Shown: positions 1 through 64,000 of the stretch, one piece after another
How positions within the stretch are numbered: position 1 is the first letter of the stretch
Layout of the letters: the number at the start of each line of letters is the position of its first letter
Source: Gammaproteobacteria bacterium
GTDB lineage: Bacteria > Pseudomonadota > Gammaproteobacteria > Steroidobacterales > JABDLF01
NCBI GenBank assembly: GCA_013003115.1
Contig: JABDLF010000058.1
Location: 3,716-67,715, forward strand
Length of the DNA stretch: 64,000 nucleotides
Direction: 5' to 3'
The notes under the pieces: generated by a model
Database searches by the model: none
The model's input: the letters and a program-made list of their open reading frames with translations, nothing else
Told to the model about the DNA's origin: nothing
Position numbers and translations under genes: made by a program

Positions 1-1591
1 TGTTTACCGAATTGACGATTGCCGTCTGGTTTACCCGCACCATGATCTCGTCGCCGAGCACCTCGACGGCATTGCCCAGCCAGACCGGCTTGTCCTCGCT
101 GCTTTGCGCGTCGCGCCACCCCGGCGCTTCCCTGTCGAGCAGCTCCGCCGCTTCGATCGGCTCCCCGAAAGCCAGCTGCACGGTGCCGAACTCGCTCCTG
201 AGTATTTTGATTGAGCGCAGGAAATCCAGCCAGTTTTCCTTGCGTTTCGCCCGGCCGCTGAGCTCGCCAATATAACTTTGGCCTTCTACAAGTTTGTCGT
301 AACCGATATACACCGGCACAAAGGCAAGCGGACGATCAGCATTACCTGCGAAACTCCGGAGCGTCATCGCCAACATGCCGGGCTTCGGCCTGAGCAGCCG
401 GCCAGTCCGCGACCGCCCTCCTTCAATGAAATATTCGATAGACACGCCTTTCGCGAGATTAGCGCGCAGGTACTCGTGAAAAACAGCGGCGTATAGCTTG
501 TTCCCCCGGAAGCTGCGGCGCAAAAAAAACGCACCACCACGTCTCAGCACCCCGCCGAGGATTGGCAGATTCAGGTTCAGCCCGGCGGCAATATGAGGCG
601 GCACCAGGCCATGCTGATAAACCACAAAGGACAGCAGCAGGTAGTCGATATGACTGCGGTGACAGGGCGTGTAGATGATCGTGTGCGTGCGTGACAGCGC
701 CAGCAGTCCGTCAATATTGTGTACTGCGATACCGTCATAGAGCCGATTCCAGATCCAGGAGAGGATCTTCTCGGCAAAGCGCACGAAACCAGGCGAATAA
801 TCGGCCGCGATTTCCAGCGCATATTTTCGCGCCTCGGCTACTACCTCTGCGTCCTGGACCTTTCGTGCCCGCGCCTCGCGCACGATTTGGCGGCTTACGG
901 GGGGAGCTTTGAGCAACTGACCGATAAGCGTATTGCGGTGCGACAGGTCGGGGCCAATGGTCGCGGTGCGCACGCCCTTGAAATGCACACGAAGCAAGCG
1001 AGCCAGCCTGCGCGCGGCAGTGGTTTTTTCCGTCTCTTCTCCCAGGCTTTCGCGCACGGGCAGCGGCTTGCCGACCTGCACAAGGACCGTGCGACCGTGC
1101 AGGAAAATTGTGAGTAGTTTTCGGAGCCTCCCCTTCGGCTTCCAGCGCTCGGCAAAAAGCGCCTTGAAAACCGAGGTTTCCTTTTCAGGCGAGCGCCCCC
1201 AGAAAATTGAGACCGGCACGAGTTGAACGTCCACCGCTTCGTCATCAACCACCGCATCCGCGATGTTGCGGAGCAGGTCGGGTACCTGCTGCTCGACCCG
1301 CTTCGGCAGCCAGCCGCGCATGCGCGCCGTCGCGAACACCGAACGCGGCGCCGTGAAATCGCCGATCTGAAGTTCTGCGGCGGGCCGATGTAAATCCGCG
1401 TTGCGCATTTCGCGCTCAAGAACGAGCAGGTCGGCAAGGGATCTCATCTCCAGCACGTAGCAGACCGGAAGATTCTGATCAATCTGCAGCGAATCCAGGT
1501 CCTCAGGAAGCAAACGCGGCCGCACCCAGATATTTAACAGGCGTCGCGTGAGGCCAAGGCCCAGCCGGTCGAGACCGAGGTAACGGTTCAT
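1..1591 (-). CDS. plsB: Glycerol-3-phosphate 1-O-acyltransferase PlsB (3' end runs off the window; absent from the ORF track)
   Basis: Manual translation from ATG at 1591 (MNRYLGLDRLG...) contains CHRSHIDY (HxxxxD), HIAAGLNLN, GAFFLRR and YFIEGGRSRTG acyltransferase blocks. Confidence 0.93.
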   Translation of the reverse strand, partial: MNRYLGLDRLGLGLTRRLLNIWVRPRLLPEDLDSLQIDQNLPVCYVLEMRSLADLLVLEREMRNADLHRPAAELQIGDFTAPRSVFATARMRGWLPKRVEQQVPDLLRNIADAVVDDEAVDVQLVPVSIFWGRSPEKETSVFKALFAERWKPKGRLRKLLTIFLHGRTVLVQVGKPLPVRESLGEETEKTTAARRLARLLRVHFKGVRTATIGPDLSHRNTLIGQLLKAPPVSRQIVREARARKVQDAEVVAEARKYALEIAADYSPGFVRFAEKILSWIWNRLYDGIAVHNIDGLLALSRTHTIIYTPCHRSHIDYLLLSFVVYQHGLVPPHIAAGLNLNLPILGGVLRRGGAFFLRRSFRGNKLYAAVFHEYLRANLAKGVSIEYFIEGGRSRTGRLLRPKPGMLAMTLRSFAGNADRPLAFVPVYIGYDKLVEGQSYIGELSGRAKRKENWLDFLRSIKILRSEFGTVQLAFGEPIEAAELLDREAPGWRDAQSSEDKPVWLGNAVEVLGDEIMVRVNQTAIVNSVN

Positions 1592-1592
1592 C

Positions 1593-1937
1593 CTAGTCTG
1601 GCCCCCAAAGTTGCTCGTCCAGGCTGGTCTGCCATCCAAATCGAACCAGGTCGACACGTCCGGTTGCTGCGTTTACGCCTTCCTCGGCCAGCTTCGCAAC
1701 CTGTCGCTCGAAGCCCCGGCTGCCTGCGGGAAACGCCAGGCTGCCGTCAGCGCGCAAAACCCTGTGCCACGGCAGCTCATCGCGCCCGGTCAGTTCCCCA
1801 AGCAGCCTGCCCACCAGCCTTGCGCGGCCCGGCAGACCGGCCACCTCGGCAACTCTGCCATAGGGACAGACCCGCCCCTTCGGGATTTCAGCCACCGCTT
1901 TCATTATGGCCGTCGCATATGATTTGCGAACCGGCAT
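1593..1937 (-). CDS. Alkyltransferase-like protein (ATL, YbaZ/Atl1 type; MGMT family)
   Basis: IPKGRV..YG..A, ARLVG and PWHRV (Trp in place of the catalytic Cys of PCHRV). Confidence 0.9.
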   Translation of the reverse strand: MPVRKSYATAIMKAVAEIPKGRVCPYGRVAEVAGLPGRARLVGRLLGELTGRDELPWHRVLRADGSLAFPAGSRGFERQVAKLAEEGVNAATGRVDLVRFGWQTSLDEQLWGPD

Positions 1938-1957
1938 TTTTCAGTGCGTCCCGCCGC

Positions 1958-3952
1958 CTACCAGTGTATGCCCTTGGTAAACTGCGCCAGCGCAATTTGC
2001 TCCGGCGACGGCTTGTGCACGATTTCACCCTTACCGGACTTGTCACCCTTGGCTGCGGACGAGTCGCCGAACATCTGAAATGCCGTATTCATTCCAACTT
2101 CGGTCAGCTTTGGCGCAAGCAGATGCAGGATCTGAGCGGTTACACCAAGGCGCGTTGCTATCCTGACAGGGCGATGAATTATCGCATCGGCTACCATGTC
2201 CGCCGCCTCGTCCGAACTGATAGTAGGCACATTTTCATAAATCTTGGTCGGCGCGATCATTGGTGTTCGAACCAAAGGCATGTTTATCGTTGTAAACCGC
2301 ACGTTGCGATCAGAAAACTCAGATCCCGCACACCTCGTAAAAGCATCAAGCGCCGACTTCGAGGCCACGTAGGCCGAAAATCGCGGCGCATTACTCAACA
2401 CACCGATGGATGAGATATTAATGACATGTCCGCGCTTGCGCTCTGCCATACCCGGCAGGAAGCCAAGTATCATACGCAGGGCACCGTAGTAGTTGAGCTG
2501 CATGGTGCGCTCAAAGTCATGGAAGCGATCAAAAGAGCTGGCGATGCTCCGGCGAATCGAGCGCCCCGCATTGTTCACAAGGATATCGACGCCACCAAAA
2601 TCTCCTATCACATCCACTACGAGTTGCTCGCAGGAGTCGGCGTCTGACAAATCTGCGGCATACATGCTGACATCCCCACCCGCATTGCGGATAAGCTCAG
2701 CCGTTTCGGCAAGCTTTTCCTCTCCACGCGCTACGATGATCACCCGCGCACCCGCCTCTCCCATACGCACCGCTGTGGCCTGACCGATACCCGAGGACGC
2801 GCCCGTAACGAGCACAACCTTGCCCGCAACGCGCCCGGAGAGCGTCCTGTCCAGGAAGAGATCCGGGTCCATGTGGCGCTCCCAGTAGTCCCAGAGCTTC
2901 CAGGCATAGTCCTCCAGATCCGGGACTCTGATATCACTGTCTGCAAGCGCGGCCTCAGTTTCGCGGCTGTCGAAACGGGTCGGATAGTTGATAAAGCTGA
3001 GCATATCGGCAGGCAGGTGCAGGTCTTCGAGCAGGGACTTGAGCATGCGTCGCACAGGCGCAACGGAGCCGATTCCCTTCCAGACGTACGACGGTATAAA
3101 TCCGAACATGCGCGCGTTGACCCGCATGGTCATCTCAGGCGCATGCGCAGCGCGAGCAAAGATGTTCAGCACGTCGCCAATTCGCCGCGCGCTGGGATCC
3201 GTCAGGTGGAAACACTTGCCATCGAGATCAGGCTTGTGGGCGATGTGATCCAGCGCTGCCGCAACGAAGTCGACCGGCACAATGTTGATACGCCCGCCTT
3301 CAACGCCGATCGTCGGCATCCAGCGTGGCAGCGTGCGGCGCAGCTTCTGAATGCCTTTGAAGAAGTAATAGGGACCATCGATCTTGTCCATCACTCCGGT
3401 TTCAGAATCGCCAACCACCACGCCCGGGCGATAAATTCTCCACGCCCGCCCGTAATTCTTTCTGACCAAAGCCTCCGATTCGTGTTTCGTCCTGAAGTAA
3501 GGGTGGCTGAGACCCTCCGCCTCTTCAAACATGTCCTCGCGAAAAACGCCGTTGTAAGTCCCGGCGGCAGCGATCGAACTCACCATGTGCAGAGTGCCGG
3601 CCTCAATGTCCTCTGCGAAACCGAGAACGGAGCTGGTGCCGTGAATGTTTACCTGCTCCTGAATGTCGGCCGGGGCGCCAAGATCATAAATTGCAGCCAG
3701 GTGAAAAAAGTGGTCGATGTTGCCTTTTATTTTCTTTCTGTCGGCCGCGCTGACACCCAGGTTGTCTGCGGTGAGATCGCCATCGATTGCGACAAGCCTG
3801 TCGCCTGGATCATCCATGCCGCGACGTAATTCTTCAAAACGATCGGCGCTTTCTTTTCTTGCCAGCACATAGACTGTTCCGCCACGCGCCAGGAGTTTGG
3901 CAACGAGTCTCTTGCCGATGAAACCGGTACCGCCGGTAACAAAGTAATTCAT
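1958..3952 (-). CDS. Two-domain SDR, fatty acyl-CoA reductase (extended SDR plus Acr1-like classical SDR)
   Basis: N-terminal YFVTGGTGFIG and HLAAIYD; second domain VTGASSGIG, NNAGRSIRR, YVASK; start moved to ATG 3952. Confidence 0.85.
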   Translation of the reverse strand: MNYFVTGGTGFIGKRLVAKLLARGGTVYVLARKESADRFEELRRGMDDPGDRLVAIDGDLTADNLGVSAADRKKIKGNIDHFFHLAAIYDLGAPADIQEQVNIHGTSSVLGFAEDIEAGTLHMVSSIAAAGTYNGVFREDMFEEAEGLSHPYFRTKHESEALVRKNYGRAWRIYRPGVVVGDSETGVMDKIDGPYYFFKGIQKLRRTLPRWMPTIGVEGGRINIVPVDFVAAALDHIAHKPDLDGKCFHLTDPSARRIGDVLNIFARAAHAPEMTMRVNARMFGFIPSYVWKGIGSVAPVRRMLKSLLEDLHLPADMLSFINYPTRFDSRETEAALADSDIRVPDLEDYAWKLWDYWERHMDPDLFLDRTLSGRVAGKVVLVTGASSGIGQATAVRMGEAGARVIIVARGEEKLAETAELIRNAGGDVSMYAADLSDADSCEQLVVDVIGDFGGVDILVNNAGRSIRRSIASSFDRFHDFERTMQLNYYGALRMILGFLPGMAERKRGHVINISSIGVLSNAPRFSAYVASKSALDAFTRCAGSEFSDRNVRFTTINMPLVRTPMIAPTKIYENVPTISSDEAADMVADAIIHRPVRIATRLGVTAQILHLLAPKLTEVGMNTAFQMFGDSSAAKGDKSGKGEIVHKPSPEQIALAQFTKGIHW

Positions 3953-4061
3953 GATCAGATTCCCAGTTACTTGTTGTGGCCGCACCCGGTCGGCGGCAGT
4001 TCATTGCGGGAACGCGTCAGTATACGCCATGCGTAAGGCAAATTTCATCGCTAACGAGCTG

Positions 4062-4373
4062 CTATTCCGGCAGCCGAAGGCGCCCGGTCAGGATCTGGGC
4101 AAACATGAGAAAATCGCCGAGCAGGCTGTAAAACGGATGTGTGAAGGTGGCCGGTCGGTTTTTTTCGAAGATCAGGTGACCAAGCCAGGCAAAGCCATAT
4201 CCCACCACCGGCAGGAGCCAGAGCAGCTCCCAGCGCCGGCTTGCCAGGGCCAGCAGCAAAGTAAATATCGACAGGGCCGTCCCGACAAAATGCAGCCGGC
4301 GGCAGTTAGGGTGCTTATGCTGCGAAAGGTAAAACGGGTAGAACTCGCTAAAGTTTCTGAATCGCCTCGACAA
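4062..4373 (-). CDS. DUF962/Mpo1-like small membrane protein
   Basis: FYPFYLSQH, RRLHFVG, GYGFAWLGH..FEKNRPATF. Confidence 0.85.
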   Translation of the reverse strand: MSRRFRNFSEFYPFYLSQHKHPNCRRLHFVGTALSIFTLLLALASRRWELLWLLPVVGYGFAWLGHLIFEKNRPATFTHPFYSLLGDFLMFAQILTGRLRLPE

Positions 4374-4385
4374 GTCCCGCCCTCC

Positions 4386-5141
4386 TCAAGGCCCGGAAGT
4401 CACCTTGTAATTCCCGCGGCTCTTGTCATAGTCGAGCTCAAGCAACTTGTTTGCTGCGGCCTCCTTCAGCATCTCTGAGAAGCTTCGATAACCGTAGTAG
4501 GTTTCATCAAAACCGGGATGGACGCGACGCAGCGTCTGCTTTACCAGGGAGCCCCAGACCGGATCGTAGTCGGCCTCCAGAGAATTCACGATGCCTAGCA
4601 GCATCTCCATGGCCTCATCTTTCTTGGTTTTCCTGGCCCCTTTCTTGCCGGACGGGCGGGCCTTCTTGCGAGCCTTGCGAATCAGGTCATCGTAATAAAT
4701 AAACTCGTCACAGTTGGCAATGAGTAAATCCGATGTCGAACTCTTGACACCGCAACCGACTACCCGCTTGTTGTTTTCCTTGAGCTTCGAGACCAGCGGC
4801 GAGAAATCGCTGTCGCCGGAAACGAGCACAAAAATATCTATGTGATTCTTTGCGTAGCAAAGATCCAGCGCATCTACCACCATGCGAATATCTGCGCTGT
4901 TCTTACCACTCACGCGCGTCTGCGGAATGTCGATCATCTCCACGCCGTGACGATGAAACTCCTGCACTGCCGGGCGGTAGTTGCTCCAGTCGCAGTAAGC
5001 ACGCTTGAACACCAGCCGGCCTTTCTCCAGAAGTCGCTTTAAGACAAGGTCGATGCGGAACCTGTCTTCCTTCATGTCGCGCGCGCCGAGGGCCAGATTC
5101 TCGAAGTCTATGAAAACGGCAATCAGCGGTTCGTTGGACAT
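4386..5141 (-). CDS. NYN (LabA/DUF88, PIN-like) domain protein with C-terminal OST-HTH/LOTUS domain
   Basis: FIDFEN, GKNSADIRMVVD, SGDSDF, CDEFIYYD; C-terminal PGFDETYYGYRSFSEML. Confidence 0.9.
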   Translation of the reverse strand: MSNEPLIAVFIDFENLALGARDMKEDRFRIDLVLKRLLEKGRLVFKRAYCDWSNYRPAVQEFHRHGVEMIDIPQTRVSGKNSADIRMVVDALDLCYAKNHIDIFVLVSGDSDFSPLVSKLKENNKRVVGCGVKSSTSDLLIANCDEFIYYDDLIRKARKKARPSGKKGARKTKKDEAMEMLLGIVNSLEADYDPVWGSLVKQTLRRVHPGFDETYYGYRSFSEMLKEAAANKLLELDYDKSRGNYKVTSGP

Positions 5142-5171
5142 GATTTTACTCTGCTTGCCCGCTGCGAATGC

Positions 5172-6752
5172 TCAGGCGAGCGCTTCGTAGTCAGCAAGGC
5201 TGGCTTCGGCGTAGGAGTCCGAATGGGTGACGGGCTTAACGGGCTGGCTTATGTTGATAACGAGAAAATCGGAGGGTCGCTCATGGGCGAGCCCTACGAC
5301 CACGTTGACCCGGCCTTTGCGCCGGTCTTCCTCTGTCGTCGTCTCGCGATCACACTTCACAAACCAGGCTTGCCCCGAATTAAATTCCCCGAACGCGCCG
5401 AGGGCCTGACAGCGCAACAGAAACTCCTCCACCTTGCCCTGCAGGCGGCCCCACAGTGCCGCGTCGTTTTTTTCAAAGGCTGCCCAGCCGGTCCCCTCTC
5501 GCACGCTGTCGATGACAAGGAGCGCAAATCGACGGTTCGAGAGACTGCGCCATTCCGCCGCGGGGCAGTCAGCCCCTGCAAGCGTGCGGTCTCCCTCCAG
5601 TACGCGAATACTGCGGCCATGTGAGCGCAGGCAATTTATTCCGCTTTTGATCAGACTCTCGCACTCGTAGTCATCTACCTCGTCCGCAAATCTCCTGACG
5701 CCGCGCAGCGGCACATGAACACTGCCTGGACCGCGCCAGGGCCCCGCGTCCAGATCGCACCTGGCGAGCAAGCCGGCAACCGTGCCGCAGGGCGCAAACT
5801 CCGAACGCCCTCCCTGCAACTCGTCATCCATGATCAGCCGGGGATAAAAAATCGCCGTATTCTCGTTACTCATGCCAAGGTCGCCGAGACCCGCAATCGC
5901 GTCGTCGGGCGAGCGCCAGATGCTGGGTGGATCAGCAATGTAAATCGCCTTGTGCCTGCGACAGAATTCCGCCGCAAAATGCATCGCAGCAAAACCGAGA
6001 TCGTGATTGCGCGAAAGCGGCGGCAGGCAAAGAAGATTAAACTGCGGGCCACCGATCAGAGCGTGCAGACCTGACTGCTCGCGCTCGGAGCCGATAATAT
6101 CGTTGTCGCTCAGTGGCCTGCCGTCGTCGCCATCGCCCGCAGCCACCACGTAGCCACCGTCGACTCCCGATCCAAGATTATGCGTGCTGTCGGGACGCGC
6201 TCTTGGCACACCATCGCGAACTCTCACAAGCATGGAGTCGTACAGCACATCGGTGATAAAGCGCTCTGAATCGGCGCGCGTCGATACCCGCGGGAAGATC
6301 TCCTGGTCTTCGACGATGGCTGAGTCAATACCGCGCACGCGCTGTATGGTCAGGTTAAAACGGGTCGAAGAGTCAGGGATATTGTCGTAGTCCACGGCCG
6401 CACGCAGGAAGACGCCGCTGCCGGGATGCAGGGCTGCAAGCACAAGATAATCACTGCCTGCAGGAAGACGCAGAGTGTTGTGACGCCCGCCGTTGATGGC
6501 GCGAACAATAACTGCCTGCTGGCCACCGTTGAGGAAAAAGTGGCGAACCGCGTAGCTCATGGTGCTCGGCATCCACAGCCCGCCGAACACACGTTCAAAC
6601 TGATCGAAGTTCTGGATGGCGACGGGAAAATTCGCCGGGCCGCGACGGGCGCGCCCGACAAACGCCGTCACAGAAGTGGGCGCCATGGGGATCGACTCGG
6701 CCTCGCCGGCCCCGACCGCCACGTATATGCCGGTATCCTCCAGTTCGGACAC
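5172..6752 (-). CDS. Contractile phage tail sheath family protein (solitary)
   Basis: TAFVGRARRGP, FERVFGGL, YAVRHFFLNGG, INCLR, RTL, WAAFEKND..LW, FVKCDRETTT; GTG start at 6752 after GGAGGAG. Confidence 0.85.
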   Translation of the reverse strand: MSELEDTGIYVAVGAGEAESIPMAPTSVTAFVGRARRGPANFPVAIQNFDQFERVFGGLWMPSTMSYAVRHFFLNGGQQAVIVRAINGGRHNTLRLPAGSDYLVLAALHPGSGVFLRAAVDYDNIPDSSTRFNLTIQRVRGIDSAIVEDQEIFPRVSTRADSERFITDVLYDSMLVRVRDGVPRARPDSTHNLGSGVDGGYVVAAGDGDDGRPLSDNDIIGSEREQSGLHALIGGPQFNLLCLPPLSRNHDLGFAAMHFAAEFCRRHKAIYIADPPSIWRSPDDAIAGLGDLGMSNENTAIFYPRLIMDDELQGGRSEFAPCGTVAGLLARCDLDAGPWRGPGSVHVPLRGVRRFADEVDDYECESLIKSGINCLRSHGRSIRVLEGDRTLAGADCPAAEWRSLSNRRFALLVIDSVREGTGWAAFEKNDAALWGRLQGKVEEFLLRCQALGAFGEFNSGQAWFVKCDRETTTEEDRRKGRVNVVVGLAHERPSDFLVINISQPVKPVTHSDSYAEASLADYEALA

Positions 6753-6886
6753 AGCTCCTCCGCTTTTGCCCACTGGGGCGAACCGTGACAGTTTAAACCG
6801 AAAGCCGCGTCGGTACGAGCCTTGATGTGAATAAATACGGTTACAATCATCGTGCGGCCTCGCCGCGACCAGTCGGAGTTTGCGAC

Positions 6887-7507
6887 ATGCGCGAAAAACA
6901 TTTCATCGATTCTCATAAAGGTGCCACTGGAATTTTCATCCTTGGTTTGATCGCCTGGCATGATGCATGGGCCAATCCGACGGCGATGGTTTACCTCGCT
7001 TTGCACGGCAGCTACGGGATTTTCTGGCTCATCAAGAGCCGGGTATTCCCGGACAAGTCGTGGGAAAAGCAGGCGCCGCTCTGGTGGGGTGTCAGCATCT
7101 GGGCCGGCCTGAGCCTCTACTGGATAGCGCCATGGCTCATCGTAAGCGGAGACATTCGTGCACCGGCGTGGCTAAGCGCCGCCGCCGTCGCAGCATTTGC
7201 ATTTGGCGTGTTCCTGCATTTTTCGGCGGACATGCAAAAGCACGTTACGCTGAGCCTGCGGCCAGGTAAGCTCATGACGGATGGTCTCTGGTCGCGTATT
7301 CGCAACCCGAATTACTTCGGCGAGCTGCTGATTTATGCGTCTTTCGCCGCGCTGGCGATGCACTGGCTGCCGGCGCTCGTGCTGGCACTGTTTGTTCTGG
7401 CCTACTGGATGCCAAACATGCGACGCAAAGACAGATCGCTGTCCCGCTACGAGGGGTTTGCTGACTATCGGTCACGCAGCTGGCTGTTCGTTCCTTTCTT
7501 AATCTGA
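6887..7507 (+). CDS. DUF1295 / steroid 5-alpha reductase-like membrane protein
   Basis: ADMQK, TDGLWSRIRNPNYFGELLIY and several TM segments; ATG 6887 with GGAG. Confidence 0.8.
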   Translation: MREKHFIDSHKGATGIFILGLIAWHDAWANPTAMVYLALHGSYGIFWLIKSRVFPDKSWEKQAPLWWGVSIWAGLSLYWIAPWLIVSGDIRAPAWLSAAAVAAFAFGVFLHFSADMQKHVTLSLRPGKLMTDGLWSRIRNPNYFGELLIYASFAALAMHWLPALVLALFVLAYWMPNMRRKDRSLSRYEGFADYRSRSWLFVPFLI

Positions 7508-7520
7508 GATCCGTGCCCCA

Positions 7521-8429
7521 ATGAGCAGCACCAAACTCGAAAAACTTGCAGCACAGCTGGAAGCCAGCGACGCCTACCGTGTCCTCAGACGACTGGTCGA
7601 CGTGCCAGCCTATAACGAGCCGGACCCGGAACTTCGGGCCAGTGGCCGATTGCGATCGGGCGTTTACATAGACGTGGAAACCACGGGGCTCGACTCCTCC
7701 ACCGATCAGGTAATTGAACTTGCCTTGCTGCCGTTCGAGTTTTCGCTGGATGGTCAGATCTTCGCGGTGCACTCCGGCTATGGCGGGCTGCGAGACCCGG
7801 GCATTCCGATCCCGGCCGAGATCACGCAGCTGACCGGCATCGACGACGCCATGGTCAAAGGGCAACAACTGGACAACGGCAAAATCGAGGCCGTGATCGA
7901 GCCGGCTCACCTTGTAGTCGCGCACAACGCGGCTTTCGATCGGCCATTCGCGGAGCAGCTCCATCCGCTGTTCGAAACCAAAGCCTGGGCGTGCTCAATA
8001 AATGACGTCCCCTGGCGAGAAGAAGGCCTGGGCGTCGCGAAGCTGGACTATCTCGCCTGTCAATTCGGCTTTTTTTATGATGCCCACCGTGCCGGCGATG
8101 ACTGCCGCGCCGGCGTACATCTGCTCAGCAAAACGTTGCCGACGAGTGGCCGACTGGTACTCGCCGAACTCCTCGACAGGGCGCGCCGCAAGACCATCAG
8201 GATCTGGGCGCTTGGCAGCCCCTTCGATAGCAAGGACAAACTCCGGGAACGAAAATATCGCTGGAATGGCGGCGAAGACGGCCGGCCAAAATCCTGGTAT
8301 CGCGATATTGACGAAAGCGAATTCGACAAGGAGCTCGAGTATCTCAAGTCAGAAATCTTCTCGGGTCACCTTCCCGATCTCCCAACCGATACGATCAACG
8401 CCTTCAATCGTTATTCCTCGCGGGCGTAG
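7521..8429 (+). CDS. DEDDh 3'-5' exonuclease (DNA polymerase III epsilon-like)
   Basis: DVETTG, AHNAAFD, HRAGDD. Confidence 0.88.
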   Translation: MSSTKLEKLAAQLEASDAYRVLRRLVDVPAYNEPDPELRASGRLRSGVYIDVETTGLDSSTDQVIELALLPFEFSLDGQIFAVHSGYGGLRDPGIPIPAEITQLTGIDDAMVKGQQLDNGKIEAVIEPAHLVVAHNAAFDRPFAEQLHPLFETKAWACSINDVPWREEGLGVAKLDYLACQFGFFYDAHRAGDDCRAGVHLLSKTLPTSGRLVLAELLDRARRKTIRIWALGSPFDSKDKLRERKYRWNGGEDGRPKSWYRDIDESEFDKELEYLKSEIFSGHLPDLPTDTINAFNRYSSRA

Positions 8430-9829
8430 CGCGAGCCAAACCAGGCGATCAGCAATGCAAGCAGCAACGGCAGCAGCCGCTCACTGATATCGCCAGGCGT
8501 GTCGGGACGTGAATGCAGCAGCACGGTGAGACCGAAACCTGTCACCAGGCAGGCGAGGATCGCGCCGCTGTTGACCACGCGCCCCATGATTTTCATAAGC
8601 ACCAGCGGGCCGAACGCCGAACCAACAGCGTGCCAGGCAAACAGAACACGACTGAAGATCCGGTCGGGCGCATAAATCGCCAGCAGCACGGCAAGACCGC
8701 AGACGCCACCCACCACCCAGCGCGAAGTTGCGAGCCTCGGCAAGACTCCCCGCCTGAGCTTACCCAAATCATGTGCGACCGATGACGCCGCTACCAGCAG
8801 CTGGCTGTCTGCCGTCGACATGATGGCCGACAGTACGGCCGCAATCATGATGCCAGCGAGCACCGGCGGCATGAGCGTGTTGGCGGCAACATACAGCACC
8901 TGCTCGCCTGAGCCGGCGAACTCAAAAGTCAGGACACGGGCGCAGAGGCCAAGCAGCAGCATGCCAGCATAAACCACGATCGCCCAACCCACGGCAATCA
9001 TTCTTGCCTGTCGCAAAGCCGCCTGATCGCGCAGAGCCATAAACCGGTTTACAACATGTGGCTGACCGGGGTAACCAAGACCGATTCCCAGCGTGCCTGC
9101 AATAAAACCGAAACCGGCGATTCCTGCGTGCACGCCCGTCGCGCTGAGTTCGTGCGGCAGGCTGACCAGTGTAAGGCCCGCCGCAAGCCCGGAAAATCCG
9201 CCGGCAGCGATCAGCGCAGTCACGGGCAACACGACGGCGGTCAGCGCCATAAGCAGCCCCTGAACCGTATCGGTTACGCTCACGGCCCAGAACCCGCCAA
9301 GCAGCGTATAGAACAGAATGATCACCGCGCCCACCACGATCGCGGTGGTCGTCGACATCCCGAATGTGCTCGCAAAGGCATCGCCGGCCGCCTGGAACTG
9401 CGCCGCGATATAGAAAATAAACGAAAACAGGATGATGATGCTGGCCACCCGCACAATGAGCGGATAAAGCGCGTTTGAGCGTTCTCCGCTGATGGCGTCC
9501 GTCAAAGTCACGTAGCCGTTGGCACGGCTAAGGCGCATCAGCCCCGGTGCGATCAGGAACCAGTTAATAAGAAACCCGGATACCGTTGCCGGGAACAACC
9601 ACAGTGCCGGCAGACCAAGCGCATAGGCAGCGCCACTGACGCCCAGCAGCGTCCACGCGGACGATGAGCTCGCCGACGCACTTATTCCGGCAACCAGCGG
9701 GCCTATGCGCCGGCCGCCGAGAAAAAAGTCATCATTGTCCAGCGTTCGACGGCTTGCCCACAGACCAATAATCACCAGCAAAATCTTGTAGGCGATCAGG
9801 GTGAGCAGGATTGCCAGCGTCTTGTCCAT
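8411..9829 (-). CDS. putP: Sodium/proline symporter (SSS family)
   Basis: DFFLGGR, SSSAWTLLG, YTLLGGFWAVSVTD, LGYPGQPH..RFMA, SAIMSTADSQLL. Confidence 0.85.
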   Translation of the reverse strand: MDKTLAILLTLIAYKILLVIIGLWASRRTLDNDDFFLGGRRIGPLVAGISASASSSSAWTLLGVSGAAYALGLPALWLFPATVSGFLINWFLIAPGLMRLSRANGYVTLTDAISGERSNALYPLIVRVASIIILFSFIFYIAAQFQAAGDAFASTFGMSTTTAIVVGAVIILFYTLLGGFWAVSVTDTVQGLLMALTAVVLPVTALIAAGGFSGLAAGLTLVSLPHELSATGVHAGIAGFGFIAGTLGIGLGYPGQPHVVNRFMALRDQAALRQARMIAVGWAIVVYAGMLLLGLCARVLTFEFAGSGEQVLYVAANTLMPPVLAGIMIAAVLSAIMSTADSQLLVAASSVAHDLGKLRRGVLPRLATSRWVVGGVCGLAVLLAIYAPDRIFSRVLFAWHAVGSAFGPLVLMKIMGRVVNSGAILACLVTGFGLTVLLHSRPDTPGDISERLLPLLLALLIAWFGSRYAREE

Positions 9830-9949
9830 TATTTTTCCAGGCGGCTTTTGCTTGTGCGCCCAACGCTAACACAGGCGTACGGCAACCCCGCGCGTGGAGC
9901 GCTGCGTTACACTGCGGTTCCGGCAATCTGTCGGCTATGCGACTCGAGT

Positions 9950-12900
9950 ATGGCAGCCAAACAAGTAATGCGCGTCGACAAAAACAGGGCCTGGCGATTC
10001 TGGGTAGATCGCGGCGGGACCTTTACAGACGTGATTGGAATAGCGCCGGACGGCCATGTTGAAACGCGCAAGCTCCTGTCGGAGAGAGTCGGCACGGACA
10101 GCGAGGCAGCGCTGATTGGCATCGGCGACATCCTGGGCATCGACCCCTTTGATAAAAACGAAGAACGGCAGGTTTTCGAGCTGCGCCTCGGAACAACCGT
10201 GGCCACCAACGCACTGCTGCAGAGAAAGGGCGCAAAAACGGCCCTGCTGATCACCCGCGGTTTCGGCGACGCATTAAGAATTGGCTACCAGAACCGCCCG
10301 CAACTCTTTGCACGCGAGATTCGTTTGCCAGCCCCTCTGTACTCGATGGTAATCGAATGCAATGAGCGCACAGCAGCGGACGGTGGCCTGATCGAGGCCC
10401 TGGACGAGGATGAACTTGAACGAAAACTGATCGAGGCGAAGAACGCCGGCATCAACTCGCTCGCTGTCGTGTTCCTGCATGCGTACGCGCATTCTCACAA
10501 CGAGCGCCGGGCCGCAGACCTGTCCAGGCAAATTGGGTTCAGCAATGTGTCAGCCTCCCATGAGGTGAATCCTGTTATCAAACTGGTGGCGCGCGGCGAC
10601 ACCACTGTCGTCGACGCCTACCTCAATCCGGTGCTGCGCGCGTATACCGAATCCATGCGTGAACAGCTTGCCAACAGACTGACCGGGCCATCCCTTTTGT
10701 TTATGCAGAGCAACGGCGGATTGACGACCGCCGGGGCATTTCGCGGCAAGGACAGCGTACTTTCAGGCCCCGCCGGCGGCGTAGTCGGCATGGTTGAGAG
10801 CGCGGCCGCCGAGGGGTTTGGCAAGGCGATCGGGTTCGACATGGGCGGCACGTCCACAGACGTTTCCATTTATGACGGGCGCTTTGAGCGCAGCGAGGAA
10901 ATGGAGATCGCCGGAGCGCGCCTGCGATCGGCAATGCTCCGGATTCACACGGTCGCCGCAGGCGGGGGCTCGATACTGTCTTTCAAAGAAGGCCGGCTGC
11001 AGGTCGGCCCGCATTCCGCCGGTGCAAGGCCTGGCCCTGCAGCCTACGGAGCCGGCGGGCCGCTGACGGTTACAGATTGCAGCGTGCTGCTGGGGCGCCT
11101 GCAGCCCAATCTTTTCCCGCAAATTTTCGGCGACGACGGGCGTTCCCCACTGCAGCTTGCTGCTGTTAAACGAAAATTCGAGGCGCTCGTTGCGGAGCTG
11201 TCTGCAGCCGGCTTCAAGAGCGGTTCCCTTGAGCTGGCAGAGCTATTCCAGGATATTGCCGTGCAGCGTATGGCGCGCGCCATTAAAAAAGTTGCCCTGG
11301 ACGGCGGTCATGATCTGAGCGACTTTGTTCTGGTGGCCTTCGGGGGGGCCGGGCCGCAGCATGCATGCCAGGTTGCGGATGAACTGGGAATAAGCCGAAT
11401 CCTCGTGCATCCCCTGGCCGGACTGCTCTCGGCGCTTGGGATTGGCCTTGCGCCCGTCAGCTCAGTGCTTGAAAAAACGGTGCGACTGCCTCTGGACGAG
11501 AGCGGACTCGAGTCCCTCGCCAATGAGTCGCGTGCCCTTCGCCACGAGGCACGCCGCGAGATGCAGAATCGCCTTGCAGATGAGGACGCGACGGTGACCA
11601 CCGAAACCACCGTCAAGCTTCGCTACGCCGGAACTGACACCAGTCTGCCTGTCGCGGCCGGTGATGTGCAGGCTATGCGCCGTCAGTTTGAACAGGAGCA
11701 CCTCGCACGGTTTGGATTTGCATCGCCGGAGAAACCGCTGCTCGTCGAAAGCCTGATGGTGCTGGCGCAGTCCGGTTCCGGCATCGCCGCTCCGTCGCCA
11801 GCTTCAGCTGTCCCGGGCAAACCTGCAAAATGCCAGCCCGCAGCAACGCACTCGGTGCATTTCCAGGGACGCGATCTCGACACCGGGTTTTTTGTTCGCC
11901 AAAGCCTGGCGCCAAATGACAAAATCCCGGGTCCGGCGGTGATTATTGAAGACGGCGCCACTACGGTCATCGAGCCCGGCTGGATTGCGAACCTGACGCA
12001 GACGGGTCAGCTGCTCATGACCCGGCTTGCCGAAGATGCCGCTCCTGCTGCCTTACATTTGCACGACGGTGATACCAGGGCGGACCCGGCGCGGCTCGAA
12101 GTCTTTAACAATCTGTTTATGCATATCGCCGAGCAGATGGGCGCCGTGCTACGTAACACCGCGCGCTCGGTGAACATCAAGGAGCGACTGGATTTTTCGT
12201 GTGCCGTTTTTGACGCCGCCGGAGCGCTGGTCGCGAACGCGCCCCACATGCCCGTGCACCTGGGCTCGATGGGCGAAAGCGTGAAAGCCGTAATTCGTGA
12301 CAACCCGGCCATGAGGCCCGGGGACGTCTACATGCTCAACGACCCCTATCGCGGTGGTACTCATCTGCCCGATATCACCGTGGTCACACCGGTTTTCCTG
12401 GCCGGCGAGCGGGCACCCGATTTGTTCGTGGCGGCACGGGGTCACCATGCCGACGTTGGCGGTATCAGCCCGGGATCAATGCCGCCGCATAGTAAGCACA
12501 TAGAGCAGGAGGGCGTGCTTTTCAGTAACTTTCTGCTGGTGCGCGAAGGGCATTTCAGAGAGGCCGAGCTTGCGGCCGCCTTGTGCAATCCCCCGTACCC
12601 GGCCCGCAATCCCGAACAGAACATTGCTGATCTCAAGGCACAAGTTGCTGCCTGCCGCCAGGGAGAGCGCCTGCTGTATGAAAGCGCGGGCAGATTCGGA
12701 CTCGACGTCTTGCGCGCGTATCTGCAGCACATTCAGGACAACGCCGAGGAAGCAGTGCGTCACGTCTTGTCGCGTCTGGACGACGGCAACTTCGACTACC
12801 CTCTCGACAACGGCCTGCTGATTCGGGTTGCGGTGCGTGTCAATCGAAACGCGCGTGAAGCAACCGTGGACTTCAGCGGCAGTTCGCTTCAGCATGATGG

Positions 12901-13618
12901 CAACTTCAATGCGCCGTTTGCAGTGTGCCGCGCCGCGGTTCTGTACGTCTTCCGGTGTCTCGTTGACGCCCCCATTCCGTTGAATGCCGGATGTCTCAAA
13001 CCTATCAGGATTATTGCACCTGAAGGCAGCATCCTGAATCCGTATCCGCCCGCCGCCGTCGTAGCCGGCAACGTCGAAACCTCGCAGGCGATCACCAATG
13101 CCTTGTTCGGCGCGCTGGGAACCATGGCCGCCGCCCAGGGCACTATGAACAATTTTACGTTTGGCGATGAACACCGTCAGTACTACGAAACCATTGCCGG
13201 TGGCGCAGGCGCAGGGCCCGGATTCCGGGGTGCCGACGCTGTACAGACACACATGACCAACTCCCGACTCACCGACGCTGAAGTGCTTGAGTTACGCTTT
13301 CCTGTGCGGCTGCGTGAGTTCTCGATTCGCCAGGGATCCGGCGGTGCCGGCCAGCATGCCGGCGGCAACGGCGTGACGCGGGATATCGAGTTTCTGGCGC
13401 CCATGCAGGCCGCCATACTCTCAGGCCACCGTGACGTGCCTCCCTTTGGCCTGCATGGGGGCAAACCGGGCCGCTGCGGTCACAATGTCCTGCGCCGAAG
13501 CGACGGGCAGCTGATCAACCTTGGCGCCACGGCCAGCGTCAAAGCAGAGCCCGGCGACCGGATAATTATAGAGACACCCGGCGGGGGTGGATTCGGCAAG
13601 CCCGATTCAGGTGCCTGA
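9950..13618 (+). CDS. oplA: 5-oxoprolinase, ATP-hydrolysing (fused hydantoinase A/B type)
   Basis: [73 protein letters not shown]; start 9950 or 9968. Confidence 0.93.
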
Positions 13619-14125
13619 AATTCGCGCCAACAGGGACATGATTCGCGCGACCCGCTCTTCGTTCTCGTCCTGCTGCGTCGCTACACTGGCAAGCGCGAGC
13701 ACGTAGTGCTCTGGTAAAGAATGGAAGCGCGCGCCCGCGACTACAAGATCGCGATACCAGTCAAAGGGTCGCAAGCCCTGGTCGAGGGCAAATTCGCGCG
13801 CCTCGTAGTAAAAGCCGTTGAGGACGCTGCCGTTCAGCGCAAAAGCCGCTGACTTGCGTGCGTACGCCGGACCCTCTGCCGCGTCAAGAAAGTTTATCTC
13901 GTCCCGACGCAGCGCAAACAACGCGCCCGGCACGCTGTCTTTTGCTTTTACGCCCGGCAGGATCGTGCATTTCCCGGATCCGTCCATACCCCGTTTGCCA
14001 AAAACCATCCGGTGGCCTGGCAAAACGGATACGCCCAGCAGGCGCGCGGACGGCACTCTCACCTGCAGTCGCAGCGGGTGGAGATTCGACCCGTAGGCGA
14101 AATAAATGCTTTCTTCTGAGGCCAT
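13607..14125 (-). CDS. Gamma-glutamylcyclotransferase family protein
   Basis: YFAYGSNL at the N-terminus and LDAAEG carrying the catalytic Glu. Confidence 0.85.
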   Translation of the reverse strand: MASEESIYFAYGSNLHPLRLQVRVPSARLLGVSVLPGHRMVFGKRGMDGSGKCTILPGVKAKDSVPGALFALRRDEINFLDAAEGPAYARKSAAFALNGSVLNGFYYEAREFALDQGLRPFDWYRDLVVAGARFHSLPEHYVLALASVATQQDENEERVARIMSLLARISGT

Positions 14126-14223
14126 CCTCCGATACTAAACCCGATTGTTGCAAACCAGAACCCGCACAGCTTCGGCGGGCATTGCTTGACCACGGCTACC
14201 GGAGCCGGTTACAAGAACTCGCG

Positions 14224-15315
14224 ATGAATCACCTCGAACAAGCATTCCCTGCTACCGCAGAAGCGTTGCCACGCAGGTCGTTCGCCTTGCTGCCGACACC
14301 CGTAGAAACACTTCCCGTGCACAGGCCGAACACGCAGGTCTGGATCAAGCGCGATGACCTGAGTGGCCTCGAGTATGGTGGCAACAAGGTGCGCAAGCTC
14401 GAATACCTGCTCGGTCATGCGGTCGAGAACGGCTTGAGAAAGGTAGTGACGTTCGGCACCGCCGGGTCCAACCATGCCCTGGCAACCGGCATCTATGCCG
14501 GCCAGGAAGGGCTGCGCAGCATCTCCATGCTTACGCCGCAAACAAATGCCGCTTACGTCGCGCGCAACCTCCTGCGCGGCCTGCGCGCCGGCATTGAATT
14601 TCACGCCTGCCGCGACGACAGCGCCGTGAAGCGGGCCCTGCCCTGGGTTCGGCTGCGCCACAGGATCAGCGATGGCAAGGCACCGATGGTGATCGCGGGG
14701 GGCGGCTCATCGGTCGCTGGCACCATTGGCTTCGTGAACGCGGGGTTCGAACTGCGCGCCCAGATCGACGCCGGCCAGCTGCCTGAGCCCGACTTCATTT
14801 ATGTCGCGCTGGGCACCATGGGCACTGCGGCCGGCCTGCTGCTCGGCATCCGGGCCGCCGGACTCACCAGCAAACTGGTCTGTGTCCGGGTCGTGCAGTC
14901 ACGCTACGCAAACCCGGAGAAATTTGCGGCGCTGTTGTCAGCGTCAGCTGCAAAACTCAGATATATTGCACCTGCATTTCCAGTACTCAACGAGGCCGAC
15001 CTTATTGCCGAGTTTCGCGACGAGTTTTTTGGCGGCGGTTACGCGCGCTTCACCAATGAAGGGATGCAGGCAATCAGGATTGCCAGCGAAGCAGGTTCGC
15101 CAGAGCTGGAGGGTACCTACACGGGGAAGGCCTTTGCGGCGCTGGTGCATGACCTTTCGGTGGGCCGCCTTGACGGGAAGCGAGTCCTTTTCTGGAACAC
15201 CTACAACTCGAGGCCGTTCCCATCCGATCTCGGTGACGAAGATCCCGGCGAGCTGCCACCCGAACTCCAGACCTACTTCACGCTCCCGGTTCAGGCACTC
15301 GATGCCGCAGGCTGA
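14224..15315 (+). CDS. PLP enzyme, D-cysteine desulfhydrase / ACC deaminase family
   Basis: PTPV, WIKRDDL, YGGNKVRKLEYL, SNHALAT, LEGTYTGKA; start moved to ATG 14224. Confidence 0.85.
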   Translation: MNHLEQAFPATAEALPRRSFALLPTPVETLPVHRPNTQVWIKRDDLSGLEYGGNKVRKLEYLLGHAVENGLRKVVTFGTAGSNHALATGIYAGQEGLRSISMLTPQTNAAYVARNLLRGLRAGIEFHACRDDSAVKRALPWVRLRHRISDGKAPMVIAGGGSSVAGTIGFVNAGFELRAQIDAGQLPEPDFIYVALGTMGTAAGLLLGIRAAGLTSKLVCVRVVQSRYANPEKFAALLSASAAKLRYIAPAFPVLNEADLIAEFRDEFFGGGYARFTNEGMQAIRIASEAGSPELEGTYTGKAFAALVHDLSVGRLDGKRVLFWNTYNSRPFPSDLGDEDPGELPPELQTYFTLPVQALDAAG

Positions 15316-16724
15316 CGCAAATCGTCAAGCCGGATGATCTCGCAGCGATCGGCGTTGCGCCTGAGCCAGGACTTCAGGATCCTGTAGACATCAAGATCAA
15401 ATTTCGGCTTAGCGCCGTCTTCAAGCATCGGCCGGAGGTCTTCAGTGCGCTCCGCGCTTCCCAGCCAGCACCAGTTGTCAAAAACGTGAATCGCCTGGCG
15501 ACCTCGTATCGGGTCGGACTCCCGCAGGCCTATCGTTCCGCTGAAAGGCCACGCTGACAACCGCAGTCCCGCGAGTGCGGCGGCAAGCCGGATGTTATGC
15601 ATTAGCGCGCTTTCGCGGCCTGCGCATGCGCCGCGGCAGCGCCCCAGCTGATACGCGAAACACGGACCACTGCCCTTTTCAATTCCCGAGCGGCGCAGAC
15701 ACAGGCCATCCCGAGTGCAAATCCTCTTAAGCGCGTTGTTCGCAGCCCGTTTGCTGCGAAACAAACCAAAATTTGCCCCTGGCTCCGAAGTATCGAGATC
15801 GGACTCTCCGAGCAGCACAGCGCGATGAAATTCCCCGTCGGTGTCCAGACTGAAGGTGAACATGCCACTCTGTCTGCGCAGGCGCCGGTTGTGAACCGGC
15901 GACGCTTCCTTGACCAGGCGCGCCTCGGTCAACAAGGCCCCCAACTCACCGGCTGTCTGGATGCAGCGAACGTCGGCGAGCTGCGCAGAAATACGCATGT
16001 CTTTGTGTACGGCGTGATCGGCACTGAAGTGTGACAAGACCCGCGCGCGCAGGTTGACGCTCTTGCCCACGTACAGCAAGCGCCCGGCGGCATCGTAAAA
16101 AAGGTAAACGCCCGGGCCGCCCGGCAGCTTGCTCACAATTTCGGGGTCAAGCGCCGGCGGCAGGGTCGGGCGTCTGAGCTGGGGAACCGCCGCAGCTTCA
16201 AGCGCCTTGTCGCCGTGTTCGTGCCGCGCAATTTCAAAAAAATCAAGCATAGCCCGGGCGTCGCCAAGGGCTCTGTGACGACCGGCACAGTCGATATCGT
16301 GCCTCTCGATGAGGGCATCGAGGCTGTAGCTTTTGTGACCCGGATACATCGCGCGCGCCAGCTTGACCGTGCACAGCGTCGGCATTGACAGCCTCAGGTC
16401 CGCGCGGCGAAATTCGTTGCGCAAAAACCCGTAGTCAAAGCGTGCATTGTGCGCAACCAGCACCCCGCCATCCAGAATATCGAGCAAGGATGGCGCGAGC
16501 TGTTCGAATGCCGGCGCATCAGCGAGCATAGTCTCATCTATACCGGTGTAATTCTGGATAAAAGGCGGCACAGCGCAATCGGGGTTTACAAAGCTCGACC
16601 ATTCACGAACCTTCTGACCGGCGACAAATTCAATCAGTCCGATTTCGATGATGCGGTGACGTGAAGCGTTGCCGCCCGTGGTTTCCAGGTCCAGGAATAC
16701 GAGCTTGTCTTCCCTGATGCGCAT
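15291..16724 (-). CDS. DEDDh exonuclease fused to a GIY-YIG (UvrC/Cho-like) endonuclease
   Basis: DLETTG, AHNARFD, HRALGDA followed by GVYLFY...LYVGKSVNLRARV and C-terminal Cys motifs. Confidence 0.88.
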   Translation of the reverse strand: MRIREDKLVFLDLETTGGNASRHRIIEIGLIEFVAGQKVREWSSFVNPDCAVPPFIQNYTGIDETMLADAPAFEQLAPSLLDILDGGVLVAHNARFDYGFLRNEFRRADLRLSMPTLCTVKLARAMYPGHKSYSLDALIERHDIDCAGRHRALGDARAMLDFFEIARHEHGDKALEAAAVPQLRRPTLPPALDPEIVSKLPGGPGVYLFYDAAGRLLYVGKSVNLRARVLSHFSADHAVHKDMRISAQLADVRCIQTAGELGALLTEARLVKEASPVHNRRLRRQSGMFTFSLDTDGEFHRAVLLGESDLDTSEPGANFGLFRSKRAANNALKRICTRDGLCLRRSGIEKGSGPCFAYQLGRCRGACAGRESALMHNIRLAAALAGLRLSAWPFSGTIGLRESDPIRGRQAIHVFDNWCWLGSAERTEDLRPMLEDGAKPKFDLDVYRILKSWLRRNADRCEIIRLDDLRQPAASSA

Positions 16725-16732
16725 GGGGGCAG

Positions 16733-17410
16733 TCAGGCAGACTCTTCTATCCTTTCGTCTTCCACCGGCGGATCAGCCCGACGCAGAACGACAAGTACGC
16801 GGCCCTGGTCTTCAATGAGATTCTGGTCAACGAGAATCTTGAGTACTCGTCCCACCATCTCGCGGGTGCAACCAACGACTCTCGCCAACTGGCTGCGCGT
16901 GACCGACACGGCCATGCCGCCGGGCACCGAGACGGCATCCGGCTCCTCAGCCAGCCCCATCAGCGCGTGGGCAACCCGGCCCGTGACATCGAGAAAAGCG
17001 AGATCCCCGATTTTTCGGTTGGTGCGGCTCAGACGCGTGGCCAGCTGAATAGCAAGCTCCATAACGAGCTCGGGATTTTCATCGGCAAACTGACGAAAAC
17101 GTACGTAGGTCATTTCCGCGACCCGGCAGTCCGTGCGCGCTCTGACCCAGGCCGTCCGCTCTGCCTGACCGGCGAAAAAACCCATCTCGCCAAAAAAATG
17201 CCCCGGATTGAGATAGGCGAGCACGATTTCCTTGCCGTCCTCGTCCTCGATCATGACCTCCACCGAGCCCTCGACCACGTAGAACAGGCTGTCCGACGCG
17301 TCTCCGGCGTTGATAATCATGCTGCGTGCCGGCGCATGCCTTAAGCGGCAATACTCCACGAAACTCTTGAGTGCCGGTATGTCCGTGCGTTCAGCGGGCG
17401 GACTGCGCAT
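16733..17410 (-). CDS. crp: cAMP receptor protein (CRP/Vfr/Clp family)
   Basis: FFGEMG...RTAWVRA cNMP cassette, LAFLDVTGR hinge, GCTREMVGRVLK recognition helix; ATG 17410 after AGGAGG. Confidence 0.9.
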   Translation of the reverse strand: MRSPPAERTDIPALKSFVEYCRLRHAPARSMIINAGDASDSLFYVVEGSVEVMIEDEDGKEIVLAYLNPGHFFGEMGFFAGQAERTAWVRARTDCRVAEMTYVRFRQFADENPELVMELAIQLATRLSRTNRKIGDLAFLDVTGRVAHALMGLAEEPDAVSVPGGMAVSVTRSQLARVVGCTREMVGRVLKILVDQNLIEDQGRVLVVLRRADPPVEDERIEESA

Positions 17411-17653
17411 CGCAACCTCCTGAGAAAACAGTGGCCGGATTATAGCCGCAGGCAGAATGAGCTTCAGTGACGCAGGTCGTGTATTGCTCATATTCCGTTG
17501 GGCCACCGCAACGGTAGCAGCATTGGCAATTTGTCTCAAAGGCCACCAGCGCGTCACCGTCGCGGAGCATATGGCCCTGCAACAGGACCCGCTAACAGAG
17601 CAAGCGCCGTATACGGCTATAATGCCCGGTCGAACAGCCTGAACGGGGAACCC

Positions 17654-18196
17654 ATGCCGCCCAAATGCAGTTATCTTCTTGGCGCCTTTGCGACGATCTA
17701 TTTAAGCCTGGCCAGTATTGCGGCAATTGCCGACGAGCCGGCTGCCGAAGCCCTGCCCGGCGCCGCTTCATGGCTGCGATACGAGCCGCGCATGCCGCTC
17801 TGGGTGGTCTCGCGGACGGCCAGGTGCTGGCCTTTCAATATATGGGTCGCGCGCACCCCGGAGCAATTTACACGTGGGCTGATGTTCGTAAGACAACTGC
17901 ATGATGACGGCGGCATGTTGTTCGCCATGCAGGCCGAGCGGGAAATATCCATGTGGATGCGCAACACTTTTATTGCACTTGATATTCTCTTTGCCGACGC
18001 AAGTGGCAAGATCATCAAGATCCACGAGAACGCAACACCGCTTTCGCTTGAACACATATCATCCGACGGCCTGGCATACGCAGTTTTGGAACTGCCTGCT
18101 GGTGCAGTGGCGAAGCGCAACATCTCGGCGGGAGACCAGCTGCGCCATGCGCACTTCGGCAACAGCGGCTGCCAGACCCAGGTAAAGGAAAAATAA
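17654..18196 (+). CDS. DUF192 family exported protein
   Basis: RGLMF, GMLF, MWMRNTFIALDILF, VLELPAG; signal-peptide-like N-terminus. Confidence 0.88.
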   Translation: MPPKCSYLLGAFATIYLSLASIAAIADEPAAEALPGAASWLRYEPRMPLWVVSRTARCWPFNIWVARTPEQFTRGLMFVRQLHDDGGMLFAMQAEREISMWMRNTFIALDILFADASGKIIKIHENATPLSLEHISSDGLAYAVLELPAGAVAKRNISAGDQLRHAHFGNSGCQTQVKEK

Positions 18197-18209
18197 GGAC
18201 AACCATTCG

Positions 18210-19580
18210 ATGACCAGCAAGAGCAAAGAGATTCGCGTCACACCAGAAGGCAGCCTCGAGGTGCTTTCGCAACTGGAGGTTCTCGCGCTGCGCGACAGCA
18301 GCACCTCGGGACTGCAGGAGCTATTTCGCAGCTGTGCACTTGCCGTGCTCAACAGCGGCAGCCTGACCGATGATGCGGTACAGGTTTTCGAGCAATACAA
18401 AGACTTCGCCATTGAGCTCGTGCAGCAGGATCGGGGAATCAAGCTCGAAGTTCGCAATGCCCCGGCAACTGCCTTTGTCGACGGCCGCATGATTCGCGGC
18501 ATCCAGGAGCACCTGTTCGCCGTTCTGCGCGACATCATTTATACACGCAACGAAATATACGACAGTGGAACGTTCAATTTAGAAGAGCCTGAGCACATCA
18601 CTTCGGCAGTTTTTCATATCTTGCGAAATGCCCGCATGCTTATCCCGAACCGGGAGCCTCGAATGGTGGTTTGCTGGGGCGGCCACGCCATAGGTCGGGA
18701 GGAGTACGACTACACGAAGAAGGTCGGCTACGAGCTTGGCCTGCGTGGCCTTGACGTTTGCACAGGGTGCGGCCCGGGCGCGATGAAGGGACCGATGAAG
18801 GGAGCGACCATTGGCCACTCAAAGCAGCGCATAAAAGACGGCCGCTATCTCGGCATTTCGGAACCGGGCATTATCGCCGCTGAGTCGCCCAACCCCATAG
18901 TCAACGGCCTGGTTATCATGCCCGACATCGAGAAGCGACTGGAGGCATTTGTGCGCGTGGCCCATGGCATTATCGTGTTCCCGGGCGGCGCCGGCACGGC
19001 AGAGGAAATTCTCTACTTACTGGGAATTTTGCTCAACCCGGCGAATCGGGAAATGCCATTTCCCGTTGTGCTGACGGGTCCTGAAAAATCCGCTGACTAC
19101 TTTCGCCAGATCGATGGCTTTATCAAAGCTACCCTCGGCGAAGAAGCAGGCGATCTGTACCAAATCATTGTTGGCGATCCACCGGCAGTCGCCAAGCGCA
19201 TGCGCCGCGGGATGCAGAAAGTACGCAAATACCGGATAGCCGGCAAAGACGCTTTCTATTTCAACTGGCTGTTGCGAATCGAAAAAGAATTTCAGATGCC
19301 CTTCGAACCCACGCATGAAAACATGCGCTCACTGGCCCTCAATCGCGACCAGCCGCCACACATACTTGCTGCGAATCTCCGCCGCGCCTTCTCGGGAATC
19401 GTCGCTGGCAACGTCAAAGAGCCGGGCATACGGAGCATTGAGAAACATGGACCATTCGAAATTAATGGTGATGCCGAGATCATGTCCCGGCTTGACGATC
19501 TGCTCGGCGCTTTTGTCGCGGACAACCGCATGAAGTTGCATGGACAGGACTACACGCCCTGCTATCGCCTGGTTCTGTGA
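18210..19580 (+). CDS. ppnN: Nucleotide 5'-monophosphate nucleosidase PpnN (YgdH, LOG family)
   Basis: VVCWGGH, TGCGPGAMKGPMKGA, PDIEKRLEAF, PGGAGTAEE, LRRAFSGIVAGNVK. Confidence 0.95.
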   Translation: MTSKSKEIRVTPEGSLEVLSQLEVLALRDSSTSGLQELFRSCALAVLNSGSLTDDAVQVFEQYKDFAIELVQQDRGIKLEVRNAPATAFVDGRMIRGIQEHLFAVLRDIIYTRNEIYDSGTFNLEEPEHITSAVFHILRNARMLIPNREPRMVVCWGGHAIGREEYDYTKKVGYELGLRGLDVCTGCGPGAMKGPMKGATIGHSKQRIKDGRYLGISEPGIIAAESPNPIVNGLVIMPDIEKRLEAFVRVAHGIIVFPGGAGTAEEILYLLGILLNPANREMPFPVVLTGPEKSADYFRQIDGFIKATLGEEAGDLYQIIVGDPPAVAKRMRRGMQKVRKYRIAGKDAFYFNWLLRIEKEFQMPFEPTHENMRSLALNRDQPPHILAANLRRAFSGIVAGNVKEPGIRSIEKHGPFEINGDAEIMSRLDDLLGAFVADNRMKLHGQDYTPCYRLVL

Positions 19581-19652
19581 AGGGATTTGTCCGGATAATT
19601 CAGCTCGGGCGGCCGCTCTCAGACCCGCCGACGCCCGCAAGGGCAAGCGTCA

Positions 19653-19850
19653 TCAGTGCAGGCGCGACCAGTGAATCAGGCGCAGATCGGCAGCTTCGAT
19701 TTCCAGGCTGTCGGTGAGAATCTGCTCTATGTCTTCCTGATCGAGCATCGCGCCCGGCAGTCGACTGACTTCAACGACCGCGTTGACCTCCCGGCAAAGA
19801 CTTGTGCCCGTGTCCTGGACAAGAAAGCTCGTGTGAAATTTTGCGCCCAT
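19653..19850 (-). CDS. Small hypothetical protein (65 aa)
   Basis: Fills the gap after ppnN, protein-like composition, CRP-like box 35 bp upstream; no Shine-Dalgarno. Confidence 0.55.
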   Translation of the reverse strand: MGAKFHTSFLVQDTGTSLCREVNAVVEVSRLPGAMLDQEDIEQILTDSLEIEAADLRLIHWSRLH

Positions 19851-19884
19851 GTGTCACGAGGCTACGCACATACCTGTCATTTGC

Positions 19885-19900
19885 CGTGACTGCGGTCACA
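19885..19900. promoter_or_regulatory. CRP-type box (9/10)
   Basis: CGTGA-ctgcgg-TCACA in the divergent region between the small ORF and the EAL gene. Confidence 0.65.
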
Positions 19901-20145
19901 AACATGTGCCTGCTTTGCCACCCCGAGCGGACTTTTTTCGCGAATACCGACTTGCATCACAATTCCTGATGCAAATATGTGATCTGGTACCAATTACGCT
20001 CCGGCCTGTACTTTTTCAGGGTTATCCCTATATGTAAGAGTTTCAGATTCCGTCATGATGTGCCCCTTTTTACAAACCAAACCTGGGGCTGGTGCGCTGT
20101 TTAAGCCAAGCCACTTAACTGCAGCGGATCGGTGGTCCGGAAATT

Positions 20146-22569
20146 ATGTTTGCATCACTAGTATTTGAGTCCCGTGCGTACGCCTTCAATCCGCACGCTC
20201 TGGCCACATTGGCCACGGCTCTTACAGGGGCACTCATCGGCATCCTGACGCTCAGGCGGGAGCGCGGCTCGCGCGTTGCGCTTCCATTTGCTCTTATCAC
20301 ACTTTGCCTGTCTGTGTGGATGACCGGCTCGACAATGATGTATCTGTCGCAGATTGCGGAAGTGGCCGAATTCTGGGCGCGCTTTGGACAACTTTTCATC
20401 GCCTTCATACCGGCCCTTGCATTTCTTTTTGCGGTGCGCCTGGTCAACCGCATTGAGCAGCTGCGGTATTACGTCTACGTGGCCATGCTCATTTCGAGTT
20501 CGTTCTTTGCCATGGTCCTTTTTTCAGATTTGCACACGAGCGGAATCTATCGCCATCCGTGGGGCTTTTACCCGCGCTATGGTCCGGCCGGACTGCTTTT
20601 TGTCGCGTACATTTCGCTGATGCTCGGCGCCTGCATGTATCTTCTGTGGCGCGCTTACGGACTGGCTGAGCAAGCCAGCATAACCCGGCGAAGAATCCGA
20701 TTGCTGCTGGTCGGAATCGGCATTGCCGGCCTGAGTGCGGTCGACGTTCTTGCCACCTTCGGTCTCCCTGTTTACCCGTTCGGATTCGTGATGCTGTTTG
20801 TTTTTTTCTGCATCATGGCGCTGATTACATGGCACTATCACCTCATCGATATTACGCCTGCGGTAGCGAGTCGCAAAATCATCGAGACCATGAGTGACGC
20901 CCTGCTGGTGATGGACGAAAACGCCAGAATCAGCCTTATAAACCCGGCTGCGAGTACGCTACTGGGAATACCGGAAGCCGAACTGATCGGAACCCAGGCT
21001 GACAAGCATTTAGCCGGGCTGCAGCTGGGCAACATCCTCAAAGAACTTGATAGCCAGCAGGTGATAAGGAATCGCCAGGTGCCCTTCCGCGAGGCGAAGG
21101 GCGCCCGCCGAGTGCTGAACGTGTCTGCCTCGCGCATGCATGACCGCCACAATACGAGCCTCGCCTCGATCATGGTCATGAGCGACATCACTGAACGCAC
21201 AACAGCGGAAGAGCGCGTTAAGTTCCTGGCATTTAATGATGAGCTCACGCGTTTACCCAATCGACTCAATTTTTATGCGCGACTTGAAGAAGAACTGCAG
21301 TCGGCGAATCAGAACAATCGCAGATTCACAGTGCTTTATCTGGATCTGGACCGATTCAGACGAATCAATGAGACACTCGGCCACATAGCAGGCGATGACC
21401 TGCTGTGCGCTGTGGCAGAGCGCTTAAAGAACAGGCTCGAAAACCCCGCAGCCGGCAGCAATTTCCCAAGCATGCTGCCCAACGGTTTTGTAGCCAGAGT
21501 GGGTGCTGACGAATTCGCGCTCGCGATGGCCAGCCTGGTCGACCTCAACGACATTCGCAGTTTCGCTGGCAGACTTCTGGAGGACATAGGGCAGCCTTTC
21601 ATGCTTGGCGAACACGAGGTAACGATCAGCGCCAGCATCGGCATAGCGCAGTATCCGCAACATGGTGACGACACCAAGAACCTGTTCAAGAATGCCGACT
21701 CTGCCATGTATCACGCAAAAGACGCCGGCCGAAATACTTTTCGACTTTACAATGATGACATGAAGGCCAACACGGCCGACCGGCTTGCACTTGAAAATGA
21801 TCTCCGGCGGGCAGTGGAACGAAATGAGCTTGAGCTCTACTACCAGCCCCAGTTCGATGGCCGCTGCAGATCAGTTGTTGGCTGCGAAGCTCTGCTGCGC
21901 TGGCATCATCCGGAGCGCGGCATGATATCGCCCATGGTCTTCATTCCACTTGCGGAAGAAGTCGGGCTTATACACAAGATCGGTGAATGGGTGCTCAACG
22001 CGGCCTGCAGGCAGGCTCAGCTATGGCAGACCGCCGGATTCAAAGACCTCAAGGTGGCTGTGAATCTGTCGGGCCACCAGTTTCGGCAATCCAATCTCGT
22101 GCTCGTCGTTGCCCAGGCTCTGATTAAGTCGGGCCTGGATGCCCGTTTGCTTGAGCTCGAGCTTACCGAGGGAATAATCATGCGCAACGTGGTGGAGACC
22201 ACTCGCACCCTCGGTGAACTGAAGTCGATGGGCATAGGAATTTCGGTCGATGATTTCGGAACCGGCTATTCATCACTGAGCTACCTGAAGCGGCTGCCCA
22301 TCGACGTGATTAAGATCGACCGATCGTTTGTAAGCGACATAAGCACAGACGCGGATGATCGCGCAATCACTGATGCCATCATCGGGCTGGCGCACAGCCT
22401 CAGGAAGTCGGTGATTGCCGAAGGTGTAGAGACAGAAGAGCAGGTTGCTTTTCTCGCTCAGCGGGACTGCCACATAATGCAGGGATACCTCTTCAGCAAA
22501 CCGCTGCCGGCAACCTCCTTCACGGAGTTGCTGCGAGGTTCCGAAGGCAAGACTCACCAGATGCCATAG
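20146..22569 (+). CDS. 7TM (HisKA_7TM-like)-PAS-GGDEF-EAL protein, probable c-di-GMP phosphodiesterase
   Basis: About 7 TM helices, PAS, degenerate GADEF; intact EAL, ELTE, DDFGTGYSSL, KIDRSF, AEGVE. Confidence 0.9.
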   Translation: MFASLVFESRAYAFNPHALATLATALTGALIGILTLRRERGSRVALPFALITLCLSVWMTGSTMMYLSQIAEVAEFWARFGQLFIAFIPALAFLFAVRLVNRIEQLRYYVYVAMLISSSFFAMVLFSDLHTSGIYRHPWGFYPRYGPAGLLFVAYISLMLGACMYLLWRAYGLAEQASITRRRIRLLLVGIGIAGLSAVDVLATFGLPVYPFGFVMLFVFFCIMALITWHYHLIDITPAVASRKIIETMSDALLVMDENARISLINPAASTLLGIPEAELIGTQADKHLAGLQLGNILKELDSQQVIRNRQVPFREAKGARRVLNVSASRMHDRHNTSLASIMVMSDITERTTAEERVKFLAFNDELTRLPNRLNFYARLEEELQSANQNNRRFTVLYLDLDRFRRINETLGHIAGDDLLCAVAERLKNRLENPAAGSNFPSMLPNGFVARVGADEFALAMASLVDLNDIRSFAGRLLEDIGQPFMLGEHEVTISASIGIAQYPQHGDDTKNLFKNADSAMYHAKDAGRNTFRLYNDDMKANTADRLALENDLRRAVERNELELYYQPQFDGRCRSVVGCEALLRWHHPERGMISPMVFIPLAEEVGLIHKIGEWVLNAACRQAQLWQTAGFKDLKVAVNLSGHQFRQSNLVLVVAQALIKSGLDARLLELELTEGIIMRNVVETTRTLGELKSMGIGISVDDFGTGYSSLSYLKRLPIDVIKIDRSFVSDISTDADDRAITDAIIGLAHSLRKSVIAEGVETEEQVAFLAQRDCHIMQGYLFSKPLPATSFTELLRGSEGKTHQMP

Positions 22570-22687
22570 TCGGGCAAGCACCATCCTGCTTGGACTGCCG
22601 CTCTGCCAAACCGGCGTGTGACCGCATCAAAGTTCTGCAATCGCGGCGCACGTGCAGCCTGAACTCCGGGTAACAGACTTACTTTAG

Positions 22688-22731
22688 TGTGATAAGCATC
22701 ACATCCCGGCTGCTCGCCTGTTTGTCATAAT
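22688..22731 (+). promoter_or_regulatory. Perfect CRP box plus extended -10 (class II-like promoter)
   Basis: TGTGA-taagca-TCACA at 22688-22703; TGtCATAAT with hexamer at 22726-22731. Confidence 0.75.
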
Positions 22732-22793
22732 ATCGCCAGTACCCGTCGCGCCTTTCACGCGCAGCGCCAACGTCATTTGACGGAGGTTTCAAC

Positions 22794-23744
22794 TTGCACA
22801 ACGCCCCCAGATGCATAGTGGTCAGCGTCGTTTTCGCGACCATGCTGCTCTTTGTTACGCCTGATCCGGCCTGGTCCCGGCAGAACAGCGAACTGCCGGA
22901 ACTCGTTGTGATGTCTGCCGTGAGCGACAATCCTCAGAGCCTCATCAGCAGCATGCGACCGCTCGCAGACTACGTAGAGAAAAAACTGGCTCCCCTCGGC
23001 GTGAAAAACGTCGAAATTCTGATTGCCGAAAACACCGAGCAGATGATTCGCTTCATACGTGATGGACGTGTCGACTGGATTACCGAGACGGCCTACTCCG
23101 CGGCGTTGCTGGAAAAGCGGGCAGGCGCAGAGATTGCGTTGCGCAAATGGAAACAAGGCGTAGCCAGCTACCGGAGCATTTTATTCGTCCGAAAAGACAG
23201 CGGTATCGAGTCCCTCGATCAGATCATTGATCGCAGCGTCGCGTTTCAGCACCCGGGTTCTACCACTGGTTATTTCGTGCCCCGTTCCGTATTTCAAAAC
23301 CTCGGCATGCCGCTGAAATCTCTGCGTTCGGTGCGCGAAAAGGCTATGCCGGGCTTTGTTAACTACGTTTTTTCCGGTGGCGAGTACAACTCGGCACAAT
23401 GGGTTCACAAAGGACTGGTCAGCGCAGCCGTGCTCAGCAACCTCGATTGGCAACGCGACGACATCGTACCTGCCAGCATAAAGCAGGATCTGAAAGTCAT
23501 TTATACAAGCCCACCGTTGCCACGAGCGCTGGAACTGCTGCGTAGCGATCTCGACCCGCGAATAAAGGCGGTGATCACTGAGACACTGCTTGCTGCTCAC
23601 GAAGATCCGCAGGCAAGCGAGGCCTTGCATGCCTACCACGGTACTTTTCGATTTGACAGACTGGACAGCGCCTCGATTCAGGCTCTCGGCGAAATCAGAA
23701 AGAGCCTTGGCAACGGCCCTGTACCGGCAGCGGGTGCACCATGA
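22794..23744 (+). CDS. PhnD-like phosphate/phosphonate-binding periplasmic protein
   Basis: Signal peptide, YRSILFVRKDSGI, AF..PGSTTGYFVP; TTG start after GGAGG; ATGA overlap with the next gene. Confidence 0.85.
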   Translation: MHNAPRCIVVSVVFATMLLFVTPDPAWSRQNSELPELVVMSAVSDNPQSLISSMRPLADYVEKKLAPLGVKNVEILIAENTEQMIRFIRDGRVDWITETAYSAALLEKRAGAEIALRKWKQGVASYRSILFVRKDSGIESLDQIIDRSVAFQHPGSTTGYFVPRSVFQNLGMPLKSLRSVREKAMPGFVNYVFSGGEYNSAQWVHKGLVSAAVLSNLDWQRDDIVPASIKQDLKVIYTSPPLPRALELLRSDLDPRIKAVITETLLAAHEDPQASEALHAYHGTFRFDRLDSASIQALGEIRKSLGNGPVPAAGAP

Positions 23745-25933
23745 GCAGAACACTGCGCATCAACCTCCAGACGCGCTACTCGCTGCAGATAATGGCTATC
23801 ATATTCGCAGGCATGATCAGCTTGTCGGCCTTCTCGGTCTGGCATTTTTCAAGCGCCGCTCATGAATACGAGAGCGTTACCATGTCCGCCATCGAATCGC
23901 ACCTGGAAGAGCAGCTCCGCGAACGGGCTGAGGTCATGACCGAATACCTTGCGCAGGACCTCAGTAATGCGCTACTGGTTTATGACCTGCAGGCCATGCT
24001 TCGACAACTCGGCACCGCGACTGCCCAGAGCGACGTGCTGTTCGCCTATGTGTATGGCGCCGATGGGCTCATCGTTCATGACGGCAGCCCGGAGATCACT
24101 GAATTTGGCCGACCGCTTGATGAACTGCTTGGATGGGAGGCCAGTATTCTGCGCGAGCCCCGCGCCGTCCTCAGCGGAAAAGACCTTGAATTTGTGCGCC
24201 CCATCAACCTGGGCGCCGAGGCACTGGGCGGGGTCGCGGTAGGACTGTCACTTAAAGTGGTTGCTGCAGAGACTGCCGGCCTCAGCAGCGAGCTTCGTCA
24301 GCTCAGCGGGCAGAGCCTGCGCAAAGAAATTTCATATGCTGCGACATTTACGCTGCTTTTTGTTTTGGCCGGCGCACTTCTGGCGCTTGTCACCGCGCGC
24401 CGGCTTGCAGGCCCGATTCGACGTCTGGCCGGCCATGCCAGGCAGGTTGGCCGCGGTCAGTTTGGGCAGCAGGTCGACATACGGCGCAATGACGAAGTCG
24501 GTGACCTCGTCAGCGCCTTCGGCAATATGCAGCAGAGCCTCGAAGCCAATCAAAAAGAGATTGCCTATCTCGCCTATCACGACCCGCTTACCGGCCTGCA
24601 AAACAGGGCGAGCATGATTACGGCATTGAACGAGCTGTGCGCCGATTGTCGCCAGAAAGAAACCATGGGCGCGGTGCTGTTTATTGATCTCGACGATTTC
24701 AAACCAGTGAACGATACGCTGGGTCACGAGGCAGGCGATGCTGTTCTCAGGAGCACGGCCAAACGCTTGCTTGCGTGCCTTGAATCAGACCTCGCAAGTG
24801 GCTGCATAATTGGCGGCGAGGGATTGAAGTCGGCTGCCCGTCTCGGCGGCGACGAGTTTACTGTCATGCTCACCAACCTTGGCGATGAAATGCGCGCTGC
24901 CAGTATTTGCGACGAGATACTTAAGGAGTTGAGCAGGCCGTTTGAAGTTAATGGCAGGGAGATCTTTATAGGCGCCAGCATCGGCGTTTCAGTTTTTCCG
25001 CAAGACGGCCGCGACGCCGAGTCACTGCTTGCACGCGCCGACGTCGCCATGTATCACGCAAAGCGACATGGCAAGCACGCGCACAAGTTTTTTGAAGAAC
25101 ACATGCTGGAAGAAACGCGCGCGAAGCTGTTCCTCATCAACGACCTGCGAAGTGCTCTCAGCAGCGAAGGCCTCACCATGCATTACCAGCCAATCGTTGC
25201 CGCAGCGAGCGGCCGGGTAATCGGGGCGGAGGCTCTGGTCAGGTGGCAGCACCCGCGCCGGGGCCTTATCAAGGCGGCCGAGTTCATCGAGGTAGCAGAA
25301 AAGAGCGGCGAAATAGAGCGGCTCGGGCAATGGGCTCTGGACAAAGTGTGCGCCGATCTCGCGGGGTGGCGAGAGAGCGGCCTTGATGGGCTGTTTGTTT
25401 CAATAAACATTTCGTCGCAGCAGCTTATGCGAGCCGACCTGCATGATTACGTCACCGGTGCTTTATCGCGCTGGGGTCTCGGGTCCCGGGATCTTCGGAT
25501 AGAGGCCAGCGAAGACCGCTTCGCGAAAAATGCTGAAGGTGCAACCAGTGTTCTTCGGGAGTGGAACGCCGCGGGCTTCGAGATCTGGATTGACAACTTT
25601 GGTTCCGGCGCAGGCTCGCTAACGAGCCTGCTCGGCGTTCCGGCAAGGGGAATCAAACTCGACCCCTCATTTATAAAGGGCATCACAACCAACGAGCGGC
25701 TGCGCACTTTCGTCTCTTCCATAATCAAGATGGCGCATTCGCTGCAGCTGGAAGTCTGCGCCGTGGGTGTGACCAGCGCCGCTCTCGCCGACTGGCTCAA
25801 GGAGAACGGTTGCCGTTATCTGCAGGGACAGTTTCTCGGCCCGGAGCTAAATGCCGAAAACTTTATTGGCCATCTTCGCTTCAAGCCTGGTGGCGGCAAT
25901 GACGAGAATCCGCGATCGCTCAAAGCTATATAG
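23741..25933 (+). CDS. Membrane sensor HAMP-GGDEF-EAL protein, probable diguanylate cyclase with degenerate EAL
   Basis: 2 TM, HAMP (DEVGDL), DLDDFK and RLGGDEF intact; EAL domain has DNFGSG and AVGV instead of DDFGTG and EGVE. Confidence 0.9.
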   Translation: MSRTLRINLQTRYSLQIMAIIFAGMISLSAFSVWHFSSAAHEYESVTMSAIESHLEEQLRERAEVMTEYLAQDLSNALLVYDLQAMLRQLGTATAQSDVLFAYVYGADGLIVHDGSPEITEFGRPLDELLGWEASILREPRAVLSGKDLEFVRPINLGAEALGGVAVGLSLKVVAAETAGLSSELRQLSGQSLRKEISYAATFTLLFVLAGALLALVTARRLAGPIRRLAGHARQVGRGQFGQQVDIRRNDEVGDLVSAFGNMQQSLEANQKEIAYLAYHDPLTGLQNRASMITALNELCADCRQKETMGAVLFIDLDDFKPVNDTLGHEAGDAVLRSTAKRLLACLESDLASGCIIGGEGLKSAARLGGDEFTVMLTNLGDEMRAASICDEILKELSRPFEVNGREIFIGASIGVSVFPQDGRDAESLLARADVAMYHAKRHGKHAHKFFEEHMLEETRAKLFLINDLRSALSSEGLTMHYQPIVAAASGRVIGAEALVRWQHPRRGLIKAAEFIEVAEKSGEIERLGQWALDKVCADLAGWRESGLDGLFVSINISSQQLMRADLHDYVTGALSRWGLGSRDLRIEASEDRFAKNAEGATSVLREWNAAGFEIWIDNFGSGAGSLTSLLGVPARGIKLDPSFIKGITTNERLRTFVSSIIKMAHSLQLEVCAVGVTSAALADWLKENGCRYLQGQFLGPELNAENFIGHLRFKPGGGNDENPRSLKAI

Positions 25934-25979
25934 TCACGACAAGACATCGGCGGCCAGGCCGGGCTGCCTCGCTCTTCTT

Positions 25980-26948
25980 TTAACTGCCAACGCGATGCAG
26001 GTGATGAACCGCAATCTCGGGTGGACAGTTAAAACGAACATCGAGCAGCGATGTTCCGGCACCATGTGTCGTGTAGCCCTGGACCTGACCTTTTCGCCAT
26101 CTGCCTTTGCAGTATCGGCGGGCGCATCTTGAATTTGTCACCGGCGGCCAGCCGCCCGGCAGATTAATTTGTCCGCCGTGACTATGGCCGCACAAAACGA
26201 AATCGTAGCCCTCAAGCCTGGCGTCATGCACTATTTCCGGGGAATGGCTGAGAAGAAGCTGGCATGCGCCATCCGGCACGCCTGTGCCTGCAGCAGCAAG
26301 GTCGCAAGCACCAAAATATCCGGCGTCATCGACACCGGCAATCCAGAGTCTTTCTCCGTCTCGTTCTATGTGGGTTGCCTCGTTGATGAGCACTTCGTAG
26401 CCGGCGCCCTCCAGCGCCGGAACCCAGCGCAGCGAATCGTGATTACCAAGTACAAGCAGGCACCGGCGTTTCAACGCCGAACGAAGCCGCCGCATCGCGG
26501 CAAGGGTTGGCCCCGCATCACCGTGGGTATGGAACCTCAGGTCACCGGTAATAACACAAAGGTCGTAGCCTTCGACCTCGCTCACGGTCTGCACCAGCGA
26601 ATCCTCGAACTCCTTCGAGGCGTCGATGTGCAGGTCGCTGAGTTGCAGAACCCGCACACCGTGCAGGCCCACCGGCAACCGCCCTGATTCAAATCGGTTT
26701 TGCACAACCCCGATGTCGAGGGCGTTGGCCCTGCCGCGGGCGTAAAGACCACTCAATTTCAGTGCGCCGCGCAACAACGAAGGACCCAGAATCCACTTTT
26801 CGATATAAGCAAACGGGCTCGAGCGACCAGCCACGGGCCTGCCTTCACCCCGCTCGGCGTCAAGCCTGCTACGCACAGCGGCCGGTCCCAGCCGCGGGCC
26901 TAAGTGGGCCAGCACCTCCTCATCGCCTGGCATGCTGAATTTGTCCAT
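25980..26948 (-). CDS. Calcineurin-like metallophosphoesterase
   Basis: SDLH, TGD, GNHD, LSH, GHSHGGQ. Confidence 0.88.
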   Translation of the reverse strand: MDKFSMPGDEEVLAHLGPRLGPAAVRSRLDAERGEGRPVAGRSSPFAYIEKWILGPSLLRGALKLSGLYARGRANALDIGVVQNRFESGRLPVGLHGVRVLQLSDLHIDASKEFEDSLVQTVSEVEGYDLCVITGDLRFHTHGDAGPTLAAMRRLRSALKRRCLLVLGNHDSLRWVPALEGAGYEVLINEATHIERDGERLWIAGVDDAGYFGACDLAAAGTGVPDGACQLLLSHSPEIVHDARLEGYDFVLCGHSHGGQINLPGGWPPVTNSRCARRYCKGRWRKGQVQGYTTHGAGTSLLDVRFNCPPEIAVHHLHRVGS

Positions 26949-27023
26949 TTCGAGTGACTATACACCTGCGCTCGCGGCCTACCGGACTGGACGCCGCCCG
27001 ATGATTTGCGTAATACGTTGGCT

Positions 27024-28160
27024 ATGCCCGGCAAACAGCGACACCTCTTCGACATCCCAAGGGACATCTGTTACCTGAACAGCGCCTACATGGGGCCCCG
27101 CCTTCACAGCGTCACCAAGGCGGGTCGTGCAGCAGTCGAAACCGGTCGCGCGCCCTGGTCGCTCACGTCCGCGGATTTTTTTGAGACGGCAGACCATATA
27201 AGGCGCGTTTTTGCCGGTCTGATAGGCAGCGGCGAAGAAAGCATCGCAATTGTGCCCTCGGTCAGTTACGCGATGGCCGTTGCGGCCGCCAATATTGAAC
27301 TAAAGCCCGGCGACGAGATTGTTCTCCTCGAAGAGCAGTTTCCGTCCAATGTATATCCGTGGCAGAGACTGGCTGCAGAATGCGGTGCGACCATCCGCAC
27401 TGTTTCCCGGCCAAAGGACTGTGACTGGACGACGGCAGTCCTAAGCAACATCAGTGCGCGCACGGCCCTCGCCGCGCTGCCGCAGGTACACTGGACTGAC
27501 GGCAGCCGGATTGATCTTGAGGTCGTGGGCAGGCGCTGCAGAGATGTTGGCAGCGCCCTTGTGCTGGACCTCACTCAGTCACTCGGGGCCGCGCCGTTTT
27601 CCATCACAGAAGTTAAGCCCGATTTCATGGTCGCTGCGGCCTACAAATGGCTGCTCGGTCCCTACGGTGTCACCTATCTGTATGTTTCCCCGGCGCGCCA
27701 GGACGGCGTGCCCATCGAACAGACCTGGATGGGCCGTTATGGCAGCGAGGATTTTTCGTCACTGGTAAGCTACCAGGACGCATACCGTGACGGCGCACGG
27801 CGCTTCGATGCCGGCCAGCATTGCAGCTTCATTTTGTTGCCGATGGCCCTCGAAGGGCTCCGGCAGATCGCCAGCTGGACACCGGACGAGACCGCCTCGA
27901 CCCTTCGCGAGATTACGGATCTTATTGCCAGTCGCGCAGGCGCACTCGGTTTCGACGCTACGCCAAGCTCGGCGCGCAGCCCGCACATGCTTGGGCTGAG
28001 CTATCCTGATTCGGTCCCTTCGGGCCTGCTCGACGCGTTGGCAGCTGAGCGCGTTTATGCCAGCGTGCGCGGGCGACGCATCCGGGTTGCGCCGCATCTG
28101 CACGTTGACGATGAAGACATCGAGAGATTTTTTGCAGTTTTGGCCGACTTTGCGCCATGA
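27024..28160 (+). CDS. Class V PLP aminotransferase (cysteine desulfurase-like)
   Basis: YLNSA, QFPSNVYPW, DLTQSLG, YKWLLGPYG, RVAPH. Confidence 0.85.
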   Translation: MPGKQRHLFDIPRDICYLNSAYMGPRLHSVTKAGRAAVETGRAPWSLTSADFFETADHIRRVFAGLIGSGEESIAIVPSVSYAMAVAAANIELKPGDEIVLLEEQFPSNVYPWQRLAAECGATIRTVSRPKDCDWTTAVLSNISARTALAALPQVHWTDGSRIDLEVVGRRCRDVGSALVLDLTQSLGAAPFSITEVKPDFMVAAAYKWLLGPYGVTYLYVSPARQDGVPIEQTWMGRYGSEDFSSLVSYQDAYRDGARRFDAGQHCSFILLPMALEGLRQIASWTPDETASTLREITDLIASRAGALGFDATPSSARSPHMLGLSYPDSVPSGLLDALAAERVYASVRGRRIRVAPHLHVDDEDIERFFAVLADFAP

Positions 28161-28201
28161 TTCTCAACAGGCCCCAGGGCCGGAACAGGGAGATCTGACC
28201 C

Positions 28202-29659
28202 ATGCAGCGTTTTCTGATAACCACGGCAGCAATATGCGCTCTGTTCATGCCATCGGCGCTGCCGGGCGCGGATGCTGAACTTCGCGAAAGCCTGTTTGCA
28301 GATGCTGACCTTCTGCTTGAGGCCGCACGTGCATCCCGTGCAGAGTTGCTCGCGCCACGCAGCCACAAGCGCGCCCTTGAAGCGTATCAGGATGCCGAAC
28401 AGAGATTTGAGAGAGGGCAGGCGATAGCGAGAATTCAGGAGGACCTGGCAAGTGCCGAGGGTCATTTAAAAGAGGCGATCGAGGCCGCGAGCAAAATGGC
28501 TGCGGCACTGCCCAATACCCTGAAGGCGCGTAATGATGCGCTGACCTCCGGCGCGCGCGACGGCGCATTCGAGATGTTCGCCGCCACGGAAGAAGATTTG
28601 TTGGAGCTCGCAGAAGACATCGAACGAGGCCGCAACAGAGACCTCAGGCAATTCGACCAGAGCCTCGCCACCGGCTATCGGGACGCAGAACTTGCCGCCA
28701 TCAAGAAGGCATTGCTCGCAGATACGGGCGCGAAGCTGCAACAGGCGGACGCACTGCGCGCAGACCGCTATGCGCCGCGCTCGCTGGCCCGTGCTCGTGC
28801 ACTGCTGGCACAGGCGAGCGCCGCGCTGGATGAAGACCGATACGATGCCGATCGGCCGCGAACGCTCGCACGAGCCGCGGACATTGAGGCTCGCCACGCC
28901 ATTTACCTGGCAAGACAGATCAATGATATCCGTGAAAATCGGCTCAGCACGGAGGATCTTGTGCTGGCTTGGGAAAAGGCCATGGGCCGAATCGCAGCGA
29001 AGGCAGATCTTGCAGGCAACTTCCACGAAGGGCCTGACCCGGTCGCCGCGGGCGTGGTGGCATTCATACAGTCACGGCAGGAGGAAATCGCCAGCCTGCG
29101 CAACGAACTTGCGGAAAGCCGGCAGCAAATCGATCAGATGGAAGTAGAAATTCGCGACCTTGAGCAACGCCTGGGAGGCGTTGCCAGCGAGCGCTCAGCG
29201 CTCGAGGAAGAACTCGCACGCCAGGCAGAAGTGCGCCGGCGCTATGCGCAGATCGGCGACATGTTCGAGGACGAGGAAGCCCTGGTCATCAGGGAATCAG
29301 GCAAGATCACGCTGAGACTCGTCGGGCTTAAATTCGCCGTGGGCGAGGCTGATATCAGTGCGACGAATTTCCCGCTGCTGGCCAAGGTTGAGAGTGCCAT
29401 CAGGGTCTTCCCCCGAGCTCGCCTGGTGGTCGAAGGTCACACGGACGCGTTCGGCAGCGATCAGAAGAATCTCGAATTGTCACAGGATCGCGCCGGGGCC
29501 GTACGCCAGTATTTGCTCGCCAGCATGCGTTTGAATCCGGGCCAGATTTCCGCCACGGGCTACGGCGAAGCAAAACCCATTGCCAATAACGAGACCGCCG
29601 AAGGTAGAGCGTCAAACCGGCGTATTGAACTCGTCCTGTTTACCGACGAAACAATATGA
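28202..29659 (+). CDS. Exported coiled-coil protein with C-terminal OmpA-like peptidoglycan-binding domain
   Basis: Signal peptide, helical repeats, VEGHTD, NLELSQDRA, NRRIEL. Confidence 0.85.
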   Translation: MQRFLITTAAICALFMPSALPGADAELRESLFADADLLLEAARASRAELLAPRSHKRALEAYQDAEQRFERGQAIARIQEDLASAEGHLKEAIEAASKMAAALPNTLKARNDALTSGARDGAFEMFAATEEDLLELAEDIERGRNRDLRQFDQSLATGYRDAELAAIKKALLADTGAKLQQADALRADRYAPRSLARARALLAQASAALDEDRYDADRPRTLARAADIEARHAIYLARQINDIRENRLSTEDLVLAWEKAMGRIAAKADLAGNFHEGPDPVAAGVVAFIQSRQEEIASLRNELAESRQQIDQMEVEIRDLEQRLGGVASERSALEEELARQAEVRRRYAQIGDMFEDEEALVIRESGKITLRLVGLKFAVGEADISATNFPLLAKVESAIRVFPRARLVVEGHTDAFGSDQKNLELSQDRAGAVRQYLLASMRLNPGQISATGYGEAKPIANNETAEGRASNRRIELVLFTDETI

Positions 29660-29669
29660 TCCTGCAAGA

Positions 29670-30476
29670 TCAGCCGCAGGCGGGACGTCTGCCCGACCGG
29701 CGGGCCTGCTCGTAAATCGCGAGCGCACCTGGCATTTGGGCGCCAAGCGCTCGTATCCGGGTGTCCCCTGCCGGGTGGGTCGACAGAAATTCGGGCGGCT
29801 TGCTGCCGCTGCCCTTTTGCATGTTCTCCCATAGCGGGATGCTCTCGCGGGGGTCGAAGCCTGCCCGGGCCATAAACTCAAGGCCCAGCGCATCTGCCTC
29901 GCTTTCCTGGGCGCGGGAAAACGGCAGCAATATTCCTACCTGGGTGCCGAGCCCGAGCGCGGCAAATAGCTGACTCTTGCGGGGACTCGGGTCGCCCGCA
30001 AGCACTTGTACGACCTGCAAGCCGCCCTCTGCCAGCATGCCTGTAGAAACCCGCTCGTTGGCATGACGAGCCCTGACGTGGGCAATCTCGTGACCAACCA
30101 CGGTTGCCAACTGATGCTGGTTCTCCGCTGTGTCAAGCAAGCCACGGTAAATGCCTATCCGACCACCGGGCAGGGCAAAAGCATTGACCTGCTCGTCATC
30201 GAAAACCACAACTTCCCAACGCGACAGATCTTCGTCATCCATTGACCGAAGTATTGTTTCAGCAACGCATCGCGCATAGTCCACCCGCGCGGGGTCCCGC
30301 AGCTGCCGCGTCGACTGCTTCAACTCTTCGAACGCCGCCAGCCCCATGCTGTCCACCTGCTCCTCGGGCAGAACGATAATCTGTCGGCGGCCGGTGGGAG
30401 AGGTTGCACAGGCTGCCAGAACAAGCAGCGGCAACAGAATAAGCGCGACAACCCGCAGTTTCGGTTTCGACGTCAT
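29670..30476 (-). CDS. M48 family metallopeptidase lipoprotein
   Basis: LAAC lipobox, [23 protein letters not shown]. Confidence 0.92.
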
Positions 30477-31471
30477 GTGCCCGTGCTGAGGCCCACGTTG
30501 TTGCCTTCGAAAACGCGATCCGCCCTGTAGCTCGAACGTACCATCGGGCCTGCCACTACCTCGAGGAAGCCGCGCTGAAGCCCCCAGTTTCTGTAGGTAT
30601 CAAACTCGGCCGGCGTCACGTAACGGCTCACCGGCAGATGATTCAGCGTTGGCCGGAGATACTGGCCGAAGGTAACGATATCCACGCCGGCTGCCCGAAT
30701 ATCGTCCAGCGACTCCAGGATTTCATCGTTTTTTTCGCCGAGCCCGAGCATAAGACTGGTTTTCGTAAGCACATCCGGACGGTAAGCCTTGGCATGGGAC
30801 AGAACGTCGAGGGTTTGCTCATAGCTGGCGCGTGGATCCCGCACAGGATGGGTGAGACGACGAACCGTCTCAATATTCTGAGCGAAAACGTCTACGCCCG
30901 AGTCCAGCACCGCCTCGACGTCGGCCATCTTGCCCTGGAAATCCGGCGTAAGCGCCTCAACCTTCGTCTGCGGATTGACGCGTTTAACCTCTCTGACGCA
31001 GGCAGCGTAGTGGCCAGCCCCGCCGTCCTCAAGATCGTCCCGATTAACAGAAGTGAGAACGATATAGCGCAACCCCATAATCTTGACCGACTCGGCCGTG
31101 TGCCGCGGCTCCTCCGCATCCAGCAGCCCTCTCGGATTGCCCGTATCTACAGAGCAGAAGCGGCATGCGCGGGTGCATACGGCGCCCATTAGCATGATGG
31201 TCGCCGTGCCGTGACTCCAGCATTCCCCGATGTTCGGGCACTTCGCCTCTTCGCAGACGGTGGCGAGATTGTGTTTCCGCACGTTCTCGCGAACCGCTTC
31301 GTACCGGGCACCCCCTCCGATCTTCGCTCGCAGCCAGGACGGCTTTCGGCCCAACGGCACCTGTTCAGCGGCCCGAGCCACCTTGATGCCGTCCTTGATG
31401 GCTGAAAATCCCGCTTCTGTGCGAAATTTGCTGCCACTGGGCACGATGGGTATTCCTTTGAAACGACTCAT
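30473..31471 (-). CDS. lipA: Lipoyl synthase
   Basis: [24 protein letters not shown]; start at ATG 31471. Confidence 0.96.
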
Positions 31472-31605
31472 TTTTTCTCTGCTATATGGTCTATGCTTGA
31501 TTGCAGCTGCCGGGGCATTTTCGCATGGGAGAGGATCGTCGCAAAAGCAGCTGTCGGCTAAAAGAAACAACCATTTCCGCCATCAGCCGATTTTGTTGCA
31601 GACAT

Positions 31606-31623
31606 TGTGAGCATTGAGTCACA
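31606..31623. promoter_or_regulatory. CRP-like box with 8-bp spacer
   Basis: TGTGA-gcattgag-TCACA with AT-rich flanks, between lipA and the PAS-GGDEF gene. Confidence 0.4.
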
Positions 31624-31838
31624 AATACTCAAATTTAGGGGATACCCTGATTATGCCATCCGCTCAATTGATGCAAAATCATGCTCGAAAGATATCCGTT
31701 CAATCGAATGCAACGGCAGGCTGCCTTTCTGGTGATGCGGCGAAGATATCCCATGACTTAAGGCAATGCGCCGGTCTGCCGATAAACTCCATGTGGAACG
31801 ACGTTCTTTAGTTCGAGTAAAATTTTTGGGAACCAAGG

Positions 31839-32894
31839 ATGAATCAACCGACCGGCACAAACCCCGACCTCTCAACCGAGCGCACCTGGCAGGCCGCCGT
31901 CCTCGACAGCCGGGATTACCTGGTGATGGCGCTCGACCCCCATGGCGTAATTCGCAGCATCAGCGCTGGCGGTCTGCTGCAGCTAGGTTACAAACTCGAG
32001 GAGCTGCGCGGCAAGATTGCCCCTGCCATTCTGTTTGAGCCGCGCGAAATTACGCGCCGGGCGCGACGGCTGAGCGAAGAGCTCGGAGAGAACATCGAAC
32101 CGGGGTTCAAGGTTTTCGTTTTCAGGGCGCAACAGGGAATTCCGGATGAGCAGGAATGGAACTGCGTACGACGGGATGGCAGCCATTTCCCGGTGCGCAT
32201 GTCCCTGCATCCGCAGCGCGATGCCGGTGGCGAAGTCAGCGGCTTTATTGCCATGGCTCGCAACGTCAGCGACCTGATCAGAGCGCGCAAAGATCTGTCC
32301 GACAGGGAAACCCAGCTCAAGGTAGCGCACGCAAGACTGGCGGCAACAACGGTAACCGACGAGCTGACCGGCATGAAAAATCGCCGCGCTTTCAACGAGC
32401 ACCTCGAACGGGAATTTCAGCGTGGTCTGCGTCATCACAGCATGCTGTCATTGATCTTTGCGAATATCGATGACATCAAAGGTTATAACGCAGAGTACGG
32501 GCATCATGCGGGCGATGAACTGATCAAGATGGTCTCTGAGCAAATTCTGAAGGACACGCGGAGCACCGATTACGTTGCACGCTTTGCTGGTGACGAATTC
32601 GCATTTGTATTGCCCCAGACGGACCGTGAGGGAGCCATGATCAAGGCGGATCGGCTGAGAGAGTCCATCGAGTCGAGCGAGTGGCCGCTGCGACCCGTGA
32701 CGGTCAGCGTGGGCGTGGCAACAATGACCGAGGAGTCTCCGGTCGTCCAGGACCTCACCAATAGCCGCACGCTGATTTCGAGGGCTCGTGATGCGCTCTT
32801 CGAGGCGAAAAGGACTGGCGCCAATCGAACCACGCACTTCAGGGAAATCACTAAGGATGGCGCGGACAAAGACGGCCAGGCCGAGCAGGCCTGA
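31839..32894 (+). CDS. Cytoplasmic PAS-GGDEF protein with degenerate active site and intact I-site
   Basis: PAS/PAC (RRDGSHFPV), TDELTG, NIDDIK instead of DIDxFK, RSTD-x5-AGDEF. Confidence 0.88.
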   Translation: MNQPTGTNPDLSTERTWQAAVLDSRDYLVMALDPHGVIRSISAGGLLQLGYKLEELRGKIAPAILFEPREITRRARRLSEELGENIEPGFKVFVFRAQQGIPDEQEWNCVRRDGSHFPVRMSLHPQRDAGGEVSGFIAMARNVSDLIRARKDLSDRETQLKVAHARLAATTVTDELTGMKNRRAFNEHLEREFQRGLRHHSMLSLIFANIDDIKGYNAEYGHHAGDELIKMVSEQILKDTRSTDYVARFAGDEFAFVLPQTDREGAMIKADRLRESIESSEWPLRPVTVSVGVATMTEESPVVQDLTNSRTLISRARDALFEAKRTGANRTTHFREITKDGADKDGQAEQA

Positions 32895-32955
32895 CCCTTC
32901 TGTTTGGTTTGCCAGCCGCCACGGGACACCGGCGACAGGAAGCGGTAACAAAAAT

Positions 32956-33026
32956 CGTGAACTGCGTCACAAACCACGGAATTAATTAGGGTTTTTGCGG
33001 ATCGCACCTGCCCGCACTGCTACAAT
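32956..33026 (+). promoter_or_regulatory. pgaA promoter: CRP-type box (9/10) and extended -10
   Basis: CGTGA-actgcg-TCACA at 32956-32971; TGcTACAAT with hexamer at 33021-33026. Confidence 0.65.
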
Positions 33027-33083
33027 AACAGCTTCAATTTATCCATCGTCGCGCGAGCGCGCGGCGACTACTGATAGCTGTGT

Positions 33084-35567
33084 ATGCAATCAAAGCTGGC
33101 AACCCTTTTCATCGCCGCGGTACTCGCCACCGCGAGCGTTGACGCAGCCGAATCCGGCGCATCCGATACACCGCTGCAACTCGATCTCAGCAACAGCCTG
33201 CGTGTGGGTGCTTACGTGCTCGATCTTTCCAGCGAGCAGCGCAGACACAATGCGGTGGCCATGGCGCGTTCCAACCAACTCGAGCCCGCGGCGCGGGTAC
33301 TCGAAGCACTGCACAGACGCGTGCCGGCAGACCGACAGGTGCTGTTCGACCTGTTGAGCGTGCTTAGCTGGCAAGGTGACCATGGACGCGTGGTGGCTCT
33401 TGCAGACGGCCTTAAGTCGCATGATCCGCCGGTCTACGTGCTTGAGGCCGTGGCGGGGTCGGCTCGCAGAAGTGCCAATTTTCAGGCCGCCATAGGCTGG
33501 TATGAAATTGCCCTCAAGAAAGAACCGGCTAACGCAGCGCTCAATGCAGGAATCATACTCAGCCACGCGGACGCTGGCGAAGCGAGCAAAGCACGCGCCC
33601 TGTTTGACGCTTCGCCCCCGGCTTTCAAGCGCTCCCTGGACGGCATGCTACTGGATGCCTACCTGCTCACAGCGGCGGGCCATCATCTGCAGGCCTTGTC
33701 GGCTTATGACCGGATTCTGCTTCGCAACGCCGACAACCCGGAGGCACAGCGCGGCAAATTTCGTGCGCTGTGGTCGCTCCTGCTGGTTGACCAGGCTCTG
33801 GAATTCGCTGCTGGTCATCCGGGCGTCGCCGAGCGCGAAGACATCCACGGGCTTTACGTCGACAGGGCCGCACTTTGGGTTCGGTGGGGCACGGAACCCA
33901 TCCAGCGCGGAAGCCACCGGTTCGCCGATCTCGACCGCGCGCTTGATCTGTTACAACAAAACCGGAGCCGATTCCCCGCCAACACCGAGCTGGGGAAAAC
34001 AACCCGCTTTGACCTCATTGCTGCTTTGCATGCACGCGGCCGTCACGACGAGGTTGCGGAAAGCTACGATGATCTCGACCTCGCAGACAATGCGTTCCCT
34101 GCCTACGCGCTGCGTGCGGTGGCCGGCTCGCAGCTCGCCCGGCGCGAGCCTGAGGAAGCGCTGCGACTGTATGACATGGCTCTCGACAAGCAGCCCGCAG
34201 ACTTCGACTTGAAACTCGATCGCTTTTTCGCGCTGGTTGAGCTGGATCGTCACGCGCAAGCTCGTGAACTTGCCGAAGACCTGGTTTTCTCACAGGACAT
34301 ATGGCTTACCGTTCCCGGCTCAAGAGTCGTAAAACCCAACCCCCGAAGGCTCAAAGCAGAAATCACACGCGCGCTGTCACATGCATACGCCGATGATCTT
34401 GCCACTGCCCAGTCCTTGTTTCAGGACATGCTTGCCGAGGCACCGCACAACACTGACGTTCGCCAGGAACTGGGCAACGTCTATCGCTGGCGAGGCTGGC
34501 CACGACGCGCGCTCTCGGAATACCGGCAGGTCTACACCGTCGAAGACGATCTGCTGAGTGCTCGTGTCGGCCTCGCAAATTCGCTGCTGGATCTCAACAT
34601 GGGCCGGGAGTTCGAACCCCTGTTTGCCGAGCTCAGGAACGAAGCACCGGACAACGCCGGCGTAAAGCGTCTCATTCGTCGCCATGACGTCTATCGCCGC
34701 AACCAGGTTTCCGTGGATGCCGGCGGCGGCACCAGCAGCGGAGAGCAGTTTGGCAGTCGCCAGCACCTGGCCGAGGCACGGCTGACTCTCGGCGGCTTCG
34801 GATATAACTGGCGACCATTCCTTAATTTGCATGACTCGCGAGCAGAGTTCACCGAAGGCACCGCGCGTAGAAAAAGCGCCGGGCTCGGCATCCAGTTTCG
34901 CCTTCCTGGTCACACGCTGGAAGCGGCGGCAAGCAGCAGCCTGGACGGCGAGTCGCGAACCGGCTTTGCCTTCTCGTATGGCTGGGACATCGACGACCGC
35001 TGGCGTCTCGACGGCCTGTTTGAAACCGAGTCTCATGCCCTGCCTCTGCGGGCCTATCGGAACGGCATAGACGCTGATCGACTGAGGCTGGCCGGGAGTT
35101 TCAGATATAGCGAGCTTCGTCAGGTTCGGGCGGCGCTCGAAGCGATGGACTTTTCCGACGGCAATGTGCGCAAGGCCCTTTTGCTTGAGGCGCGCCAGCG
35201 ACTGGTCAACGCCCCTCGCGTCAAATTCGATCTTGCCGCCGAATTCTTCACATCGCGAAACGACCTCACGGACGCCGCCTACTTCAGCCCCTCATCTGAC
35301 CGCGCCTTCAATCTTGGCGGCGACCTGCGCTGGCGAATGTTTCGTCGCTACGAAAGAAACTTCGACCAGCAGATTATTCTTAACGCAGGCCGCTACAGCC
35401 AAAGCGGCTTCGCCGCCGGCAATGTCGGCAGCATCGAGCTTCGCCAGGTAGTTCAATTGTCACACGCGCTCGAGTTTTTCTTTGGCGTGCGACGTGCGCG
35501 CGCCCTGTACGACGGTGGACTCGAATATGGCACCTTTTACCAGGGCGGAATCAGGGGGCGATTCTGA
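33084..35567 (+). CDS. pgaA: PNAG export porin PgaA (TPR plus beta-barrel)
   Basis: Signal peptide, TPR-like region, RGWPRRA, YFSP, C-terminal Phe; first gene of the pga operon. Confidence 0.92.
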   Translation: MQSKLATLFIAAVLATASVDAAESGASDTPLQLDLSNSLRVGAYVLDLSSEQRRHNAVAMARSNQLEPAARVLEALHRRVPADRQVLFDLLSVLSWQGDHGRVVALADGLKSHDPPVYVLEAVAGSARRSANFQAAIGWYEIALKKEPANAALNAGIILSHADAGEASKARALFDASPPAFKRSLDGMLLDAYLLTAAGHHLQALSAYDRILLRNADNPEAQRGKFRALWSLLLVDQALEFAAGHPGVAEREDIHGLYVDRAALWVRWGTEPIQRGSHRFADLDRALDLLQQNRSRFPANTELGKTTRFDLIAALHARGRHDEVAESYDDLDLADNAFPAYALRAVAGSQLARREPEEALRLYDMALDKQPADFDLKLDRFFALVELDRHAQARELAEDLVFSQDIWLTVPGSRVVKPNPRRLKAEITRALSHAYADDLATAQSLFQDMLAEAPHNTDVRQELGNVYRWRGWPRRALSEYRQVYTVEDDLLSARVGLANSLLDLNMGREFEPLFAELRNEAPDNAGVKRLIRRHDVYRRNQVSVDAGGGTSSGEQFGSRQHLAEARLTLGGFGYNWRPFLNLHDSRAEFTEGTARRKSAGLGIQFRLPGHTLEAAASSSLDGESRTGFAFSYGWDIDDRWRLDGLFETESHALPLRAYRNGIDADRLRLAGSFRYSELRQVRAALEAMDFSDGNVRKALLLEARQRLVNAPRVKFDLAAEFFTSRNDLTDAAYFSPSSDRAFNLGGDLRWRMFRRYERNFDQQIILNAGRYSQSGFAAGNVGSIELRQVVQLSHALEFFFGVRRARALYDGGLEYGTFYQGGIRGRF

Positions 35568-37507
35568 TGTCGCGCGCAATCAAACTTCTGGTTTTGCTGT
35601 TGGCCCTCGTCACCATAAGCCCGGCGCAGGCGGCCACGGAATTTATCGCCGTGTCCTACCATGACGTGCGAGACGATGTGGTCGCGGATTACGACCCGGA
35701 TCAGTACGCGGTTGCAACCGAAAATCTTGCCGCGCATTTTCGCTGGCTAAACGATCATGGCTACAAGCCAGTCAGCATCGCGGCCATTCTTGCGGCGCGA
35801 GCAGGCGGCACGCCGCTCCCCGAGAAAGCCGTTCTACTCACATTTGATGACGGTTATCGCAGCCACTACACCAGGGTCTTTCCGCTTCTCAAGGCTTTCA
35901 ATTACCCGGCGGTTTTCAGCCTGGTGACAAACTGGATGTCGCAGCCAGCCGGTGCGCGTATTCAGTATGGCAATGAGCCAAAGACACGCGAGGATTTTCT
36001 CAGCTGGGAACAGGTGCGCGAAATGCAGTCCTCAGGACTCGCCGAATTCGCATCCCACAGCCACGACCTGCACAAAGGAGTGCATGCCAACCCCCAGGGC
36101 AACGAGCTGCCGGCCGCCGTCGCTCGCCGATTCTCGGACGGCCAATACGAAGACAATCAGGCCTATCTGCGCCGGCTGCGGGAAGATCTGGGCAATAGCA
36201 TCAGGATTCTCGAGCGCGAGCTGGGTTTCAGACCACAGGTCATGACCTGGCCCTACGGAAAGTTTTCTGTCGACAGCGTTGGCGTTGCCCGCGAGCTCGG
36301 TCTGGACATAAACCTCACCCTCGAAACTGGCCGCGGCAATTTGCAGGAGTTAGCCCTGATCCCGCGCCATCTGATCCTGGCCAACCCAACGGCGGCAAAC
36401 CTCGCAGCGTCTCTCCTGCTTCCGGAAAGGCCGTCGATAGTGCGCGCCGCGCACGTCGATCTTGACTATCTGTATGATCCGGATCCTGCACAGCAGGAGG
36501 TCAATCTCAGCCTGCTGCTGAATCGCATACGTGCGCTCGAAATCAGCCACGTGTTCCTGCAGGCCTTTGCTGACCCGGACGCCAACGGGGCCGCTGCTTC
36601 GGTGTATTTTCCGAATCGGCACATGCCGGTGCGCGCTGACCTTTTCAGTCGCGTTGCATGGCAACTCAAAACCCGTGCCGACGTGCTGGTCTATGCCTGG
36701 ATGCCCATCCTGGCCTTTGAATTGCCTGACCCTGGCCAGGATCGATATGTGCTCGAATCAACCCACGCCGGCGTGCGCGCGGATCCCAAAAGTGAGCCAC
36801 GGCTGAGTCCGTTTGACGCCGACAACCGGAAACTCGTTCTTGATCTCTACGAAGATCTCGCTATCCATGCCGATTTCGACGGCATTCTTTTCCATGACGA
36901 CGGGCGGCTCAACGAATTCGAGGATGCCAGCGCACCAGGCCAGCGCGAACTGCAGGCGCTGTTTGGCAATAGCTACTCCTTCAGACAGCTGCGGGAGGAT
37001 CCCGACGCGCTCAGGCAATGGTCCCGGCACAAGCAGCAAGCTCTCACGGAATTCACCGGCAAACTCGCCAACCATGTTCGTCGCTGGCACCCTGAGATAA
37101 AGACCGCACGCAACCTGTTTGCCGACACGGTGCTTAAACCTGAAAGCGAATCATGGCTGGCGCAATCTATCGCCACAGCCATTGAAACTTACGATTACGT
37201 CGCGCTCATGGCCATGCCGTACCTGGAGAATCGCGATGATGCGGAAGCGTTTCTGCGGACCCTCGCAGTGAAGGTTACCGAATTGCCGCGCGGACCGCAG
37301 AAAGTCATTTTCGAGTTTCAAACCGTTGACTGGCGAAATGGCCACGAGATCCATGCCACTGAAATTGCCAGGCACATGCGCCGCCTCCAGAGCCTCGGTA
37401 TCAGGCACTTCGCCTGGTATCCCGACGATTTCATAGCCGGCAAGCCAGCCCTCGAGCCTTTGCGCGAGGGCGCCTCCCTGGCCGATTACACGCACCGGAG
37501 GCGCTGA
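35567..37507 (+). CDS. pgaB: PNAG N-deacetylase/hydrolase PgaB
   Basis: YHDV, LTFDDG, HSHDLH, WPYG, HVDLDY, DGILFHDD, MAMPY, YPDDF. Confidence 0.96.
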   Translation: MSRAIKLLVLLLALVTISPAQAATEFIAVSYHDVRDDVVADYDPDQYAVATENLAAHFRWLNDHGYKPVSIAAILAARAGGTPLPEKAVLLTFDDGYRSHYTRVFPLLKAFNYPAVFSLVTNWMSQPAGARIQYGNEPKTREDFLSWEQVREMQSSGLAEFASHSHDLHKGVHANPQGNELPAAVARRFSDGQYEDNQAYLRRLREDLGNSIRILERELGFRPQVMTWPYGKFSVDSVGVARELGLDINLTLETGRGNLQELALIPRHLILANPTAANLAASLLLPERPSIVRAAHVDLDYLYDPDPAQQEVNLSLLLNRIRALEISHVFLQAFADPDANGAAASVYFPNRHMPVRADLFSRVAWQLKTRADVLVYAWMPILAFELPDPGQDRYVLESTHAGVRADPKSEPRLSPFDADNRKLVLDLYEDLAIHADFDGILFHDDGRLNEFEDASAPGQRELQALFGNSYSFRQLREDPDALRQWSRHKQQALTEFTGKLANHVRRWHPEIKTARNLFADTVLKPESESWLAQSIATAIETYDYVALMAMPYLENRDDAEAFLRTLAVKVTELPRGPQKVIFEFQTVDWRNGHEIHATEIARHMRRLQSLGIRHFAWYPDDFIAGKPALEPLREGASLADYTHRRR

Positions 37508-37509
37508 GT

Positions 37510-38772
37510 ATGGACTTCGGCCACACATCAGCGATCTTCGACTTTGCCTACTACTATCCGCTATTCATGGGCTACCTGTGGATCATCGCCGCGCTTGTCT
37601 ATTACTTTCACTGGGAAAGAAAAGACCGCTTTAGCTATGAGCAGATGCCCAGGCTGAAGGATCAGCCACCCGTTTCTTTCATAGTGCCCTGTCACAATGA
37701 AGGCGATAATTGTCGCGAAACCATCGACTCGCTTCTGCGGCAGAACTACCCTGAGTTCGAGATCATCGCGATCAACGACTGCAGCAGCGACGATACGGGA
37801 GCCGTCCTCGACGACATTCAGCAAAACTGCGAAAACGTGCGTGTAATTCACTTTGCGGCAAATCAGGGCAAAGGAATGGGGCTGCGCATGGGCGCCCTGA
37901 CGGCGCGTCATGAGTTTCTTGTCTGTCTCGATGGCGACGCGCTGCTGCACCCCAACGCAACGCTGTGGCTAATGCGGCACTTCGTCAGCGGACCGCGCGT
38001 CGGTGCGGTAACCGGCAACCCGCGGGTACGCAATCGCACCACGCTGCTTGGCAAAATCCAGGTCTGCGAATTTTCATCCATCATCGGCCTGATAAAACGC
38101 GCACAGAGAATCTACGGGCGCGTGTTTACTGTCTCTGGCGTTGTCAGCGCCTTTCGAAAAACGGCGCTGCATCACGTGGGTTACTGGAACCTCGACATGG
38201 TAACGGAGGACATTGATGTCAGCTGGCGGCTACAGCTGAATCACTGGGATATTCGCTACGAGCCGCGTGCCGTGTGCTGGATCCTGATGCCCGAAAAGCT
38301 CATTGGTCTCTGGCGCCAGAGACTACGCTGGTCACAGGGTGGACTGGAAGTCCTGCGTCGCTATTGGCGATTGCTTTTTAAATGGCGCTCGCGACGCATG
38401 TGGCTCGTCAGCTTCGAACTGATGTTGTCCACATTCTGGGCCCACGTGATGGGCGCGATACTCCTGCTTTGGATTGCCGGTAAATTTCTGCCTCTGCCTG
38501 AAACCATGCAGGTGCCCACGGTTATTCCAGGCTGGGCCGGCGTCATCCTCGGATTTACCTGCCTGCTGCAGTTCGCTGTCAGCCTCACCATGGACGGTCG
38601 CTACGAACCCCGGCTCGGGCGCTTCTACTACTGGATGATCTGGTACCCGATGATCTACTGGGTGATTCAGGCAGCAACGACAATCGTGGCATTCCCTCGC
38701 GCTATGTTCAGGCTGCGCGGCCGTCGGGCCATCTGGACAAGCCCGGATCGCGGACTGAGGCCACCATCATGA
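37510..38772 (+). CDS. pgaC: PNAG synthase PgaC (GT2)
   Basis: PCHNE, DCSSD, LDGD, TEDID, QRLRW, WTSPDRG. Confidence 0.96.
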   Translation: MDFGHTSAIFDFAYYYPLFMGYLWIIAALVYYFHWERKDRFSYEQMPRLKDQPPVSFIVPCHNEGDNCRETIDSLLRQNYPEFEIIAINDCSSDDTGAVLDDIQQNCENVRVIHFAANQGKGMGLRMGALTARHEFLVCLDGDALLHPNATLWLMRHFVSGPRVGAVTGNPRVRNRTTLLGKIQVCEFSSIIGLIKRAQRIYGRVFTVSGVVSAFRKTALHHVGYWNLDMVTEDIDVSWRLQLNHWDIRYEPRAVCWILMPEKLIGLWRQRLRWSQGGLEVLRRYWRLLFKWRSRRMWLVSFELMLSTFWAHVMGAILLLWIAGKFLPLPETMQVPTVIPGWAGVILGFTCLLQFAVSLTMDGRYEPRLGRFYYWMIWYPMIYWVIQAATTIVAFPRAMFRLRGRRAIWTSPDRGLRPPS

Positions 38773-39224
38773 GCAATCGCCGCGAATCCGAGATTTTCAT
38801 CAATGCGCCGGGACTCAGGCATCGGCACCGCCGCGCCGGCGACCAGCTGCTGACGCTGATCATGTGGGCGATTTACGCCTACCTCTGGCTGCCGGTCATC
38901 AGCCTGATCGCGTGGTTCGTCGGCATTGATCTTTTTTACCAAGAGATGGTGGTCGACGGCGGCTTTGATGCGTTTATCGAACTGTCGGGGTGGTACCTTG
39001 CGGCAATTGTTCTGATTGTCCTGGCGGTTGGCGGCTGGTCTACGAGCAACTACTTTCGTTTCCATGACAAGAATCGGCGCCGGAAGCAGCCCGAAGTCAG
39101 TGACGCTGATATTGCCGAGTGGTTCCAGGTTGACAAGCAAAAGCTTGACCGGCTGCGCGCAGCCGAGCATATCTTGCTGGTTCTTGACGAAAAAGGCCTG
39201 ATAGACCAGAGCAGCGATATCTGA
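38769..39224 (+). CDS. pgaD: PNAG biosynthesis protein PgaD
   Basis: Two TM helices, W...N..RF...RR, ATGA overlap with pgaC. Confidence 0.88.
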   Translation: MSNRRESEIFINAPGLRHRHRRAGDQLLTLIMWAIYAYLWLPVISLIAWFVGIDLFYQEMVVDGGFDAFIELSGWYLAAIVLIVLAVGGWSTSNYFRFHDKNRRRKQPEVSDADIAEWFQVDKQKLDRLRAAEHILLVLDEKGLIDQSSDI

Positions 39225-39232
39225 GCTTCGCC

Positions 39233-40771
39233 CTAGCCGTCGGCGGTGCCCAGATAGACGGTTTTGAAACGCGCCACTGCAGCCAGCGCGCCGGCCACGA
39301 ATAAGGTTGTGACCACGATCGTAAAACGCAGCTGCGCATCAACCGGCCCCAGCTCGTCAGTCGCGTAAAGGGCAATGACCACGGCAATTACGGCCCAGAC
39401 GAAAAATCTCGCAAGCGCGCCCAGAAACATGCGCGACTTTGGTTCTTCATCCGAGACCTGGGCGTCCATCTGGTAGGCAACGAAGCCTGCCATCAGTGCC
39501 GGCAATATACCCCATCGCATTGAATCCGCGAACGCTGAAAAAAACGTAAATGCTTCCGGTTCCCGGGACAAGCCGAGGATCAGGGCTGACACCGAAGTAC
39601 TGACCAGAAACCCGGCAACAATTGCCAGTGTGTAAAACCCGTAATAGCGCTGCTCGGCAGGGCTTATGAAACGATCGGCGGCAACGCGCCCGGCGAACAC
39701 AATCAGAATCGGCACGATGTAAATAGCAACGGCATAGAGAACCCAGCGGAAGGTATCGAAACTGAAATGCCGCAAGGTCTGGTCCGGAAAAATCACGTTG
39801 TGAAACAGCACCGCGACTTCGCGGCCAATCAGAACGCCCCCGACTACCGCGGCAGTAAATGTAAGGAAATACTTGTAGGTATGCTTAAGGCGTGCCCGGC
39901 GCACTCGCCCGCCAAGTCGGTTTACCGTCCGCCACAGCTCTTCTTCGCTGGCGCTCCCGAAAACCACAATGCACGCCAGCAGTCGAGCCAGCAGACCACC
40001 GAGTTTGTCGAGATCTGCGATCAGCCGCACGGTCTTCGTGTAGTGAGGGGCCCCATTGCGCCACGAAGCTACGCGCTCTGAGCTGGCCTGGAAGCTCAGA
40101 CAGATATCACCCCATTTCAAGGAAGGCTCGGTGAAAAACCGCTGAAACGAAGAATCATCCGCGTAGGACCGGATCTTATCGAACAGCACACAGCTGTATG
40201 CCCAGCGGTATTCGACGGTATCGCTCGCCTTGTCAAAGTCGCCATCATCAATGCTTGGCACCCAGAGCCGCCCGACAATATCGCTTTTGATTCCGGCGTC
40301 GATATCTGCCAGCCGGCTGTTCCTGAGGACCTGGTAAACCTCTTGCACCTGCCTTGGCTGAGCGAACAAGTCATAAAGGGCGTCTCGCAGTAACAGCAGA
40401 GGATTAAACCTGCTTTCCAGTCGCAGGAGCAGCAGATAAATCCCACCGAATATCAGCGGCAGGACCGTGCGTCCTTCGAGTCTCGCAAAAAACCCGGCCA
40501 GATCGCCGTCGGCGACGCTGGTCATCAGCAGCGAAATCAGGGGCTGCACCGGCACCCACTGCCACACCAGCAGCAGAAATAAGCCGCCAGCCAGGAGACA
40601 GTAGAGTCCTATGCCAACCCAGTATCTTGCGCGAGAAGTAATATAGCGCGGCAGGGTGGGCTCATCGCCAAGCTGCACCTTGCGCCGCTGGCAGGAGCGA
40701 AAAGCCAGCAAAACGGCGAGTACTGTTGCGAGGCCGGTGACGCCGAAAGTAACGGTATCTGGGGTAAGCAT
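39233..40771 (-). CDS. Hypothetical polytopic membrane protein
   Basis: About 512 aa; roughly 3 N-terminal TM, a soluble middle domain and about 7 C-terminal TM. Confidence 0.8.
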   Translation of the reverse strand: MLTPDTVTFGVTGLATVLAVLLAFRSCQRRKVQLGDEPTLPRYITSRARYWVGIGLYCLLAGGLFLLLVWQWVPVQPLISLLMTSVADGDLAGFFARLEGRTVLPLIFGGIYLLLLRLESRFNPLLLLRDALYDLFAQPRQVQEVYQVLRNSRLADIDAGIKSDIVGRLWVPSIDDGDFDKASDTVEYRWAYSCVLFDKIRSYADDSSFQRFFTEPSLKWGDICLSFQASSERVASWRNGAPHYTKTVRLIADLDKLGGLLARLLACIVVFGSASEEELWRTVNRLGGRVRRARLKHTYKYFLTFTAAVVGGVLIGREVAVLFHNVIFPDQTLRHFSFDTFRWVLYAVAIYIVPILIVFAGRVAADRFISPAEQRYYGFYTLAIVAGFLVSTSVSALILGLSREPEAFTFFSAFADSMRWGILPALMAGFVAYQMDAQVSDEEPKSRMFLGALARFFVWAVIAVVIALYATDELGPVDAQLRFTIVVTTLFVAGALAAVARFKTVYLGTADG

Positions 40772-40948
40772 GGAACCTCTGGCTGGCCGTGATTCGCGGC
40801 GACGACTGCAGGAGCGCAGGCCGCCCTCGTGGCAACATTTTACACAAGCAGACAAAGCCTCTGTCTGAGGGGATTCGAATCAGCACATGCCCGGCCTGGC
40901 GGGTCAGGTCAGGCGGTGGCTTCGAGGCCTCTTTTTTCCGACCTGTCC

Positions 40949-40977
40949 TTGACAAAGGCCTCTAAAACCCTTACTTT
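40949..40977 (+). promoter_or_regulatory. Sigma70 promoter of the OmpA/OprF-like gene
   Basis: TTGACA-N17-TACTTT. Confidence 0.65.
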
Positions 40978-41106
40978 TCGCCGGCTAACGATTGTTGCGG
41001 CGCAAAAGGTGAGGGAATTGCCTCGAACTGCGCGGCGGCAAGCGAGCCGGAGTTCGCGGCTTTAAAGCCTGATTTCGATTTTTTTATTATTACGGGAACT
41101 GAGGAC

Positions 41107-42279
41107 ATGAAAAAGAATTTTGTTGCTGGTCTGCTACTGGCCGGTGTTGCTTTTGCCGGTATCGCGCAGGCGGCCGATGATGACCGCTGGTACGTCGCGC
41201 CGATGATTTCTGGCATCGACGGCAGCACCAAGCGCAATGTGGATGACGGCCCTGCAGGCGCCTACGTGGCATTTGGCAAGGCTATCTCCGATGGTTGGAC
41301 ACTCGAACTGACAGGCTCGGGCATGACCATGGACGGATTTGACCCCAATGATCAGTGGGGATTGGAAATCGACTTCCTGCGCGCAATGAAGCTGGACGGC
41401 CGTTTTACCCCTTACGCATTGTTTGGCGCGGGCTATCTCAAGACTCAGCGCGAGCTTGGCAAGGATCTCGACACCGGCAATCTCATGACCTCGTTCGGCA
41501 TCGGCGTACTGACACAGCTCAGCCAAAACTCTGACGTGCGGCTGCGCTCGGAAGTCCGCTATCGCAGCGACCTGGGCAGCCCGACGCTCAACGACGTCAT
41601 ATTCAACATCGGCGTGCAGGCCCCTATCGGCGCCGCAGCGCCTCCGCCTCCGCCTCCGGCCCCTGCGGACAGCGATGGCGACGGCGTGCCTGATGATATG
41701 GACAAGTGCCCGGGCACCCCACGCGGGTCCCGCGTTGACAGCATGGGCTGTGAGCGTGACAGCGACGGCGACGGTGTAGCCGATGGCCGTGATCGCTGCC
41801 CCGGAACACCTGCTGGCACCAAGGTCGACGCACGCGGCTGTGAACTTGACAGCGACGGCGACGGCGTAGCCAACAGCAAAGACAAATGCCCGAACACCAA
41901 GGCTGGCGTTCGAGTTGATGTCAACGGCTGCGTGATCAAAGACGTCATCAAGCTGCCTGGTGTCAACTTCGAGCTTAATTCAGCACGCCTGACGGAAGGT
42001 TCAATTCGTGTTCTTGACGATGCTGCAGCAACGCTTAAGAAGCACTCCGACATTAAGGTCGAGGTAGCCGGTCACACTGACTCAACGGGTGACGCTGGTT
42101 ACAACCAGAGCCTCTCGCAGCGTCGCGCCGAAAGCGTAATGCGCTTCCTCGTGACCAAGGGCGTAGACGCGGGTCGTCTGAACGCGAAGGGTTATGGAGA
42201 ATCCAAGCCGATCGCAGACAACGGCACGAAAGACGGACGGAAGATGAACCGCCGTGTAGAGTTGCGCATTCTGGACTGA
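41107..42279 (+). CDS. OmpA/OprF-family outer membrane protein with thrombospondin type 3-like repeats
   Basis: Signal peptide, beta-barrel, poly-Pro hinge, 3x DSDGDGV..D.CP, VAGHTD, LSQRRA, NRRVEL. Confidence 0.93.
   Translation: MKKNFVAGLLLAGVAFAGIAQAADDDRWYVAPMISGIDGSTKRNVDDGPAGAYVAFGKAISDGWTLELTGSGMTMDGFDPNDQWGLEIDFLRAMKLDGRFTPYALFGAGYLKTQRELGKDLDTGNLMTSFGIGVLTQLSQNSDVRLRSEVRYRSDLGSPTLNDVIFNIGVQAPIGAAAPPPPPPAPADSDGDGVPDDMDKCPGTPRGSRVDSMGCERDSDGDGVADGRDRCPGTPAGTKVDARGCELDSDGDGVANSKDKCPNTKAGVRVDVNGCVIKDVIKLPGVNFELNSARLTEGSIRVLDDAAATLKKHSDIKVEVAGHTDSTGDAGYNQSLSQRRAESVMRFLVTKGVDAGRLNAKGYGESKPIADNGTKDGRKMNRRVELRILD
41668..41931 (+). repeat. Three 90-bp coding repeats (Ca-binding DSDGDGV-CP-VD-GC units)
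   Basis: gacagcga(t/c)ggcgacgg recurs at 41668, 41758 and 41848. Confidence 0.85.
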
Positions 42280-42300
42280 TCGCAGCTTCTCTTAAGAATA

Positions 42301-42331
42301 AAGGCCCGGCGGTAAAACGCCGGGCTTTTTT
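42301..42331 (+). terminator. Rho-independent terminator, probably bidirectional
   Basis: GCCCGGCG-gtaaaa-CGCCGGGC followed by T6, between convergent genes. Confidence 0.88.
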
Positions 42332-42394
42332 ATGTCCGCAATTACCCTGCTACCTCCGGGTCATCAGGACGCAGCGTCAGATCAACAGGGATGG

Positions 42395-43837
42395 TTAAAG
42401 GCCGAAGAGACTGCTTATGGATCGCGCGATCTGTCCAGCCCTGCTCATGAAGTCGTCTGCGTCAGAGCTGTGCGCCGACTCCATCGCGGCCTGGGTCTTC
42501 ATCACGCGCTTGGCCATTATCTTGCCAAGCTGCTCGGCAATTTCAGGACGAGCGCGAACGATAGGTTCGAATGCTTCGCGTTGAAGCTGCAGAACATACG
42601 CGTCTGTGAGAGCTCTTACCGTTGCGCCCCGCGGCTCGCCGGTGAGAAACGACATTTCCCCGAGTGCCTGACCGGGTTTGATGGTCCCGATTCTTTCCTC
42701 GCGCTGGTTATTAGAATTTGTCGATGCCTCGAGGGTGCCTTCTACAAGAACAAACAGGGAATTGCCCGGCTCGCCCTCCGTTACAATGACTTCTCCCGGC
42801 TTGAACTCCCTTTCTATCGTGTCTGCCGCGAGAGCGTCGAGTTCACCTTCATTCAGCGCATCAAGCCACGGTATCCGGGCAAGCAGACGACGTGCGCTGA
42901 GGCGCACTTCCCTGCGCCTCGGTCGCTCGCGCGTTAAGAAGATTTCCTGCTGGCCGTATGGAATCGGGATCCCCGCCTGTTGCAGATGGTGCAGGACATT
43001 GCGCGCCACCACATCAATAGCATTGGCGCGATCAGCGTAGCCGTGCAGAAAAAAGCGCAGCTCATAGCAGACGCCTCGCTCTCCAAAACTTTTAATCTTC
43101 ACCGAATGCGGTGCATGCTCAACCAGGCCCTTGCTCGCCAGCATTGCCGCCAGCAAAATGTTCTCTGCGCGCCGCGGATCGGTTGTGAAATTCAGAATCA
43201 ATTCCATTGACTCGCGATACTGAGACGTTGGCAAGCTGTAGTTGATGAACTGGCGGCTGGCCAGATTGCTATTGGGGATGATCACAACTTTGTTTGATTG
43301 GGTGACCAGTCGCGTTGAGCGCCAGTTGAGCTCGGTCACGCGCCCGACGAGCCCGGGCTCAAGCTCCAGATAGTCCCCGATTCGATAGGGACGCTCGGTG
43401 TTCATGGCGATGCCAGAGAAAAAATCGGCGATCATTTCCCTGATAGCAAAACCAATGATGATCGTCACAACGCCGGACGTCGCAATGAGTCCCGTTACCG
43501 GGCGATCAAAGACGTAGCGGACCATACCAAAAACGGTCAGCACAAAGACGATGGCGCCAACGCTGTTGGCCAGAATTCGCGGTGCCGGGGAACCGCCACG
43601 CCCGCCCATGATCGGGTTGAGCAACAGGCTGTTAATCAGCCGGGTCGTCAGCCACGCACCCGACAGCCAGATCAGCGAGCGAAGAAAATAAACCAGGACT
43701 TTCGCCGAGTTAACGCCCAGCTCGGCTGCAAGCGGTTCGACAAACCTGTCCGAATAAGCGTTGACAACCAGCACCAGCGTAAACAGCAGCAGTGGCGGTG
43801 CGAGTTGGCTCAATAATGAAGAAGCGCGTTCAGGCAA
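42395..43837 (-). CDS. MscS-family channel with C-terminal cyclic nucleotide-binding domain
   Basis: FFSGI...ERPYRIGD, NWRSTRL, IPNS; LGEMSFLTGEPRGATV cNMP cassette. Confidence 0.9.
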   Translation of the reverse strand: MPERASSLLSQLAPPLLLFTLVLVVNAYSDRFVEPLAAELGVNSAKVLVYFLRSLIWLSGAWLTTRLINSLLLNPIMGGRGGSPAPRILANSVGAIVFVLTVFGMVRYVFDRPVTGLIATSGVVTIIIGFAIREMIADFFSGIAMNTERPYRIGDYLELEPGLVGRVTELNWRSTRLVTQSNKVVIIPNSNLASRQFINYSLPTSQYRESMELILNFTTDPRRAENILLAAMLASKGLVEHAPHSVKIKSFGERGVCYELRFFLHGYADRANAIDVVARNVLHHLQQAGIPIPYGQQEIFLTRERPRRREVRLSARRLLARIPWLDALNEGELDALAADTIEREFKPGEVIVTEGEPGNSLFVLVEGTLEASTNSNNQREERIGTIKPGQALGEMSFLTGEPRGATVRALTDAYVLQLQREAFEPIVRARPEIAEQLGKIMAKRVMKTQAAMESAHSSDADDFMSRAGQIARSISSLFGL

Positions 43838-43912
43838 AATAGTGACCGCTCAAATGCCCCGTCGGGGATGCGCATACGGTGTCATAACCACCGCAGCGGC
43901 GCAAGCAGTTAC

Positions 43913-45979
43913 CTACCACATTTCGGTGAGCTTGCTGCCAACGTCCAGCACCTTGTCACCTGAAGTTGCTTGCTCGCTTTGCTCGCCCGCGACCGGCCAG
44001 CTAAGGCGCTCACAGCAGGCCAGAACTGCATCGTCCATAAAGCGGCTGCGAGCACCGTAGACGTGGCCATCACCGTGACGCGCCTGCTGCGGTACGTAAT
44101 ATCGTAGCGGTGCCAAAAGATGCAGATCTTTTTTCGCCCTTGTCATTGCGACATACAGCAGGCGGCGCTCCTCTTCGATAAGCTCGGCATCACCGGTGGC
44201 GAACTCTGACGGGAAATTTCCATCAGCTACGTTCAGCACGAAAACCGAGTCCCATTCCTGGCCTTTCGCTGAGTGCACCGTCGACAGCACCAGGTAGTCG
44301 TCATCAAGCAGCGGCGAACCCGCCAGGTCGCCGGCAGCAGCCGGTGGATCGAGGGTAAGCTCGGTCAGAAACCGCTCCCGGCTGGCGAACTGACCGGCAA
44401 TTTGCTGTAGCTGATCGATGTCGCCCGCGCGAGCCTGAGCAGAGTCATACAGAACCTCTATCTGTGGTCGGTACCAGCTGGCCGCCAGATCCATGCTCTC
44501 TGGCCAGCTGTCCGCTTTTGCAGCAAGCTGGAACATGAGAGCCGCCAGCGCAAACCATTCGTCGCGGGCGCCCGCCGGCGCTCTGAACTGCGAAAGCGCA
44601 TCAACTTGCCAATGGGCTGCACCGAGAAACTCATGGGCTCTTGCGGCGGTGCGCGGCCCACAGCCACTTATGAGCTGCACAACACGAAACATTGCCATTC
44701 GGTCGCGCGGATTCTCGGCCCACCGAAGCAGCGCCAGCAGATCCTTGACGTGCGCGGCTTCGAGGAACTTGAGCCCACCATATTTCACGTATGGAATGTT
44801 GGCGCGCATCAGCTCAAGCTCAAGCCGGTCGCTGTGATGTGCGCTGCGGAACAAGACGGCTTGTTGCCGCAGCAGCTGGCCCCTTTCGCGGGCCTCGATC
44901 ACGGCGCTCATAACATAGTCGGCCTGTGCCTCGTCATCGGCAACGGTGGCATAGCGCGGCCGGGCGCCACCGCTGCGCACCGCTCTCAGTTTTTTGTCGT
45001 ATTGCCGACTGCCGGACGCCATCAGCGCGTTCGCGGTATCGAGCACCGGCTGAACCGAACGATAGTTTTCCTCCAGTGAAACGACCGTGGCGGGCGGGTC
45101 GAACTGCGCCGGAAACGCCAGAATGTTTTCGACGCTGGCCGCACGAAAAGAATAGATGGACTGGGCATCGTCACCAACGACTGTAAGGCCTGAACCGTCA
45201 GGCCGGATACGCAGAAGAATCTCTGCCTGCAGCCGATTGGTATCCTGGTACTCGTCAACAAGGATGTGATCGAAGCGCTCGCTGATCGAGCCGGCAAGCG
45301 CCGCGTCGTTCATCAATAGTCGCCAGCAAAGCAGCAGGTCGTCATAGTCGAGAACGTTGGCGGACTGCTTGGCCGCCACATATCCGCGAAACAAGCTGCG
45401 CAGCTCGGCTGACCATTCAGCACACCAGGGAAAACTCTTTTCCAGAACGTCCTCGAGCTCGCCCCGCGTATTAACGGTTCTTGAATAGATATCAGAGCAA
45501 CAGTTTTTTTTGGGGAAGCGACGCCGCCCCCTCGCCAACCGGAGATCCTGCCGAATCATGTCCATGAGATCGGCGGAGTCTGATCGATCCATCACCGTGA
45601 AATCCGCGTGCAGCCCAATGCGGCGGGCGTACTGCCTGAGAAGCCGATTGGCTATGGAGTGAAAGGTGCCACTCCAGCTGAGCCTGTGATTGCCGGGCAC
45701 AACGGTTGCGGCAATCCGGACCGCCCGGCGAGTCATCTCCCGGGCAGCGCGCCTTGAAAACGTGAGCAGCAGTATGCGGTCAGGGTGAACGCCGCAGGCC
45801 AGCAGGTGGGCGACCCGGTAGGCGAGCGTGTTGGTTTTGCCGGTGCCCGCTCCCGCAATAATCAGGATGGGACCTGCTGCCGACGGCGAGTCGGGCTCGA
45901 CGCCACAGGAGGCCGCAAGCCGCTGATTCGCATTCAGCGGTGCCAGATAGTCAGCGGCGGCCTTGTTACCGGAGAGCAT
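43913..45979 (-). CDS. UvrD/Rep-family ATP-dependent helicase
   Basis: AGAGTGKT, LVDEYQD, VGDDAQSIYSFR, ENYRS, STVHSAKGQEW, EERRLLYVAMTRA; start moved to ATG 45979. Confidence 0.93.
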   Translation of the reverse strand: MLSGNKAAADYLAPLNANQRLAASCGVEPDSPSAAGPILIIAGAGTGKTNTLAYRVAHLLACGVHPDRILLLTFSRRAAREMTRRAVRIAATVVPGNHRLSWSGTFHSIANRLLRQYARRIGLHADFTVMDRSDSADLMDMIRQDLRLARGRRRFPKKNCCSDIYSRTVNTRGELEDVLEKSFPWCAEWSAELRSLFRGYVAAKQSANVLDYDDLLLCWRLLMNDAALAGSISERFDHILVDEYQDTNRLQAEILLRIRPDGSGLTVVGDDAQSIYSFRAASVENILAFPAQFDPPATVVSLEENYRSVQPVLDTANALMASGSRQYDKKLRAVRSGGARPRYATVADDEAQADYVMSAVIEARERGQLLRQQAVLFRSAHHSDRLELELMRANIPYVKYGGLKFLEAAHVKDLLALLRWAENPRDRMAMFRVVQLISGCGPRTAARAHEFLGAAHWQVDALSQFRAPAGARDEWFALAALMFQLAAKADSWPESMDLAASWYRPQIEVLYDSAQARAGDIDQLQQIAGQFASRERFLTELTLDPPAAAGDLAGSPLLDDDYLVLSTVHSAKGQEWDSVFVLNVADGNFPSEFATGDAELIEEERRLLYVAMTRAKKDLHLLAPLRYYVPQQARHGDGHVYGARSRFMDDAVLACCERLSWPVAGEQSEQATSGDKVLDVGSKLTEMW

Positions 45980-45981
45980 GA

Positions 45982-46019
45982 TACTGTGAATATATACAAT
46001 ATTATGTATGCCTGTACAG
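45982..46019. promoter_or_regulatory. Two tandem LexA (SOS) boxes
   Basis: taCTGT-gaatatat-ACAAta (45982-46001) and ATGT-atgcctgt-ACAG (46004-46019), each one mismatch from CTGT-N8-ACAG. Confidence 0.7.
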
Positions 46020-46091
46020 GTTTCGGCCACGCAGGTTTCCATTAGCCGTTTCCGGTATGTTAGGCGACCTTGCCGCCGCGTGGAGCGAGTC

Positions 46092-47345
46092 TTGGTCCCG
46101 GAAAATCCAGTAATAACCAACGATGCCGTGCTGCTGGGCCTGCTCATGCTCACTCTCGGGGCCGTTTTTACGATTTACAGCAGCAATCGACCGGCTGTGC
46201 AGAAATTCTGCAAGTTCGTCCCAGCCCTGCTGCTTTGCTATTTCATCCCCTCTCTTTACAACAGCTTTAACCTCATCGACGCGGAGAACTCCAAGCTCTA
46301 CTTCGTCGCGTCCCGCTATCTTTTGCCGGCCTGCCTGGTGCTTCTCACCCTCAGTATTGACCTGCCCTCTGTGCTCAAACTCGGCTACAAAGCGATAGTG
46401 ATGTTCCTCACCGGGACCGTTGGCATTCTCATCGGCGGGCCCCTCGCTATCCTGGCGGTCAGCGCCATCAGCCCTGAAATTGTTGGTGGTAGCGGACCCG
46501 ATGCGGTGTGGAGAGGATTGACCACCGTTGCCGGCTCATGGATCGGGGGCGGTGCCAATCAGGCAGCGATGAAGGAAGTTTTTGATGTCAGCGACGCTTT
46601 GTTTTCTCAAATGGTTGCGGTTGATGTGATCTGGGCGAACATCTGGCTGGCTCTGCTCCTGCTCGCTGCCGGACAGGCCGCGCGAATCGACGCCTGGATG
46701 CGCGCGGATACGCGCGCCATCGAGGATCTCAAACGGCGGGTCGAAGCTTTTCATGATGAACACGCGAAGCTCCTCGATTTTCCTGACCTCATCAAAATGT
46801 GCGCGCTGGCATTCGGCATAACTGGCCTGGCACACGCGCTGGCAGGTGCCATCGTGCCGTGGATAAGAGATGCAGCGCCGGTCCTTGAAAGGCTCAGCCT
46901 CACCAGCGAATTCTTCTGGATTGTGGTTATTTCGACCACCGGCGGTCTTGTGCTTTCTTTCACGCGCGCGCGGCAACTGGAGGGTGCGGGCGCATCCACC
47001 GTTGGCTCCGGGTTCCTCTACGTCCTCATTGCAACCATCGGAATGAAAATGGACGTTATGGCGATCTTCGACAATCCCGGCCTGTTTCTGGTTGGCGGAA
47101 TCTGGATCGGCATCCACGCCGCGGCACTTTTATTAATGGCAAGACTGCTTCGCGCGCCGGTCTTTTACCTTGCAGTGGGCAGTCAGGCTAACGTGGGTGG
47201 CGCCGCTTCGGCGCCCGTGGTTGCCAGCGCCTTTCACCCCTCGCTGGCACCGGTTGGCGTGCTTCTCGCGGTCCTCGGATACGCGATTGGCACCTATGCC
47301 GCATGGATCTGTGGTCAACTGATGCGGCTGGCCGCACCCGCCTAA
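46092..47345 (+). CDS. DUF819 family membrane protein
   Basis: AGSWIGGGANQAAM, GSQANVGGAASAPVVA; TTG start 46092 after GGAG. Confidence 0.88.
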   Translation: MVPENPVITNDAVLLGLLMLTLGAVFTIYSSNRPAVQKFCKFVPALLLCYFIPSLYNSFNLIDAENSKLYFVASRYLLPACLVLLTLSIDLPSVLKLGYKAIVMFLTGTVGILIGGPLAILAVSAISPEIVGGSGPDAVWRGLTTVAGSWIGGGANQAAMKEVFDVSDALFSQMVAVDVIWANIWLALLLLAAGQAARIDAWMRADTRAIEDLKRRVEAFHDEHAKLLDFPDLIKMCALAFGITGLAHALAGAIVPWIRDAAPVLERLSLTSEFFWIVVISTTGGLVLSFTRARQLEGAGASTVGSGFLYVLIATIGMKMDVMAIFDNPGLFLVGGIWIGIHAAALLLMARLLRAPVFYLAVGSQANVGGAASAPVVASAFHPSLAPVGVLLAVLGYAIGTYAAWICGQLMRLAAPA

Positions 47346-47373
47346 AAAACAGGCCGGACCCGAAGGCCCGGCC
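47344..47373 (-). terminator. Rho-independent terminator
   Basis: GGCCGGGCC-UUCG-GGUCCGGCC-UGUUUUUU on the minus strand. Confidence 0.85.
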
Positions 47374-47438
47374 AAATAAGATCAGAAACGCCTTTCCCTG
47401 GCATACGGGGGGTGCCGCCACGTCCCTGTGACGGGCGC
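47344..47438 (-). ncRNA. Putative Csr/Rsm-family small RNA
   Basis: Hairpins CCGUCAC-AGGGAC-GUGGCGG and AUGCC-AGGGAAA-GGCGU, then a GC stem with U-tract; -10 CATTAT at 47449-47444. Confidence 0.65.
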
Positions 47439-47472
47439 TTTTGATAATGGCGGCAAGTAACGCCGGCCACCA

Positions 47473-47488
47473 TACGTGTTGGCACGTA
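47473..47488. promoter_or_regulatory. Perfect inverted repeat, candidate response-regulator site
   Basis: TACGTG-ttgg-CACGTA centred about 43 bp upstream of the inferred sRNA start. Confidence 0.55.
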
Positions 47489-47521
47489 CCTGATCGTCTA
47501 CAAAAGCAAACAACATAAAAA

Positions 47522-48157
47522 TCAACTGTTTGGGGGCGCGCCTATTTCGTGAACACCACAGCGAACCGCCATGGCCACCAGCTCCGGCAGTGATTGCGCT
47601 GACATCTTCTCCATCATTCGTGTTCGATGCAGCTCTACGGTGCGATAGCTGATTTCGAGAAGCCTGGCGATTTCCTTATTCTGACGACCCGCAACCACGT
47701 GCAAAAGCACCTCGCGCTCCCGTGGCGTCAGGCGGTCAAAGCGCTGCAACAGCTTCTTGCGCTCCTGCTCACTCGCCCGACGGCGATGAGAAATCTCCAA
47801 CGCTTCCTGCACACGCCGAAGCAGCGTCTCACGCGAAAATGGCTTCTCAAGAAAATCCAGTGCACCGCCCTTGATGGCGCGTACTGAAACGGGAACATCT
47901 CCGTGCCCGGAAACAAACACGACGGGCACTTTCGATTTGACAGAATTCAAATGCTCCTGCAGCTCCAGCCCGCTCTTCCCCGGCATGCGTATATCCAGAA
48001 TCAGGCATGCCGTTTCTTCTGGCACATACTCTTCGAGAAACTCTTCCGCCGTCGCAAACGCCTTTACGGGATAACCGGCGGTGTTCAGCATCATCAGCAT
48101 TGAATCGCGCACGGCGCGATCATCATCGACTACGCAAACAAAGCGAGTATCAGGCAT
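47522..48157 (-). CDS. FixJ/TtrR-type response regulator (REC plus LuxR HTH)
   Basis: VVDDD, LDIRMPGKSG, SGHGD, FLEKP, LTPREREVL, RTVELHR. Confidence 0.93.
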   Translation of the reverse strand: MPDTRFVCVVDDDRAVRDSMLMMLNTAGYPVKAFATAEEFLEEYVPEETACLILDIRMPGKSGLELQEHLNSVKSKVPVVFVSGHGDVPVSVRAIKGGALDFLEKPFSRETLLRRVQEALEISHRRRASEQERKKLLQRFDRLTPREREVLLHVVAGRQNKEIARLLEISYRTVELHRTRMMEKMSAQSLPELVAMAVRCGVHEIGAPPNS

Positions 48158-49820
48158 CCGCAGTGCCCTCTGCCAGCGGAAGTCTGATTTCGAAACATGC
48201 GCCGCTGCCCGTATTTTTAACCGCGCTTAGCGAGCCTCCATGAGCTTCGAGAATTGAACGGCTGATCGACAACCCCAGACCCATTCCATAGGGCTTGCTG
48301 GTTTCGAAAGGCTCAAAAATCGATGCTGCTGAGTCAGGCTTCAGGCCTGGCCCGGTATCGGCCACGCTGATTTCGACGCTATGCGCACCCGGGCTGGCTG
48401 CACGTATGGTAATCAGACGCTCATCGGAGTGCTCGTTGTCTTCGATTGCTTCAATCGCGTTGCGCAACAAGTTAAACAGCACCTGCTGAATCTGGATTCG
48501 ACAGACTTCGATAGCCGGTAAACGTTCGGCGCACTCGTCTGCAATGCGGATTTTGCGGGCGCGCGCATCGTGCGCCACCAGCCCTACCGTTTCCTCGATC
48601 AGCTGCTTCAGGTCTACGACGGTCCGGGTTGTGTCGCCCTTGCGAACAAACTCGCGTAGCCTGCGAATTATCTCGCCTGCCCGCTGCGCCTGCGCGGCCG
48701 CACCACGAAGGGCACGCTCCAGAATTTCGTCATCGCGTGCGTCCGCGAATAACTCTGAGATGCCGGTTTCACAGTAGTTGCTAATGGCGGCCAGCGGTTG
48801 GTTGATCTCGTGCGCGACGCTGGACGCCATTTCACCCATGGCGACAAGGCGTGCCTCATGTGCGATGTTGTCGCGCTTGGCGCGCCCGGCTATCGCCGCT
48901 TCGCGCCTCTCGATGGCCAGTCCAAACAGGCTGGCAACTGTTCTTAGCGCCTCGGTCTCGGCAACCCCCCAGTCCCGCGGACCGCTGCACTCATCGAATC
49001 CCATGCAACCCCACCACTTGCTGCCGGTAAAAATCGGCACCACCGCTATCGCAGCAATAGACTGGGACTCAAGCAGATCGCGCTCCGACGCGGGAAAGTC
49101 CCTGACCTGGCCCGCAACGAGACGACCGCGGCTCAGCAGTTTCAGCCAGCGACCGTAACCTGCCTGCTCCATTGGGAGATCCTGCAGTTCCTCGTTGTCA
49201 ATCTGGGGTTCTATTTCAGGCGCCACCCACTCGAAGCGCTGGCTGAAAAGCAGCGACTCCTCGCTGTCATAATGCGCCTCAAATATGTAGACGCGACTGA
49301 CGCCGGTAGCCTCGCCCAGGTCTCTCAAAAGCTGGTTGCAGCTGTCGTCCCAGTCATCGTCCGCGAGATAGCGCGCTGCCGCAGTGCTGATGGTTTGCAA
49401 AATGGCATCGCGGCTTACCATCGCATCCTCTTGCTCGCTCTCTCTGCGAATATCCCGCAGCGCGATGACTGCCAGCTGACCCCCTTCAGACTGCCACAGC
49501 CGCCCAAACAACACGCGCGAGCTTATCCTCGGATCTGTGCCTTCGAATACCGGATCAAGCCGCATAGAATTTTTTTTCTGCAATGTGGAAAAAAATGCCG
49601 GCCAGTCTGCAACCCGAGGATCGACGTTTCTCACGTGCCGGCCAATGAGCTTTTCGCGCGGGCGGCTCAGCACGTTAGCTGCGCTCAGGTTAGTACCGAC
49701 AATACGGCCTTCGGGGCTTACGCAATATACGGGATACTCGCAGAGGTCCAGAACCGAGCACAGCTGCGTGATCTCCCCGCCCACTGCTTTTTCTGATGTG
49801 GAATTCTCTTGCTCGGCCAA
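48150..49820 (-). CDS. Soluble PAS-GAF sensor histidine kinase (FixL/TtrS-like kinase core)
   Basis: MASSVAHEINQPL, QVLFNLLRNA, DTGPG, GMGLGLSISRS; no TM helix; TTG start 49820. Confidence 0.92.
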   Translation of the reverse strand: MAEQENSTSEKAVGGEITQLCSVLDLCEYPVYCVSPEGRIVGTNLSAANVLSRPREKLIGRHVRNVDPRVADWPAFFSTLQKKNSMRLDPVFEGTDPRISSRVLFGRLWQSEGGQLAVIALRDIRRESEQEDAMVSRDAILQTISTAAARYLADDDWDDSCNQLLRDLGEATGVSRVYIFEAHYDSEESLLFSQRFEWVAPEIEPQIDNEELQDLPMEQAGYGRWLKLLSRGRLVAGQVRDFPASERDLLESQSIAAIAVVPIFTGSKWWGCMGFDECSGPRDWGVAETEALRTVASLFGLAIERREAAIAGRAKRDNIAHEARLVAMGEMASSVAHEINQPLAAISNYCETGISELFADARDDEILERALRGAAAQAQRAGEIIRRLREFVRKGDTTRTVVDLKQLIEETVGLVAHDARARKIRIADECAERLPAIEVCRIQIQQVLFNLLRNAIEAIEDNEHSDERLITIRAASPGAHSVEISVADTGPGLKPDSAASIFEPFETSKPYGMGLGLSISRSILEAHGGSLSAVKNTGSGACFEIRLPLAEGTADA

Positions 49821-49893
49821 AATACCCCCCGGGAATTTTTCACGATGATAACAGCAGGCTCCCTGCCTCGCCCGGCACACGCTTCATAAAACG

Positions 49894-49923
49894 AAAAACC
49901 CCCGCCGCGGACGCGGCGAGGGT
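49894..49923 (-). terminator. groEL Rho-independent terminator
   Basis: ACCCUCGCCGCG/CGCGGCGGGGGU stem followed by a U-tract on the minus strand. Confidence 0.8.
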
Positions 49924-49953
49924 CTTGTTTTGCAATTGCAGGTTGCCGGCGGA

Positions 49954-51600
<1,647 letters not shown>

Positions 51601-51625
51601 TTAACTTGAATGATATTCGCGCTGA

Positions 51626-51916
51626 TCAGGCATCAATAACTGCCATGACGTCGTCTTCGCGCATCACCAGATATTCTTCACCATCGATTTTGACCTCGGT
51701 GCCCGAATACTTCCCGAACAGGATCTTGTCACCGTTCTTGATATCCAGCGGCCGAACTTCGCCGCCCTCGAGCAGCTTGCCCTTGCCAACGGCAACCACC
51801 TCGCCGCGTATCGGTTTTTCAGTTGCGGTATCGGGAATCACTATGCCGCCGGCTGAAGTGGTCTCAGCTTCTAGTCTTTTAACCAGCACCCGGTCGTGCA
51901 ACGGACGAATCTTCAT
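51626..51916 (-). CDS. groS: Co-chaperonin GroES
   Basis: [25 protein letters not shown]; ATG 51916 after AGGAGGAG. Confidence 0.99.
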
Positions 51917-52057
51917 GGAATCTCCTCCTGGCAAAATTGTCAACTATCTGAAATATCGACTTTTTTTCGCCACCTAGTCAACACTATGCAGCGTGCCCTG
52001 CGACCCTGGCGGGCCGCTTGGGCGCGACGTGCCGGTCTCAATTCAGGGCGTGGCGAT

Positions 52058-52087
52058 TAGATGGTGGCGGGCCACCAGGTTTTCAAG
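52058..52087 (-). promoter_or_regulatory. Sigma32 (RpoH) heat-shock promoter of groESL
   Basis: CTTGAA-N15-CACCATCTA on the minus strand, preceded by a C-run. Confidence 0.8.
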
Positions 52088-52102
52088 GGGGGGCCAGGCT
52101 GA

Positions 52103-52771
52103 TCAGCCGGGCTGAAGTGCACCGTGGTCTATATGCCTTAGCTTGTCTCGCTGACCCAGGCGATAAAAGGAGCGTATCTCCGGCAGCAGCCCGCGAACGC
52201 GGCGCCTGCCGAAAAAGACCCTTGCGAGCCGCAGGCAATATTTGCCGGCGTAGCGGTTTGCCAGGCGATACCTTTCATGTTCGGGCTGCGCGAGCCGGGG
52301 ATCGAGAACCGGGCGCTCGAACAGCGAATGATGCAGCGCCCGCGGAACCTTTCCCGAACTCTGCCCTGCTGCAAGCACAGCCGTGCAGACGTATTTGTCG
52401 ACCTCCGCCTGCAACTCAAGTTCCAGCAAAGAAACGGCATGACCCGCCGCCGCTCGCCAGGTCAGATATAAAAAGTGGCTTATACCTTCCAGCACCGTCC
52501 AGAAGTCATCGAGATTGGAGTCGTTCAGTTCTGAGTGCGGGTTGTTCTCGCCAAGACGATTCAAAACCGATTCGTCGAGGTAAAGCGCGAGCCTTGCGCC
52601 CTCCTCGTCTTGCGCAACAAGGAGTTTTTCCGGCACGTCCCGCGGGTTCCCTGCCTCACCTTCCAGTGTCTGGGCGGCAACCTTGTCTGTCACCAGAAAA
52701 TCGGCAGCGCTATGACCGCCCGCAACGCTGTAGATTCGTTCCAGTAGTCTCTGCGTGCGCTCGACGATCAT
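52103..52771 (-). CDS. Hypothetical protein with zincin-like EGxxH...ExExQAE motif
   Basis: LEGISHFLYL...SLLELELQAEVDKY; ATG 52771, 16 bp after the upstream gene. Confidence 0.8.
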   Translation of the reverse strand: MIVERTQRLLERIYSVAGGHSAADFLVTDKVAAQTLEGEAGNPRDVPEKLLVAQDEEGARLALYLDESVLNRLGENNPHSELNDSNLDDFWTVLEGISHFLYLTWRAAAGHAVSLLELELQAEVDKYVCTAVLAAGQSSGKVPRALHHSLFERPVLDPRLAQPEHERYRLANRYAGKYCLRLARVFFGRRRVRGLLPEIRSFYRLGQRDKLRHIDHGALQPG

Positions 52772-52787
52772 ACGGGGCTCGCAGGCG

Positions 52788-53420
52788 TCAGTGCTGCGGG
52801 CTTGCTGACGAAACCGCCACGGGCTGAACACCCAGTTTCCGCAGGAGCGCACCGGCGCGTTTGCTGCCGGTTTTCATCCAGATCTCATATAACCTGAGGA
52901 TGTCACCGTTACTGCTCATCCCGGTGCCTTCACTGACTTCCCATAGCACGTCCACGAAGCCCTGAAACTTGCGGGCCAGTTCCCGATAGACGCTGGCAAA
53001 CCCATGCCCGTTCTGCGTGCCCCGGAGGTGGTTATGCAATGACCCGTAAGCATTGCCGCCCATGGCCACATAGTAATCAACGTCGACCAGACGACGCGCA
53101 AACATCTGGCTGAAAAAACCGGCGACAAACAAGGAGACATCACCGAGCCTGCGCAGCGCCTCGTTCCTCTGGCGCTCACTGTTCGCTTCAAGCGCATCAC
53201 TGAGCATCAGTGCAAGTGGCTTCAGCTGGCGCCCGTCCGGGGTATCTTCGTAGAGCTCTTCTGCCCTTGTGAACATGGTGAGGATATTTACGACGTAATG
53301 AACGGTGTGGTCGTCAGCGTTCAGATTTTGATTGACGAGCGCGCTCTCAACCGAGTCCCGGAAGAACTCGCGAACGTTATAAGTTGCTATGACCTTTCGG
53401 CCTCGACTGCCATCTTTCAT
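52788..53420 (-). CDS. Hypothetical helical protein
   Basis: LRRLGDVSLFVAGFF...VDVDYYVAMGGNAY; ATG 53420 after GAGGGGG. Confidence 0.85.
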   Translation of the reverse strand: MKDGSRGRKVIATYNVREFFRDSVESALVNQNLNADDHTVHYVVNILTMFTRAEELYEDTPDGRQLKPLALMLSDALEANSERQRNEALRRLGDVSLFVAGFFSQMFARRLVDVDYYVAMGGNAYGSLHNHLRGTQNGHGFASVYRELARKFQGFVDVLWEVSEGTGMSSNGDILRLYEIWMKTGSKRAGALLRKLGVQPVAVSSASPQH

Positions 53421-53675
53421 CAGCAGCCCCCTCATCACTTGCAGAAAAATTTTTCGCTAACAGTTCCCTTAAACGGTAACAATTTTCAGCATGACTTCAT
53501 TAATCCGCGCTTCGCATCGTCTGTCAAGCAACCCGCTCTCGAAACGCACAATTCTTCGCGCCGGCGCGGTTGGCGTTGCTGGAAAAATGAATGTGAAAGT
53601 ATTTCAGGAGGTCGTCAGAGGACGATTCAGGCCCTGCCGCCAGGAAAGCGGCATGCGCGTGCGAGCAGTTGCGTT

Positions 53676-53819
53676 TCAACCAGAGTAGAAACTCAGCAGC
53701 AACAGGCCGAGACAGAGCACGACGGCCCAGAGCGCGTCTTCGTGGTTCTCGACGAAAGAGCGCATGCTGTTCTGTCGCTTATCTCGCGTTTCGGTTGCCA
53801 TCTTTTTTGCCAATGCCAT
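53676..53819 (-). CDS. Unannotated 47-aa single-pass membrane protein
   Basis: MALAKKMATETRDKRQNSMRSFVENHEDALWAVVLCLGLLLLSFYSG*; upstream CRP box and -10 at class II spacing. Confidence 0.6.
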   Translation of the reverse strand: MALAKKMATETRDKRQNSMRSFVENHEDALWAVVLCLGLLLLSFYSG

Positions 53820-53854
53820 AAGTGAGTTAGAATATAATACTCTTTGGGAACATT

Positions 53855-53897
53855 AACATAAACACGTAAGTTGTTAAATTCTGTGACTATCGTCACA
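53855..53897 (-). promoter_or_regulatory. Class II CRP-dependent promoter
   Basis: Perfect TGTGA-ctatcg-TCACA at 53882-53897; -10 TATGTT at 53860-53855 places the box at -41.5. Confidence 0.78.
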
Positions 53898-54142
53898 AAA
53901 ACCGGCGCCCCGGCGAATGCTCGTCCAAGCGTCGGGCTTCGCCAGAGCGCGGGCTTTGCTGCATCCGCGTCTTTTCGATCCCCATTGCGCCAGCAGGGAA
54001 GCGCTACCGTGGCGGCGGAGTATCCATACGCACCGCCCGGCGCTTGTTCCAAAAAGGTCTTGAAAATTCCGAGGCCTGCGGCGGTCGCCCTAGCCTGCAG
54101 GCACGACAACGGGCGACTTCCGCGTACCAATTCTGGCACGCG

Positions 54143-54337
54143 CTAGTCGTCGTAATATTCTCCGAGGTCCCGCGACAACTCCCGGCGCTCAATGCGCCGC
54201 TCGATCTTTCGACGGGCCGCCAGCATGCGCATTTTGCGATCGCGTCGCTCGGCGCTGCGCAGAAAGGTCTCGACATCAAAATCTTCTCCGACTCCCCCTT
54301 CAGCATCATAAAACTCTGATTCGTATTCCTGTTTCAT
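54143..54337 (-). CDS. Small charged protein resembling the PA3496/DUF3545-type family
   Basis: Acidic N-terminus and ARRKIERRIERRELSRDL..Y; upstream TTGCTT-N16-TATATT at 54422-54395. Confidence 0.7.
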   Translation of the reverse strand: MKQEYESEFYDAEGGVGEDFDVETFLRSAERRDRKMRMLAARRKIERRIERRELSRDLGEYYDD

Positions 54338-54511
54338 GGTCACTCACCCGTGTTGCTAATCATCTACACCACCTGGCATACGTCAGGCGCTGCGAATATA
54401 GGCTGCGGCAGCAAAAAAGCAAGTAAATTTTCAGCCGCCCCACGGGCGGCCGGAATGGCCTGTATCATGGCAGGCAAAAGTGGCTGACAGCTGGGGAACA
54501 TGGAGGACAAA

Positions 54512-55459
54512 ATGCACTATCGGAAGCTGGGCGACAGCGATCTCGAGGTATCGGAAATTGCCCTGGGTTCCTGGCTAACCTATGGCGTGGGCGTAGCCAA
54601 AGAACAGGCCCGGAACTGTCTCAGGCAAGCCTTCGACAGTGGCATAAATCTGATCGACACAGCTAACGTTTACGGCAGGGGTGCCGCCGAAAGCGTGCTG
54701 GGCGAACTACTCCGCGAATTCTCGCGCGAGGATTACGTGCTTGCGACCAAAGTATATTTTCCGATGTCGGCGACCGACAGGGGATTGTCGGCAGCACAAA
54801 TATCCCTGCAACTCGATGGCTCTCTTGCGCGCCTCGGCACAGAATACGTCGATCTCTACCAGTGCCATCGCTACGATCACGAGACGCCGCTCGAAGAAAC
54901 CATGGCCGCGCTGACTCAGGCCGTCGATGCAGGCAAGGTGCGCTACATCGGCTTCAGCGAATGGCCAGCGGAAAAGATCAGCGCCGCCCTCGCGATGAGC
55001 GGTGTTGCAAAATTCGTTTCGAGCCAGCCACATTACTCAATGCTCGGCCGCTGGCCTGAAGCGGAGGTGATCCCGGTTTGCCGCGAGAACGGTATAAGCC
55101 AGATCGTGTTTTCCCCCCTCGAACAAGGCGTTCTCACCGGCAAGTACAAGCCAGGACAGCCACCACCGAGGGGATCGCGGGGGAGCGACGATGCGTCCAA
55201 TCAATTCATGGGTGATTGGCTCAAAAACGAAGTACTGCAAGCCGTTCAGACGCTTCGGACCCTGGCGGACGAAGCGGGACTCACCATGGCGCAAATGGCG
55301 CTGGCCTGGGTTCTGCAAAACGACAATGTTGCTGCCACGATTATCGGGGCGAGCAGGCCCGGGCAAATTGTCGAGAACGCCGCAGCCTCCGGTGTCAGGC
55401 TGGACGTCGCAACAATGGCTGCCATCGACAAAAACTTGCGCAAGGTTATCCACCGATGA
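54512..55459 (+). CDS. Aldo/keto reductase (Kv-beta-like subfamily)
   Basis: LGSWLT, DTANVYG, LATK, DLYQCHRYD, GKVRYIGFSEW. Confidence 0.92.
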   Translation: MHYRKLGDSDLEVSEIALGSWLTYGVGVAKEQARNCLRQAFDSGINLIDTANVYGRGAAESVLGELLREFSREDYVLATKVYFPMSATDRGLSAAQISLQLDGSLARLGTEYVDLYQCHRYDHETPLEETMAALTQAVDAGKVRYIGFSEWPAEKISAALAMSGVAKFVSSQPHYSMLGRWPEAEVIPVCRENGISQIVFSPLEQGVLTGKYKPGQPPPRGSRGSDDASNQFMGDWLKNEVLQAVQTLRTLADEAGLTMAQMALAWVLQNDNVAATIIGASRPGQIVENAAASGVRLDVATMAAIDKNLRKVIHR

Positions 55460-56256
55460 CTGATAATCCGGCCAAAGCACCCTCCATGTCACTTGCCGGC
55501 AGGACGGCCCTGGTCACAGGCGGCACTCGCGGCATTGGCGCCGCCACCGCGGTCGCACTCGCACAATCGGGTGCCCGCGTTTGTATAGTCGCGAGAGATG
55601 CTGCGCAGGTCGAAAAAATGGTCGACGAATGTAGGGCTTTGGAGCTGGATCTATCGGGTGCCAGCGCCGACCTTTCCCGGATTCAGGATCTTGACCGTCT
55701 CTTTGACCGCTTGTCGCTGAGCAAACTCGACATGCTGATCAACAATGTTGGAACCAATATCCGTCGCGGCGCCGCTGACTACTCGCGCGAAGAATTTGCT
55801 GCCGTCATGAACACCAACCTGATCTCTGCGTGGGAGCTCAGCCGGCTCGCATATCCGCTGCTGCGTTCGAGTTCCGACGCAGCCATCGTCAATGTCACTT
55901 CGGTTGCGGGCCTGACTCACCTGGGGACCGGCACGCCCTACGCCATGAGCAAGGCTGCCATGATCCAGATGACGCGCAGCCTTGCCGTTGAATGGGCAGC
56001 TGATGCAATCAGGGTCAATGCGGTGGCGCCCTGGTACACGGACACCCCGCTGGCCCGCGGCGTGCTGAACGACCCCGAATATCATGCGGCGGTTGTGCGG
56101 CGCACACCGCTGGGCCGGATCGCCACGGCGCGCGAGGTAGCCTGCGCCATCGCTTTTTTGTGCTCTGCTTCAGCCAGCTTTATCACCGGGCAATGCCTTG
56201 CCGTAGACGGCGGCTTCAGCGCCGCGGGATTCGATGGACTCCGTCAGGACGGATGA
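55456..56256 (+). CDS. SDR oxidoreductase, tropinone reductase-like
   Basis: TGGTRGIG, NNVGTNIR, YAMSK, VNAVAPW; ATGA overlap with the AKR gene. Confidence 0.9.
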   Translation: MTDNPAKAPSMSLAGRTALVTGGTRGIGAATAVALAQSGARVCIVARDAAQVEKMVDECRALELDLSGASADLSRIQDLDRLFDRLSLSKLDMLINNVGTNIRRGAADYSREEFAAVMNTNLISAWELSRLAYPLLRSSSDAAIVNVTSVAGLTHLGTGTPYAMSKAAMIQMTRSLAVEWAADAIRVNAVAPWYTDTPLARGVLNDPEYHAAVVRRTPLGRIATAREVACAIAFLCSASASFITGQCLAVDGGFSAAGFDGLRQDG

Positions 56257-56364
56257 TTAATTGGCTCGCAGACTACAAATACCTTACATTTACCGGACGC
56301 CCTCGGCACCCGACTCCCGGCGGATAAACAAGAAATCGCTTCTGGCACCTGCAAAGCTGACAGC

Positions 56365-56619
56365 ATGAATGAAAAAACCCTGCGTGCACTGGTCGAGGCC
56401 GGCGCGATCAAGCGTATAAGAATTGTGGCCAAGGGCTGCGTGTTCCACGTCGAGGCCGACACGCCGAACGGCACCATCACAGCTGCCACTATGAAAGGGA
56501 AAGTAAAAACCTGGAGCACACTCGATGCATCTGCCCGGTGGGTGCGCTCGCTGGGCATTGGTGAGGTCAGGATTCAAATGAGCCAGTGGCAGCCCGAACA
56601 ACGCGGCCTGAAGATCTGA
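56365..56619 (+). CDS. Small basic protein resembling plasmid partition-associated small proteins
   Basis: TLRALVEAGAI...KTWSTLD...RSLGI pattern; family assignment from recollection only. Confidence 0.6.
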   Translation: MNEKTLRALVEAGAIKRIRIVAKGCVFHVEADTPNGTITAATMKGKVKTWSTLDASARWVRSLGIGEVRIQMSQWQPEQRGLKI

Positions 56620-56693
56620 GCTACATCCCGAATGATAACGAAGATGCAAAGCCCGCCAGCGCCGCCAGACTGCAGATTGCCAAAGGACCCGGA

Positions 56694-59678
56694 ATGAACT
56701 CAAAAACCTTACTCATTACACTTTCGCTCGCACTCGTATTTTTTGGCACGATCCCGGATGCCGACGCGCGCAGACCGGGCGCAGGCAAGCCGAGCGGCGC
56801 AGATGCCATGCAAAAGGCGTGGGAGCGTCACAAGGCCCTCGAGGAAGAGACGCTATTTCACGGCCTTGAATGGCGCAACATAGGCCCCGTCGTTCAAGGT
56901 GGTCGTGTGGTTGATATCGCCTCGGTACCAGGTTCGCCATATTCTTTTTACGTCGCCTACGCGTCAGGCGGCCTCTGGAAAACAACAAACAACGGCGTGA
57001 CTTTCGAGCCCGTGTTCGACACTCAGGCGAGCATAATCATGGGCGCCATAGCCGTGGATCCTGAGAATCCCCAGACTGTGTGGGCAGGTACCGGAGAAAA
57101 CAACTCGTCAAGATCCTCCTACGGCGGCATGGGCGTGTTTCGCTCCGACGACGGGGGTGCGAGCTGGCGAAACGTCGGGCTAAGGGAAAGCAATCGAATC
57201 GGCCGTATCGTCATCGACCCGCGAGATTCAAAGCGCGTGCTGGTAGCGTCGCTAGGGAAACTCTATACGCCTGGTGGCGAACGCGGCATTTATCTGACGG
57301 AGGACGGCGGAGAAAGCTGGCAACAGGTGCTGGCTGGCGACGCTGTGACCGGCTTTGTAGATCTTGCAATAACGCCGGCAAAACCCGACGTGATGTATGC
57401 CGCGGCATGGGAACGATCGCGCACGCCCTGGAACTTCGTGGAAGGAGGCACAGGCAGCGGAGTCTGGAAATCAACCGATGCCGGCAAGAGCTGGATCCGA
57501 CTCGGCAACGGGCTGCCCTCCGGAGAACACGTTGGCCGCATTGGCCTGGCCGTCTCCACAAGTCACCCGGATACGCTTTACGCGAGCGTCGATAACCAGC
57601 AGGAGCTCCCCCAAGAGCAATGGGATCTCGGTGACAGCCCCTTGAGCGCCAAGCGGCTCAAGATGATGGGAAAGGAAGAGTTTCTCAGCCAGGATCCTGA
57701 AGAAATAGAGCTCTTCATCCGCAGCAACGACCTCGATACCGACCTCGACGCCGAGAAGCTGATCGCGATGATTAAAAGCGACGAGCTCAGCATCAGGGAC
57801 CTCGTCGATGAACTGGACGATGCCAACGCCAACCTTTTTAACACCGACATAAAGGGCATCGAGGTTTATCGCAGCGATGATGGCGGCCAGAGCTGGCGCA
57901 AGACACACGATCAGGTGCTCAGGGAGGTCGTGTATACCTATGGCTACTACTTCGGAGAAATCCGGGTGGCTCCTGACAACCCTGACCGCGTCTTTCTGCT
58001 CGGGGTACCGCTTCTGCGCTCGGATGACGGCGGTAAGTCCTGGAGCGGAATCATGGGAAATGACATGCATGCCGATCTGCAGGCCATGTGGATCGACCCT
58101 GCCTATCCGGAGCGGGTTATTGCAGGTAATGACGGCGGCCTCGACGTAAGCTACGACGGCGGCGAGACCTGGCTCAAGATGGACGCGCAGCCCGTCGGAC
58201 AGTTTTACACGGTAGCGGTCGACATGGCTGATCCCTACAACGTCTACGGCGGTTTGCAGGATAACGGCACCTACAGGGGCTCCAGCAAAAATCGCTGGCA
58301 GGATGGACCCAGCTGGGCCCGCGTGAACGGCGGCGACGGTATGTACGTAGCCATTGACCCTCGCGACAACAAGACCGTCTATACGGGTTTTCAGTTCGGC
58401 TACTACACGCGCATCGACGCCAGTGGAAAGCGGCACACGGTGCGTCCGCGCGACAAGCTGGGCGAGCCGGCGTTGCGATACAACTGGAACACGCCGGTCG
58501 TTCTTTCGACGCACAATCCTGACATCGTTTATTTCGGCGCCAACAAGCTCTATCGCTCCATGGACAAGGGTGAAACCTGGGCTGCAATCAGCGACGATCT
58601 GAGCCGCTCTGAAAAGCGTGGCGACGTGCCTTATGCAACGATTACGAGTATTTCTGAATCACGGCTGGAATTTGGTCTTGTCTGGGCCGGCACAGACGAC
58701 GGCCAGATTCAGGTCTCCGACAATGGTGGCGGCAGCTGGCGCGACGTGGCCCGATCAATTCCATCGAATCGCTGGGTGAGTCGTGTCGAAGCCTCCGGAC
58801 ATGCCAGGAATCGGGCATACCTGAGCCTCAATGGATACCGCAACGACGACCAGCGCGCTTATGTGTATGCGACCGACGACCTCGGGCGCAGCTGGCGAAA
58901 CATTTCGGAGGGGCTGCCATCGGAGCCTGTCAACGTTGTGCGAGAAGACCCTGTAAATGAAGATCTGCTTTACGTGGGCACAGACCGCGGCGTCTATGTT
59001 TCGATGGACCGCGGCGCGTCCTGGCAGGCGCTACAGAGCGGACTGCCGAATGTACCGGTACACGATCTGGTGGTTCATCCTCGTGAGCGCGAGTTGGTGG
59101 CAGGCACGCATGGCCGCAGCGTGTGGATAGTCGATGTGCTGCCGGTGCAGGAACTCACTCAAAGTGTGCGCGACAGCGGTCTGCACCTGTTCGCCCTTGA
59201 GGAGATCCAGGCACAGCGGTACTGGCGAGGCCGGCGTTCTCTTTGGCGCCACCGCCCAGAGCACGAGCCGGAGATTAAAGCTCCCTACTGGTCTGCGAAT
59301 GCCGGCGAGGCACTACTGGAAGTGCTTGATGATGCTGGCAATCCGGTTTACACCGAGACACTGGAGGCCCGGCGAGGCGTCAACAACTGGACATGGCGCC
59401 TTGAAATGAATGAACAGCTGGCGCTTGAGGCCGAGCAGGCTTCACTCGCGGCAGCAGATTCTACAGAAGACCAAGAGAACACAGATGGAACTGGCAGGCG
59501 CGCGCGAGTGGCTGAAGCGGTCAGCCTTGGCCATCCGCTTTATATATTCCCGGGCGACTACACGATCCGGATCAGTCGCGCGGACAACAGTGCCGAGACA
59601 AAACTAAAAGTTAATGCACCCAAGAAGCTGGAACCAAGGAAGCCTGCGCCGCCACCACTTCGCGGCCGCGACAAATAA
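56694..59678 (+). CDS. Secreted VPS10/BNR-repeat beta-propeller protein (glycosyl hydrolase-like)
   Basis: Signal peptide, WRNIGP...GGRV, many S/TxDxGxxW Asp-boxes, GTHGRS. Confidence 0.88.
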   Translation: MNSKTLLITLSLALVFFGTIPDADARRPGAGKPSGADAMQKAWERHKALEEETLFHGLEWRNIGPVVQGGRVVDIASVPGSPYSFYVAYASGGLWKTTNNGVTFEPVFDTQASIIMGAIAVDPENPQTVWAGTGENNSSRSSYGGMGVFRSDDGGASWRNVGLRESNRIGRIVIDPRDSKRVLVASLGKLYTPGGERGIYLTEDGGESWQQVLAGDAVTGFVDLAITPAKPDVMYAAAWERSRTPWNFVEGGTGSGVWKSTDAGKSWIRLGNGLPSGEHVGRIGLAVSTSHPDTLYASVDNQQELPQEQWDLGDSPLSAKRLKMMGKEEFLSQDPEEIELFIRSNDLDTDLDAEKLIAMIKSDELSIRDLVDELDDANANLFNTDIKGIEVYRSDDGGQSWRKTHDQVLREVVYTYGYYFGEIRVAPDNPDRVFLLGVPLLRSDDGGKSWSGIMGNDMHADLQAMWIDPAYPERVIAGNDGGLDVSYDGGETWLKMDAQPVGQFYTVAVDMADPYNVYGGLQDNGTYRGSSKNRWQDGPSWARVNGGDGMYVAIDPRDNKTVYTGFQFGYYTRIDASGKRHTVRPRDKLGEPALRYNWNTPVVLSTHNPDIVYFGANKLYRSMDKGETWAAISDDLSRSEKRGDVPYATITSISESRLEFGLVWAGTDDGQIQVSDNGGGSWRDVARSIPSNRWVSRVEASGHARNRAYLSLNGYRNDDQRAYVYATDDLGRSWRNISEGLPSEPVNVVREDPVNEDLLYVGTDRGVYVSMDRGASWQALQSGLPNVPVHDLVVHPRERELVAGTHGRSVWIVDVLPVQELTQSVRDSGLHLFALEEIQAQRYWRGRRSLWRHRPEHEPEIKAPYWSANAGEALLEVLDDAGNPVYTETLEARRGVNNWTWRLEMNEQLALEAEQASLAAADSTEDQENTDGTGRRARVAEAVSLGHPLYIFPGDYTIRISRADNSAETKLKVNAPKKLEPRKPAPPPLRGRDK

Positions 59679-59691
59679 ACCAAACGGCTAT

Positions 59692-60192
59692 CTAAAAGAG
59701 CTGGTCGCGCGCAAACAGGTCATCGCGGTATTCACTGACGAACTGCAGCGTCCTCAGCAGAGGCAGGTGTTCCGGGACAATACGCCGGTCAAGTCTCCGT
59801 GCAGACAACGCATCGATGATTTCATGCAGCAGCCCTGGAATCAGTACGAGCTCGCCGCCGCCGAGGGTGCGACGTCGCGCTGCGCGCGCATATCCCAGCA
59901 GGGCGCGCTGACGAAGGACAGGTTTCTTCCTGAAACCCCTGGCGATAGCCTCGACGTGGGCCTGACCAACCCGAAACTTGGCCCTGAAACGTTTGTCGCG
60001 CTTCTCCCACGAATCCGAATCCATTGATGCTTCAACGTGAACAAACTCGCCGCTCGTGGGGTGTTGGGCCAGTACGTCCAGCTCACCGCCCCCCGCTTTC
60101 CCGGTGCCGGCCACTTTCACATTGCGAAGCACAAAGTACCCTTGAAATTCGTACCATTCTGCAGCCAGCTGCACCAGATAGTTCGCGCCCAT
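59692..60192 (-). CDS. PD-(D/E)XK-like nuclease-fold protein
   Basis: EWY..QGYFV..NV, ELDVLA, HVEASMD. Confidence 0.65.
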   Translation of the reverse strand: MGANYLVQLAAEWYEFQGYFVLRNVKVAGTGKAGGGELDVLAQHPTSGEFVHVEASMDSDSWEKRDKRFRAKFRVGQAHVEAIARGFRKKPVLRQRALLGYARAARRRTLGGGELVLIPGLLHEIIDALSARRLDRRIVPEHLPLLRTLQFVSEYRDDLFARDQLF

Positions 60193-60373
60193 TCGCCCCC
60201 CCTGGCGATAGATCGTCAGCCACACTCACTTCCGTACAGCTTCAGCATAGCTAAACCAGCCGTCCCGCGCAGCGGCCAGGACTCACCGGAATCAGCCCTC
60301 GCCGACGCAAACGCGCAAAAACCCTGATTTTCAGCCATAAGCGTGAAGCCGCAGGGTTTATGCGTCGGGCATC

Positions 60374-60417
60374 TGTGAACTGCATCACATATGCCCGCTT
60401 TATGGCCCTGTTATCTT
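60374..60417 (+). promoter_or_regulatory. Perfect CRP box plus extended -10 (class II-like promoter)
   Basis: TGTGA-actgca-TCACA at 60374-60389; TGtTATCTT with hexamer at 60412-60417. Confidence 0.75.
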
Positions 60418-60493
60418 GTCTTCTACACCAATGGTCTGGTGACTCACTGGTCGGTCTCTTTGACCCTGCACAGGTCACGGAGCAGAGAATGAA

Positions 60494-60922
60494 ATGTTTG
60501 ACTCGTTAAAAAAAGCTTTTGGCAGTAAGGGCGCGAAGCCCGAACCTGGAGTTAATGGACCGCCAGTCTCGGCGCCCGTGCCAGTCGAACCGGCCGGCGA
60601 ACGGCTCGCAGACAAGTATCCCCAGGTCGCAAAGATCGGGGTAAACCTCTCTATTCGCGCCCCATTCGAAAAGATCGAGCCTACTGTGCGCGGTTTCTCC
60701 ATGGGCATGGATTCCATGGCCAACTTCACATTTCGCTGCAAGAACACGGAATGCGTCGACGGCGGCTTCGACCTGACTGAAGAAATAGATCACATGATCT
60801 CTGAATACGAAACCAGCAAACACGGGCGCCGCGTCTGCCAGGGCTGGGACGGCAAGAGCAACGTTGGACACCAGCGCTGCTATTACGAGCTGAATTTTAT
60901 AATCAATATCGGATACAAATGA
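60494..60922 (+). CDS. Hypothetical protein with four Cys (possible Zn site)
   Basis: FRCKNTECVDGGFDL...VCQGW...RCYY. Confidence 0.8.
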   Translation: MFDSLKKAFGSKGAKPEPGVNGPPVSAPVPVEPAGERLADKYPQVAKIGVNLSIRAPFEKIEPTVRGFSMGMDSMANFTFRCKNTECVDGGFDLTEEIDHMISEYETSKHGRRVCQGWDGKSNVGHQRCYYELNFIINIGYK

Positions 60923-61093
60923 CGCGCCAGATAAGGGCATCTAACTAGCGGTCCGCAACGACCCGCGCCCGGGCAAGCGCCACGCTGCAAAAACCTCCTT
61001 GCGAAAAAAGTTCCCGTTGATATCGGGGAATTTGTCACCATTTTCTTACTCCAAAGGCAGTATTGATAGCTGCTGTTGAAGTGAGGATACAAA

Positions 61094-61756
61094 ATGGCGT
61101 TACAGATCGATGTGGTATCGGACCTCGTTTGTCCGTGGTGCTTTATTGGCAAGCGCCAGCTCGGCGATGCGATGCTCAGCCTTGGCGGTCCCCGAAAGAT
61201 TCAGTGGCACCCGATGCAGATTTATCCCGAAATTCCCGAACAAGGCGCCAAAAAGGATGACTTTCTGGTAAAGAAATATGGCAGCCTCGAAGGAGTACAC
61301 AAGGCAATGGATATCCTGACAAAAACCGGCGATGAATTCGGGATACGATTCGATTTCGATCGCATCAGCAAAATTCCCAACACGCTTGATGCCCATCGCA
61401 TAATCTATGCCAGCCATGCCGGTCAGCAGAGCAGGCTGGTGGACAGGCTGTTCAGCGCCTTCTTTGAGCAGGGGCTGGACATCTCTGACAGAGACGTGCT
61501 CCTCGGCGTGGCCGAAGCGTCTGAGCTTGAACCCGCCACAACTACCAAAGCGCTCGACGACGATGCGACGCGAGAAGCAGTGCTTTATGAGCAGGAACGA
61601 TTCAAAAATCTCGGCTTATCCGGGATACCGAATATCCTGCTTAACAAGCAATTCTCCATAAGGGGTGCCCGCGACACCGAATCCCTGGTGCGGGCCTTTG
61701 ACCTGGCGCTATTCGGCGTTCCCCAGAAAGAACAGCCGCCCCCGGTCATTCACTGA
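61094..61756 (+). CDS. DsbA/FrnE-family oxidoreductase
   Basis: SDLVCPWCFIGKR, PNTLDAHR, SGIP. Confidence 0.92.
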   Translation: MALQIDVVSDLVCPWCFIGKRQLGDAMLSLGGPRKIQWHPMQIYPEIPEQGAKKDDFLVKKYGSLEGVHKAMDILTKTGDEFGIRFDFDRISKIPNTLDAHRIIYASHAGQQSRLVDRLFSAFFEQGLDISDRDVLLGVAEASELEPATTTKALDDDATREAVLYEQERFKNLGLSGIPNILLNKQFSIRGARDTESLVRAFDLALFGVPQKEQPPPVIH

Positions 61757-62289
61757 TTCGGGTTCTCGCGCTCGTCAGGTTCGCCGAGCGGGAAAATCAC
61801 GGGCAGTCCGGCGGCCTTCCACCCGTCACCACGCATGTAGCCCTTCTTGTCGGCGCCCTCGTAGCCACCGGGGAAAACGTAAACATCCGAAAACCCCTGT
61901 TTTTCGCCAAGCTCCCAGGCCGCCTGGGTCGCGCGCGTTCCACTTGCGCACAGGAGCAGCAGCCTTTGCCCGGCATCGAAACGACTTGTGATCGCGCGCA
62001 GGAAATTGATATTTTCCGCGCGTTTCTCGCCCCGATAGTAGCTGCGAATTACAGCACCGGGGGCGTGCCCGTCCTCCCTGAACTCATCCACCGTGCGCAC
62101 GTCGATGATAACGAATTCCGTGCTCTGCTCCTGCCAGGCGCGAACCGTGTCAGCATCCGCGTAGTTGACCAGCCCAAGGTAACTGCCAGGCATGCCATCG
62201 TCCGCCTGCTTTGACGCCGATGGCAAGGCACATCCCGTGCAGGCAATTGTGATCAGAAAAAAAGTCGCAACAGCAGCTGAAAAATTCAT
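61750..62289 (-). CDS. Exported rhodanese-like protein, possibly a lipoprotein
   Basis: IDVRT..EF..GH.PGA, LCASGTRA, GG..G; hydrophobic N-terminus with TGC. Confidence 0.82.
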   Translation of the reverse strand: MNFSAAVATFFLITIACTGCALPSASKQADDGMPGSYLGLVNYADADTVRAWQEQSTEFVIIDVRTVDEFREDGHAPGAVIRSYYRGEKRAENINFLRAITSRFDAGQRLLLLCASGTRATQAAWELGEKQGFSDVYVFPGGYEGADKKGYMRGDGWKAAGLPVIFPLGEPDERENPNQ

Positions 62290-62427
62290 CGAACCTGGCC
62301 CGCTCGCATTGTCCATGAAGCCTTTAGTTTGTCCCGGTCGCGTCGGGATTGCCACCCAAAGCTACAGACCGTGTGCGAAAGCCGGTTTTCCACGACGGCG
62401 CCAGGCTGCAGTGACTATAATCACCGC

Positions 62428-63138
62428 ATGTCAGCTGCAGCGACCCGCTTGTTATTCAGAGAAGATCCCTATCTCCGGACCTGCCGGGCCACAGTCTCGC
62501 GTCTCAGCGAGCAAGGTGTGACTTTTGACCAAACTGTCTTTTATCCGAGGGGTGGCGGTCAACCGGGAGATACTGGCACCATCGCTCGCAGTGACGAATC
62601 GTCTCTCGGCATACTGGATACGGTGCACGGCGGCAATGGCGAGGTGCTGCACGTAATTTCGGGCGCGGAGGGCCTGTGCATCGGCGAAGAAGTTGAGCTT
62701 TGTCTCGACTGGAAGCGTCGCTATGCTCATATGCGCATGCATACCGCCTTACATCTCCTCGGTGCAGTGGTGCCTTTCGGTGTCACAGGCGGCAATATAA
62801 GCGCGGCGCGTAGCCGCCTCGATTTCGATATGCAGGAAAGCCTTGATAAAGACCAGGTAACCTCATTACTAAATGCCCTGGTCTCTGCGGACCACCCTGT
62901 CATCAGCCGCTGGATAACGCAGGCGGAGCTGGCCGCCCGGCCAGAGCTGGTGCGAACCATGTCAGTAAGGCCGCCCCAACAAGTCGAGCGCCTGCGGCTA
63001 CTCGAAATTCCCGGCGTCGATCTGCAGCCATGCGGCGGCACGCACGTATCGAGAACGAGTGAGATTGGCTGCTTGAAGGTAAGCAAGGTAGAAAAAAAAG
63101 GTCGGCGAAACCGGCGCGTCCATATTACCCTGGACTAA
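62428..63138 (+). CDS. Free-standing alanyl-tRNA editing protein AlaX
   Basis: FYPRGGGQPGD, MRMHTALHL, CGGTH. Confidence 0.93.
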   Translation: MSAAATRLLFREDPYLRTCRATVSRLSEQGVTFDQTVFYPRGGGQPGDTGTIARSDESSLGILDTVHGGNGEVLHVISGAEGLCIGEEVELCLDWKRRYAHMRMHTALHLLGAVVPFGVTGGNISAARSRLDFDMQESLDKDQVTSLLNALVSADHPVISRWITQAELAARPELVRTMSVRPPQQVERLRLLEIPGVDLQPCGGTHVSRTSEIGCLKVSKVEKKGRRNRRVHITLD

Positions 63139-63237
63139 AACCTGCTTGATTCATGCGACTGAGTCTGCGCTTTCTGTAGTTATGCTCGAAGTTCCGGCGA
63201 CTAGCTCAACGTTTTCGCGTGACCGGCCGCCCGATTT

Positions 63238-63420
63238 TCAGGCATCGCCGTCCGAGGAGCCGTCGTCTCTGCTCATAAACCAGCCTCCCAGAAAACCGAT
63301 GATGCCGCCGGTTATGCCGGCGCTCAAAAGATTAATCTGTCCGCTGTTAAATATGACTCCGACAATAGCGCCAATCACGAGTCCAATTATTGTTCCGGAA
63401 ATGATCTTGTTTTTACCCAT
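63238..63420 (-). CDS. Small Gly-rich two-TM membrane protein
   Basis: GTIIGLVIGAIVG and AGITGGIIGFLGG glycine-zipper-like helices. Confidence 0.65.
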   Translation of the reverse strand: MGKNKIISGTIIGLVIGAIVGVIFNSGQINLLSAGITGGIIGFLGGWFMSRDDGSSDGDA

Positions 63421-63743
63421 GGCGAATCTCCAATTGTTCCAGTCTTCTGGCCGCCCCTGCCTGTCCTGAAAGAAAGGCGTAGACATCTTAGCGTAGCAAT
63501 TGTGGCATTTACCGGCTTGCCCAAGGCTTCACCAAAGTCTAAGTGTTTATTTCTTATACGATTGTTTTCTGATTATGTTTAGTGGGCTGCGGCCTCGCTG
63601 GAACAGCGTGTTGTATTGCAGCGCAATATCAGGCATTTGCGGTTCTCTGTTGCTCAAGACCGGTATGCTATTCTCGAAACGCAGGGCCGCTGCAATCGCG
63701 ATCCGAAGCAGCCTCAAAGCAAGACAAAAATCGGGGGCGCTAT

Positions 63744-64000
63744 GTGAGTACGGGCAAATCCGAGATTCTCCACAACATCGCTCTTGTTGGTCATGCCGGC
63801 GCGGGTAAAACCACGATCGCCGAGGCGCTGCTCAGCGCGACCGGCACTATCAGCAATGCCGGCTCAATCGAATCAGGCAACACCGTTTGCGACTTCGACC
63901 CCCAGGAGATCGAGCTAAATCACAGCATCGACACCGCGCTTTGCCACTTTGAGCATCGGGGTAAGCGGGTCAACATCATCGACACACCCGGCTATCCGGA
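63744..64000 (+). CDS. Elongation factor G paralogue (EF-G2 type), 5' part; absent from the ORF track
   Basis: GTG start; NIALVGHAGAGKTTIAEALL, GNTVCDF..QE, NIIDTPGY (Tyr in place of the His of canonical DTPGH). Confidence 0.9.
   Translation, partial: MSTGKSEILHNIALVGHAGAGKTTIAEALLSATGTISNAGSIESGNTVCDFDPQEIELNHSIDTALCHFEHRGKRVNIIDTPGYP

Follow-up and report, generated by a model that had tools for sequence, protein, structure and literature searches.

Near the left end of the window, the 64-kb stretch of DNA analyzed here, lies a gene for a contractile-sheath homologue, followed on the same strand by genes for a predicted NYN-LOTUS ribonuclease, an Mpo1-like protein, a fused fatty-acyl reductase and SDR protein (FAR+SDR), an alkyltransferase-like protein (ATL) and PlsB (Table 1). 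Domain searches, and tblastn in the case of ATL, confirm the order sheath-NYN-DUF962-reductase-ATL-plsB given by the first-pass annotation, the Mpo1-like family PF06127 presumably being the former DUF962. The sheath gene is intact and encodes 526 aa from a GTG start at position 6752; the open frame as a whole spans 5172–6773 on the minus strand, corresponding to 533 aa counted from GTG. The full-length ORF with a ribosome-binding site reported at first pass is thus present, and GGAG and the GTG start are kept in three genomes of the same genus. The gap between the sheath gene and the downstream NYN-LOTUS gene is 30 nt. A scan of positions 3900–7000 for sigma-70 promoters and terminators returned sites that were no more numerous than in shuffled sequences, and no Rfam family reached its gathering score in the window.

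Table 1. Features of the sheath locus (window coordinates).
Feature	Position	Strand	Remarks
plsB (glycerol-3-phosphate acyltransferase), cut by window edge	2..1657	-	downstream end of the older block
alkyltransferase-like (ATL)	1593..1937	-	tblastn, the L014 copy, with PF01035, is 66% identical
fused fatty-acyl reductase (NAD_binding_4) + SDR	1958..3985	-	NF005539, 978 bits
Mpo1-like (PF06127)	4062..4373	-	part of the NYN-Mpo1-FAR segment between sheath and ATL
NYN-LOTUS (OST-HTH) predicted RNase, 251 aa	4386..5141	-	NYN E 1.6e-37, OST-HTH E 2.3e-5
orphan contractile-sheath homologue, three-domain sheath fold	5172..6752	-	outer domain about residues 84–206; member of the orphan clade
Shine-Dalgarno-like GGAGGAG	6755..6761	-	2 nt (GGAGG: 4 nt) upstream of GTG 6752
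fused oxoprolinase/hydantoinase A+B	9848..13618	+	order-wide syntenic marker of the locus

The window sheath scores below both Pfam cut-offs (Phage_sheath_1, 29.0 bits vs 31.4; Phage_sheath_1C, 20.5 bits vs 26.9), and no NCBIfam model matches it. The PHROG family phrog_23 ('tail sheath') covers residues 6–500 with an E-value of 4.1e-32. An AlphaFold2 model (pLDDT 88.7, pTM 0.87) was used for a Foldseek search of the PDB, in which the top matches listed are all sheaths, the best being 9ezm_A (E 8e-33). The outer domain alone likewise matches sheath outer domains with Z-scores of 9.8 to 6.2 (best 9ezm_A, rmsd 2.3 Å over 97 residues), and no enzyme-like match to it appeared in the structure search, where non-sheath chains stayed at Z ≤ 3.0. 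Together, the model and the two structure searches show a sheath fold comprising wall domains 1 and 2 and the outer domain. In a phage database the best match is the sheath of Bacillus phage BCD7 with only 25.7% identity, indicating that the gene has no close phage source. An ESM Atlas search returned only Pseudomonadota clusters with partial sheath Pfam coverage; there are no cultured organisms among the sheath cluster members, which are named only as 'Steroidobacteraceae bacterium' or 'Pseudomonadota bacterium' MAGs.

No other tail or T6SS gene accompanies the sheath within the 64 kb, as the first-pass annotation had stated. Pfam searches detected no tube, baseplate, capsid, integrase or T6SS families, either among the 10 ORFs of positions 1–13618 or in the 44 ORFs of at least 80 aa from position 13858 onward (E ≤ 1e-8). 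The same holds for related loci in other genomes: none of the 177 ORFs of 18 orphan loci belongs to a tube or baseplate Pfam family, 10 further orphan loci are devoid of eCIS protein matches, and 80 metagenome loci (694 kb) lack tube-HMM and eCIS matches. A tube gene adjoins the orphan sheath, as we call it, at none of 28 genomic and none of 80 metagenome loci. In contrast, it directly follows the sheath gene in all six relatives with an eCIS context (detected by Pfam in G484, G295, G132, G091 and G157, and by the tube HMM in G136) and in 8 of the 8 best loci from viral collections.

Of 41 genomes from the order of the source organism, 29 contain a full-length orthologue (E < 1e-60), usually in single copy; one of these 29 carriers, G018, is an unpublished genome, and several are fragmented MAGs. 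Across the order, matches to gp25 (PF04965) are present in 7/41 genomes and matches to a T4_gp19-type tube (PF06841) in 6/41, and Phage_tube (PF04985) is found in none of the 41. A tube or gp25 match somewhere in the genome occurs in six carriers. The other 23 have neither, with completeness reaching 96% or more in 12 of them. Two carriers, G010 and G032, have, besides the orphan, what looks like a complete, separate eCIS that includes a sheath of its own. In G037, a lone tube-like gene lies 128 kb from the orphan sheath; it has a real match in its own genome only, with three weak matches (E 3e-5 to 9e-3) among the 41 genomes, and cannot be the missing partner since it is not conserved.

A genome scan for tube and baseplate loci, as suggested at first pass, found none in the source genome of the window (G000, 82% complete). 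A custom-built tube HMM run on its 18,235 six-frame ORFs gave nothing at E ≤ 1 (control locus, 1.4e-82), and the genome is without a match to PF04965, PF04865, PF04717, PF14065 and PF19266. The PF14065 and PF19266 genome searches are weak, since their controls were silent in all reference genomes; both families match the eCIS locus of G484, and PF14065 also four further eCIS loci. CIS_tube, Pvc16_N, Baseplate_J, Phage_base_V, TssC/VipB (PF05943) and Hcp (PF05638) are each found in 0 of 5 genomes (G000–G003 and G008), and the source genome and its genus have none of eight CIS/T6SS families.

Phylogenetic analysis, which the first-pass annotation had suggested as a test for an orphan clade, places the 28 orphans, the window protein among them, in one clade with support 100/100. 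The clade follows taxonomy, with all nine families that were sampled at least twice being monophyletic (support 97–100). In a FastTree phylogeny of 107 rows, 19 orphan loci group with 25 motif-less representatives and one one-motif representative in one clade (support 97). The sister group of the orphans in the trees consists of sheaths from complete eCIS operons, and the closest non-orphan relatives are those of G295, G136, G132 and G091 (35–40% identity) and of G484 and G157 (28–30%). Branches within the orphan clade are long. Between families the orphans share 34–47% identity, and they fall into at least 40 clusters at a 50% identity threshold and occupy at least 565 metagenome loci, pointing to a sheath gene maintained on its own over a long period. 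A genome-contig locus search with the single window protein returned six loci only.

The four core motifs that had been called altered at first pass, relative to their typical forms, are indeed changed. Ten sheaths from eCIS operons confirm the typical forms and carry PGVY[IV]EE, GVWKAPAG, [VI]WG[AS]RTL and FAPLKPAEFV, and the window sheath reads TGIYVAV, GPWRGPG, LEGDRTL and AHERPSDF, i.e., it does not have the near-invariant strand and wall motifs of functional contractile sheaths. All four sites are variable among 19 orphans, and 41 eCIS-conserved columns are lost in a comparison that includes few (eight) eCIS sequences. Looser versions of the N- and C-strand patterns persist in 21/28 and 23/28 orphans, respectively. 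Conservation of the N-terminus amounts to 0.40 in orphans vs 0.74 in eCIS sheaths. The surface-exposed outer domain is the best-conserved part of the orphans (mean pairwise identity 0.42 vs 0.33 for the wall C-half), whereas the few eCIS sheaths compared (n = 5) show 0.27 for the outer domain vs 0.66 for the C-half. Along the outer-domain sequence, the polar residues D121, Y122, Q137, R138, Q150 and R177 are conserved specifically in orphans, and VDYD, FNLxxQR and [DE]xQE[IS][FY] represent orphan motifs. Among the best 120 matches at the level of 90% clusters, 119 lack all four canonical motifs, and each of these 119 has one or more orphan motifs, a count that is partly circular because the motifs were derived from the same groups. 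Motifs, tree placement and housekeeping synteny agree in assigning the window protein to the orphan clade.

The reading frame is preserved throughout: there are no stops inside any sheath match in the 29 carrier genomes, and 67 of 67 complete metagenome frames are open over at least 525 codons. All 28 genome loci and the same 67 metagenome frames retain the full three-domain architecture of about 500 aa, N-terminal arm included. Within the genus, dN of the sheath is 0.09–0.19 vs 0.26–0.31 for the oxoprolinase and 0.23–0.34 for RNase_T, and its dN/dS is 0.05–0.10, values that are only rough because dS is saturated (about 2). The alignments show that constraints by which a functioning sheath is normally bound (on the strand motifs at both termini, GVWKAPAG and WGARTL) are relaxed in orphans; selection on the protein as a whole is strong and redistributed within it, not relaxed. 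The first-pass annotation had named, as a finding that would speak against domestication, closest homologues in complete eCIS or prophage loci combined with relaxed selection on this copy. The first half applies, since eCIS operons house the nearest non-orphan relatives, but the relaxed selection is not seen.

The genomic surroundings of the orphan are conserved as well. In 15 of 18 genome loci the oxoprolinase gene is no more than 5 kb away from the sheath, and in 20 of 80 metagenome loci the distance is 51–631 bp; downstream of the sheath and on the same strand, ATL is present in 16 and plsB in 31 of the 80. Oxoprolinase, ATL and plsB synteny is common to the window and the orphan loci, and the older common arrangement reads YkuD-(rhomboid)-sheath-(ATL)-plsB. 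Between sheath and ATL, the order NYN-Mpo1-FAR of the window is the same in G008. Upstream of 18 orphan genes (of 28 rows; 10 had no anchor), regular expressions for LexA, sigma-54, sigma-32, CRP, Fur and sigma-E boxes matched loosely and sporadically (0–7/18, mismatches allowed, no shuffle control), and we base no conclusion on these matches.

The gene would thus derive from an Afp/PVC-like extracellular contractile injection system (eCIS), whose sheath gene was acquired a single time, close to the root of this gammaproteobacterial order, and passed on vertically ever since as a single-copy chromosomal gene. Most carriers yielded no genes for tube, baseplate, spike or ATPase. A sheath that is kept intact and conserved, mostly without other machine parts, probably does a new job. 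The domesticated sheath proposed by the first-pass annotation is well supported, with an intact gene, purifying selection, vertical inheritance across the order and carriers without tube or gp25, and we regard domestication independent of any machine as very probable. As to its form, the protein would stay in the cytoplasm, since it has no signal peptide; its retained, degenerate strand-exchange arms may allow self-assembly into a static, polysheath-like ring or tubule, and the conserved outer domain could offer a binding surface for a partner. That the orphan is an eCIS sheath domesticated once and now a self-assembling cytoplasmic scaffold without injection machine is an evenly balanced proposition, and self-assembly into a scaffold taken by itself has similarly even prospects. 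Among the three roles put forward at first pass, a tube-less cytoplasmic polymer appears the most plausible; of the other two, a modifier of an eCIS encoded elsewhere is contradicted and a decoy or sensor working with the RNase is not supported. It is unlikely that this phage-tail sheath became a tube-less, non-contractile cytoplasmic polymer with a conserved outward docking site that works with the envelope-building genes YkuD (L,D-transpeptidase), rhomboid and plsB with which it would have travelled since the origin of the clade; in that case it would amount to a virus-derived scaffold akin to a cytoskeleton, established throughout an order of Gammaproteobacteria abundant in sediment and soil.

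The degenerated strand motifs are those that mediate the sheath mesh, and this loss fits a non-polymeric role equally well. The orphan might be domesticated without polymerizing, as a monomer or small oligomer with an outer domain for binding or processing some ligand or protein and with wall domains that serve only as a folding platform, which we consider possible though rather unlikely. In line with such a role, the mesh-building strand and wall motifs at the N-terminus and in the C-half are the least conserved parts of the orphans, and the orphan-specific polar residues cluster along the outer-domain sequence. However, the whole three-domain architecture and the N-terminal arm are kept, the persisting relaxed strand patterns are signs that assembly may continue, and the outer domain has the ordinary fold of sheath outer domains, with no enzyme-like match in the structure search. 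A decaying, functionless remnant of a lost eCIS or prophage, to which the sub-threshold Pfam scores, the lost canonical motifs and the long branches could be ascribed, is hardly credible in view of the intact frames, the new motifs conserved clade-wide and a dN below that of neighboring housekeeping genes; conservation due to very recent spread is argued against by the low identities between families.

The sheath might instead assemble, as an extra or modifying subunit, into a contractile injection system whose genes lie elsewhere in the genome. Such a role would recall the Afp and PVC systems, which use several sheath paralogues according to PDB titles, and the six carriers with a tube or gp25 match could house such a system. 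This role, raised at first pass as a trans-acting modifier, is contradicted by the 23 carriers with neither match, and we judge it very improbable, given also the source genus without CIS/T6SS families and the loss of motifs needed to fit the canonical mesh. The first-pass annotation had further proposed a sensor or decoy of phage-tail assembly that might work with the NYN-LOTUS RNase. On this reading the sheath would recognize phage tails as they assemble and set off the RNase encoded next to it, an anti-phage function that appears improbable. The same-strand gap between the two genes is short and contains no terminator-like site, the arrangement recurs in a second family (G008), and the NYN protein weakly matches the PADLOC NYN model (E 1e-7). 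However, NYN adjoins the sheath in only 5 of 29 carrier genomes (G000–G003 and G008) and in none of the 80 metagenome loci; functional coupling is not supported because the adjacency is confined to two families, and each gene occurs without the other, with 10 carriers having no NYN homologue and three NYN-bearing genomes no orphan. In PADLOC-DB 2.0 no family matches the sheath at E ≤ 0.01. Defence islands are usually patchy in distribution, unlike this vertically inherited locus in syntenic housekeeping DNA. Although the sheath and NYN-LOTUS genes probably share a transcript in this genus, the latter is a late, lineage-specific neighbor and not a conserved partner.

Comparison with known systems shows what sets the putative scaffold protein apart. 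The sheaths of the six Afp/PVC-like eCIS relatives resemble it in length (~516–530 aa, with one frame of 569) and three-domain layout. In contrast to the orphan, their genes are directly followed by a tube gene of PF06841, behind which come a T4_baseplate-like gene, Pvc16_N and an AAA ATPase, and they keep PGVYIEE, GVWKAPAG, WGARTL and FAPLKPAEFV, which the orphan has lost. The conservation profiles are opposite. The best solved relative by clade profile (E 2.7e-77) is Cis2, the CIS sheath of Streptomyces coelicolor (PDB 8bky, 8bl4, 9gtp, 9gts). The published account (PMC10066040) describes a three-domain single-protein sheath with domain 3 on the surface and a cytoplasmic machine. Unlike the proposed orphan state, Cis2 contracts and works with a tube, a baseplate and further components, genes for which are not seen around the orphan and, in most carriers, nowhere in the genome. 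The CIS sheath of Halogeometricum borinquense (PDB 9ezm) is the best structural match to the whole model (TM 0.69/0.74); its sequence identity to the orphan is 19–25%, and by its PDB title it represents a contracted CIS sheath. The T6SS sheath TssB/TssC (VipA/VipB) belongs to the same contractile-sheath superfamily and is cytoplasmic; it consists of two proteins and acts with Hcp, a baseplate and ClpV, whereas the orphan is a single chain of the eCIS type.

Tube-independent assembly has precedents, as T4 gp18 forms polysheaths, i.e., tubules that do not depend on a tube. According to PMC6357053, the recombinant sheath protein gp053 of phage FV3 also forms polysheaths without other viral proteins. 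In these cases the sheath protein alone yields stable tubules, as the orphan may do. Polysheaths are by-products or in-vitro products of proteins that have a tube as partner, whereas the tube-less state of the orphan would be native and selected.

To our knowledge, contractile sheaths have been described only within larger machines, namely phage tails, tailocins, eCIS and T6SS. We found no description of such orphan sheaths in the open-access literature, although they may be described outside it. If true, domestication would offer a clear example of a lone structural protein from a virus having taken on a cellular role. As the orphan shows, the annotation of a sheath gene is no evidence that a genome encodes a contractile injection system. 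With one gene of about 526 aa and no required partners known, the orphan also offers a testable entry point.

A search for sequencing runs that contain the sequence listed no RNA runs and 13 DNA runs, the latter labelled beach sand or marine sediment. The order that carries the orphan comprises sediment and soil bacteria.

Two genes lie on the minus strand within 4386-6752, the sheath gene and, second, a gene for an NYN-LOTUS protein. The sheath frame is intact over its full length and has a ribosome-binding site, as described in the first-pass annotation; an alternative GTG at 6773 would give 533 aa. The protein falls under the Pfam cut-offs for Phage_sheath_1 (29.0 bits, cut-off 31.4) and Phage_sheath_1C (20.5 bits, cut-off 26.9), and PHROG phrog_23 ("tail sheath") aligns to its residues 6-500 (E 4.1e-32). 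An AlphaFold2 model built with 42 homologues as input (pLDDT 88.7, pTM 0.87) retrieved sheaths from the PDB at every rank among the Foldseek matches listed, headed by 9ezm_A, the contracted CIS sheath of Halogeometricum borinquense (E 8e-33). Folded alone, the outer domain (residues 84-206) is an ordinary sheath outer domain, again with 9ezm_A on top (Z 9.8; 97 residues at rmsd 2.3 A) and the sheaths of phiCD508, DSY3957, P1 and T4 gp18 next; non-sheath chains never rose above Z 3.0 in this search. Thus, the protein is a divergent sheath homologue.

Features of the window and of three other loci
Feature	Position	Strand	Remarks
Sheath gene	5172-6752	-	526 codons; GTG at 6752, stop at 5172
GGAGGAG	6755-6761	-	immediately upstream of the 6752 start
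NYN-LOTUS gene	4386-5141	-	251 aa; 30-nt gap after the sheath gene
Conserved upstream block	6770-6830	-	about 40-90 nt upstream of the sheath GTG
DEDD-type (RNase_T family) exonuclease gene	7521-8429	+	
DEDD-type (RNase_T family) exonuclease gene	15291-16724	-	
GGDEF/EAL genes, several	20146-25933 and 31839-32894		
pgaABCD-like operon	33084-39224	+	
Cyclotransferase-like gene, genome G022	L020:10529-11128	+	GGACT/AIG2_2
Sheath gene, genome G536	L038:8233-9861	-	542 aa
Tube-like gene, genome G037	L050:8269-8754	-	G037:C1:2057271-2057753; 161 aa

Elsewhere in the window, 44 ORFs (80 aa or longer) were searched with profiles at E <= 1e-8, and none matched a tube, baseplate, capsid, integrase or T6SS family, in agreement with the solitary sheath that had been read from the sequence. 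The same-strand run downstream is also present as described, with the NYN-LOTUS gene followed by an Mpo1-like gene (PF06127), a fused fatty-acyl reductase (FAR) and SDR, an alkyltransferase-like (ATL) gene and plsB. The divergent genes upstream are those for a DUF1295 protein, an exonuclease of RNase_T type, a sodium:solute symporter and a fused oxoprolinase; the remainder is ordinary chromosome, e.g., pgaABCD, GroEL, UvrD and GGDEF/EAL proteins. The MAG that contains the window (2.17 Mb, 115 contigs, completeness 82%) gave one sheath match only and none to T4_gp19-type tube, Phage_tube, gp25, CIS_tube, Pvc16_N, Baseplate_J, Phage_base_V, VipB or Hcp. Its 18,235 six-frame ORFs also gave no match at E <= 1 to an HMM made from ten tube proteins; a control locus withheld from that HMM scored 1.4e-82.

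Full-length orthologues (E < 1e-60, 34-82% identity), nearly always in one copy, occur in 29 of 41 genomes of the order, a tally that includes the unpublished genome G018, which is not in the trees. T4_gp19-type tubes were matched in six of the 41 genomes, gp25 in seven and Phage_tube in none. Because 23 of the 29 carriers gave no match to a tube or to gp25, and 12 of these 23 are 96-100% complete, the absence is not due to incompleteness alone. Real eCIS are found in G010, G012 and G032, each with its own more distant sheath and an adjoining tube, away from the orthologue's locus. In searches of open-access papers we found no description of such orphan sheaths. Genome G037 also carries a lone T4_gp19-type tube-like gene (54.8 bits) between transporter genes, 128 kb from its orphan sheath. 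Among the other 40 relatives its matches are all weak (none better than E 3e-5), with the eCIS tube of G012 at the top; it may represent a further, independent case of a solitary tail gene.

The neighbourhoods of the homologues are tube-less at 28 genome loci and 80 metagenome loci. No tube or baseplate family was present among 177 ORFs annotated within 5 kb of the orthologue in 18 loci from 18 genomes, and tblastn with eCIS proteins against ten further loci gave no match. Two peptide patterns specific to the clade, run against metagenome contigs, matched at least 600 stretches, at least 565 of which encode relatives; none of the 80 loci analysed (694 kb) contains a tube-HMM match, an eCIS protein match or an NYN gene. 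Their usual order is an L,D-transpeptidase (YkuD), a rhomboid protease in some, the sheath, sometimes oxoprolinase on the other strand and ATL, and then plsB. YkuD is present in 55 of the 80, always upstream of the sheath on the same strand (55/55), plsB in 31, downstream on the same strand, oxoprolinase in 20 (51-631 bp from the sheath), the rhomboid protease in 19 and ATL in 16. Fused oxoprolinase also lies within 5 kb of the sheath in 15 of the 18 genome loci, usually convergent with it. Thus, the same-strand run from sheath to ATL and plsB is widespread in the clade and probably old; the NYN-Mpo1-FAR segment between sheath and ATL, seen only in the window's genus and G008 from another family, is probably a later insertion. 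The YkuD/rhomboid/plsB neighbourhood suggests a possible tie to envelope biogenesis; no YkuD match was obtained in the window's own genome at E <= 1e-10. Near orphan sheaths (metagenome loci L065-L144, and also L019, L022, L024, L025, L028, L031, L058 and L060-L062) YkuD often comes with LysM, and the rhomboid protease often lies between YkuD and sheath. In G022 a gamma-glutamyl cyclotransferase-like gene directly follows the orphan sheath and precedes oxoprolinase, placing two enzymes of 5-oxoproline metabolism side by side next to the sheath.

Strong full-length matches outside the order were few among 300 sampled genomes from the class and 400 from the phylum. The best four (G295, G136, G132 and G091, 35-40% identity) lie in eCIS operons with a sheath, a PF06841 tube (detected by the tube HMM in G136), a T4_baseplate-like gene, one unnamed gene and Pvc16_N, followed by an AAA ATPase in G295 and G136, the two loci that reach far enough. 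Likewise, the eight best loci from a viral collection all have a tube gene just after a sheath with canonical motifs, and no whole-length match in the phage collection exceeded 25.7% identity. The clade profile is closest to the cytoplasmic CIS sheath of Streptomyces coelicolor (8bky, E 2.7e-77; 8bl4, E 9.4e-75), with 9ezm second and the Afp, PVC, pyocin and T4 sheaths far behind. In an IQ-TREE phylogeny (LG+G4) of 28 orphans and six eCIS-context sheaths, the orphans form one clade (support 100/100), a point that the first-pass annotation had proposed to test, with a stem length of 0.5 changes per site, and all nine families sampled at least twice are monophyletic (support 97-100). A smaller tree gave the same picture except for one unstable long row. 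A FastTree of 107 rows, including 75 of the 50%-identity representatives, united the 19 orphan loci with 25 representatives that lack the motifs and one that has a single motif in a clade (support 97) beside motif-bearing sheaths. The three trees agree, and their pattern fits a sheath gene captured once, close to the root of the order, and inherited vertically from then on. The sheath of G536, which carries all canonical motifs and scores above the Pfam cut-offs, lies outside this clade; it is flanked by a 201-aa AAA fragment and housekeeping genes, with no tube among the ORFs scanned, and looks like a recent eCIS remnant.

In ten eCIS-context sheaths PGVY[IV]EE near the N-terminus, the wall motifs GVWKAPAG and [VI]WG[AS]RTL, and FAPLKPAEFV near the C-terminus are nearly invariant, whereas the window has TGIYVAV, GPWRGPG, LEGDRTL and AHERPSDF, bearing out the earlier reading of altered motifs. 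These versions are one variant among many, as all four sites vary among 19 orphans, and of the columns that at least 85% of eCIS sheaths conserve, orphans have lost 41. Sequences outside the defining set split almost perfectly into two motif classes: of the 120 best 90%-cluster matches, 119 lack all four motifs, and of the best 149 50%-identity representatives 42 lack all four and 99 carry at least two. Relaxed selection, which the first-pass annotation had named as counting against its own reading, was not found. Within the genus, sheath dN is 0.09-0.19, compared to 0.26-0.31 for oxoprolinase and 0.23-0.34 for the adjoining exonuclease; dN/dS of 0.05-0.10 is rough only, with dS saturated near 2. 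Together with the 67 of 67 metagenome copies uncut by a contig end that are open for at least 525 codons, the low dN rules out simple decay.

Very probably, then, the gene is a domesticated, selected descendant of an eCIS sheath that is independent of any machine, as had been proposed; the single clade, the low dN and the carriers without a tube or gp25 match all speak for it. Mean pairwise identity among 15 non-redundant orphans is 0.42 in the outer domain, 0.36 in the rest and 0.33 in the C-terminal half of the wall, in contrast to 0.27, 0.53 and 0.66 in eCIS sheaths of the same architecture, so that constraint is inverted relative to this small set of five sequences. According to PMC10066040, domains 1 and 2 of the Streptomyces sheath form the wall and domain 3 lies at the surface. 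Selection on the orphans is now strongest on the surface domain, and their specific conserved residues include D121, Y122, Q137, R138, Q150 and R177. No signal peptide is visible, pointing to a probably cytoplasmic protein.

All orphans keep the three-domain architecture and the N-terminal arm, relaxed N- and C-strand patterns persist in 21 and 23 of 28, and phage sheath proteins can build stable tubules with no other protein (PMC6357053). Self-assembly is therefore the most likely reading, and we give about even chances to a scaffold in which the protein would form a static ring or tubule and display the conserved outer domain to a partner. Such an assembly would be freed from tube binding, baseplate docking and two-state switching, which could explain the loss of strict wall motifs. 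The main rival, a non-polymeric binding role of the outer domain, would also involve the most constrained part of the protein; set against the retained architecture, arm and strand patterns, we regard it as rather unlikely.

The 251-aa product of the downstream gene has an NYN domain (E 1.6e-37), a predicted RNase as annotated, and then an OST-HTH/LOTUS domain (E 2.3e-5). As the short gap contains no terminator-like site, the two genes are probably co-transcribed in the window. The suggestion that they might work together is not supported as a conserved coupling: NYN adjoins the sheath in only five genomes, four of the window's genus and G008, where the order (exonuclease, sheath, NYN, Mpo1, FAR, ATL) is that of the window, and in 0/80 metagenome loci. 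Homologues were identified in 22 of 41 genomes (identity 57-85%, and 35% for a single weak match); in the other carriers that have one, it lies on a separate contig or, in G028, 32 kb off. Ten carriers lack the NYN gene altogether, and an orphan sheath is missing from three genomes that do have it. NYN-LOTUS, away from the sheath in most genomes, is thus a conserved gene in its own right, and it is more strongly conserved across the order than the sheath. No PADLOC model matched the window sheath.

Upstream of the sheath, a block like CTCGTACC...GCTTTnGGTTTAnACTG...CGCCCC is common to four same-genus loci and could be a promoter or operator; it gave no convincing match to any consensus tried. 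Two exonuclease genes lie within 9 kb, and the one on the plus strand matches NCBIfam NF006615 ("3'-5' exonuclease", 379 bits) and the PADLOC model "DEDDh, CAS-associated" (E 8.3e-23). The pgaABCD-like operon for the biofilm polysaccharide poly-N-acetylglucosamine is complete (PgaA barrel, deacetylase/GHL13, family-2 glycosyltransferase, PgaD). Some sheath homologues are deposited as "Steroidobacteraceae bacterium", and the sequencing runs that contain the window, with no RNA run among those listed, carry the labels beach sand and marine sediment.

Follow-up and report, generated by a model that had tools for sequence, protein, structure and literature searches.

Conserved CRP-type boxes at c-di-GMP, PNAG and uncharacterised genes of a gammaproteobacterium probably answer to the canonical CRP rather than specifically to a neighbouring paralog

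A 64,000-nucleotide stretch of the genome of an uncultured gammaproteobacterium (the window) combines a gene for a CRP homologue, crp2, with inverted repeats of the form TGTGA-N6-TCACA that lie ahead of GGDEF/EAL genes, the pgaABCD genes and uncharacterised genes (Table 1). This raises the question of which regulator reads these boxes, and a preliminary description of the window had proposed that the local crp uses them to control a c-di-GMP/PNAG biofilm module together with three uncharacterised proteins. Our analysis suggests that the boxes probably answer to the ordinary CRP, crp1, encoded on another contig (C42), and not specifically to crp2.

Table 1. Boxes, promoter elements and genes discussed in the text, in window coordinates
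Feature	Position	Strand	Basis or remark
orf65, 65 aa, ends HWSRLH	19653..19850	-	unannotated family
CRP-type box CGTGACTGCGGTCACA, 9/10	19885..19900		between divergent orf65 and GGDEF-EAL gene
crp2, second CRP paralog, lineage-restricted, 225 aa	16733..17410	-	profile and structure-sequence matches
7TM-PAS-GGDEF-EAL protein	20146..22569	+	Pfam; GGDEF reads GADEF; EAL, DDFGTG and EGVE present
Perfect CRP-type box TGTGATAAGCATCACA	22688..22703		class II distance to -10; upstream of SBP-GGDEF-EAL operon
Extended -10 TGtCATAAT	22723..22731	+	invariant in 4 genomes
PhnD-like periplasmic binding protein + HAMP-GGDEF-EAL operon	22794..25933	+	Pfam, NCBIfam
N8 variant TGTGAGCATTGAGTCACA	31606..31623		upstream of PAS-GGDEF gene; sole N8 site in genome
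PAS-GGDEF protein, motif AGDEF	31839..32894	+	Pfam; directly upstream of pgaA
CRP-type box CGTGAACTGCGTCACA, 9/10	32956..32971		upstream of pgaA
Extended -10 of pgaA, TGcTACAAT	33018..33026	+	alignment
pgaABCD, poly-N-acetylglucosamine synthesis and export	33084..39224	+	4 Pfam families above cut-offs
orf46-unk216-unk249, uncharacterised	52103..53819	-	ORF map, profile searches
Perfect CRP-type box TGTGACTATCGTCACA	53882..53897		upstream of minus-strand orf46-unk216(-unk249)
Perfect CRP-type box TGTGAACTGCATCACA	60374..60389		class II distance to -10; upstream of unk142
unk142, 142 aa	60494..60922	+	family of hypothetical proteins

A pattern scan of the window recovered the three perfect boxes named in that description (22688, 53882 and 60374), against 0.05 expected, as well as the two nine-of-ten boxes (19885 and 32956) and the variant with an 8-bp gap (31606), and all six sites are indeed intergenic on the ORF/Pfam map. 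By the definition of inverted TGTGA/TCACA half-sites with a 6-bp gap, five of these intergenic sites qualify and 31606 does not. When one mismatch was allowed, six window sites were found against 1.11 expected, the additional one being 16274, which falls within the sbcB-like gene; none of 100 shuffled sequences reached either the perfect or the one-mismatch count. In the 2.17-Mb assembly (82% complete), the N6 spacing gave 11 perfect sites, nine of them intergenic, and spacings N0-N5 and N7-N12 gave 0-2 each. Site density in intergenic and coding DNA was far from equal, with ratios of 45 for perfect and 11.7 for one-mismatch sites on our own rough gene calls, which put about 9% of the genome between genes. 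The window is the box-richest region of the assembly: of the 31 sites that lie between genes and carry at most one mismatch, 5 fall in the window, which accounts for 2.6% of all intergenic DNA (P ~1e-3 before correction for ~34 windows), and its boxes lie 2-43 kb from crp2. That the palindromes are chance occurrences or repeats devoid of a regulatory role is favoured by nothing other than the small absolute numbers, and the shuffles, an enrichment peculiar to N6 gaps and to sequence between genes, and the conservation described below, in which half-sites are kept, spacers vary and positions relative to start codons persist across families, render it extremely improbable.

The preliminary description had pointed to relatives as a check on the boxes. 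Comparison of this genome with three congeners (~70% coding DNA identity; 3-4 genomes per site) showed 54 of 60 half-site positions to be invariant, versus 5 of 38 in the spacers and 246 of 1252 (20%) in the remaining intergenic sequence, so that the half-sites are kept while spacers and flanks drift. Beyond the genus, three genomes with canonical CRP only contain 6-10 perfect boxes each, versus 0-1 for a reversed-pattern control, corresponding to 1.6-2.1 per Mb versus 4.6-5.6 per Mb in the three sampled genus genomes. Boxes are also found at the orf65 gene in 24 of 24 homologues, at all eight close unk142 homologues (five of them outside the genus), no more than 800 nt ahead of unk216 in 11 of the 23 genomes with a homologue, and ahead of pilM in 16 of 30 cases, in genomes without a detected crp2-type gene. 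The uncharacterised proteins do join the box set, as had been suggested; among the boxed targets compared, orf65, unk142 and unk216 show the deepest conservation, and we propose that their promoters joined the order's CRP regulon early. By contrast, the pgaA and SBP-GGDEF-EAL boxes, both present in 4/4 genus genomes, occur at 1 of 12 and 1 of 7 loci outside the genus, respectively, and are largely genus-specific; the c-di-GMP and PNAG boxes were probably gained within this genus. In the whole genome, a box accompanies only 6 of 25 GGDEF/EAL genes, and other boxed genes encode a class II cAMP-phosphodiesterase-like protein, flagellin, a GspH/FimT-like pilin, PilM/PonA, an HD-GYP protein and a cNMP-EAL protein, a set that looks like a cAMP/Vfr-type regulon.

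The spacing between boxes and -10 hexamers, the latter read by eye, bears on how these promoters may work. The three perfect boxes had been described as lying 29.5-30.5 bp from a -10, in class II geometry, and this holds for 22688 and 60374, where 30.5 nt separate the box centre from the initial nucleotide of a conserved -10 (TGtCATAAT and TGtTATCTT, respectively). Box 22688, retained with 0-1 mismatch in the genus, is followed by 21-22 unconserved nucleotides and then by the conserved TTGTCATAAT, and a scan of 22600-22800 yielded no two-hexamer sigma-70 promoter and no -35 element. The operon behind it consists of the PhnD-like gene (22794-23744) and the HAMP-GGDEF-EAL gene (23741-25933), which overlap by 4 nt, and the latter product has both GGDEF and EAL motifs intact. 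Likewise, the conserved -10 follows box 60374 after 21-22 nt (pattern TGnTAnnnT, 60409-60417), and the scan found no sigma-70 pair of hexamers at this promoter. The unk142 protein downstream has four invariant cysteines (C82, C87, C115 and C129), and its AF2 model (pLDDT 77.8) gave no Foldseek match at E<=0.001 and weak C2-like beta-sandwich matches (Z<=5.8). The class II spacing of box 53882 is ambiguous, since two -10 readings can be made, with 29.5 nt from the box centre to TATGTT or 34.5 nt to TGtTAATGT. This box comes after a terminator-like hairpin (53901-53914) and lies within a 40-nt invariant block in 3/3 genomes, the region not being found in the congener G001. It precedes orf46 (53676-53819; 47 aa, one predicted membrane helix), unk216 (52788-53438; 216 aa) and unk249 (52103-52852).

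From the centre of box 19885, the start codon of orf65 is 42.5 nt away and that of the GGDEF-EAL gene 253.5 nt, and 10/10 core positions but 1/6 spacer positions are invariant in four genomes. The orf65 protein is 91-94% identical in congeners and has no match in Pfam or NCBIfam, and its family comprises 205 representative clusters at E<=1e-3. In all 24 homologues, the box centre lies at -40.5 to -43.5 from the start codon (19 with at most one mismatch) and TAnnnT begins at -12 to -14, and orf65 is predicted to be transcribed without a leader, from a CRP promoter of class II. Since the box accompanies every one of these homologues, it fits orf65 better than the GGDEF-EAL gene. The orf65 gene repeatedly adjoins extra CRP paralogs, in this genus and in the genomes G008 and G021. 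Class II distance can be assigned to 22688, 60374 and 19885, and probably to 53882.

Class I CRP sites of E. coli are centred at -61.5 and -71.5. Box 32956, invariant at 10/10 core positions in four genomes, lies 57.5 nt from the conserved pgaA -10, which places its centre at ~-69.5 here and ~-70.5 in each of the congeners, a departure of 1-2 nt from the standard class I position of -71.5. The -10 reads TGcTAAAAT or TGcTAGAAT in congeners and TGgTAGAAT in G001, and the scan upstream of pgaA found no sigma-70 promoter with both hexamers. Since another conserved element is located between box and -10, a co-regulator of pgaA is likely. The genes behind this promoter are contiguous on one strand and encode PgaA_barrel, GHL13 with Polysacc_deac_1, Glyco_tranf_2_3 and PgaD domains. 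The N8 site at 31606 is outside canonical promoter geometry; its form is retained in 3/4 genomes, its left half being lost in G001, and 7/10 core positions are invariant. The earlier proposal of a box upstream of every GGDEF/EAL unit is borne out by position in the window, but one of these boxes is the non-canonical N8 variant and 19885 is better placed for orf65.

Some boxes might instead repress or serve the opposite strand: 19885 could act on the divergent GGDEF-EAL gene, 53882 could block a plus-strand promoter-like site, and the pgaA box could damp a promoter driven by a factor at the conserved GGAATTnATTAGGGTTTTTCC element. Indeed, a plus-strand TTAACA-16-TAAATT, preceded by TG, stops 2 nt short of box 53882, and a promoter-like site of this strand overlaps the box; further conserved elements occur in 19851-20145 and upstream of pgaA; and high cAMP lowers pga expression in A. 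baumannii (PMC11410210). However, box 53882 has no gene behind it on the plus strand, where the neighbouring gene is a minus-strand one, the 22688 and 60374 promoters have no -35 and a spacing that fits activator dependence, and the spacing between box 19885 and orf65 is fixed across 20 genomes. We consider such roles unlikely.

We then turned to the two candidate regulators. The crp2 gene has AGGAGG 6 nt ahead of its ATG and the sbcB-like gene 8 nt downstream, and its product passes the CRP equivalog NF008732 of NCBIfam (272.6 bits vs a cut-off of 266) and matches E. coli CRP structures at E 1e-68. Its recognition helix REMVGR aligns with RETVGR of E. coli; R180, E181 and R185 are retained in both crp1 and crp2, the dimer helix is very similar, and positions 19, 21 and 101 of activating region 2 are Arg (basic) in both. 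Since crp2 has the same base-contacting residues as crp1, it is a candidate binder of any of the sites. Its specific substitutions are S83T, H159V, Q164A, Q170S, E171Q and S179T, those at 170 and 179 falling on DNA-backbone contact positions of E. coli CRP. Over activating region 1, crp2 reads AVSVPGGMA (S158, V159), without T158/H159, and crp1 reads AMTHPQGMQ, as in E. coli. Among 401 genomes of the order, 5 have a gene of the crp2 type. When compared with 25 loci of other families, each with a single CRP, crp2 shows 57-62% identity and crp1 79-86%. By these identities, crp1 is the order-wide CRP orthologue and crp2 is not.

That crp2 alone regulates all window boxes, as first described, appears very unlikely. 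It lies 2.5 kb from box 19885, passes the equivalog cut-off and has the TGTGA-reading residues, but the same box-promoter layout is present at orf65, unk142 and unk216 in many genomes without a detected crp2-type gene, and a canonical CRP with an intact activating region 1 is also encoded in this genome. Because boxes of the same geometry occur at orf65, unk142, unk216 and pilM in such genomes, canonical CRP is sufficient to account for the motif. The boxes behave like working CRP-type operators, given their N6-specific intergenic enrichment, their half-sites kept over variable spacers and their constant distance to -10 elements, and in the genus they precede the SBP-GGDEF-EAL operon, the PAS-GGDEF gene (N8) and pgaABCD; it is the link to the local crp that is not supported.

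We therefore find it reasonably probable that a dimer of the CRP family uses the six sites as operators, the best candidate being canonical crp1, a CRP/Vfr orthologue, with cAMP bound. Class III adenylate cyclases would supply the cAMP; five class III cyclase matches are encoded in the genome, three with K/T or K/D at the substrate-specifying positions. CRP-cAMP would then occupy TGTGA-N6-TCACA and, at four sites with the box in place of the -35 and 28.5-30.5 nt between its centre and the -10, would activate orf65 (19885), the SBP-HAMP-GGDEF-EAL operon (22688), orf46-unk216 (53882) and unk142 (60374) in class II mode, from starts that we infer from this spacing, while the pgaA box near -70 would be class I-like. 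Several observations run counter to crp1 as the regulator: crp2 shares its base-contacting residues, a box-dense window near crp2 is the expected look of a local regulator, the pgaA and SBP-GGDEF-EAL boxes are almost confined to the crp2-carrying genus, and this genus holds 2-3 times more perfect boxes per Mb.

A less probable alternative is that both paralogs use the same boxes, crp1 serving an old core (orf65, unk142, unk216, pili, flagellin and cAMP phosphodiesterase), and crp2 adding to crp1, competing with it or forming mixed dimers with it. The genus-specific c-di-GMP/PNAG layer would then be due to crp2, whose activation surface or response to ligand might differ. The shared base-contacting residues and dimer helix are consistent with this, as are the rarity of crp2-type genes, the genus-bound boxes at pgaA and the SBP-GGDEF-EAL operon and the box richness of genus and window; furthermore, H159V, S83T, Q170S, E171Q and S179T are common to the 70%-identical copy of G008, H159V lying in activating region 1, and E. 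coli CRP with H159L loses class I activation as well as activation at several class II promoters (PMC3950696). On the other hand, the genus is one evolutionary event, which makes the co-occurrence of crp2 and boxes a sample of one, in G008, the other genome with a crp2-like gene, boxes are absent from the short contig that bears this gene and from the surroundings of lipA/PAS-GGDEF, and pgaA was not found, no autoregulatory box was seen upstream of crp2, and the box sequences show no split into two site classes.

The nucleotide pocket of crp2 (E72, R82-T83 and T127-N) carries the CRP signature, which calls for a polar residue at 128 and of which RS and RT forms are both accepted, and its RT form resembles that of the cGMP-responsive CgrA, whose operon carries a perfect TGTGA-N6-TCACA box; CgrA and Clr are both cGMP-responsive CRP homologues (PMC10187061). 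However, a cGMP role for crp2 is not supported, since RT and TN are shared with the cAMP-binding Rv3676 (same source) and no guanylate-type signature was seen among the class III cyclase matches.

Control of c-di-GMP and pga genes by cAMP-CRP/Vfr is already known elsewhere. In A. baumannii, cAMP-Vfr alters expression of pga, diguanylate cyclase, phosphodiesterase and type IV pilus genes (PMC11410210), and the A. baumannii and P. aeruginosa systems resemble the present one in pairing a CRP homologue with cAMP from a class III-type cyclase and in their type IV pilus, c-di-GMP synthesis/degradation and pga targets (PMC11410210, PMC10187061). Here, in contrast, the regulon is predicted from sequence alone in an uncultured organism, and the boxes at pgaA and the GGDEF-EAL operon are direct candidate operators largely of one genus. 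A. baumannii also has a second annotated 'crp' (PMC11410210/PMC10187061), whereas crp2 is closely CRP-like and above the equivalog cut-off. In Yersinia pestis, CRP is reported to tie carbon/cAMP status to pga/hms-type biofilm (PMC4549057); in the present system, a conserved box lies at the pgaA promoter. As in E. coli class II promoters, where the dyad replaces the -35 ~41.5 nt upstream of the start (PMC10187061 and PMC3950696), boxes 22688, 60374, 19885 and probably 53882 would take the -35 place, the pgaA box lying further upstream, but most promoters here have an extended -10 and orf65 appears to start at its start codon.

It would be rather improbable that crp2 shares the crp1 operators and drew the c-di-GMP/PNAG genes of the genus into the cyclic-nucleotide regulon; crp2, with its altered RNA-polymerase contact surface (H159V) and altered residues at backbone-contact positions 170 and 179, might then compete with crp1, pair with it in mixed dimers or activate class II promoters only. 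On this view, the orf65, unk142 and unk216 families would also make up a conserved part, so far unstudied, at the heart of the order's CRP regulon.

The three perfect TGTGA-N6-TCACA boxes of the preliminary description were recovered in the window at 22688, 53882 and 60374, against a mean of 0.05 in dinucleotide-preserving shuffles, none of 100 of which reached three. Its two one-mismatch boxes (19885 and 32956) were also found, and the window total at ≤1 mismatch came to six against 1.11 expected, a count attained in 0/100 shuffles; the excess of sites thus withstood the shuffled-sequence comparison that had been proposed. The third one-mismatch site, at 16274-16289 inside the sbcB-like gene, was absent from the earlier list; the sbcB-like gene of the congener G002 carries a one-mismatch site at a similar position (L090:16453), and codon conservation rather than binding may account for the site at 16274. 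The N8 variant is present at 31606-31623, and all six listed sites are indeed intergenic on a map of ORFs and Pfam domains.

We then considered the whole assembly (2.17 Mb in 115 contigs, 82% complete; the window is C5:3716-67715), for which a purpose-made codon-usage caller gave rough gene calls, leaving 196,030 nt (9%) intergenic. By these rough calls, 9 of the 11 perfect boxes fall in the 9% of intergenic DNA, as do 22/41 one-mismatch and 59/441 two-mismatch sites, so that coding DNA does not have the equal site density that had been named as evidence against a regulon. When the spacer was varied from 0 to 12 nt across the genome, N6 gave 11 sites and every other length 0-2; the motif is therefore specific, as a CRP-type dimer would give, and the reversed arrangement TCACA-Nn-TGTGA gave 0-3 sites. 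The single perfect N8 site in the genome is that of the window, a count that by itself is at background level. Of the 31 intergenic sites with ≤1 mismatch, the window has five, although it makes up 2.6% of all intergenic sequence (binomial P 1.2e-3, uncorrected for ~34 possible windows), and is therefore box-rich only moderately. The claim that every GGDEF/EAL unit has a box held within the window, but not outside it: genome-wide, an intergenic box with ≤1 mismatch within 400 nt upstream of the transcription unit was found for 6/25 GGDEF/EAL genes, versus 38/1019 of all units (hypergeometric 1.9e-4). Boxes are associated with GGDEF/EAL genes genome-wide. Elsewhere in the assembly, two one-mismatch boxes spaced 42 nt apart recur as an identical pair at C57:997-1054 and C110:55664-55721, in reverse-complement orientation to each other. 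Both pairs are flanked by genes for an acyltransferase and a XerC/D-like integrase, and the recurrence reflects either a duplicated region or an assembly duplicate.

The region was found in identical gene order in the congeners G001-G003, with DNA identity of ~64-80% over matched, mostly coding stretches, and every N6 box occupied the same place wherever the region was found, the outcome of the check on relatives that had been proposed. Boxes 19885, 22688 and 32956 are kept in 4/4 genomes of the genus; for 53882 and 60374 the figure is 3/3, as G001, 65% complete, did not yield their region. Three of the four genomes retain the N8 form. Over the six alignments, 54/60 half-site positions were invariant, compared with 5/38 spacer and 246/1252 (20%) other intergenic positions, and this difference between half-site and spacer is, as read from the alignments, the footprint expected of a dyad-binding protein.

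The -10 hexamers were read by eye from the alignments. Downstream of box 22688, 21-22 unconserved nucleotides precede an invariant TTGTCATAAT, and downstream of box 60374 lies TGnTAnnnT; the distance from box centre to hexamer is 30.5 nt at each, in agreement with the proposed class II spacing of 29.5-30.5 nt, whereas box 53882 was equivocal, as its 40-nt invariant downstream block permits a -10 at either 29.5 or 34.5 nt. The pgaA box is centred near -70, lying 57.5 nt (58.5 in congeners) from a conserved TGcTAnAAT, which reads TGgTAGAAT in G001; the interval separating the two contains a conserved GGAATTnATTAGGGTTTTTCC. Predicted transcription starts are at about 22738, 33033 and 60424 (plus strand) and about 53848 (minus strand). 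A scan demanding both sigma-70 hexamers found no promoter at 22688, 60374 or pgaA, which agrees with a predicted dependence on an activator. Around box 53882 (window 53853-53914), it found a promoter-like TTAACA-16-TAAATT on the plus strand, preceded by a TG and ending 2 nt short of the box; on the minus strand, a terminator-like hairpin for the PA3496-family gene, at 53901-53914 just upstream of this box, sends its T-tail into the box. DNA near-identical to window 19600-29500 occurs in sequencing runs that carry the labels beach sand metagenome and marine sediment metagenome (13 rows, 4 studies), and one of these samples may be where this DNA comes from; no RNA run was among the runs with near-identical DNA (13 DNA rows).

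Other conserved elements lie near the boxes. TCAGGG-N4-CCC(G/T)AT occurs in 4/4 genomes at 20010-20030 and 31636-31652, downstream of CRP-type sites and before the 7TM-PAS-GGDEF-EAL and PAS-GGDEF genes, and a related AGGGTTTTTCC lies at 32987-32999 in the pgaA promoter. This element may be the site of another regulator of c-di-GMP genes; a genome scan gave 13 matches, 6 of them intergenic, and the two other clear intergenic copies offered no functional clue. A sigma-28 reading was rejected, because the element before the GGDEF genes fits poorly in spacing and -35 when compared with the clear flagellin promoter TCAAG-N14-GCCGATAC. A sigma-54 reading of CTGGTACC in 19851-20145 was rejected by eye, because the element is not conserved in G001. 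Outward-facing half-sites, TCACA-N16-TGTGA, at 19966-19982 between orf65 and the GGDEF-EAL gene are kept in 3/4 genomes; this arrangement has 3 sites genome-wide, 2 of them intergenic.

To date the boxes, target genes were searched in relatives, which are not independent, and their upstream DNA was scanned. For orf65, 30 rows were found and 24 (20 genomes) analysed, after dropping the unpublished genome G018 and five weaker second copies, one without upstream DNA. Each of the 24 has a box whose centre falls at -40.5 to -43.5 relative to the start codon's first base (≤1 mismatch in nineteen, 2 in four, 3 in one) and a TAnnnT beginning at -12 to -14, so that transcription would start at or next to the start codon, predicted in the window at the A of the ATG (19850, minus strand) or within 2 nt of it; over all 30 rows, G018 included, a box at ≤1 mismatch was present within 300 nt in 23. 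The 142-aa unk142 has a box in 8/8 homologues with E≤1e-50 (six of the boxes perfect, five of the homologues outside the genus), each box followed after 21-23 nt by a TAnnnn hexamer (by eye), and in 0/3 distant homologues. For the uncharacterised unk216, a box was found in 11/23 genomes including G018 (10/22 without it), namely 3/3 in the genus and 8/20 outside, where a TAnAnT-like hexamer follows 20-22 nt after the box in 6/8 (by eye). At pilM, 16/30 loci including G018 have a box, 15/27 outside the genus (14/26 without G018). Outside the genus, a box was found at 1/12 pgaA loci, a count that omits three loci because of truncation and also the fragments of the interrupted G001 gene, and at 1/7 loci of the SBP-GGDEF-EAL operon. 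From these distributions, orf65, unk142 and unk216 appear to be old class II targets, box 19885 is best assigned to orf65, and the c-di-GMP and PNAG boxes are, it seems, largely additions of this genus.

The congener G001 has a broken pgaA (C29:2897-5358), with one in-frame TAG and matches in three pieces, and keeps the upstream box. G002 (L093:7311-8534) and G003 (L087:4394-5719) have an extra GGDEF-EAL gene between the homologues of unk177 and unk142, with its own one-mismatch box upstream (L093:9959 and L087:7059); the gene is missing at window 60226-60493.

The preliminary description had taken the local CRP gene, crp2, as the regulator behind the motif. The genome encodes a second CRP, crp1, on contig C42, which is 79-86% identical to the single CRP at 25 loci in genomes of other families, compared with 57-62% for crp2. 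Among 401 genomes sampled from the order, the crp2 type occurs in five (four of this genus and G008, where it also adjoins DUF192 and ppnN genes), and three near-complete genomes with canonical CRP only have 6-10 perfect boxes each versus 0-1 for the reversed control pattern. The motif is thus better ascribed, on its occurrence across genomes, to the canonical CRP of the order than to crp2.

The crp2 protein scores above the curated CRP cut-off, aligns end to end with E. coli CRP and retains R180, E181 and R185, and the DNA-reading residues, as aligned, fail to separate crp1 from crp2. Both have Arg at activating-region-2 positions 19, 21 and 101 (E. coli numbering by alignment offset). In activating region 1, crp1 has the E. 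coli-like AMTHPQGMQ and crp2 AVSVPGGMA; at 39 positions crp2 departs from an otherwise conserved crp1 residue, and S83T, H159V, Q164A, Q170S, E171Q and S179T, most of them shared with G008, lie in or beside functional regions. In E. coli CRP, H159L is described as an activating-region-1 defect (PMC3950696). A cGMP reading of crp2 from its R-T signature was set aside as not diagnostic, since the cAMP-binding Rv3676 has RT plus TN, according to PMC10187061, a review that also treats the classes of CRP promoter and the nucleotide signatures. No sign of autoregulation was found: the DNA upstream of both crp2 and crp1 lacks any box with ≤2 mismatches. In G008, neither the crp2 contig nor the surroundings of the lipA/PAS-GGDEF genes contain an N6 site with ≤1 mismatch or a perfect N8 site. 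In G021 (C331, L179), a CRP paralog of a third kind (64.6% identity to crp2, 55% to crp1) has an orf65 homologue ~0.5 kb away; in this genus and in G008, too, homologues of orf65 are found close to the crp2-type gene.

We consider it fairly probable that cAMP-bound canonical CRP binds all N6 boxes; it would be an activator at the class II promoters and, jointly with a second factor, would modulate pgaA from a position near -70. Since cyclase and phosphodiesterase domains occur together in the target proteins, the net effect on c-di-GMP is not predictable. That crp2 shares the sites is a less likely addition, for which the genus-restricted boxes, the higher box density (perfect boxes number 14 in G002 and 12 in G003) and the proximity of crp2 to the boxes speak, although this support is circumstantial and comes from one lineage only.

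Beyond the window, the predicted regulon includes further signalling, motility and pilus genes (see table). The genome has five class III cyclase matches and ten cNMP-binding domains; a class I cyclase was looked for in this 82%-complete assembly and not found. At the substrate-specifying positions of the cyclase domains, the residues are K/T, K/T, K/D and N/N, and none is of the guanylate-type E/C form, which also counts against the cGMP reading of crp2. A cNMP-binding domain is fused to an EAL domain at C1:17193-18440, C112:1686-2921 and C114:3838-4929, the C112 copy having a one-mismatch box 116.5 nt upstream; as predicted proteins, these fusions would connect cyclic mononucleotides to c-di-GMP directly, within one polypeptide. 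Window 1958-6773 holds three adjacent minus-strand genes, which encode a 675-aa two-domain reductase (NAD_binding_4 and short-chain dehydrogenase), a protein with a NYN domain, and a 533-aa protein whose match to a phage tail sheath stays below threshold (29 bits versus a cut-off of 31.4).

Genes of the window and members of the wider predicted regulon
Feature	Coordinates	Strand	Remarks
CRP-family gene crp2	16733-17410	-	then sbcB-like exonuclease gene
DUF192 and ppnN genes			divergent from crp2/sbcB-like
orf65, 65-aa ORF	19653-19850	-	
7TM-PAS-GGDEF-EAL gene	20146-22569		GGDEF motif GADEF, EAL kept
PhnD-like binding protein and HAMP-GGDEF-EAL protein	22794-25933		motif GGDEF, EAL kept
PAS-GGDEF gene	31839-32894		directly before pgaABCD; motif AGDEF
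pgaABCD	33084-39224		
MscS channel with cNMP-binding domain	42395-43837		
47-aa membrane ORF, then two unknown proteins (216 and 249 aa)			beyond MscS gene
unk142, 142-aa unknown protein	60494-60922		
Class II cAMP-phosphodiesterase-like gene			perfect box upstream
Flagellin			perfect box directly upstream of sigma-28-type promoter TCAAG-N14-GCCGATAC
GspH/FimT-like pilin			box upstream
pilM/ponA			box upstream
HD-GYP protein			box upstream
FIST gene, then 1498-aa GGDEF-EAL ORF			box upstream
cNMP-binding EAL protein			box upstream
Three AAA-FHA paralogs	C32:6061-7314, C41:7336-8730, C68:7306-10515		one or two CRP-type boxes each; AAA_22 detected in C32 and C68

Structure searches were made for two of the unannotated families. 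Foldseek against the PDB gave nothing for unk142 at E≤0.001, and VIA-align gave only C2-like beta-sandwiches (Z≤5.8), in the range of common arrangements. The best Foldseek match of orf65, archaeal ribosomal protein LX, was not significant (E 0.03), and its atlas matches were only clusters of 65-aa hypothetical proteins. A brief literature search found no paper on an orf65-like family, which may nevertheless have been published.

In A. baumannii, cAMP-Vfr control of pga, c-di-GMP enzymes and pili has been shown experimentally (PMC11410210). In cultured pathogens it is established that cAMP-CRP governs the turnover of c-di-GMP and the PNAG biofilm. The same wiring would be present here, with candidate direct operators, in an uncultured gammaproteobacterium, and in the lineage of the window it appears evolutionarily recent. 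A canonical CRP and a rare close paralog with the same DNA-reading residues make a tractable system for asking how two copies of a global regulator partition a single motif or use it in common. The more useful product of the analysis is comparative: in many families of the order, three unannotated protein families have boxes at a constant class II spacing, which makes them prime candidates for new effectors in cyclic-nucleotide signalling. Among them, orf65 is an unusually clear example of a predicted leaderless mRNA whose promoter would depend on an activator.

Follow-up and report, generated by a model that had tools for sequence, protein, structure and literature searches.

The locus lies in the genome of an uncultured beach-sand bacterium, in a stretch of 64,000 nucleotides that we analysed as a whole and call the window. 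A gap of 176 bp here separates two convergent genes. One encodes a response regulator on the minus strand and ends at 47522; the other, on the plus strand and ending at 47345, encodes a DUF819 membrane protein. The elements that a preliminary description had read in this gap were all present on the minus strand, at the positions collected in Table 1: the palindrome TACGTG-CCAA-CACGTA, the -10 hexamer CATTAT, a hairpin in which CCGUCAC and GUGGCGG close the loop AGGGAC, a second hairpin in which AUGCC and GGCGU close AGGGAAA, and a terminator of the form GGCCGGGCC-UUCG-GGUCCGGCC, followed by UGUUUUUU, at 47373-47352. The terminator scan agrees with the last of these, which has 9 pairs (8 of them G-C), a loop of 4 and then TGTTTTTT, as in an intrinsic (Rho-independent) terminator. 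Its U-tract and the DUF819 stop codon overlap. With the RNA start placed at 47438 from the -10 hexamer, the gap after the two-component regulator appears to hold a real, conserved gene for a ~95-nt RNA carrying two CsrA-site-like hairpins. The discrete unit of this length that had been proposed holds up as a prediction: it is conserved, has a promoter-like start and GGA loops in both hairpins, and ends in a terminator.

Table 1. Features of the locus, with positions in the window; invariant columns are counted over three genomes.
Feature	Position	Strand	Basis
Soluble sensor histidine kinase (GAF, HisKA, HATPase_c)	48150..49880	-	Pfam
FixJ-like response regulator, REC + GerE/LuxR helix-turn-helix, 211 aa	47522..48157	-	Pfam, NCBIfam
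16-bp palindrome TACGTG-N4-CACGTA, putative activator site	47473..47488	.	unique, conserved
-10-like hexamer CATTAT	47444..47449	-	5/6 invariant
Predicted small RNA, ~95 nt	47344..47438	-	consensus fold, covariance model R1
Stem-loop 1 (SL1), 7-bp stem, hexaloop AGGGAC	47415..47434	-	20/20 invariant
Unpaired linker, run of six C	47405..47414	-	7/10 invariant
Stem-loop 2 (SL2), 5-bp stem, loop AGGGAAA	47388..47404	-	one compensatory pair, loop variants
Unpaired UUCUGAUCUUAUUU ahead of terminator (linker 2)	47374..47387	-	11/14 invariant
Intrinsic terminator, 9-bp G+C-rich stem, UUCG loop, U-tract	47344..47373	-	terminator scan, 25/28 invariant

The order kinase, regulator, RNA occurs in the window and in another genome of the genus (G003), where the kinase orthologue is 69% identical and sits in the same position and the regulator is 78% identical. 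Pfam assigns GAF, HisKA and HATPase_c domains to the kinase. It had been taken for a soluble PAS-GAF protein; the GAF domain (Pfam) and the lack of a hydrophobic segment in the translation agree with this, but no PAS domain was detected by Pfam at E<=0.001. Against the NCBIfam FixL model the kinase scores 219 bits (cut-off 850) in its C-terminal part alone, and by this comparison its transmitter is FixL-like. Its true start codon probably lies downstream of the listed GTG. The regulator scores 225.2 bits over its full length against NCBIfam FixJ (equivalog NF006900), below the cut-off of 255, and 58 bits against the UvrY/GacA model (cut-off 280). Judged by these models and by its REC + GerE architecture, it is FixJ-like and not a FixJ equivalog.

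Of the three other genus genomes, two keep the element. With covariance model R1, the three genomes that have it reach 113-117 bits and matches elsewhere at most 31, and on this measure the element is confined to one genus. In G002 the RNA is preceded only by the C-terminal part of the regulator and then by the contig end; the upstream ORF aligns to the regulator from about residue 108 on. Neither the RNA nor the regulator was found in G001, a genome only 65% complete.

The consensus fold of three sequences has three stem-loops, SL1 and SL2 with their GGA loops and the terminator. Both proposed hairpins are thus recovered in the consensus, but single-sequence minimum-energy folds are unreliable for both. 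Competing folds pair the C-run with the GGG of the loops, and z-scores are weak (-1.4 to -2.0), so that single sequences are not significantly stable, a point we counted against our best explanation. Covariation amounts to one compensatory pair of 24 (G:C to A:U in SL2), which is almost no support because there are only three full sequences and SL1 never varies.

The GGA loops are conserved. The loop of SL1 is invariant in the three genomes, and its ACAGGGACGU fits a CsrA/RsmA site within a hexaloop closed by AC/GU. A review and the RsmV/RsmW paper give this site as RUACARGGAUGU and CANGGAYG, respectively; SL1 matches the latter and, like the SELEX sites described by the review, has ACA, GGA and GU, a six-base loop and a paired AC/GU. 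In SL2, CA-N-GGA is kept in six copies, with changes at N and at the remaining loop positions. The loops read AGGGAAA, AGGGACGU and AGGGAUUGU in the three genus genomes; divergent metagenome contigs have AAGGAUAU, ACGGAUUCA and a UCACGGAUGA form. By its letters, this CA-N-GGA is the CsrA/RsmA recognition motif. The whole predicted transcript holds two GGA, 28 nt apart and within the bridging range of 10-63 nt quoted in the review, so one CsrA dimer could hold both at once. Two sites are few, and the review reports that most SELEX hairpins had at most 4 contiguous pairs; the site number and the 7-bp stem of SL1 were counted against the best explanation. Pairs of hairpins with ANGGA loops 14-63 nt apart occur 41 times in 4.34 Mnt, 10 times with both stems of at least 5 bp, and of these 10 only the locus pair is followed by a T-run no more than 110 nt away. 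In the same 4.34 Mnt there are 27 consensus hairpins whose stems have at least 5 bp. The exact palindrome has one copy in the 2.17-Mb assembly, against 0.11 expected. Given this rarity, the features exceed chance.

Conservation upstream of the RNA comes in blocks. Over the three genomes, the palindrome with the following TGG is invariant at 18 of 19 columns, compared with 12 of 57 between the regulator stop codon and the palindrome and 2 of 20 in the spacer on its other side; the -10 hexamer (CATCAT in G003) is followed by a discriminator with 1 of 9 columns invariant. The palindrome stands 41-42 nt from SL1 in all three. It is centred some 43 bp ahead of the likely start, and its conservation between unconserved flanks agrees with the operator near -43 that had been proposed. 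The pattern looks like a promoter plus its transcript. CATTAT shares 4 of its 6 bases with TATAAT, and the match at -35 is poor; a consensus scan of the locus passed no sigma-70-type promoter, which we counted against the best explanation. The operator was also said to differ from the GacA box, and it does: TGTAAG-N6-CTTACA, which we take to be the box consensus, occurs nowhere in the assembly. From its position, the adjacent FixJ-like regulator probably switches the RNA on; adjacency is the sole basis of the link between regulator and palindrome, and this too was counted against the best explanation.

A CsrA protein is available, as the reading of the RNA presupposed: csrA (PF02599, 93.6 bits) lies at G000:C57:77691-77849, adjoining lysC. 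Its product is about 88% identical to solved CsrA/RsmA proteins, with a near-identical alignment over 57 residues. A further match is RsmE from its complexes with RNA. No GacA/UvrY equivalog was found in the four genus genomes, which are 65-94% complete (best NF007018 score 166 bits, cut-off 280), nor was FliW. The review states that Gammaproteobacteria have no fliW and that its occurrence is anti-correlated with that of BarA-UvrY. A genus-wide Rfam search with RsmY, RsmZ and CsrB gave nothing above threshold in the four genomes (best scores at most 29.6, 21.1 and 10.8 bits; thresholds 57, 44 and 71). With none of these found, CsrA would otherwise be without a known antagonist here. The imbalance recurs in an order-wide sample, where CsrA was found in 121 of 151 genomes, as against a GacA-like protein in 14 (228-248 bits, none above cut-off). 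The assignment to the Csr/Rsm type found no echo in Rfam, where no family reaches its gathering threshold at the locus. SorX comes closest with 26 bits (threshold 46.6), along with mmgR at 26 (41); RsmV has 10.6 (100), a local match of SL1 to one RsmV hairpin. The suggested link to pga is not supported: pgaABC lies within the window (33084-38772), and no GGA site was seen at the pga ribosome-binding site.

Both linkers are conserved and unpaired, a feature that the preliminary description had missed. The C-run is also kept in the metagenome copies and GUUU(C/U)UGAUC in two divergent ones; UUCUGAUCUUAUUU could serve as a seed or as a site for Hfq or RNase E. A pure decoy does not explain the conserved C-run and UUUCUGAUC stretch, which we counted against the best explanation and which suggest base-pairing, either as a rival role or as an added one. 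It is possible, if on balance doubtful, that the locus encodes a base-pairing sRNA, maybe Hfq-dependent, with the C-run (against G-rich ribosome-binding sites) and/or UUUCUGAUC as working parts and the GGA loops secondary or part of a McaS-like dual function. The U-rich stretch, terminator and U-tail have the shape common to Hfq-binding sRNAs, and Hfq is encoded in three of the four genus genomes. The best sub-threshold Rfam matches, SorX and mmgR, are base-pairing sRNAs, but these matches are driven mostly by the terminator. Complements of the linkers occur in the genome at chance frequency (16 ten-mers, 16 nine-mers and 6 C-run complements), none at a convincing start site, and a fixed GGA beside a variable N (G, A or C) suits recognition by a protein better than GGG:CCC pairing. 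McaS and GadY, both base-pairing sRNAs, are reported in the review to antagonise CsrA, which speaks for this reading.

Two further readings accept CsrA binding or are compatible with it. In one, the RNA is a real CsrA ligand, but the palindrome is bound by a regulator other than the FixJ-like one, whose adjacency would be coincidental. We regard this as unlikely, although the assembly encodes at least three further REC + GerE regulators and G002 keeps sRNA and palindrome with no intact receiver domain seen upstream. The helix-turn-helix part of the adjacent regulator lies directly upstream in all three RNA-bearing genomes, G001 shows neither RNA nor regulator (at 65% completeness), and kinase transmitter and regulator are both of FixL/FixJ type; moreover, a 16-bp inverted repeat is a fitting site for a LuxR/FixJ-type helix-turn-helix dimer. 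In the other, which concerns only how the RNA is made, the element has no promoter of its own and forms the 3' end of the kinase-regulator mRNA, as its 3' UTR and terminator; RNase E may cut the RNA out, and the palindrome would be an RNA hairpin or serve another purpose. Read-through is possible, as no terminator lies between the regulator stop codon (47522) and the terminator at 47373-47352, a point also counted against the best explanation. The scan found no consensus promoter, and in the sole palindrome variant seen, a minus-strand C to U change at 47478, an RNA hairpin would retain a G-U pair. The title of a 2026 preprint calls P. aeruginosa RsmW 3'-UTR-derived. We nevertheless hold this origin to be distinctly improbable: a conserved 16-mer, a spacer fixed at 20 bp but variable in sequence, a conserved hexamer and 9 variable bp are arranged like a promoter, conservation jumps abruptly to full at SL1, and the distance from the palindrome to SL1 is nearly constant.

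Our best explanation, held with somewhat less than even confidence, is an independently transcribed, two-site CsrA-binding RNA with an activator-dependent promoter and the adjacent regulator as its likely activator. The GAF-domain kinase would phosphorylate the regulator, and a phosphorylated LuxR/FixJ-type dimer, most likely the one encoded upstream, would then occupy the palindrome near -43 and compensate for a weak -10 hexamer without a usable -35. The transcript would fold into two hairpins and a terminator, present CA-N-GGA in each loop, and titrate CsrA off its mRNA targets, or CsrA might in turn control the RNA. We infer transcription from this promoter, CsrA binding and the identity of the palindrome-binding protein from sequence. 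A bolder extension, which we consider rather doubtful, is that, in a gammaproteobacterial lineage that retained CsrA without GacS/GacA, a soluble GAF-domain kinase and FixJ-type regulator took over the master-switch role, with a one-dimer decoy RNA as single genomic target, so that the circuit was rebuilt from other parts. Most of the order may then control CsrA through undiscovered sRNAs of this kind, in view of the order-wide counts. CsrA is among the most widespread post-transcriptional regulators, and its known antagonists are multi-site sRNAs driven by Gac/UvrY or the protein FliW. If the reading is true, the control of a two-hairpin RNA by its own FixJ-type system would show how the circuit is wired where Gac is missing, and the RNA would be the smallest natural CsrA decoy and a handy, defined one-dimer ligand. 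The case is limited to a single uncultured genus and has precedents, RsmV and RsmW for non-Gac control and McaS for CsrA-binding sRNAs with few sites.

One close comparison is with RsmX/RsmY/RsmZ of Pseudomonas and CsrB/CsrC of E. coli, which the locus resembles in loop-exposed GGA, a Rho-independent terminator, the presence of csrA/rsmA and a likely two-component input. These RNAs carry 5 to ~20 sites, unlike the locus RNA with its two, which does not amount to many-site, high-capacity sequestration; nor is it a member of their clan, whose best score at the locus is 10.6 bits. RsmV and RsmW of P. aeruginosa, as described in their paper, have CANGGAYG sites in stem-loops, sequester RsmA/RsmF and lie outside GacA control, a precedent for a non-Gac input. 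RsmV is longer (192 nt, four consensus sites) and the locus RNA scores far below its gathering threshold; RsmV and RsmW act beside RsmY/Z, which were not found in the four genus genomes. McaS of E. coli, according to the review, is a small RNA with few GGA sites that antagonises CsrA and raises pgaA expression. In the locus RNA, too, there are stretches, conserved and unpaired, with which it might bind mRNAs; it has no sequence relation to McaS, no Rfam McaS match and no visible pga link. From GacS/GacA (BarA/UvrY) and the rsm/csr genes it drives, the locus differs in its parts: no GacA/UvrY equivalog or GacA box was found, the palindrome is TACGTG-N4-CACGTA near -43 in place of the presumed TGTAAG-N6-CTTACA, the kinase is a soluble GAF-domain protein where GacS is a membrane hybrid, and the regulator, low-scoring on the UvrY/GacA model, is FixJ-type and encoded beside the RNA. 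The logic would be alike, with a regulator of the NarL/FixJ class taking as its main or only direct target the promoter of a CsrA-binding sRNA, marked by an upstream palindrome that here is single in each genome.

The gap at 47346-47521 lies between two convergent genes, that of a FixJ-like regulator on the minus strand and that of a DUF819 protein on the plus strand. Read on the minus strand, its features match the preliminary description exactly, down to a predicted small RNA of about 95 nt that combines two stem-loops with GGA in the loop (SL1 and SL2) with a terminator. The partner kinase had been presented as a soluble PAS-GAF protein: Pfam detects the GAF domain and the translation has no obvious membrane segment, but Pfam detected no PAS domain. 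groESL, with a terminator of its own, lies upstream of the kinase gene. All 12 sequencing runs listed with this stretch are of DNA, sampled from beach sand and marine sediment.

Features of the locus, in window coordinates
Feature	Position	Strand	Remarks
GAF-HisKA-HATPase kinase	48150-49880	minus	
REC+GerE regulator	47522-48157	minus	211 aa
Palindrome TACGTG-CCAA-CACGTA	47488-47473	minus	
-10-like hexamer CATTAT	47449-47444	minus	
Hairpin SL1, CCGUCAC[AGGGAC]GUGGCGG	47434-47415	minus	followed by a run of six C
Hairpin SL2, AUGCC[AGGGAAA]GGCGU	47404-47388	minus	followed by the stretch UUCUGAUCUUAUUU
Terminator	47373-47344	minus	9-bp, UUCG loop and U-tract; also found by terminator scan
DUF819 membrane protein	ends 47345	plus	

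To follow the element among relatives we relied on incomplete MAGs throughout, with three full sequences plus contig fragments from metagenomes. A DNA search of 40 relatives recovered it in two of the three remaining genus members and in no genome among the 37 that represent 23 other families of the order; in one of these 37 (G021), the match is confined to a 26-base stretch where the regulator gene ends and does not include the RNA. The genus genome without the element (G001) is 65% complete, and no close copy of the regulator was found in it either. In the three-way alignment, conservation is block-wise. Upstream, 12 of 57 columns are invariant between the regulator stop and the palindrome, and 18 of 19 in the palindrome with the TGG that follows. 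The putative promoter part has 2 of 20 invariant columns in the spacer, 5 of 6 in the -10 hexamer and 1 of 9 in the next 9 bp, and the predicted transcript has 20/20 in SL1, 7/10 in the C-run linker, 12/19 in SL2, 11/14 in the second linker and 25/28 in the terminator. Palindrome and SL1 are 41-42 nt apart in each of the three genomes. Such a pattern is expected of a transcript preceded by a promoter and, upstream of that, an activator site. At the -35 position stands TGGTGG (2/6 consensus matches), and a consensus promoter scan at the locus was negative; this is compatible with activator dependence but also just means that a promoter call is missing. A sigma-54 reading of the palindrome, judged by eye, was dropped because the -12 element is absent.

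Outside the genus, the trace ends. Of 185,579 species genomes, just two others contain the exact pattern, both of them same-genus MAGs from sand, and two metagenome scans returned nothing related (no matches in one, one unrelated repeat in the other). A covariance model of the RNA, run over 151 genomes of the order, scored 113-117 bits in three genus genomes and 21-31 bits in 14 others, where the eight alignments inspected (of 12 loci) cover mostly the terminator. One match with GGA loops (L033), flanked by an ABC-transporter gene and a convergent ORF, has no terminator and was rejected as chance. The restricted distribution therefore indicates a genus-level invention, or evolution too fast to trace.

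The GGA loops themselves are conserved, as the reading of the RNA as a CsrA sponge presupposed. Divergent copies were drawn from contigs of four metagenome runs compared at 80% likeness; among the differences listed for them, a list that leaves out two more as well as letters near piece ends, none falls in the invariant SL1. SL2 reads AAGGA for AGGGA in one copy and is wholly replaced in two others, with the loops ACGGAUUCA (in an ACACC/GGUGU stem) and UCACGGAUGA, read from loose ends. Six copies (three genomes and metagenome) all keep CA-N-GGA in SL2, N being G, G, G, A, C and C, while the remaining loop and part of the stem vary. This fits protein recognition of CA-N-GGA better than pairing of the GGG with the C-run.

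The SELEX passages of a review give the CsrA consensus as RUACARGGAUGU, with ACA and GGA invariant and GU nearly so, a hexaloop in most ligands and AC paired with GU. SL1 shows all of these features. The two GGA lie 28 nt apart, inside the 10-63 nt that the same passages give as the bridging range of a CsrA dimer. The CANGGAYG stem-loop sites described in the RsmV preprint are matched by SL1, and by SL2 in two of the six copies (that of G003, another genus genome, and the UCACGGAUGA copy). Stem length runs the other way: the review passages report four or fewer contiguous pairs for most SELEX hairpins, and the seven pairs of SL1 count against a CsrA site. RNAalifold on the three transcripts returns SL1, SL2 and the terminator with 24 pairs, one of them compensatory (G:C to A:U, in SL2); SL1, being invariant, carries no covariation information. 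Folds of single sequences are mutually discordant, and their stability does not significantly exceed that of shuffles (z -1.4 to -2.0), since they allow the loop GGG to pair with the C-run.

We also asked how often such parts occur by chance. The exact palindrome has one copy in the 2.17-Mb assembly against 0.11 expected; with one mismatch there is one copy against 4 expected, and with two mismatches 18 against 69. In 4.34 Mnt there are 311 matches to the ten-base RsmE-type consensus, 27 of them with a stem of at least 5 bp. Pairs of ANGGA-loop hairpins spaced 14-63 nt number 41, and both stems reach at least 5 bp in ten; among these ten, the candidate alone has a T-run no more than 110 nt after the pair. 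Other pairs of CsrA-site hairpins (the comM leader and one intragenic case) were uninformative.

The genome does encode CsrA, next to lysC. Its product differs very little from the solved RsmA and CsrA over 57 residues and also matches the RsmE of RsmE-RNA complexes, so that the same RNA specificity as in these relatives is a fair inference. Two paralogous loci of the same assembly (L002:1501-1710, plus strand, contig C110; L003:1477-1737, minus strand, contig C57) each encode a PAS-rich histidine kinase and a NarL-type response regulator; the gene immediately after these specifies a CsrA-like protein, divergent and 69-86 aa long (PF02599 33 bits, TIGR00202 27.5 bits). Both loci adjoin an NAD-glutamate-dehydrogenase-like gene. 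Together with csrA, the genome therefore holds three CsrA-family genes.

When Gac/Rsm parts were sought in the genus (four genomes, 65-94% complete), the best score with the UvrY/GacA model was 166 bits (cut-off 280) and FliW was not found. The Csr/Rsm families searched for there, RsmY (at most 29.6 bits), RsmZ (21.1) and CsrB (10.8), all stayed below gathering, and the sub-threshold RsmY matches inspected are terminators behind genes. No GacA box occurs in the assembly, in line with the claim that the operator differs from it. Searching for a canonical Rsm RNA by composition gave three windows with at least six ANGGA per 150 nt, all within open reading frames. Across an even sample of 151 order genomes, CsrA was found in 121 and a GacA-like protein of 228-248 bits in 14, none above the cut-off of 280; the sample includes one unpublished genome (G018), without which no count would change by more than one.

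With the FixJ equivalog model, whose cut-off is 255, the regulator reaches 225 bits, and with UvrY/GacA 58 bits; the kinase transmitter is FixL-like. In G003 the order of kinase (69% identical), regulator (78%), RNA and convergent DUF819 gene is conserved. In G002, the other genus genome with the element, the ORF upstream of the RNA (L005:1703-2155, minus) matches the regulator only from about residue 108 on, at 63% over 102 aa; the match covers the linker and helix-turn-helix, the first 50 aa of the ORF are a hydrophobic stretch with no relation to the regulator, and unrelated sequence continues upstream until the contig ends 450 nt away. This ORF could be a rearranged regulator, or the contig could be chimeric. 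Of the 151 order genomes (G018 included), 98 have a FixJ-like homologue with about 50% identity. The expectation of a similar element downstream of regulator orthologues failed in the 28 non-genus loci inspected, where neither an ACGT-N6-8-ACGT palindrome nor the RNA follows the gene. Eight loci from several other families of the order (L047, L048, L054, L057, L059, L060, L061 and L065) share the motif TTAGGTAGAT.TTCGTATT ... CAATACT, placed about 10-120 nt after a FixJ-like gene about 50% identical to the regulator and before the gene that comes next. The motif resembles a conserved promoter or operator that belongs to some other system.

Adjacency, the dimer-like symmetry of the 16-bp inverted repeat and its uniqueness in the genome suggest that the regulator binds the palindrome, although a different protein may do so. 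For the RNA itself, the strongest rival is a base-pairing RNA, or one of dual function like McaS, which we regard as possible but doubtful. The C-run and GUUU(C/U)UGAUC persist even in copies with a replaced SL2, the genus has Hfq and the best Rfam near-misses are base-pairing sRNAs; however, a simple complement search of the genome found complements of the two linkers at chance frequency only. An origin as a 3' UTR, which has to be considered because the operon has no terminator before the RNA's own, would bear on how the RNA is made, not on its action. It is chiefly the block-wise conservation that speaks against a mere 3' UTR, and we consider such an origin improbable.

The proposed link to pga was not upheld: the pgaA leader carries no GGA at the ribosome-binding site, and none stands in the pgaA start region. 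In the window, pgaA, pgaB and pgaC (33084-38772) are preceded by a PAS-GGDEF diguanylate cyclase gene (31839-32894), whose ribosome-binding site and start, CCAAGGAUGA, nearly match a CsrA site. Elsewhere in the assembly (L071:710-809, minus; G000:C112, ~18510-18610), another non-coding element is conserved in all four genus genomes. It is about 90 nt long and consists of a long imperfect stem and then a terminator hairpin, CCCAC[A(G/U)GGA(U/C)]GUGGG with a U-run. The loop of this hairpin matches the full CsrA consensus, two further GGA lie within the predicted stem, and no TACGTG palindrome is near. This element is a possible second CsrA-binding sRNA.

Nothing in the 64-kb window, the candidate RNA included, attains the gathering score of an Rfam family. 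In its logic, the candidate would be a Csr/Rsm decoy that answers to a two-component system. It differs from RsmX/Y/Z and CsrB/C in lacking Gac control and in having only two sites. Narrow literature searches found neither a FixJ-type input to GacA-independent RsmA small RNAs nor work on a 'FixJ box'. Each departure has precedents, RsmV and RsmW for non-Gac control and, according to a review, McaS and GadY for CsrA-binding sRNAs with few sites. What is new is the combination of a minimal two-hairpin RNA with a dedicated, adjacent FixJ-type system in a lineage without Gac.
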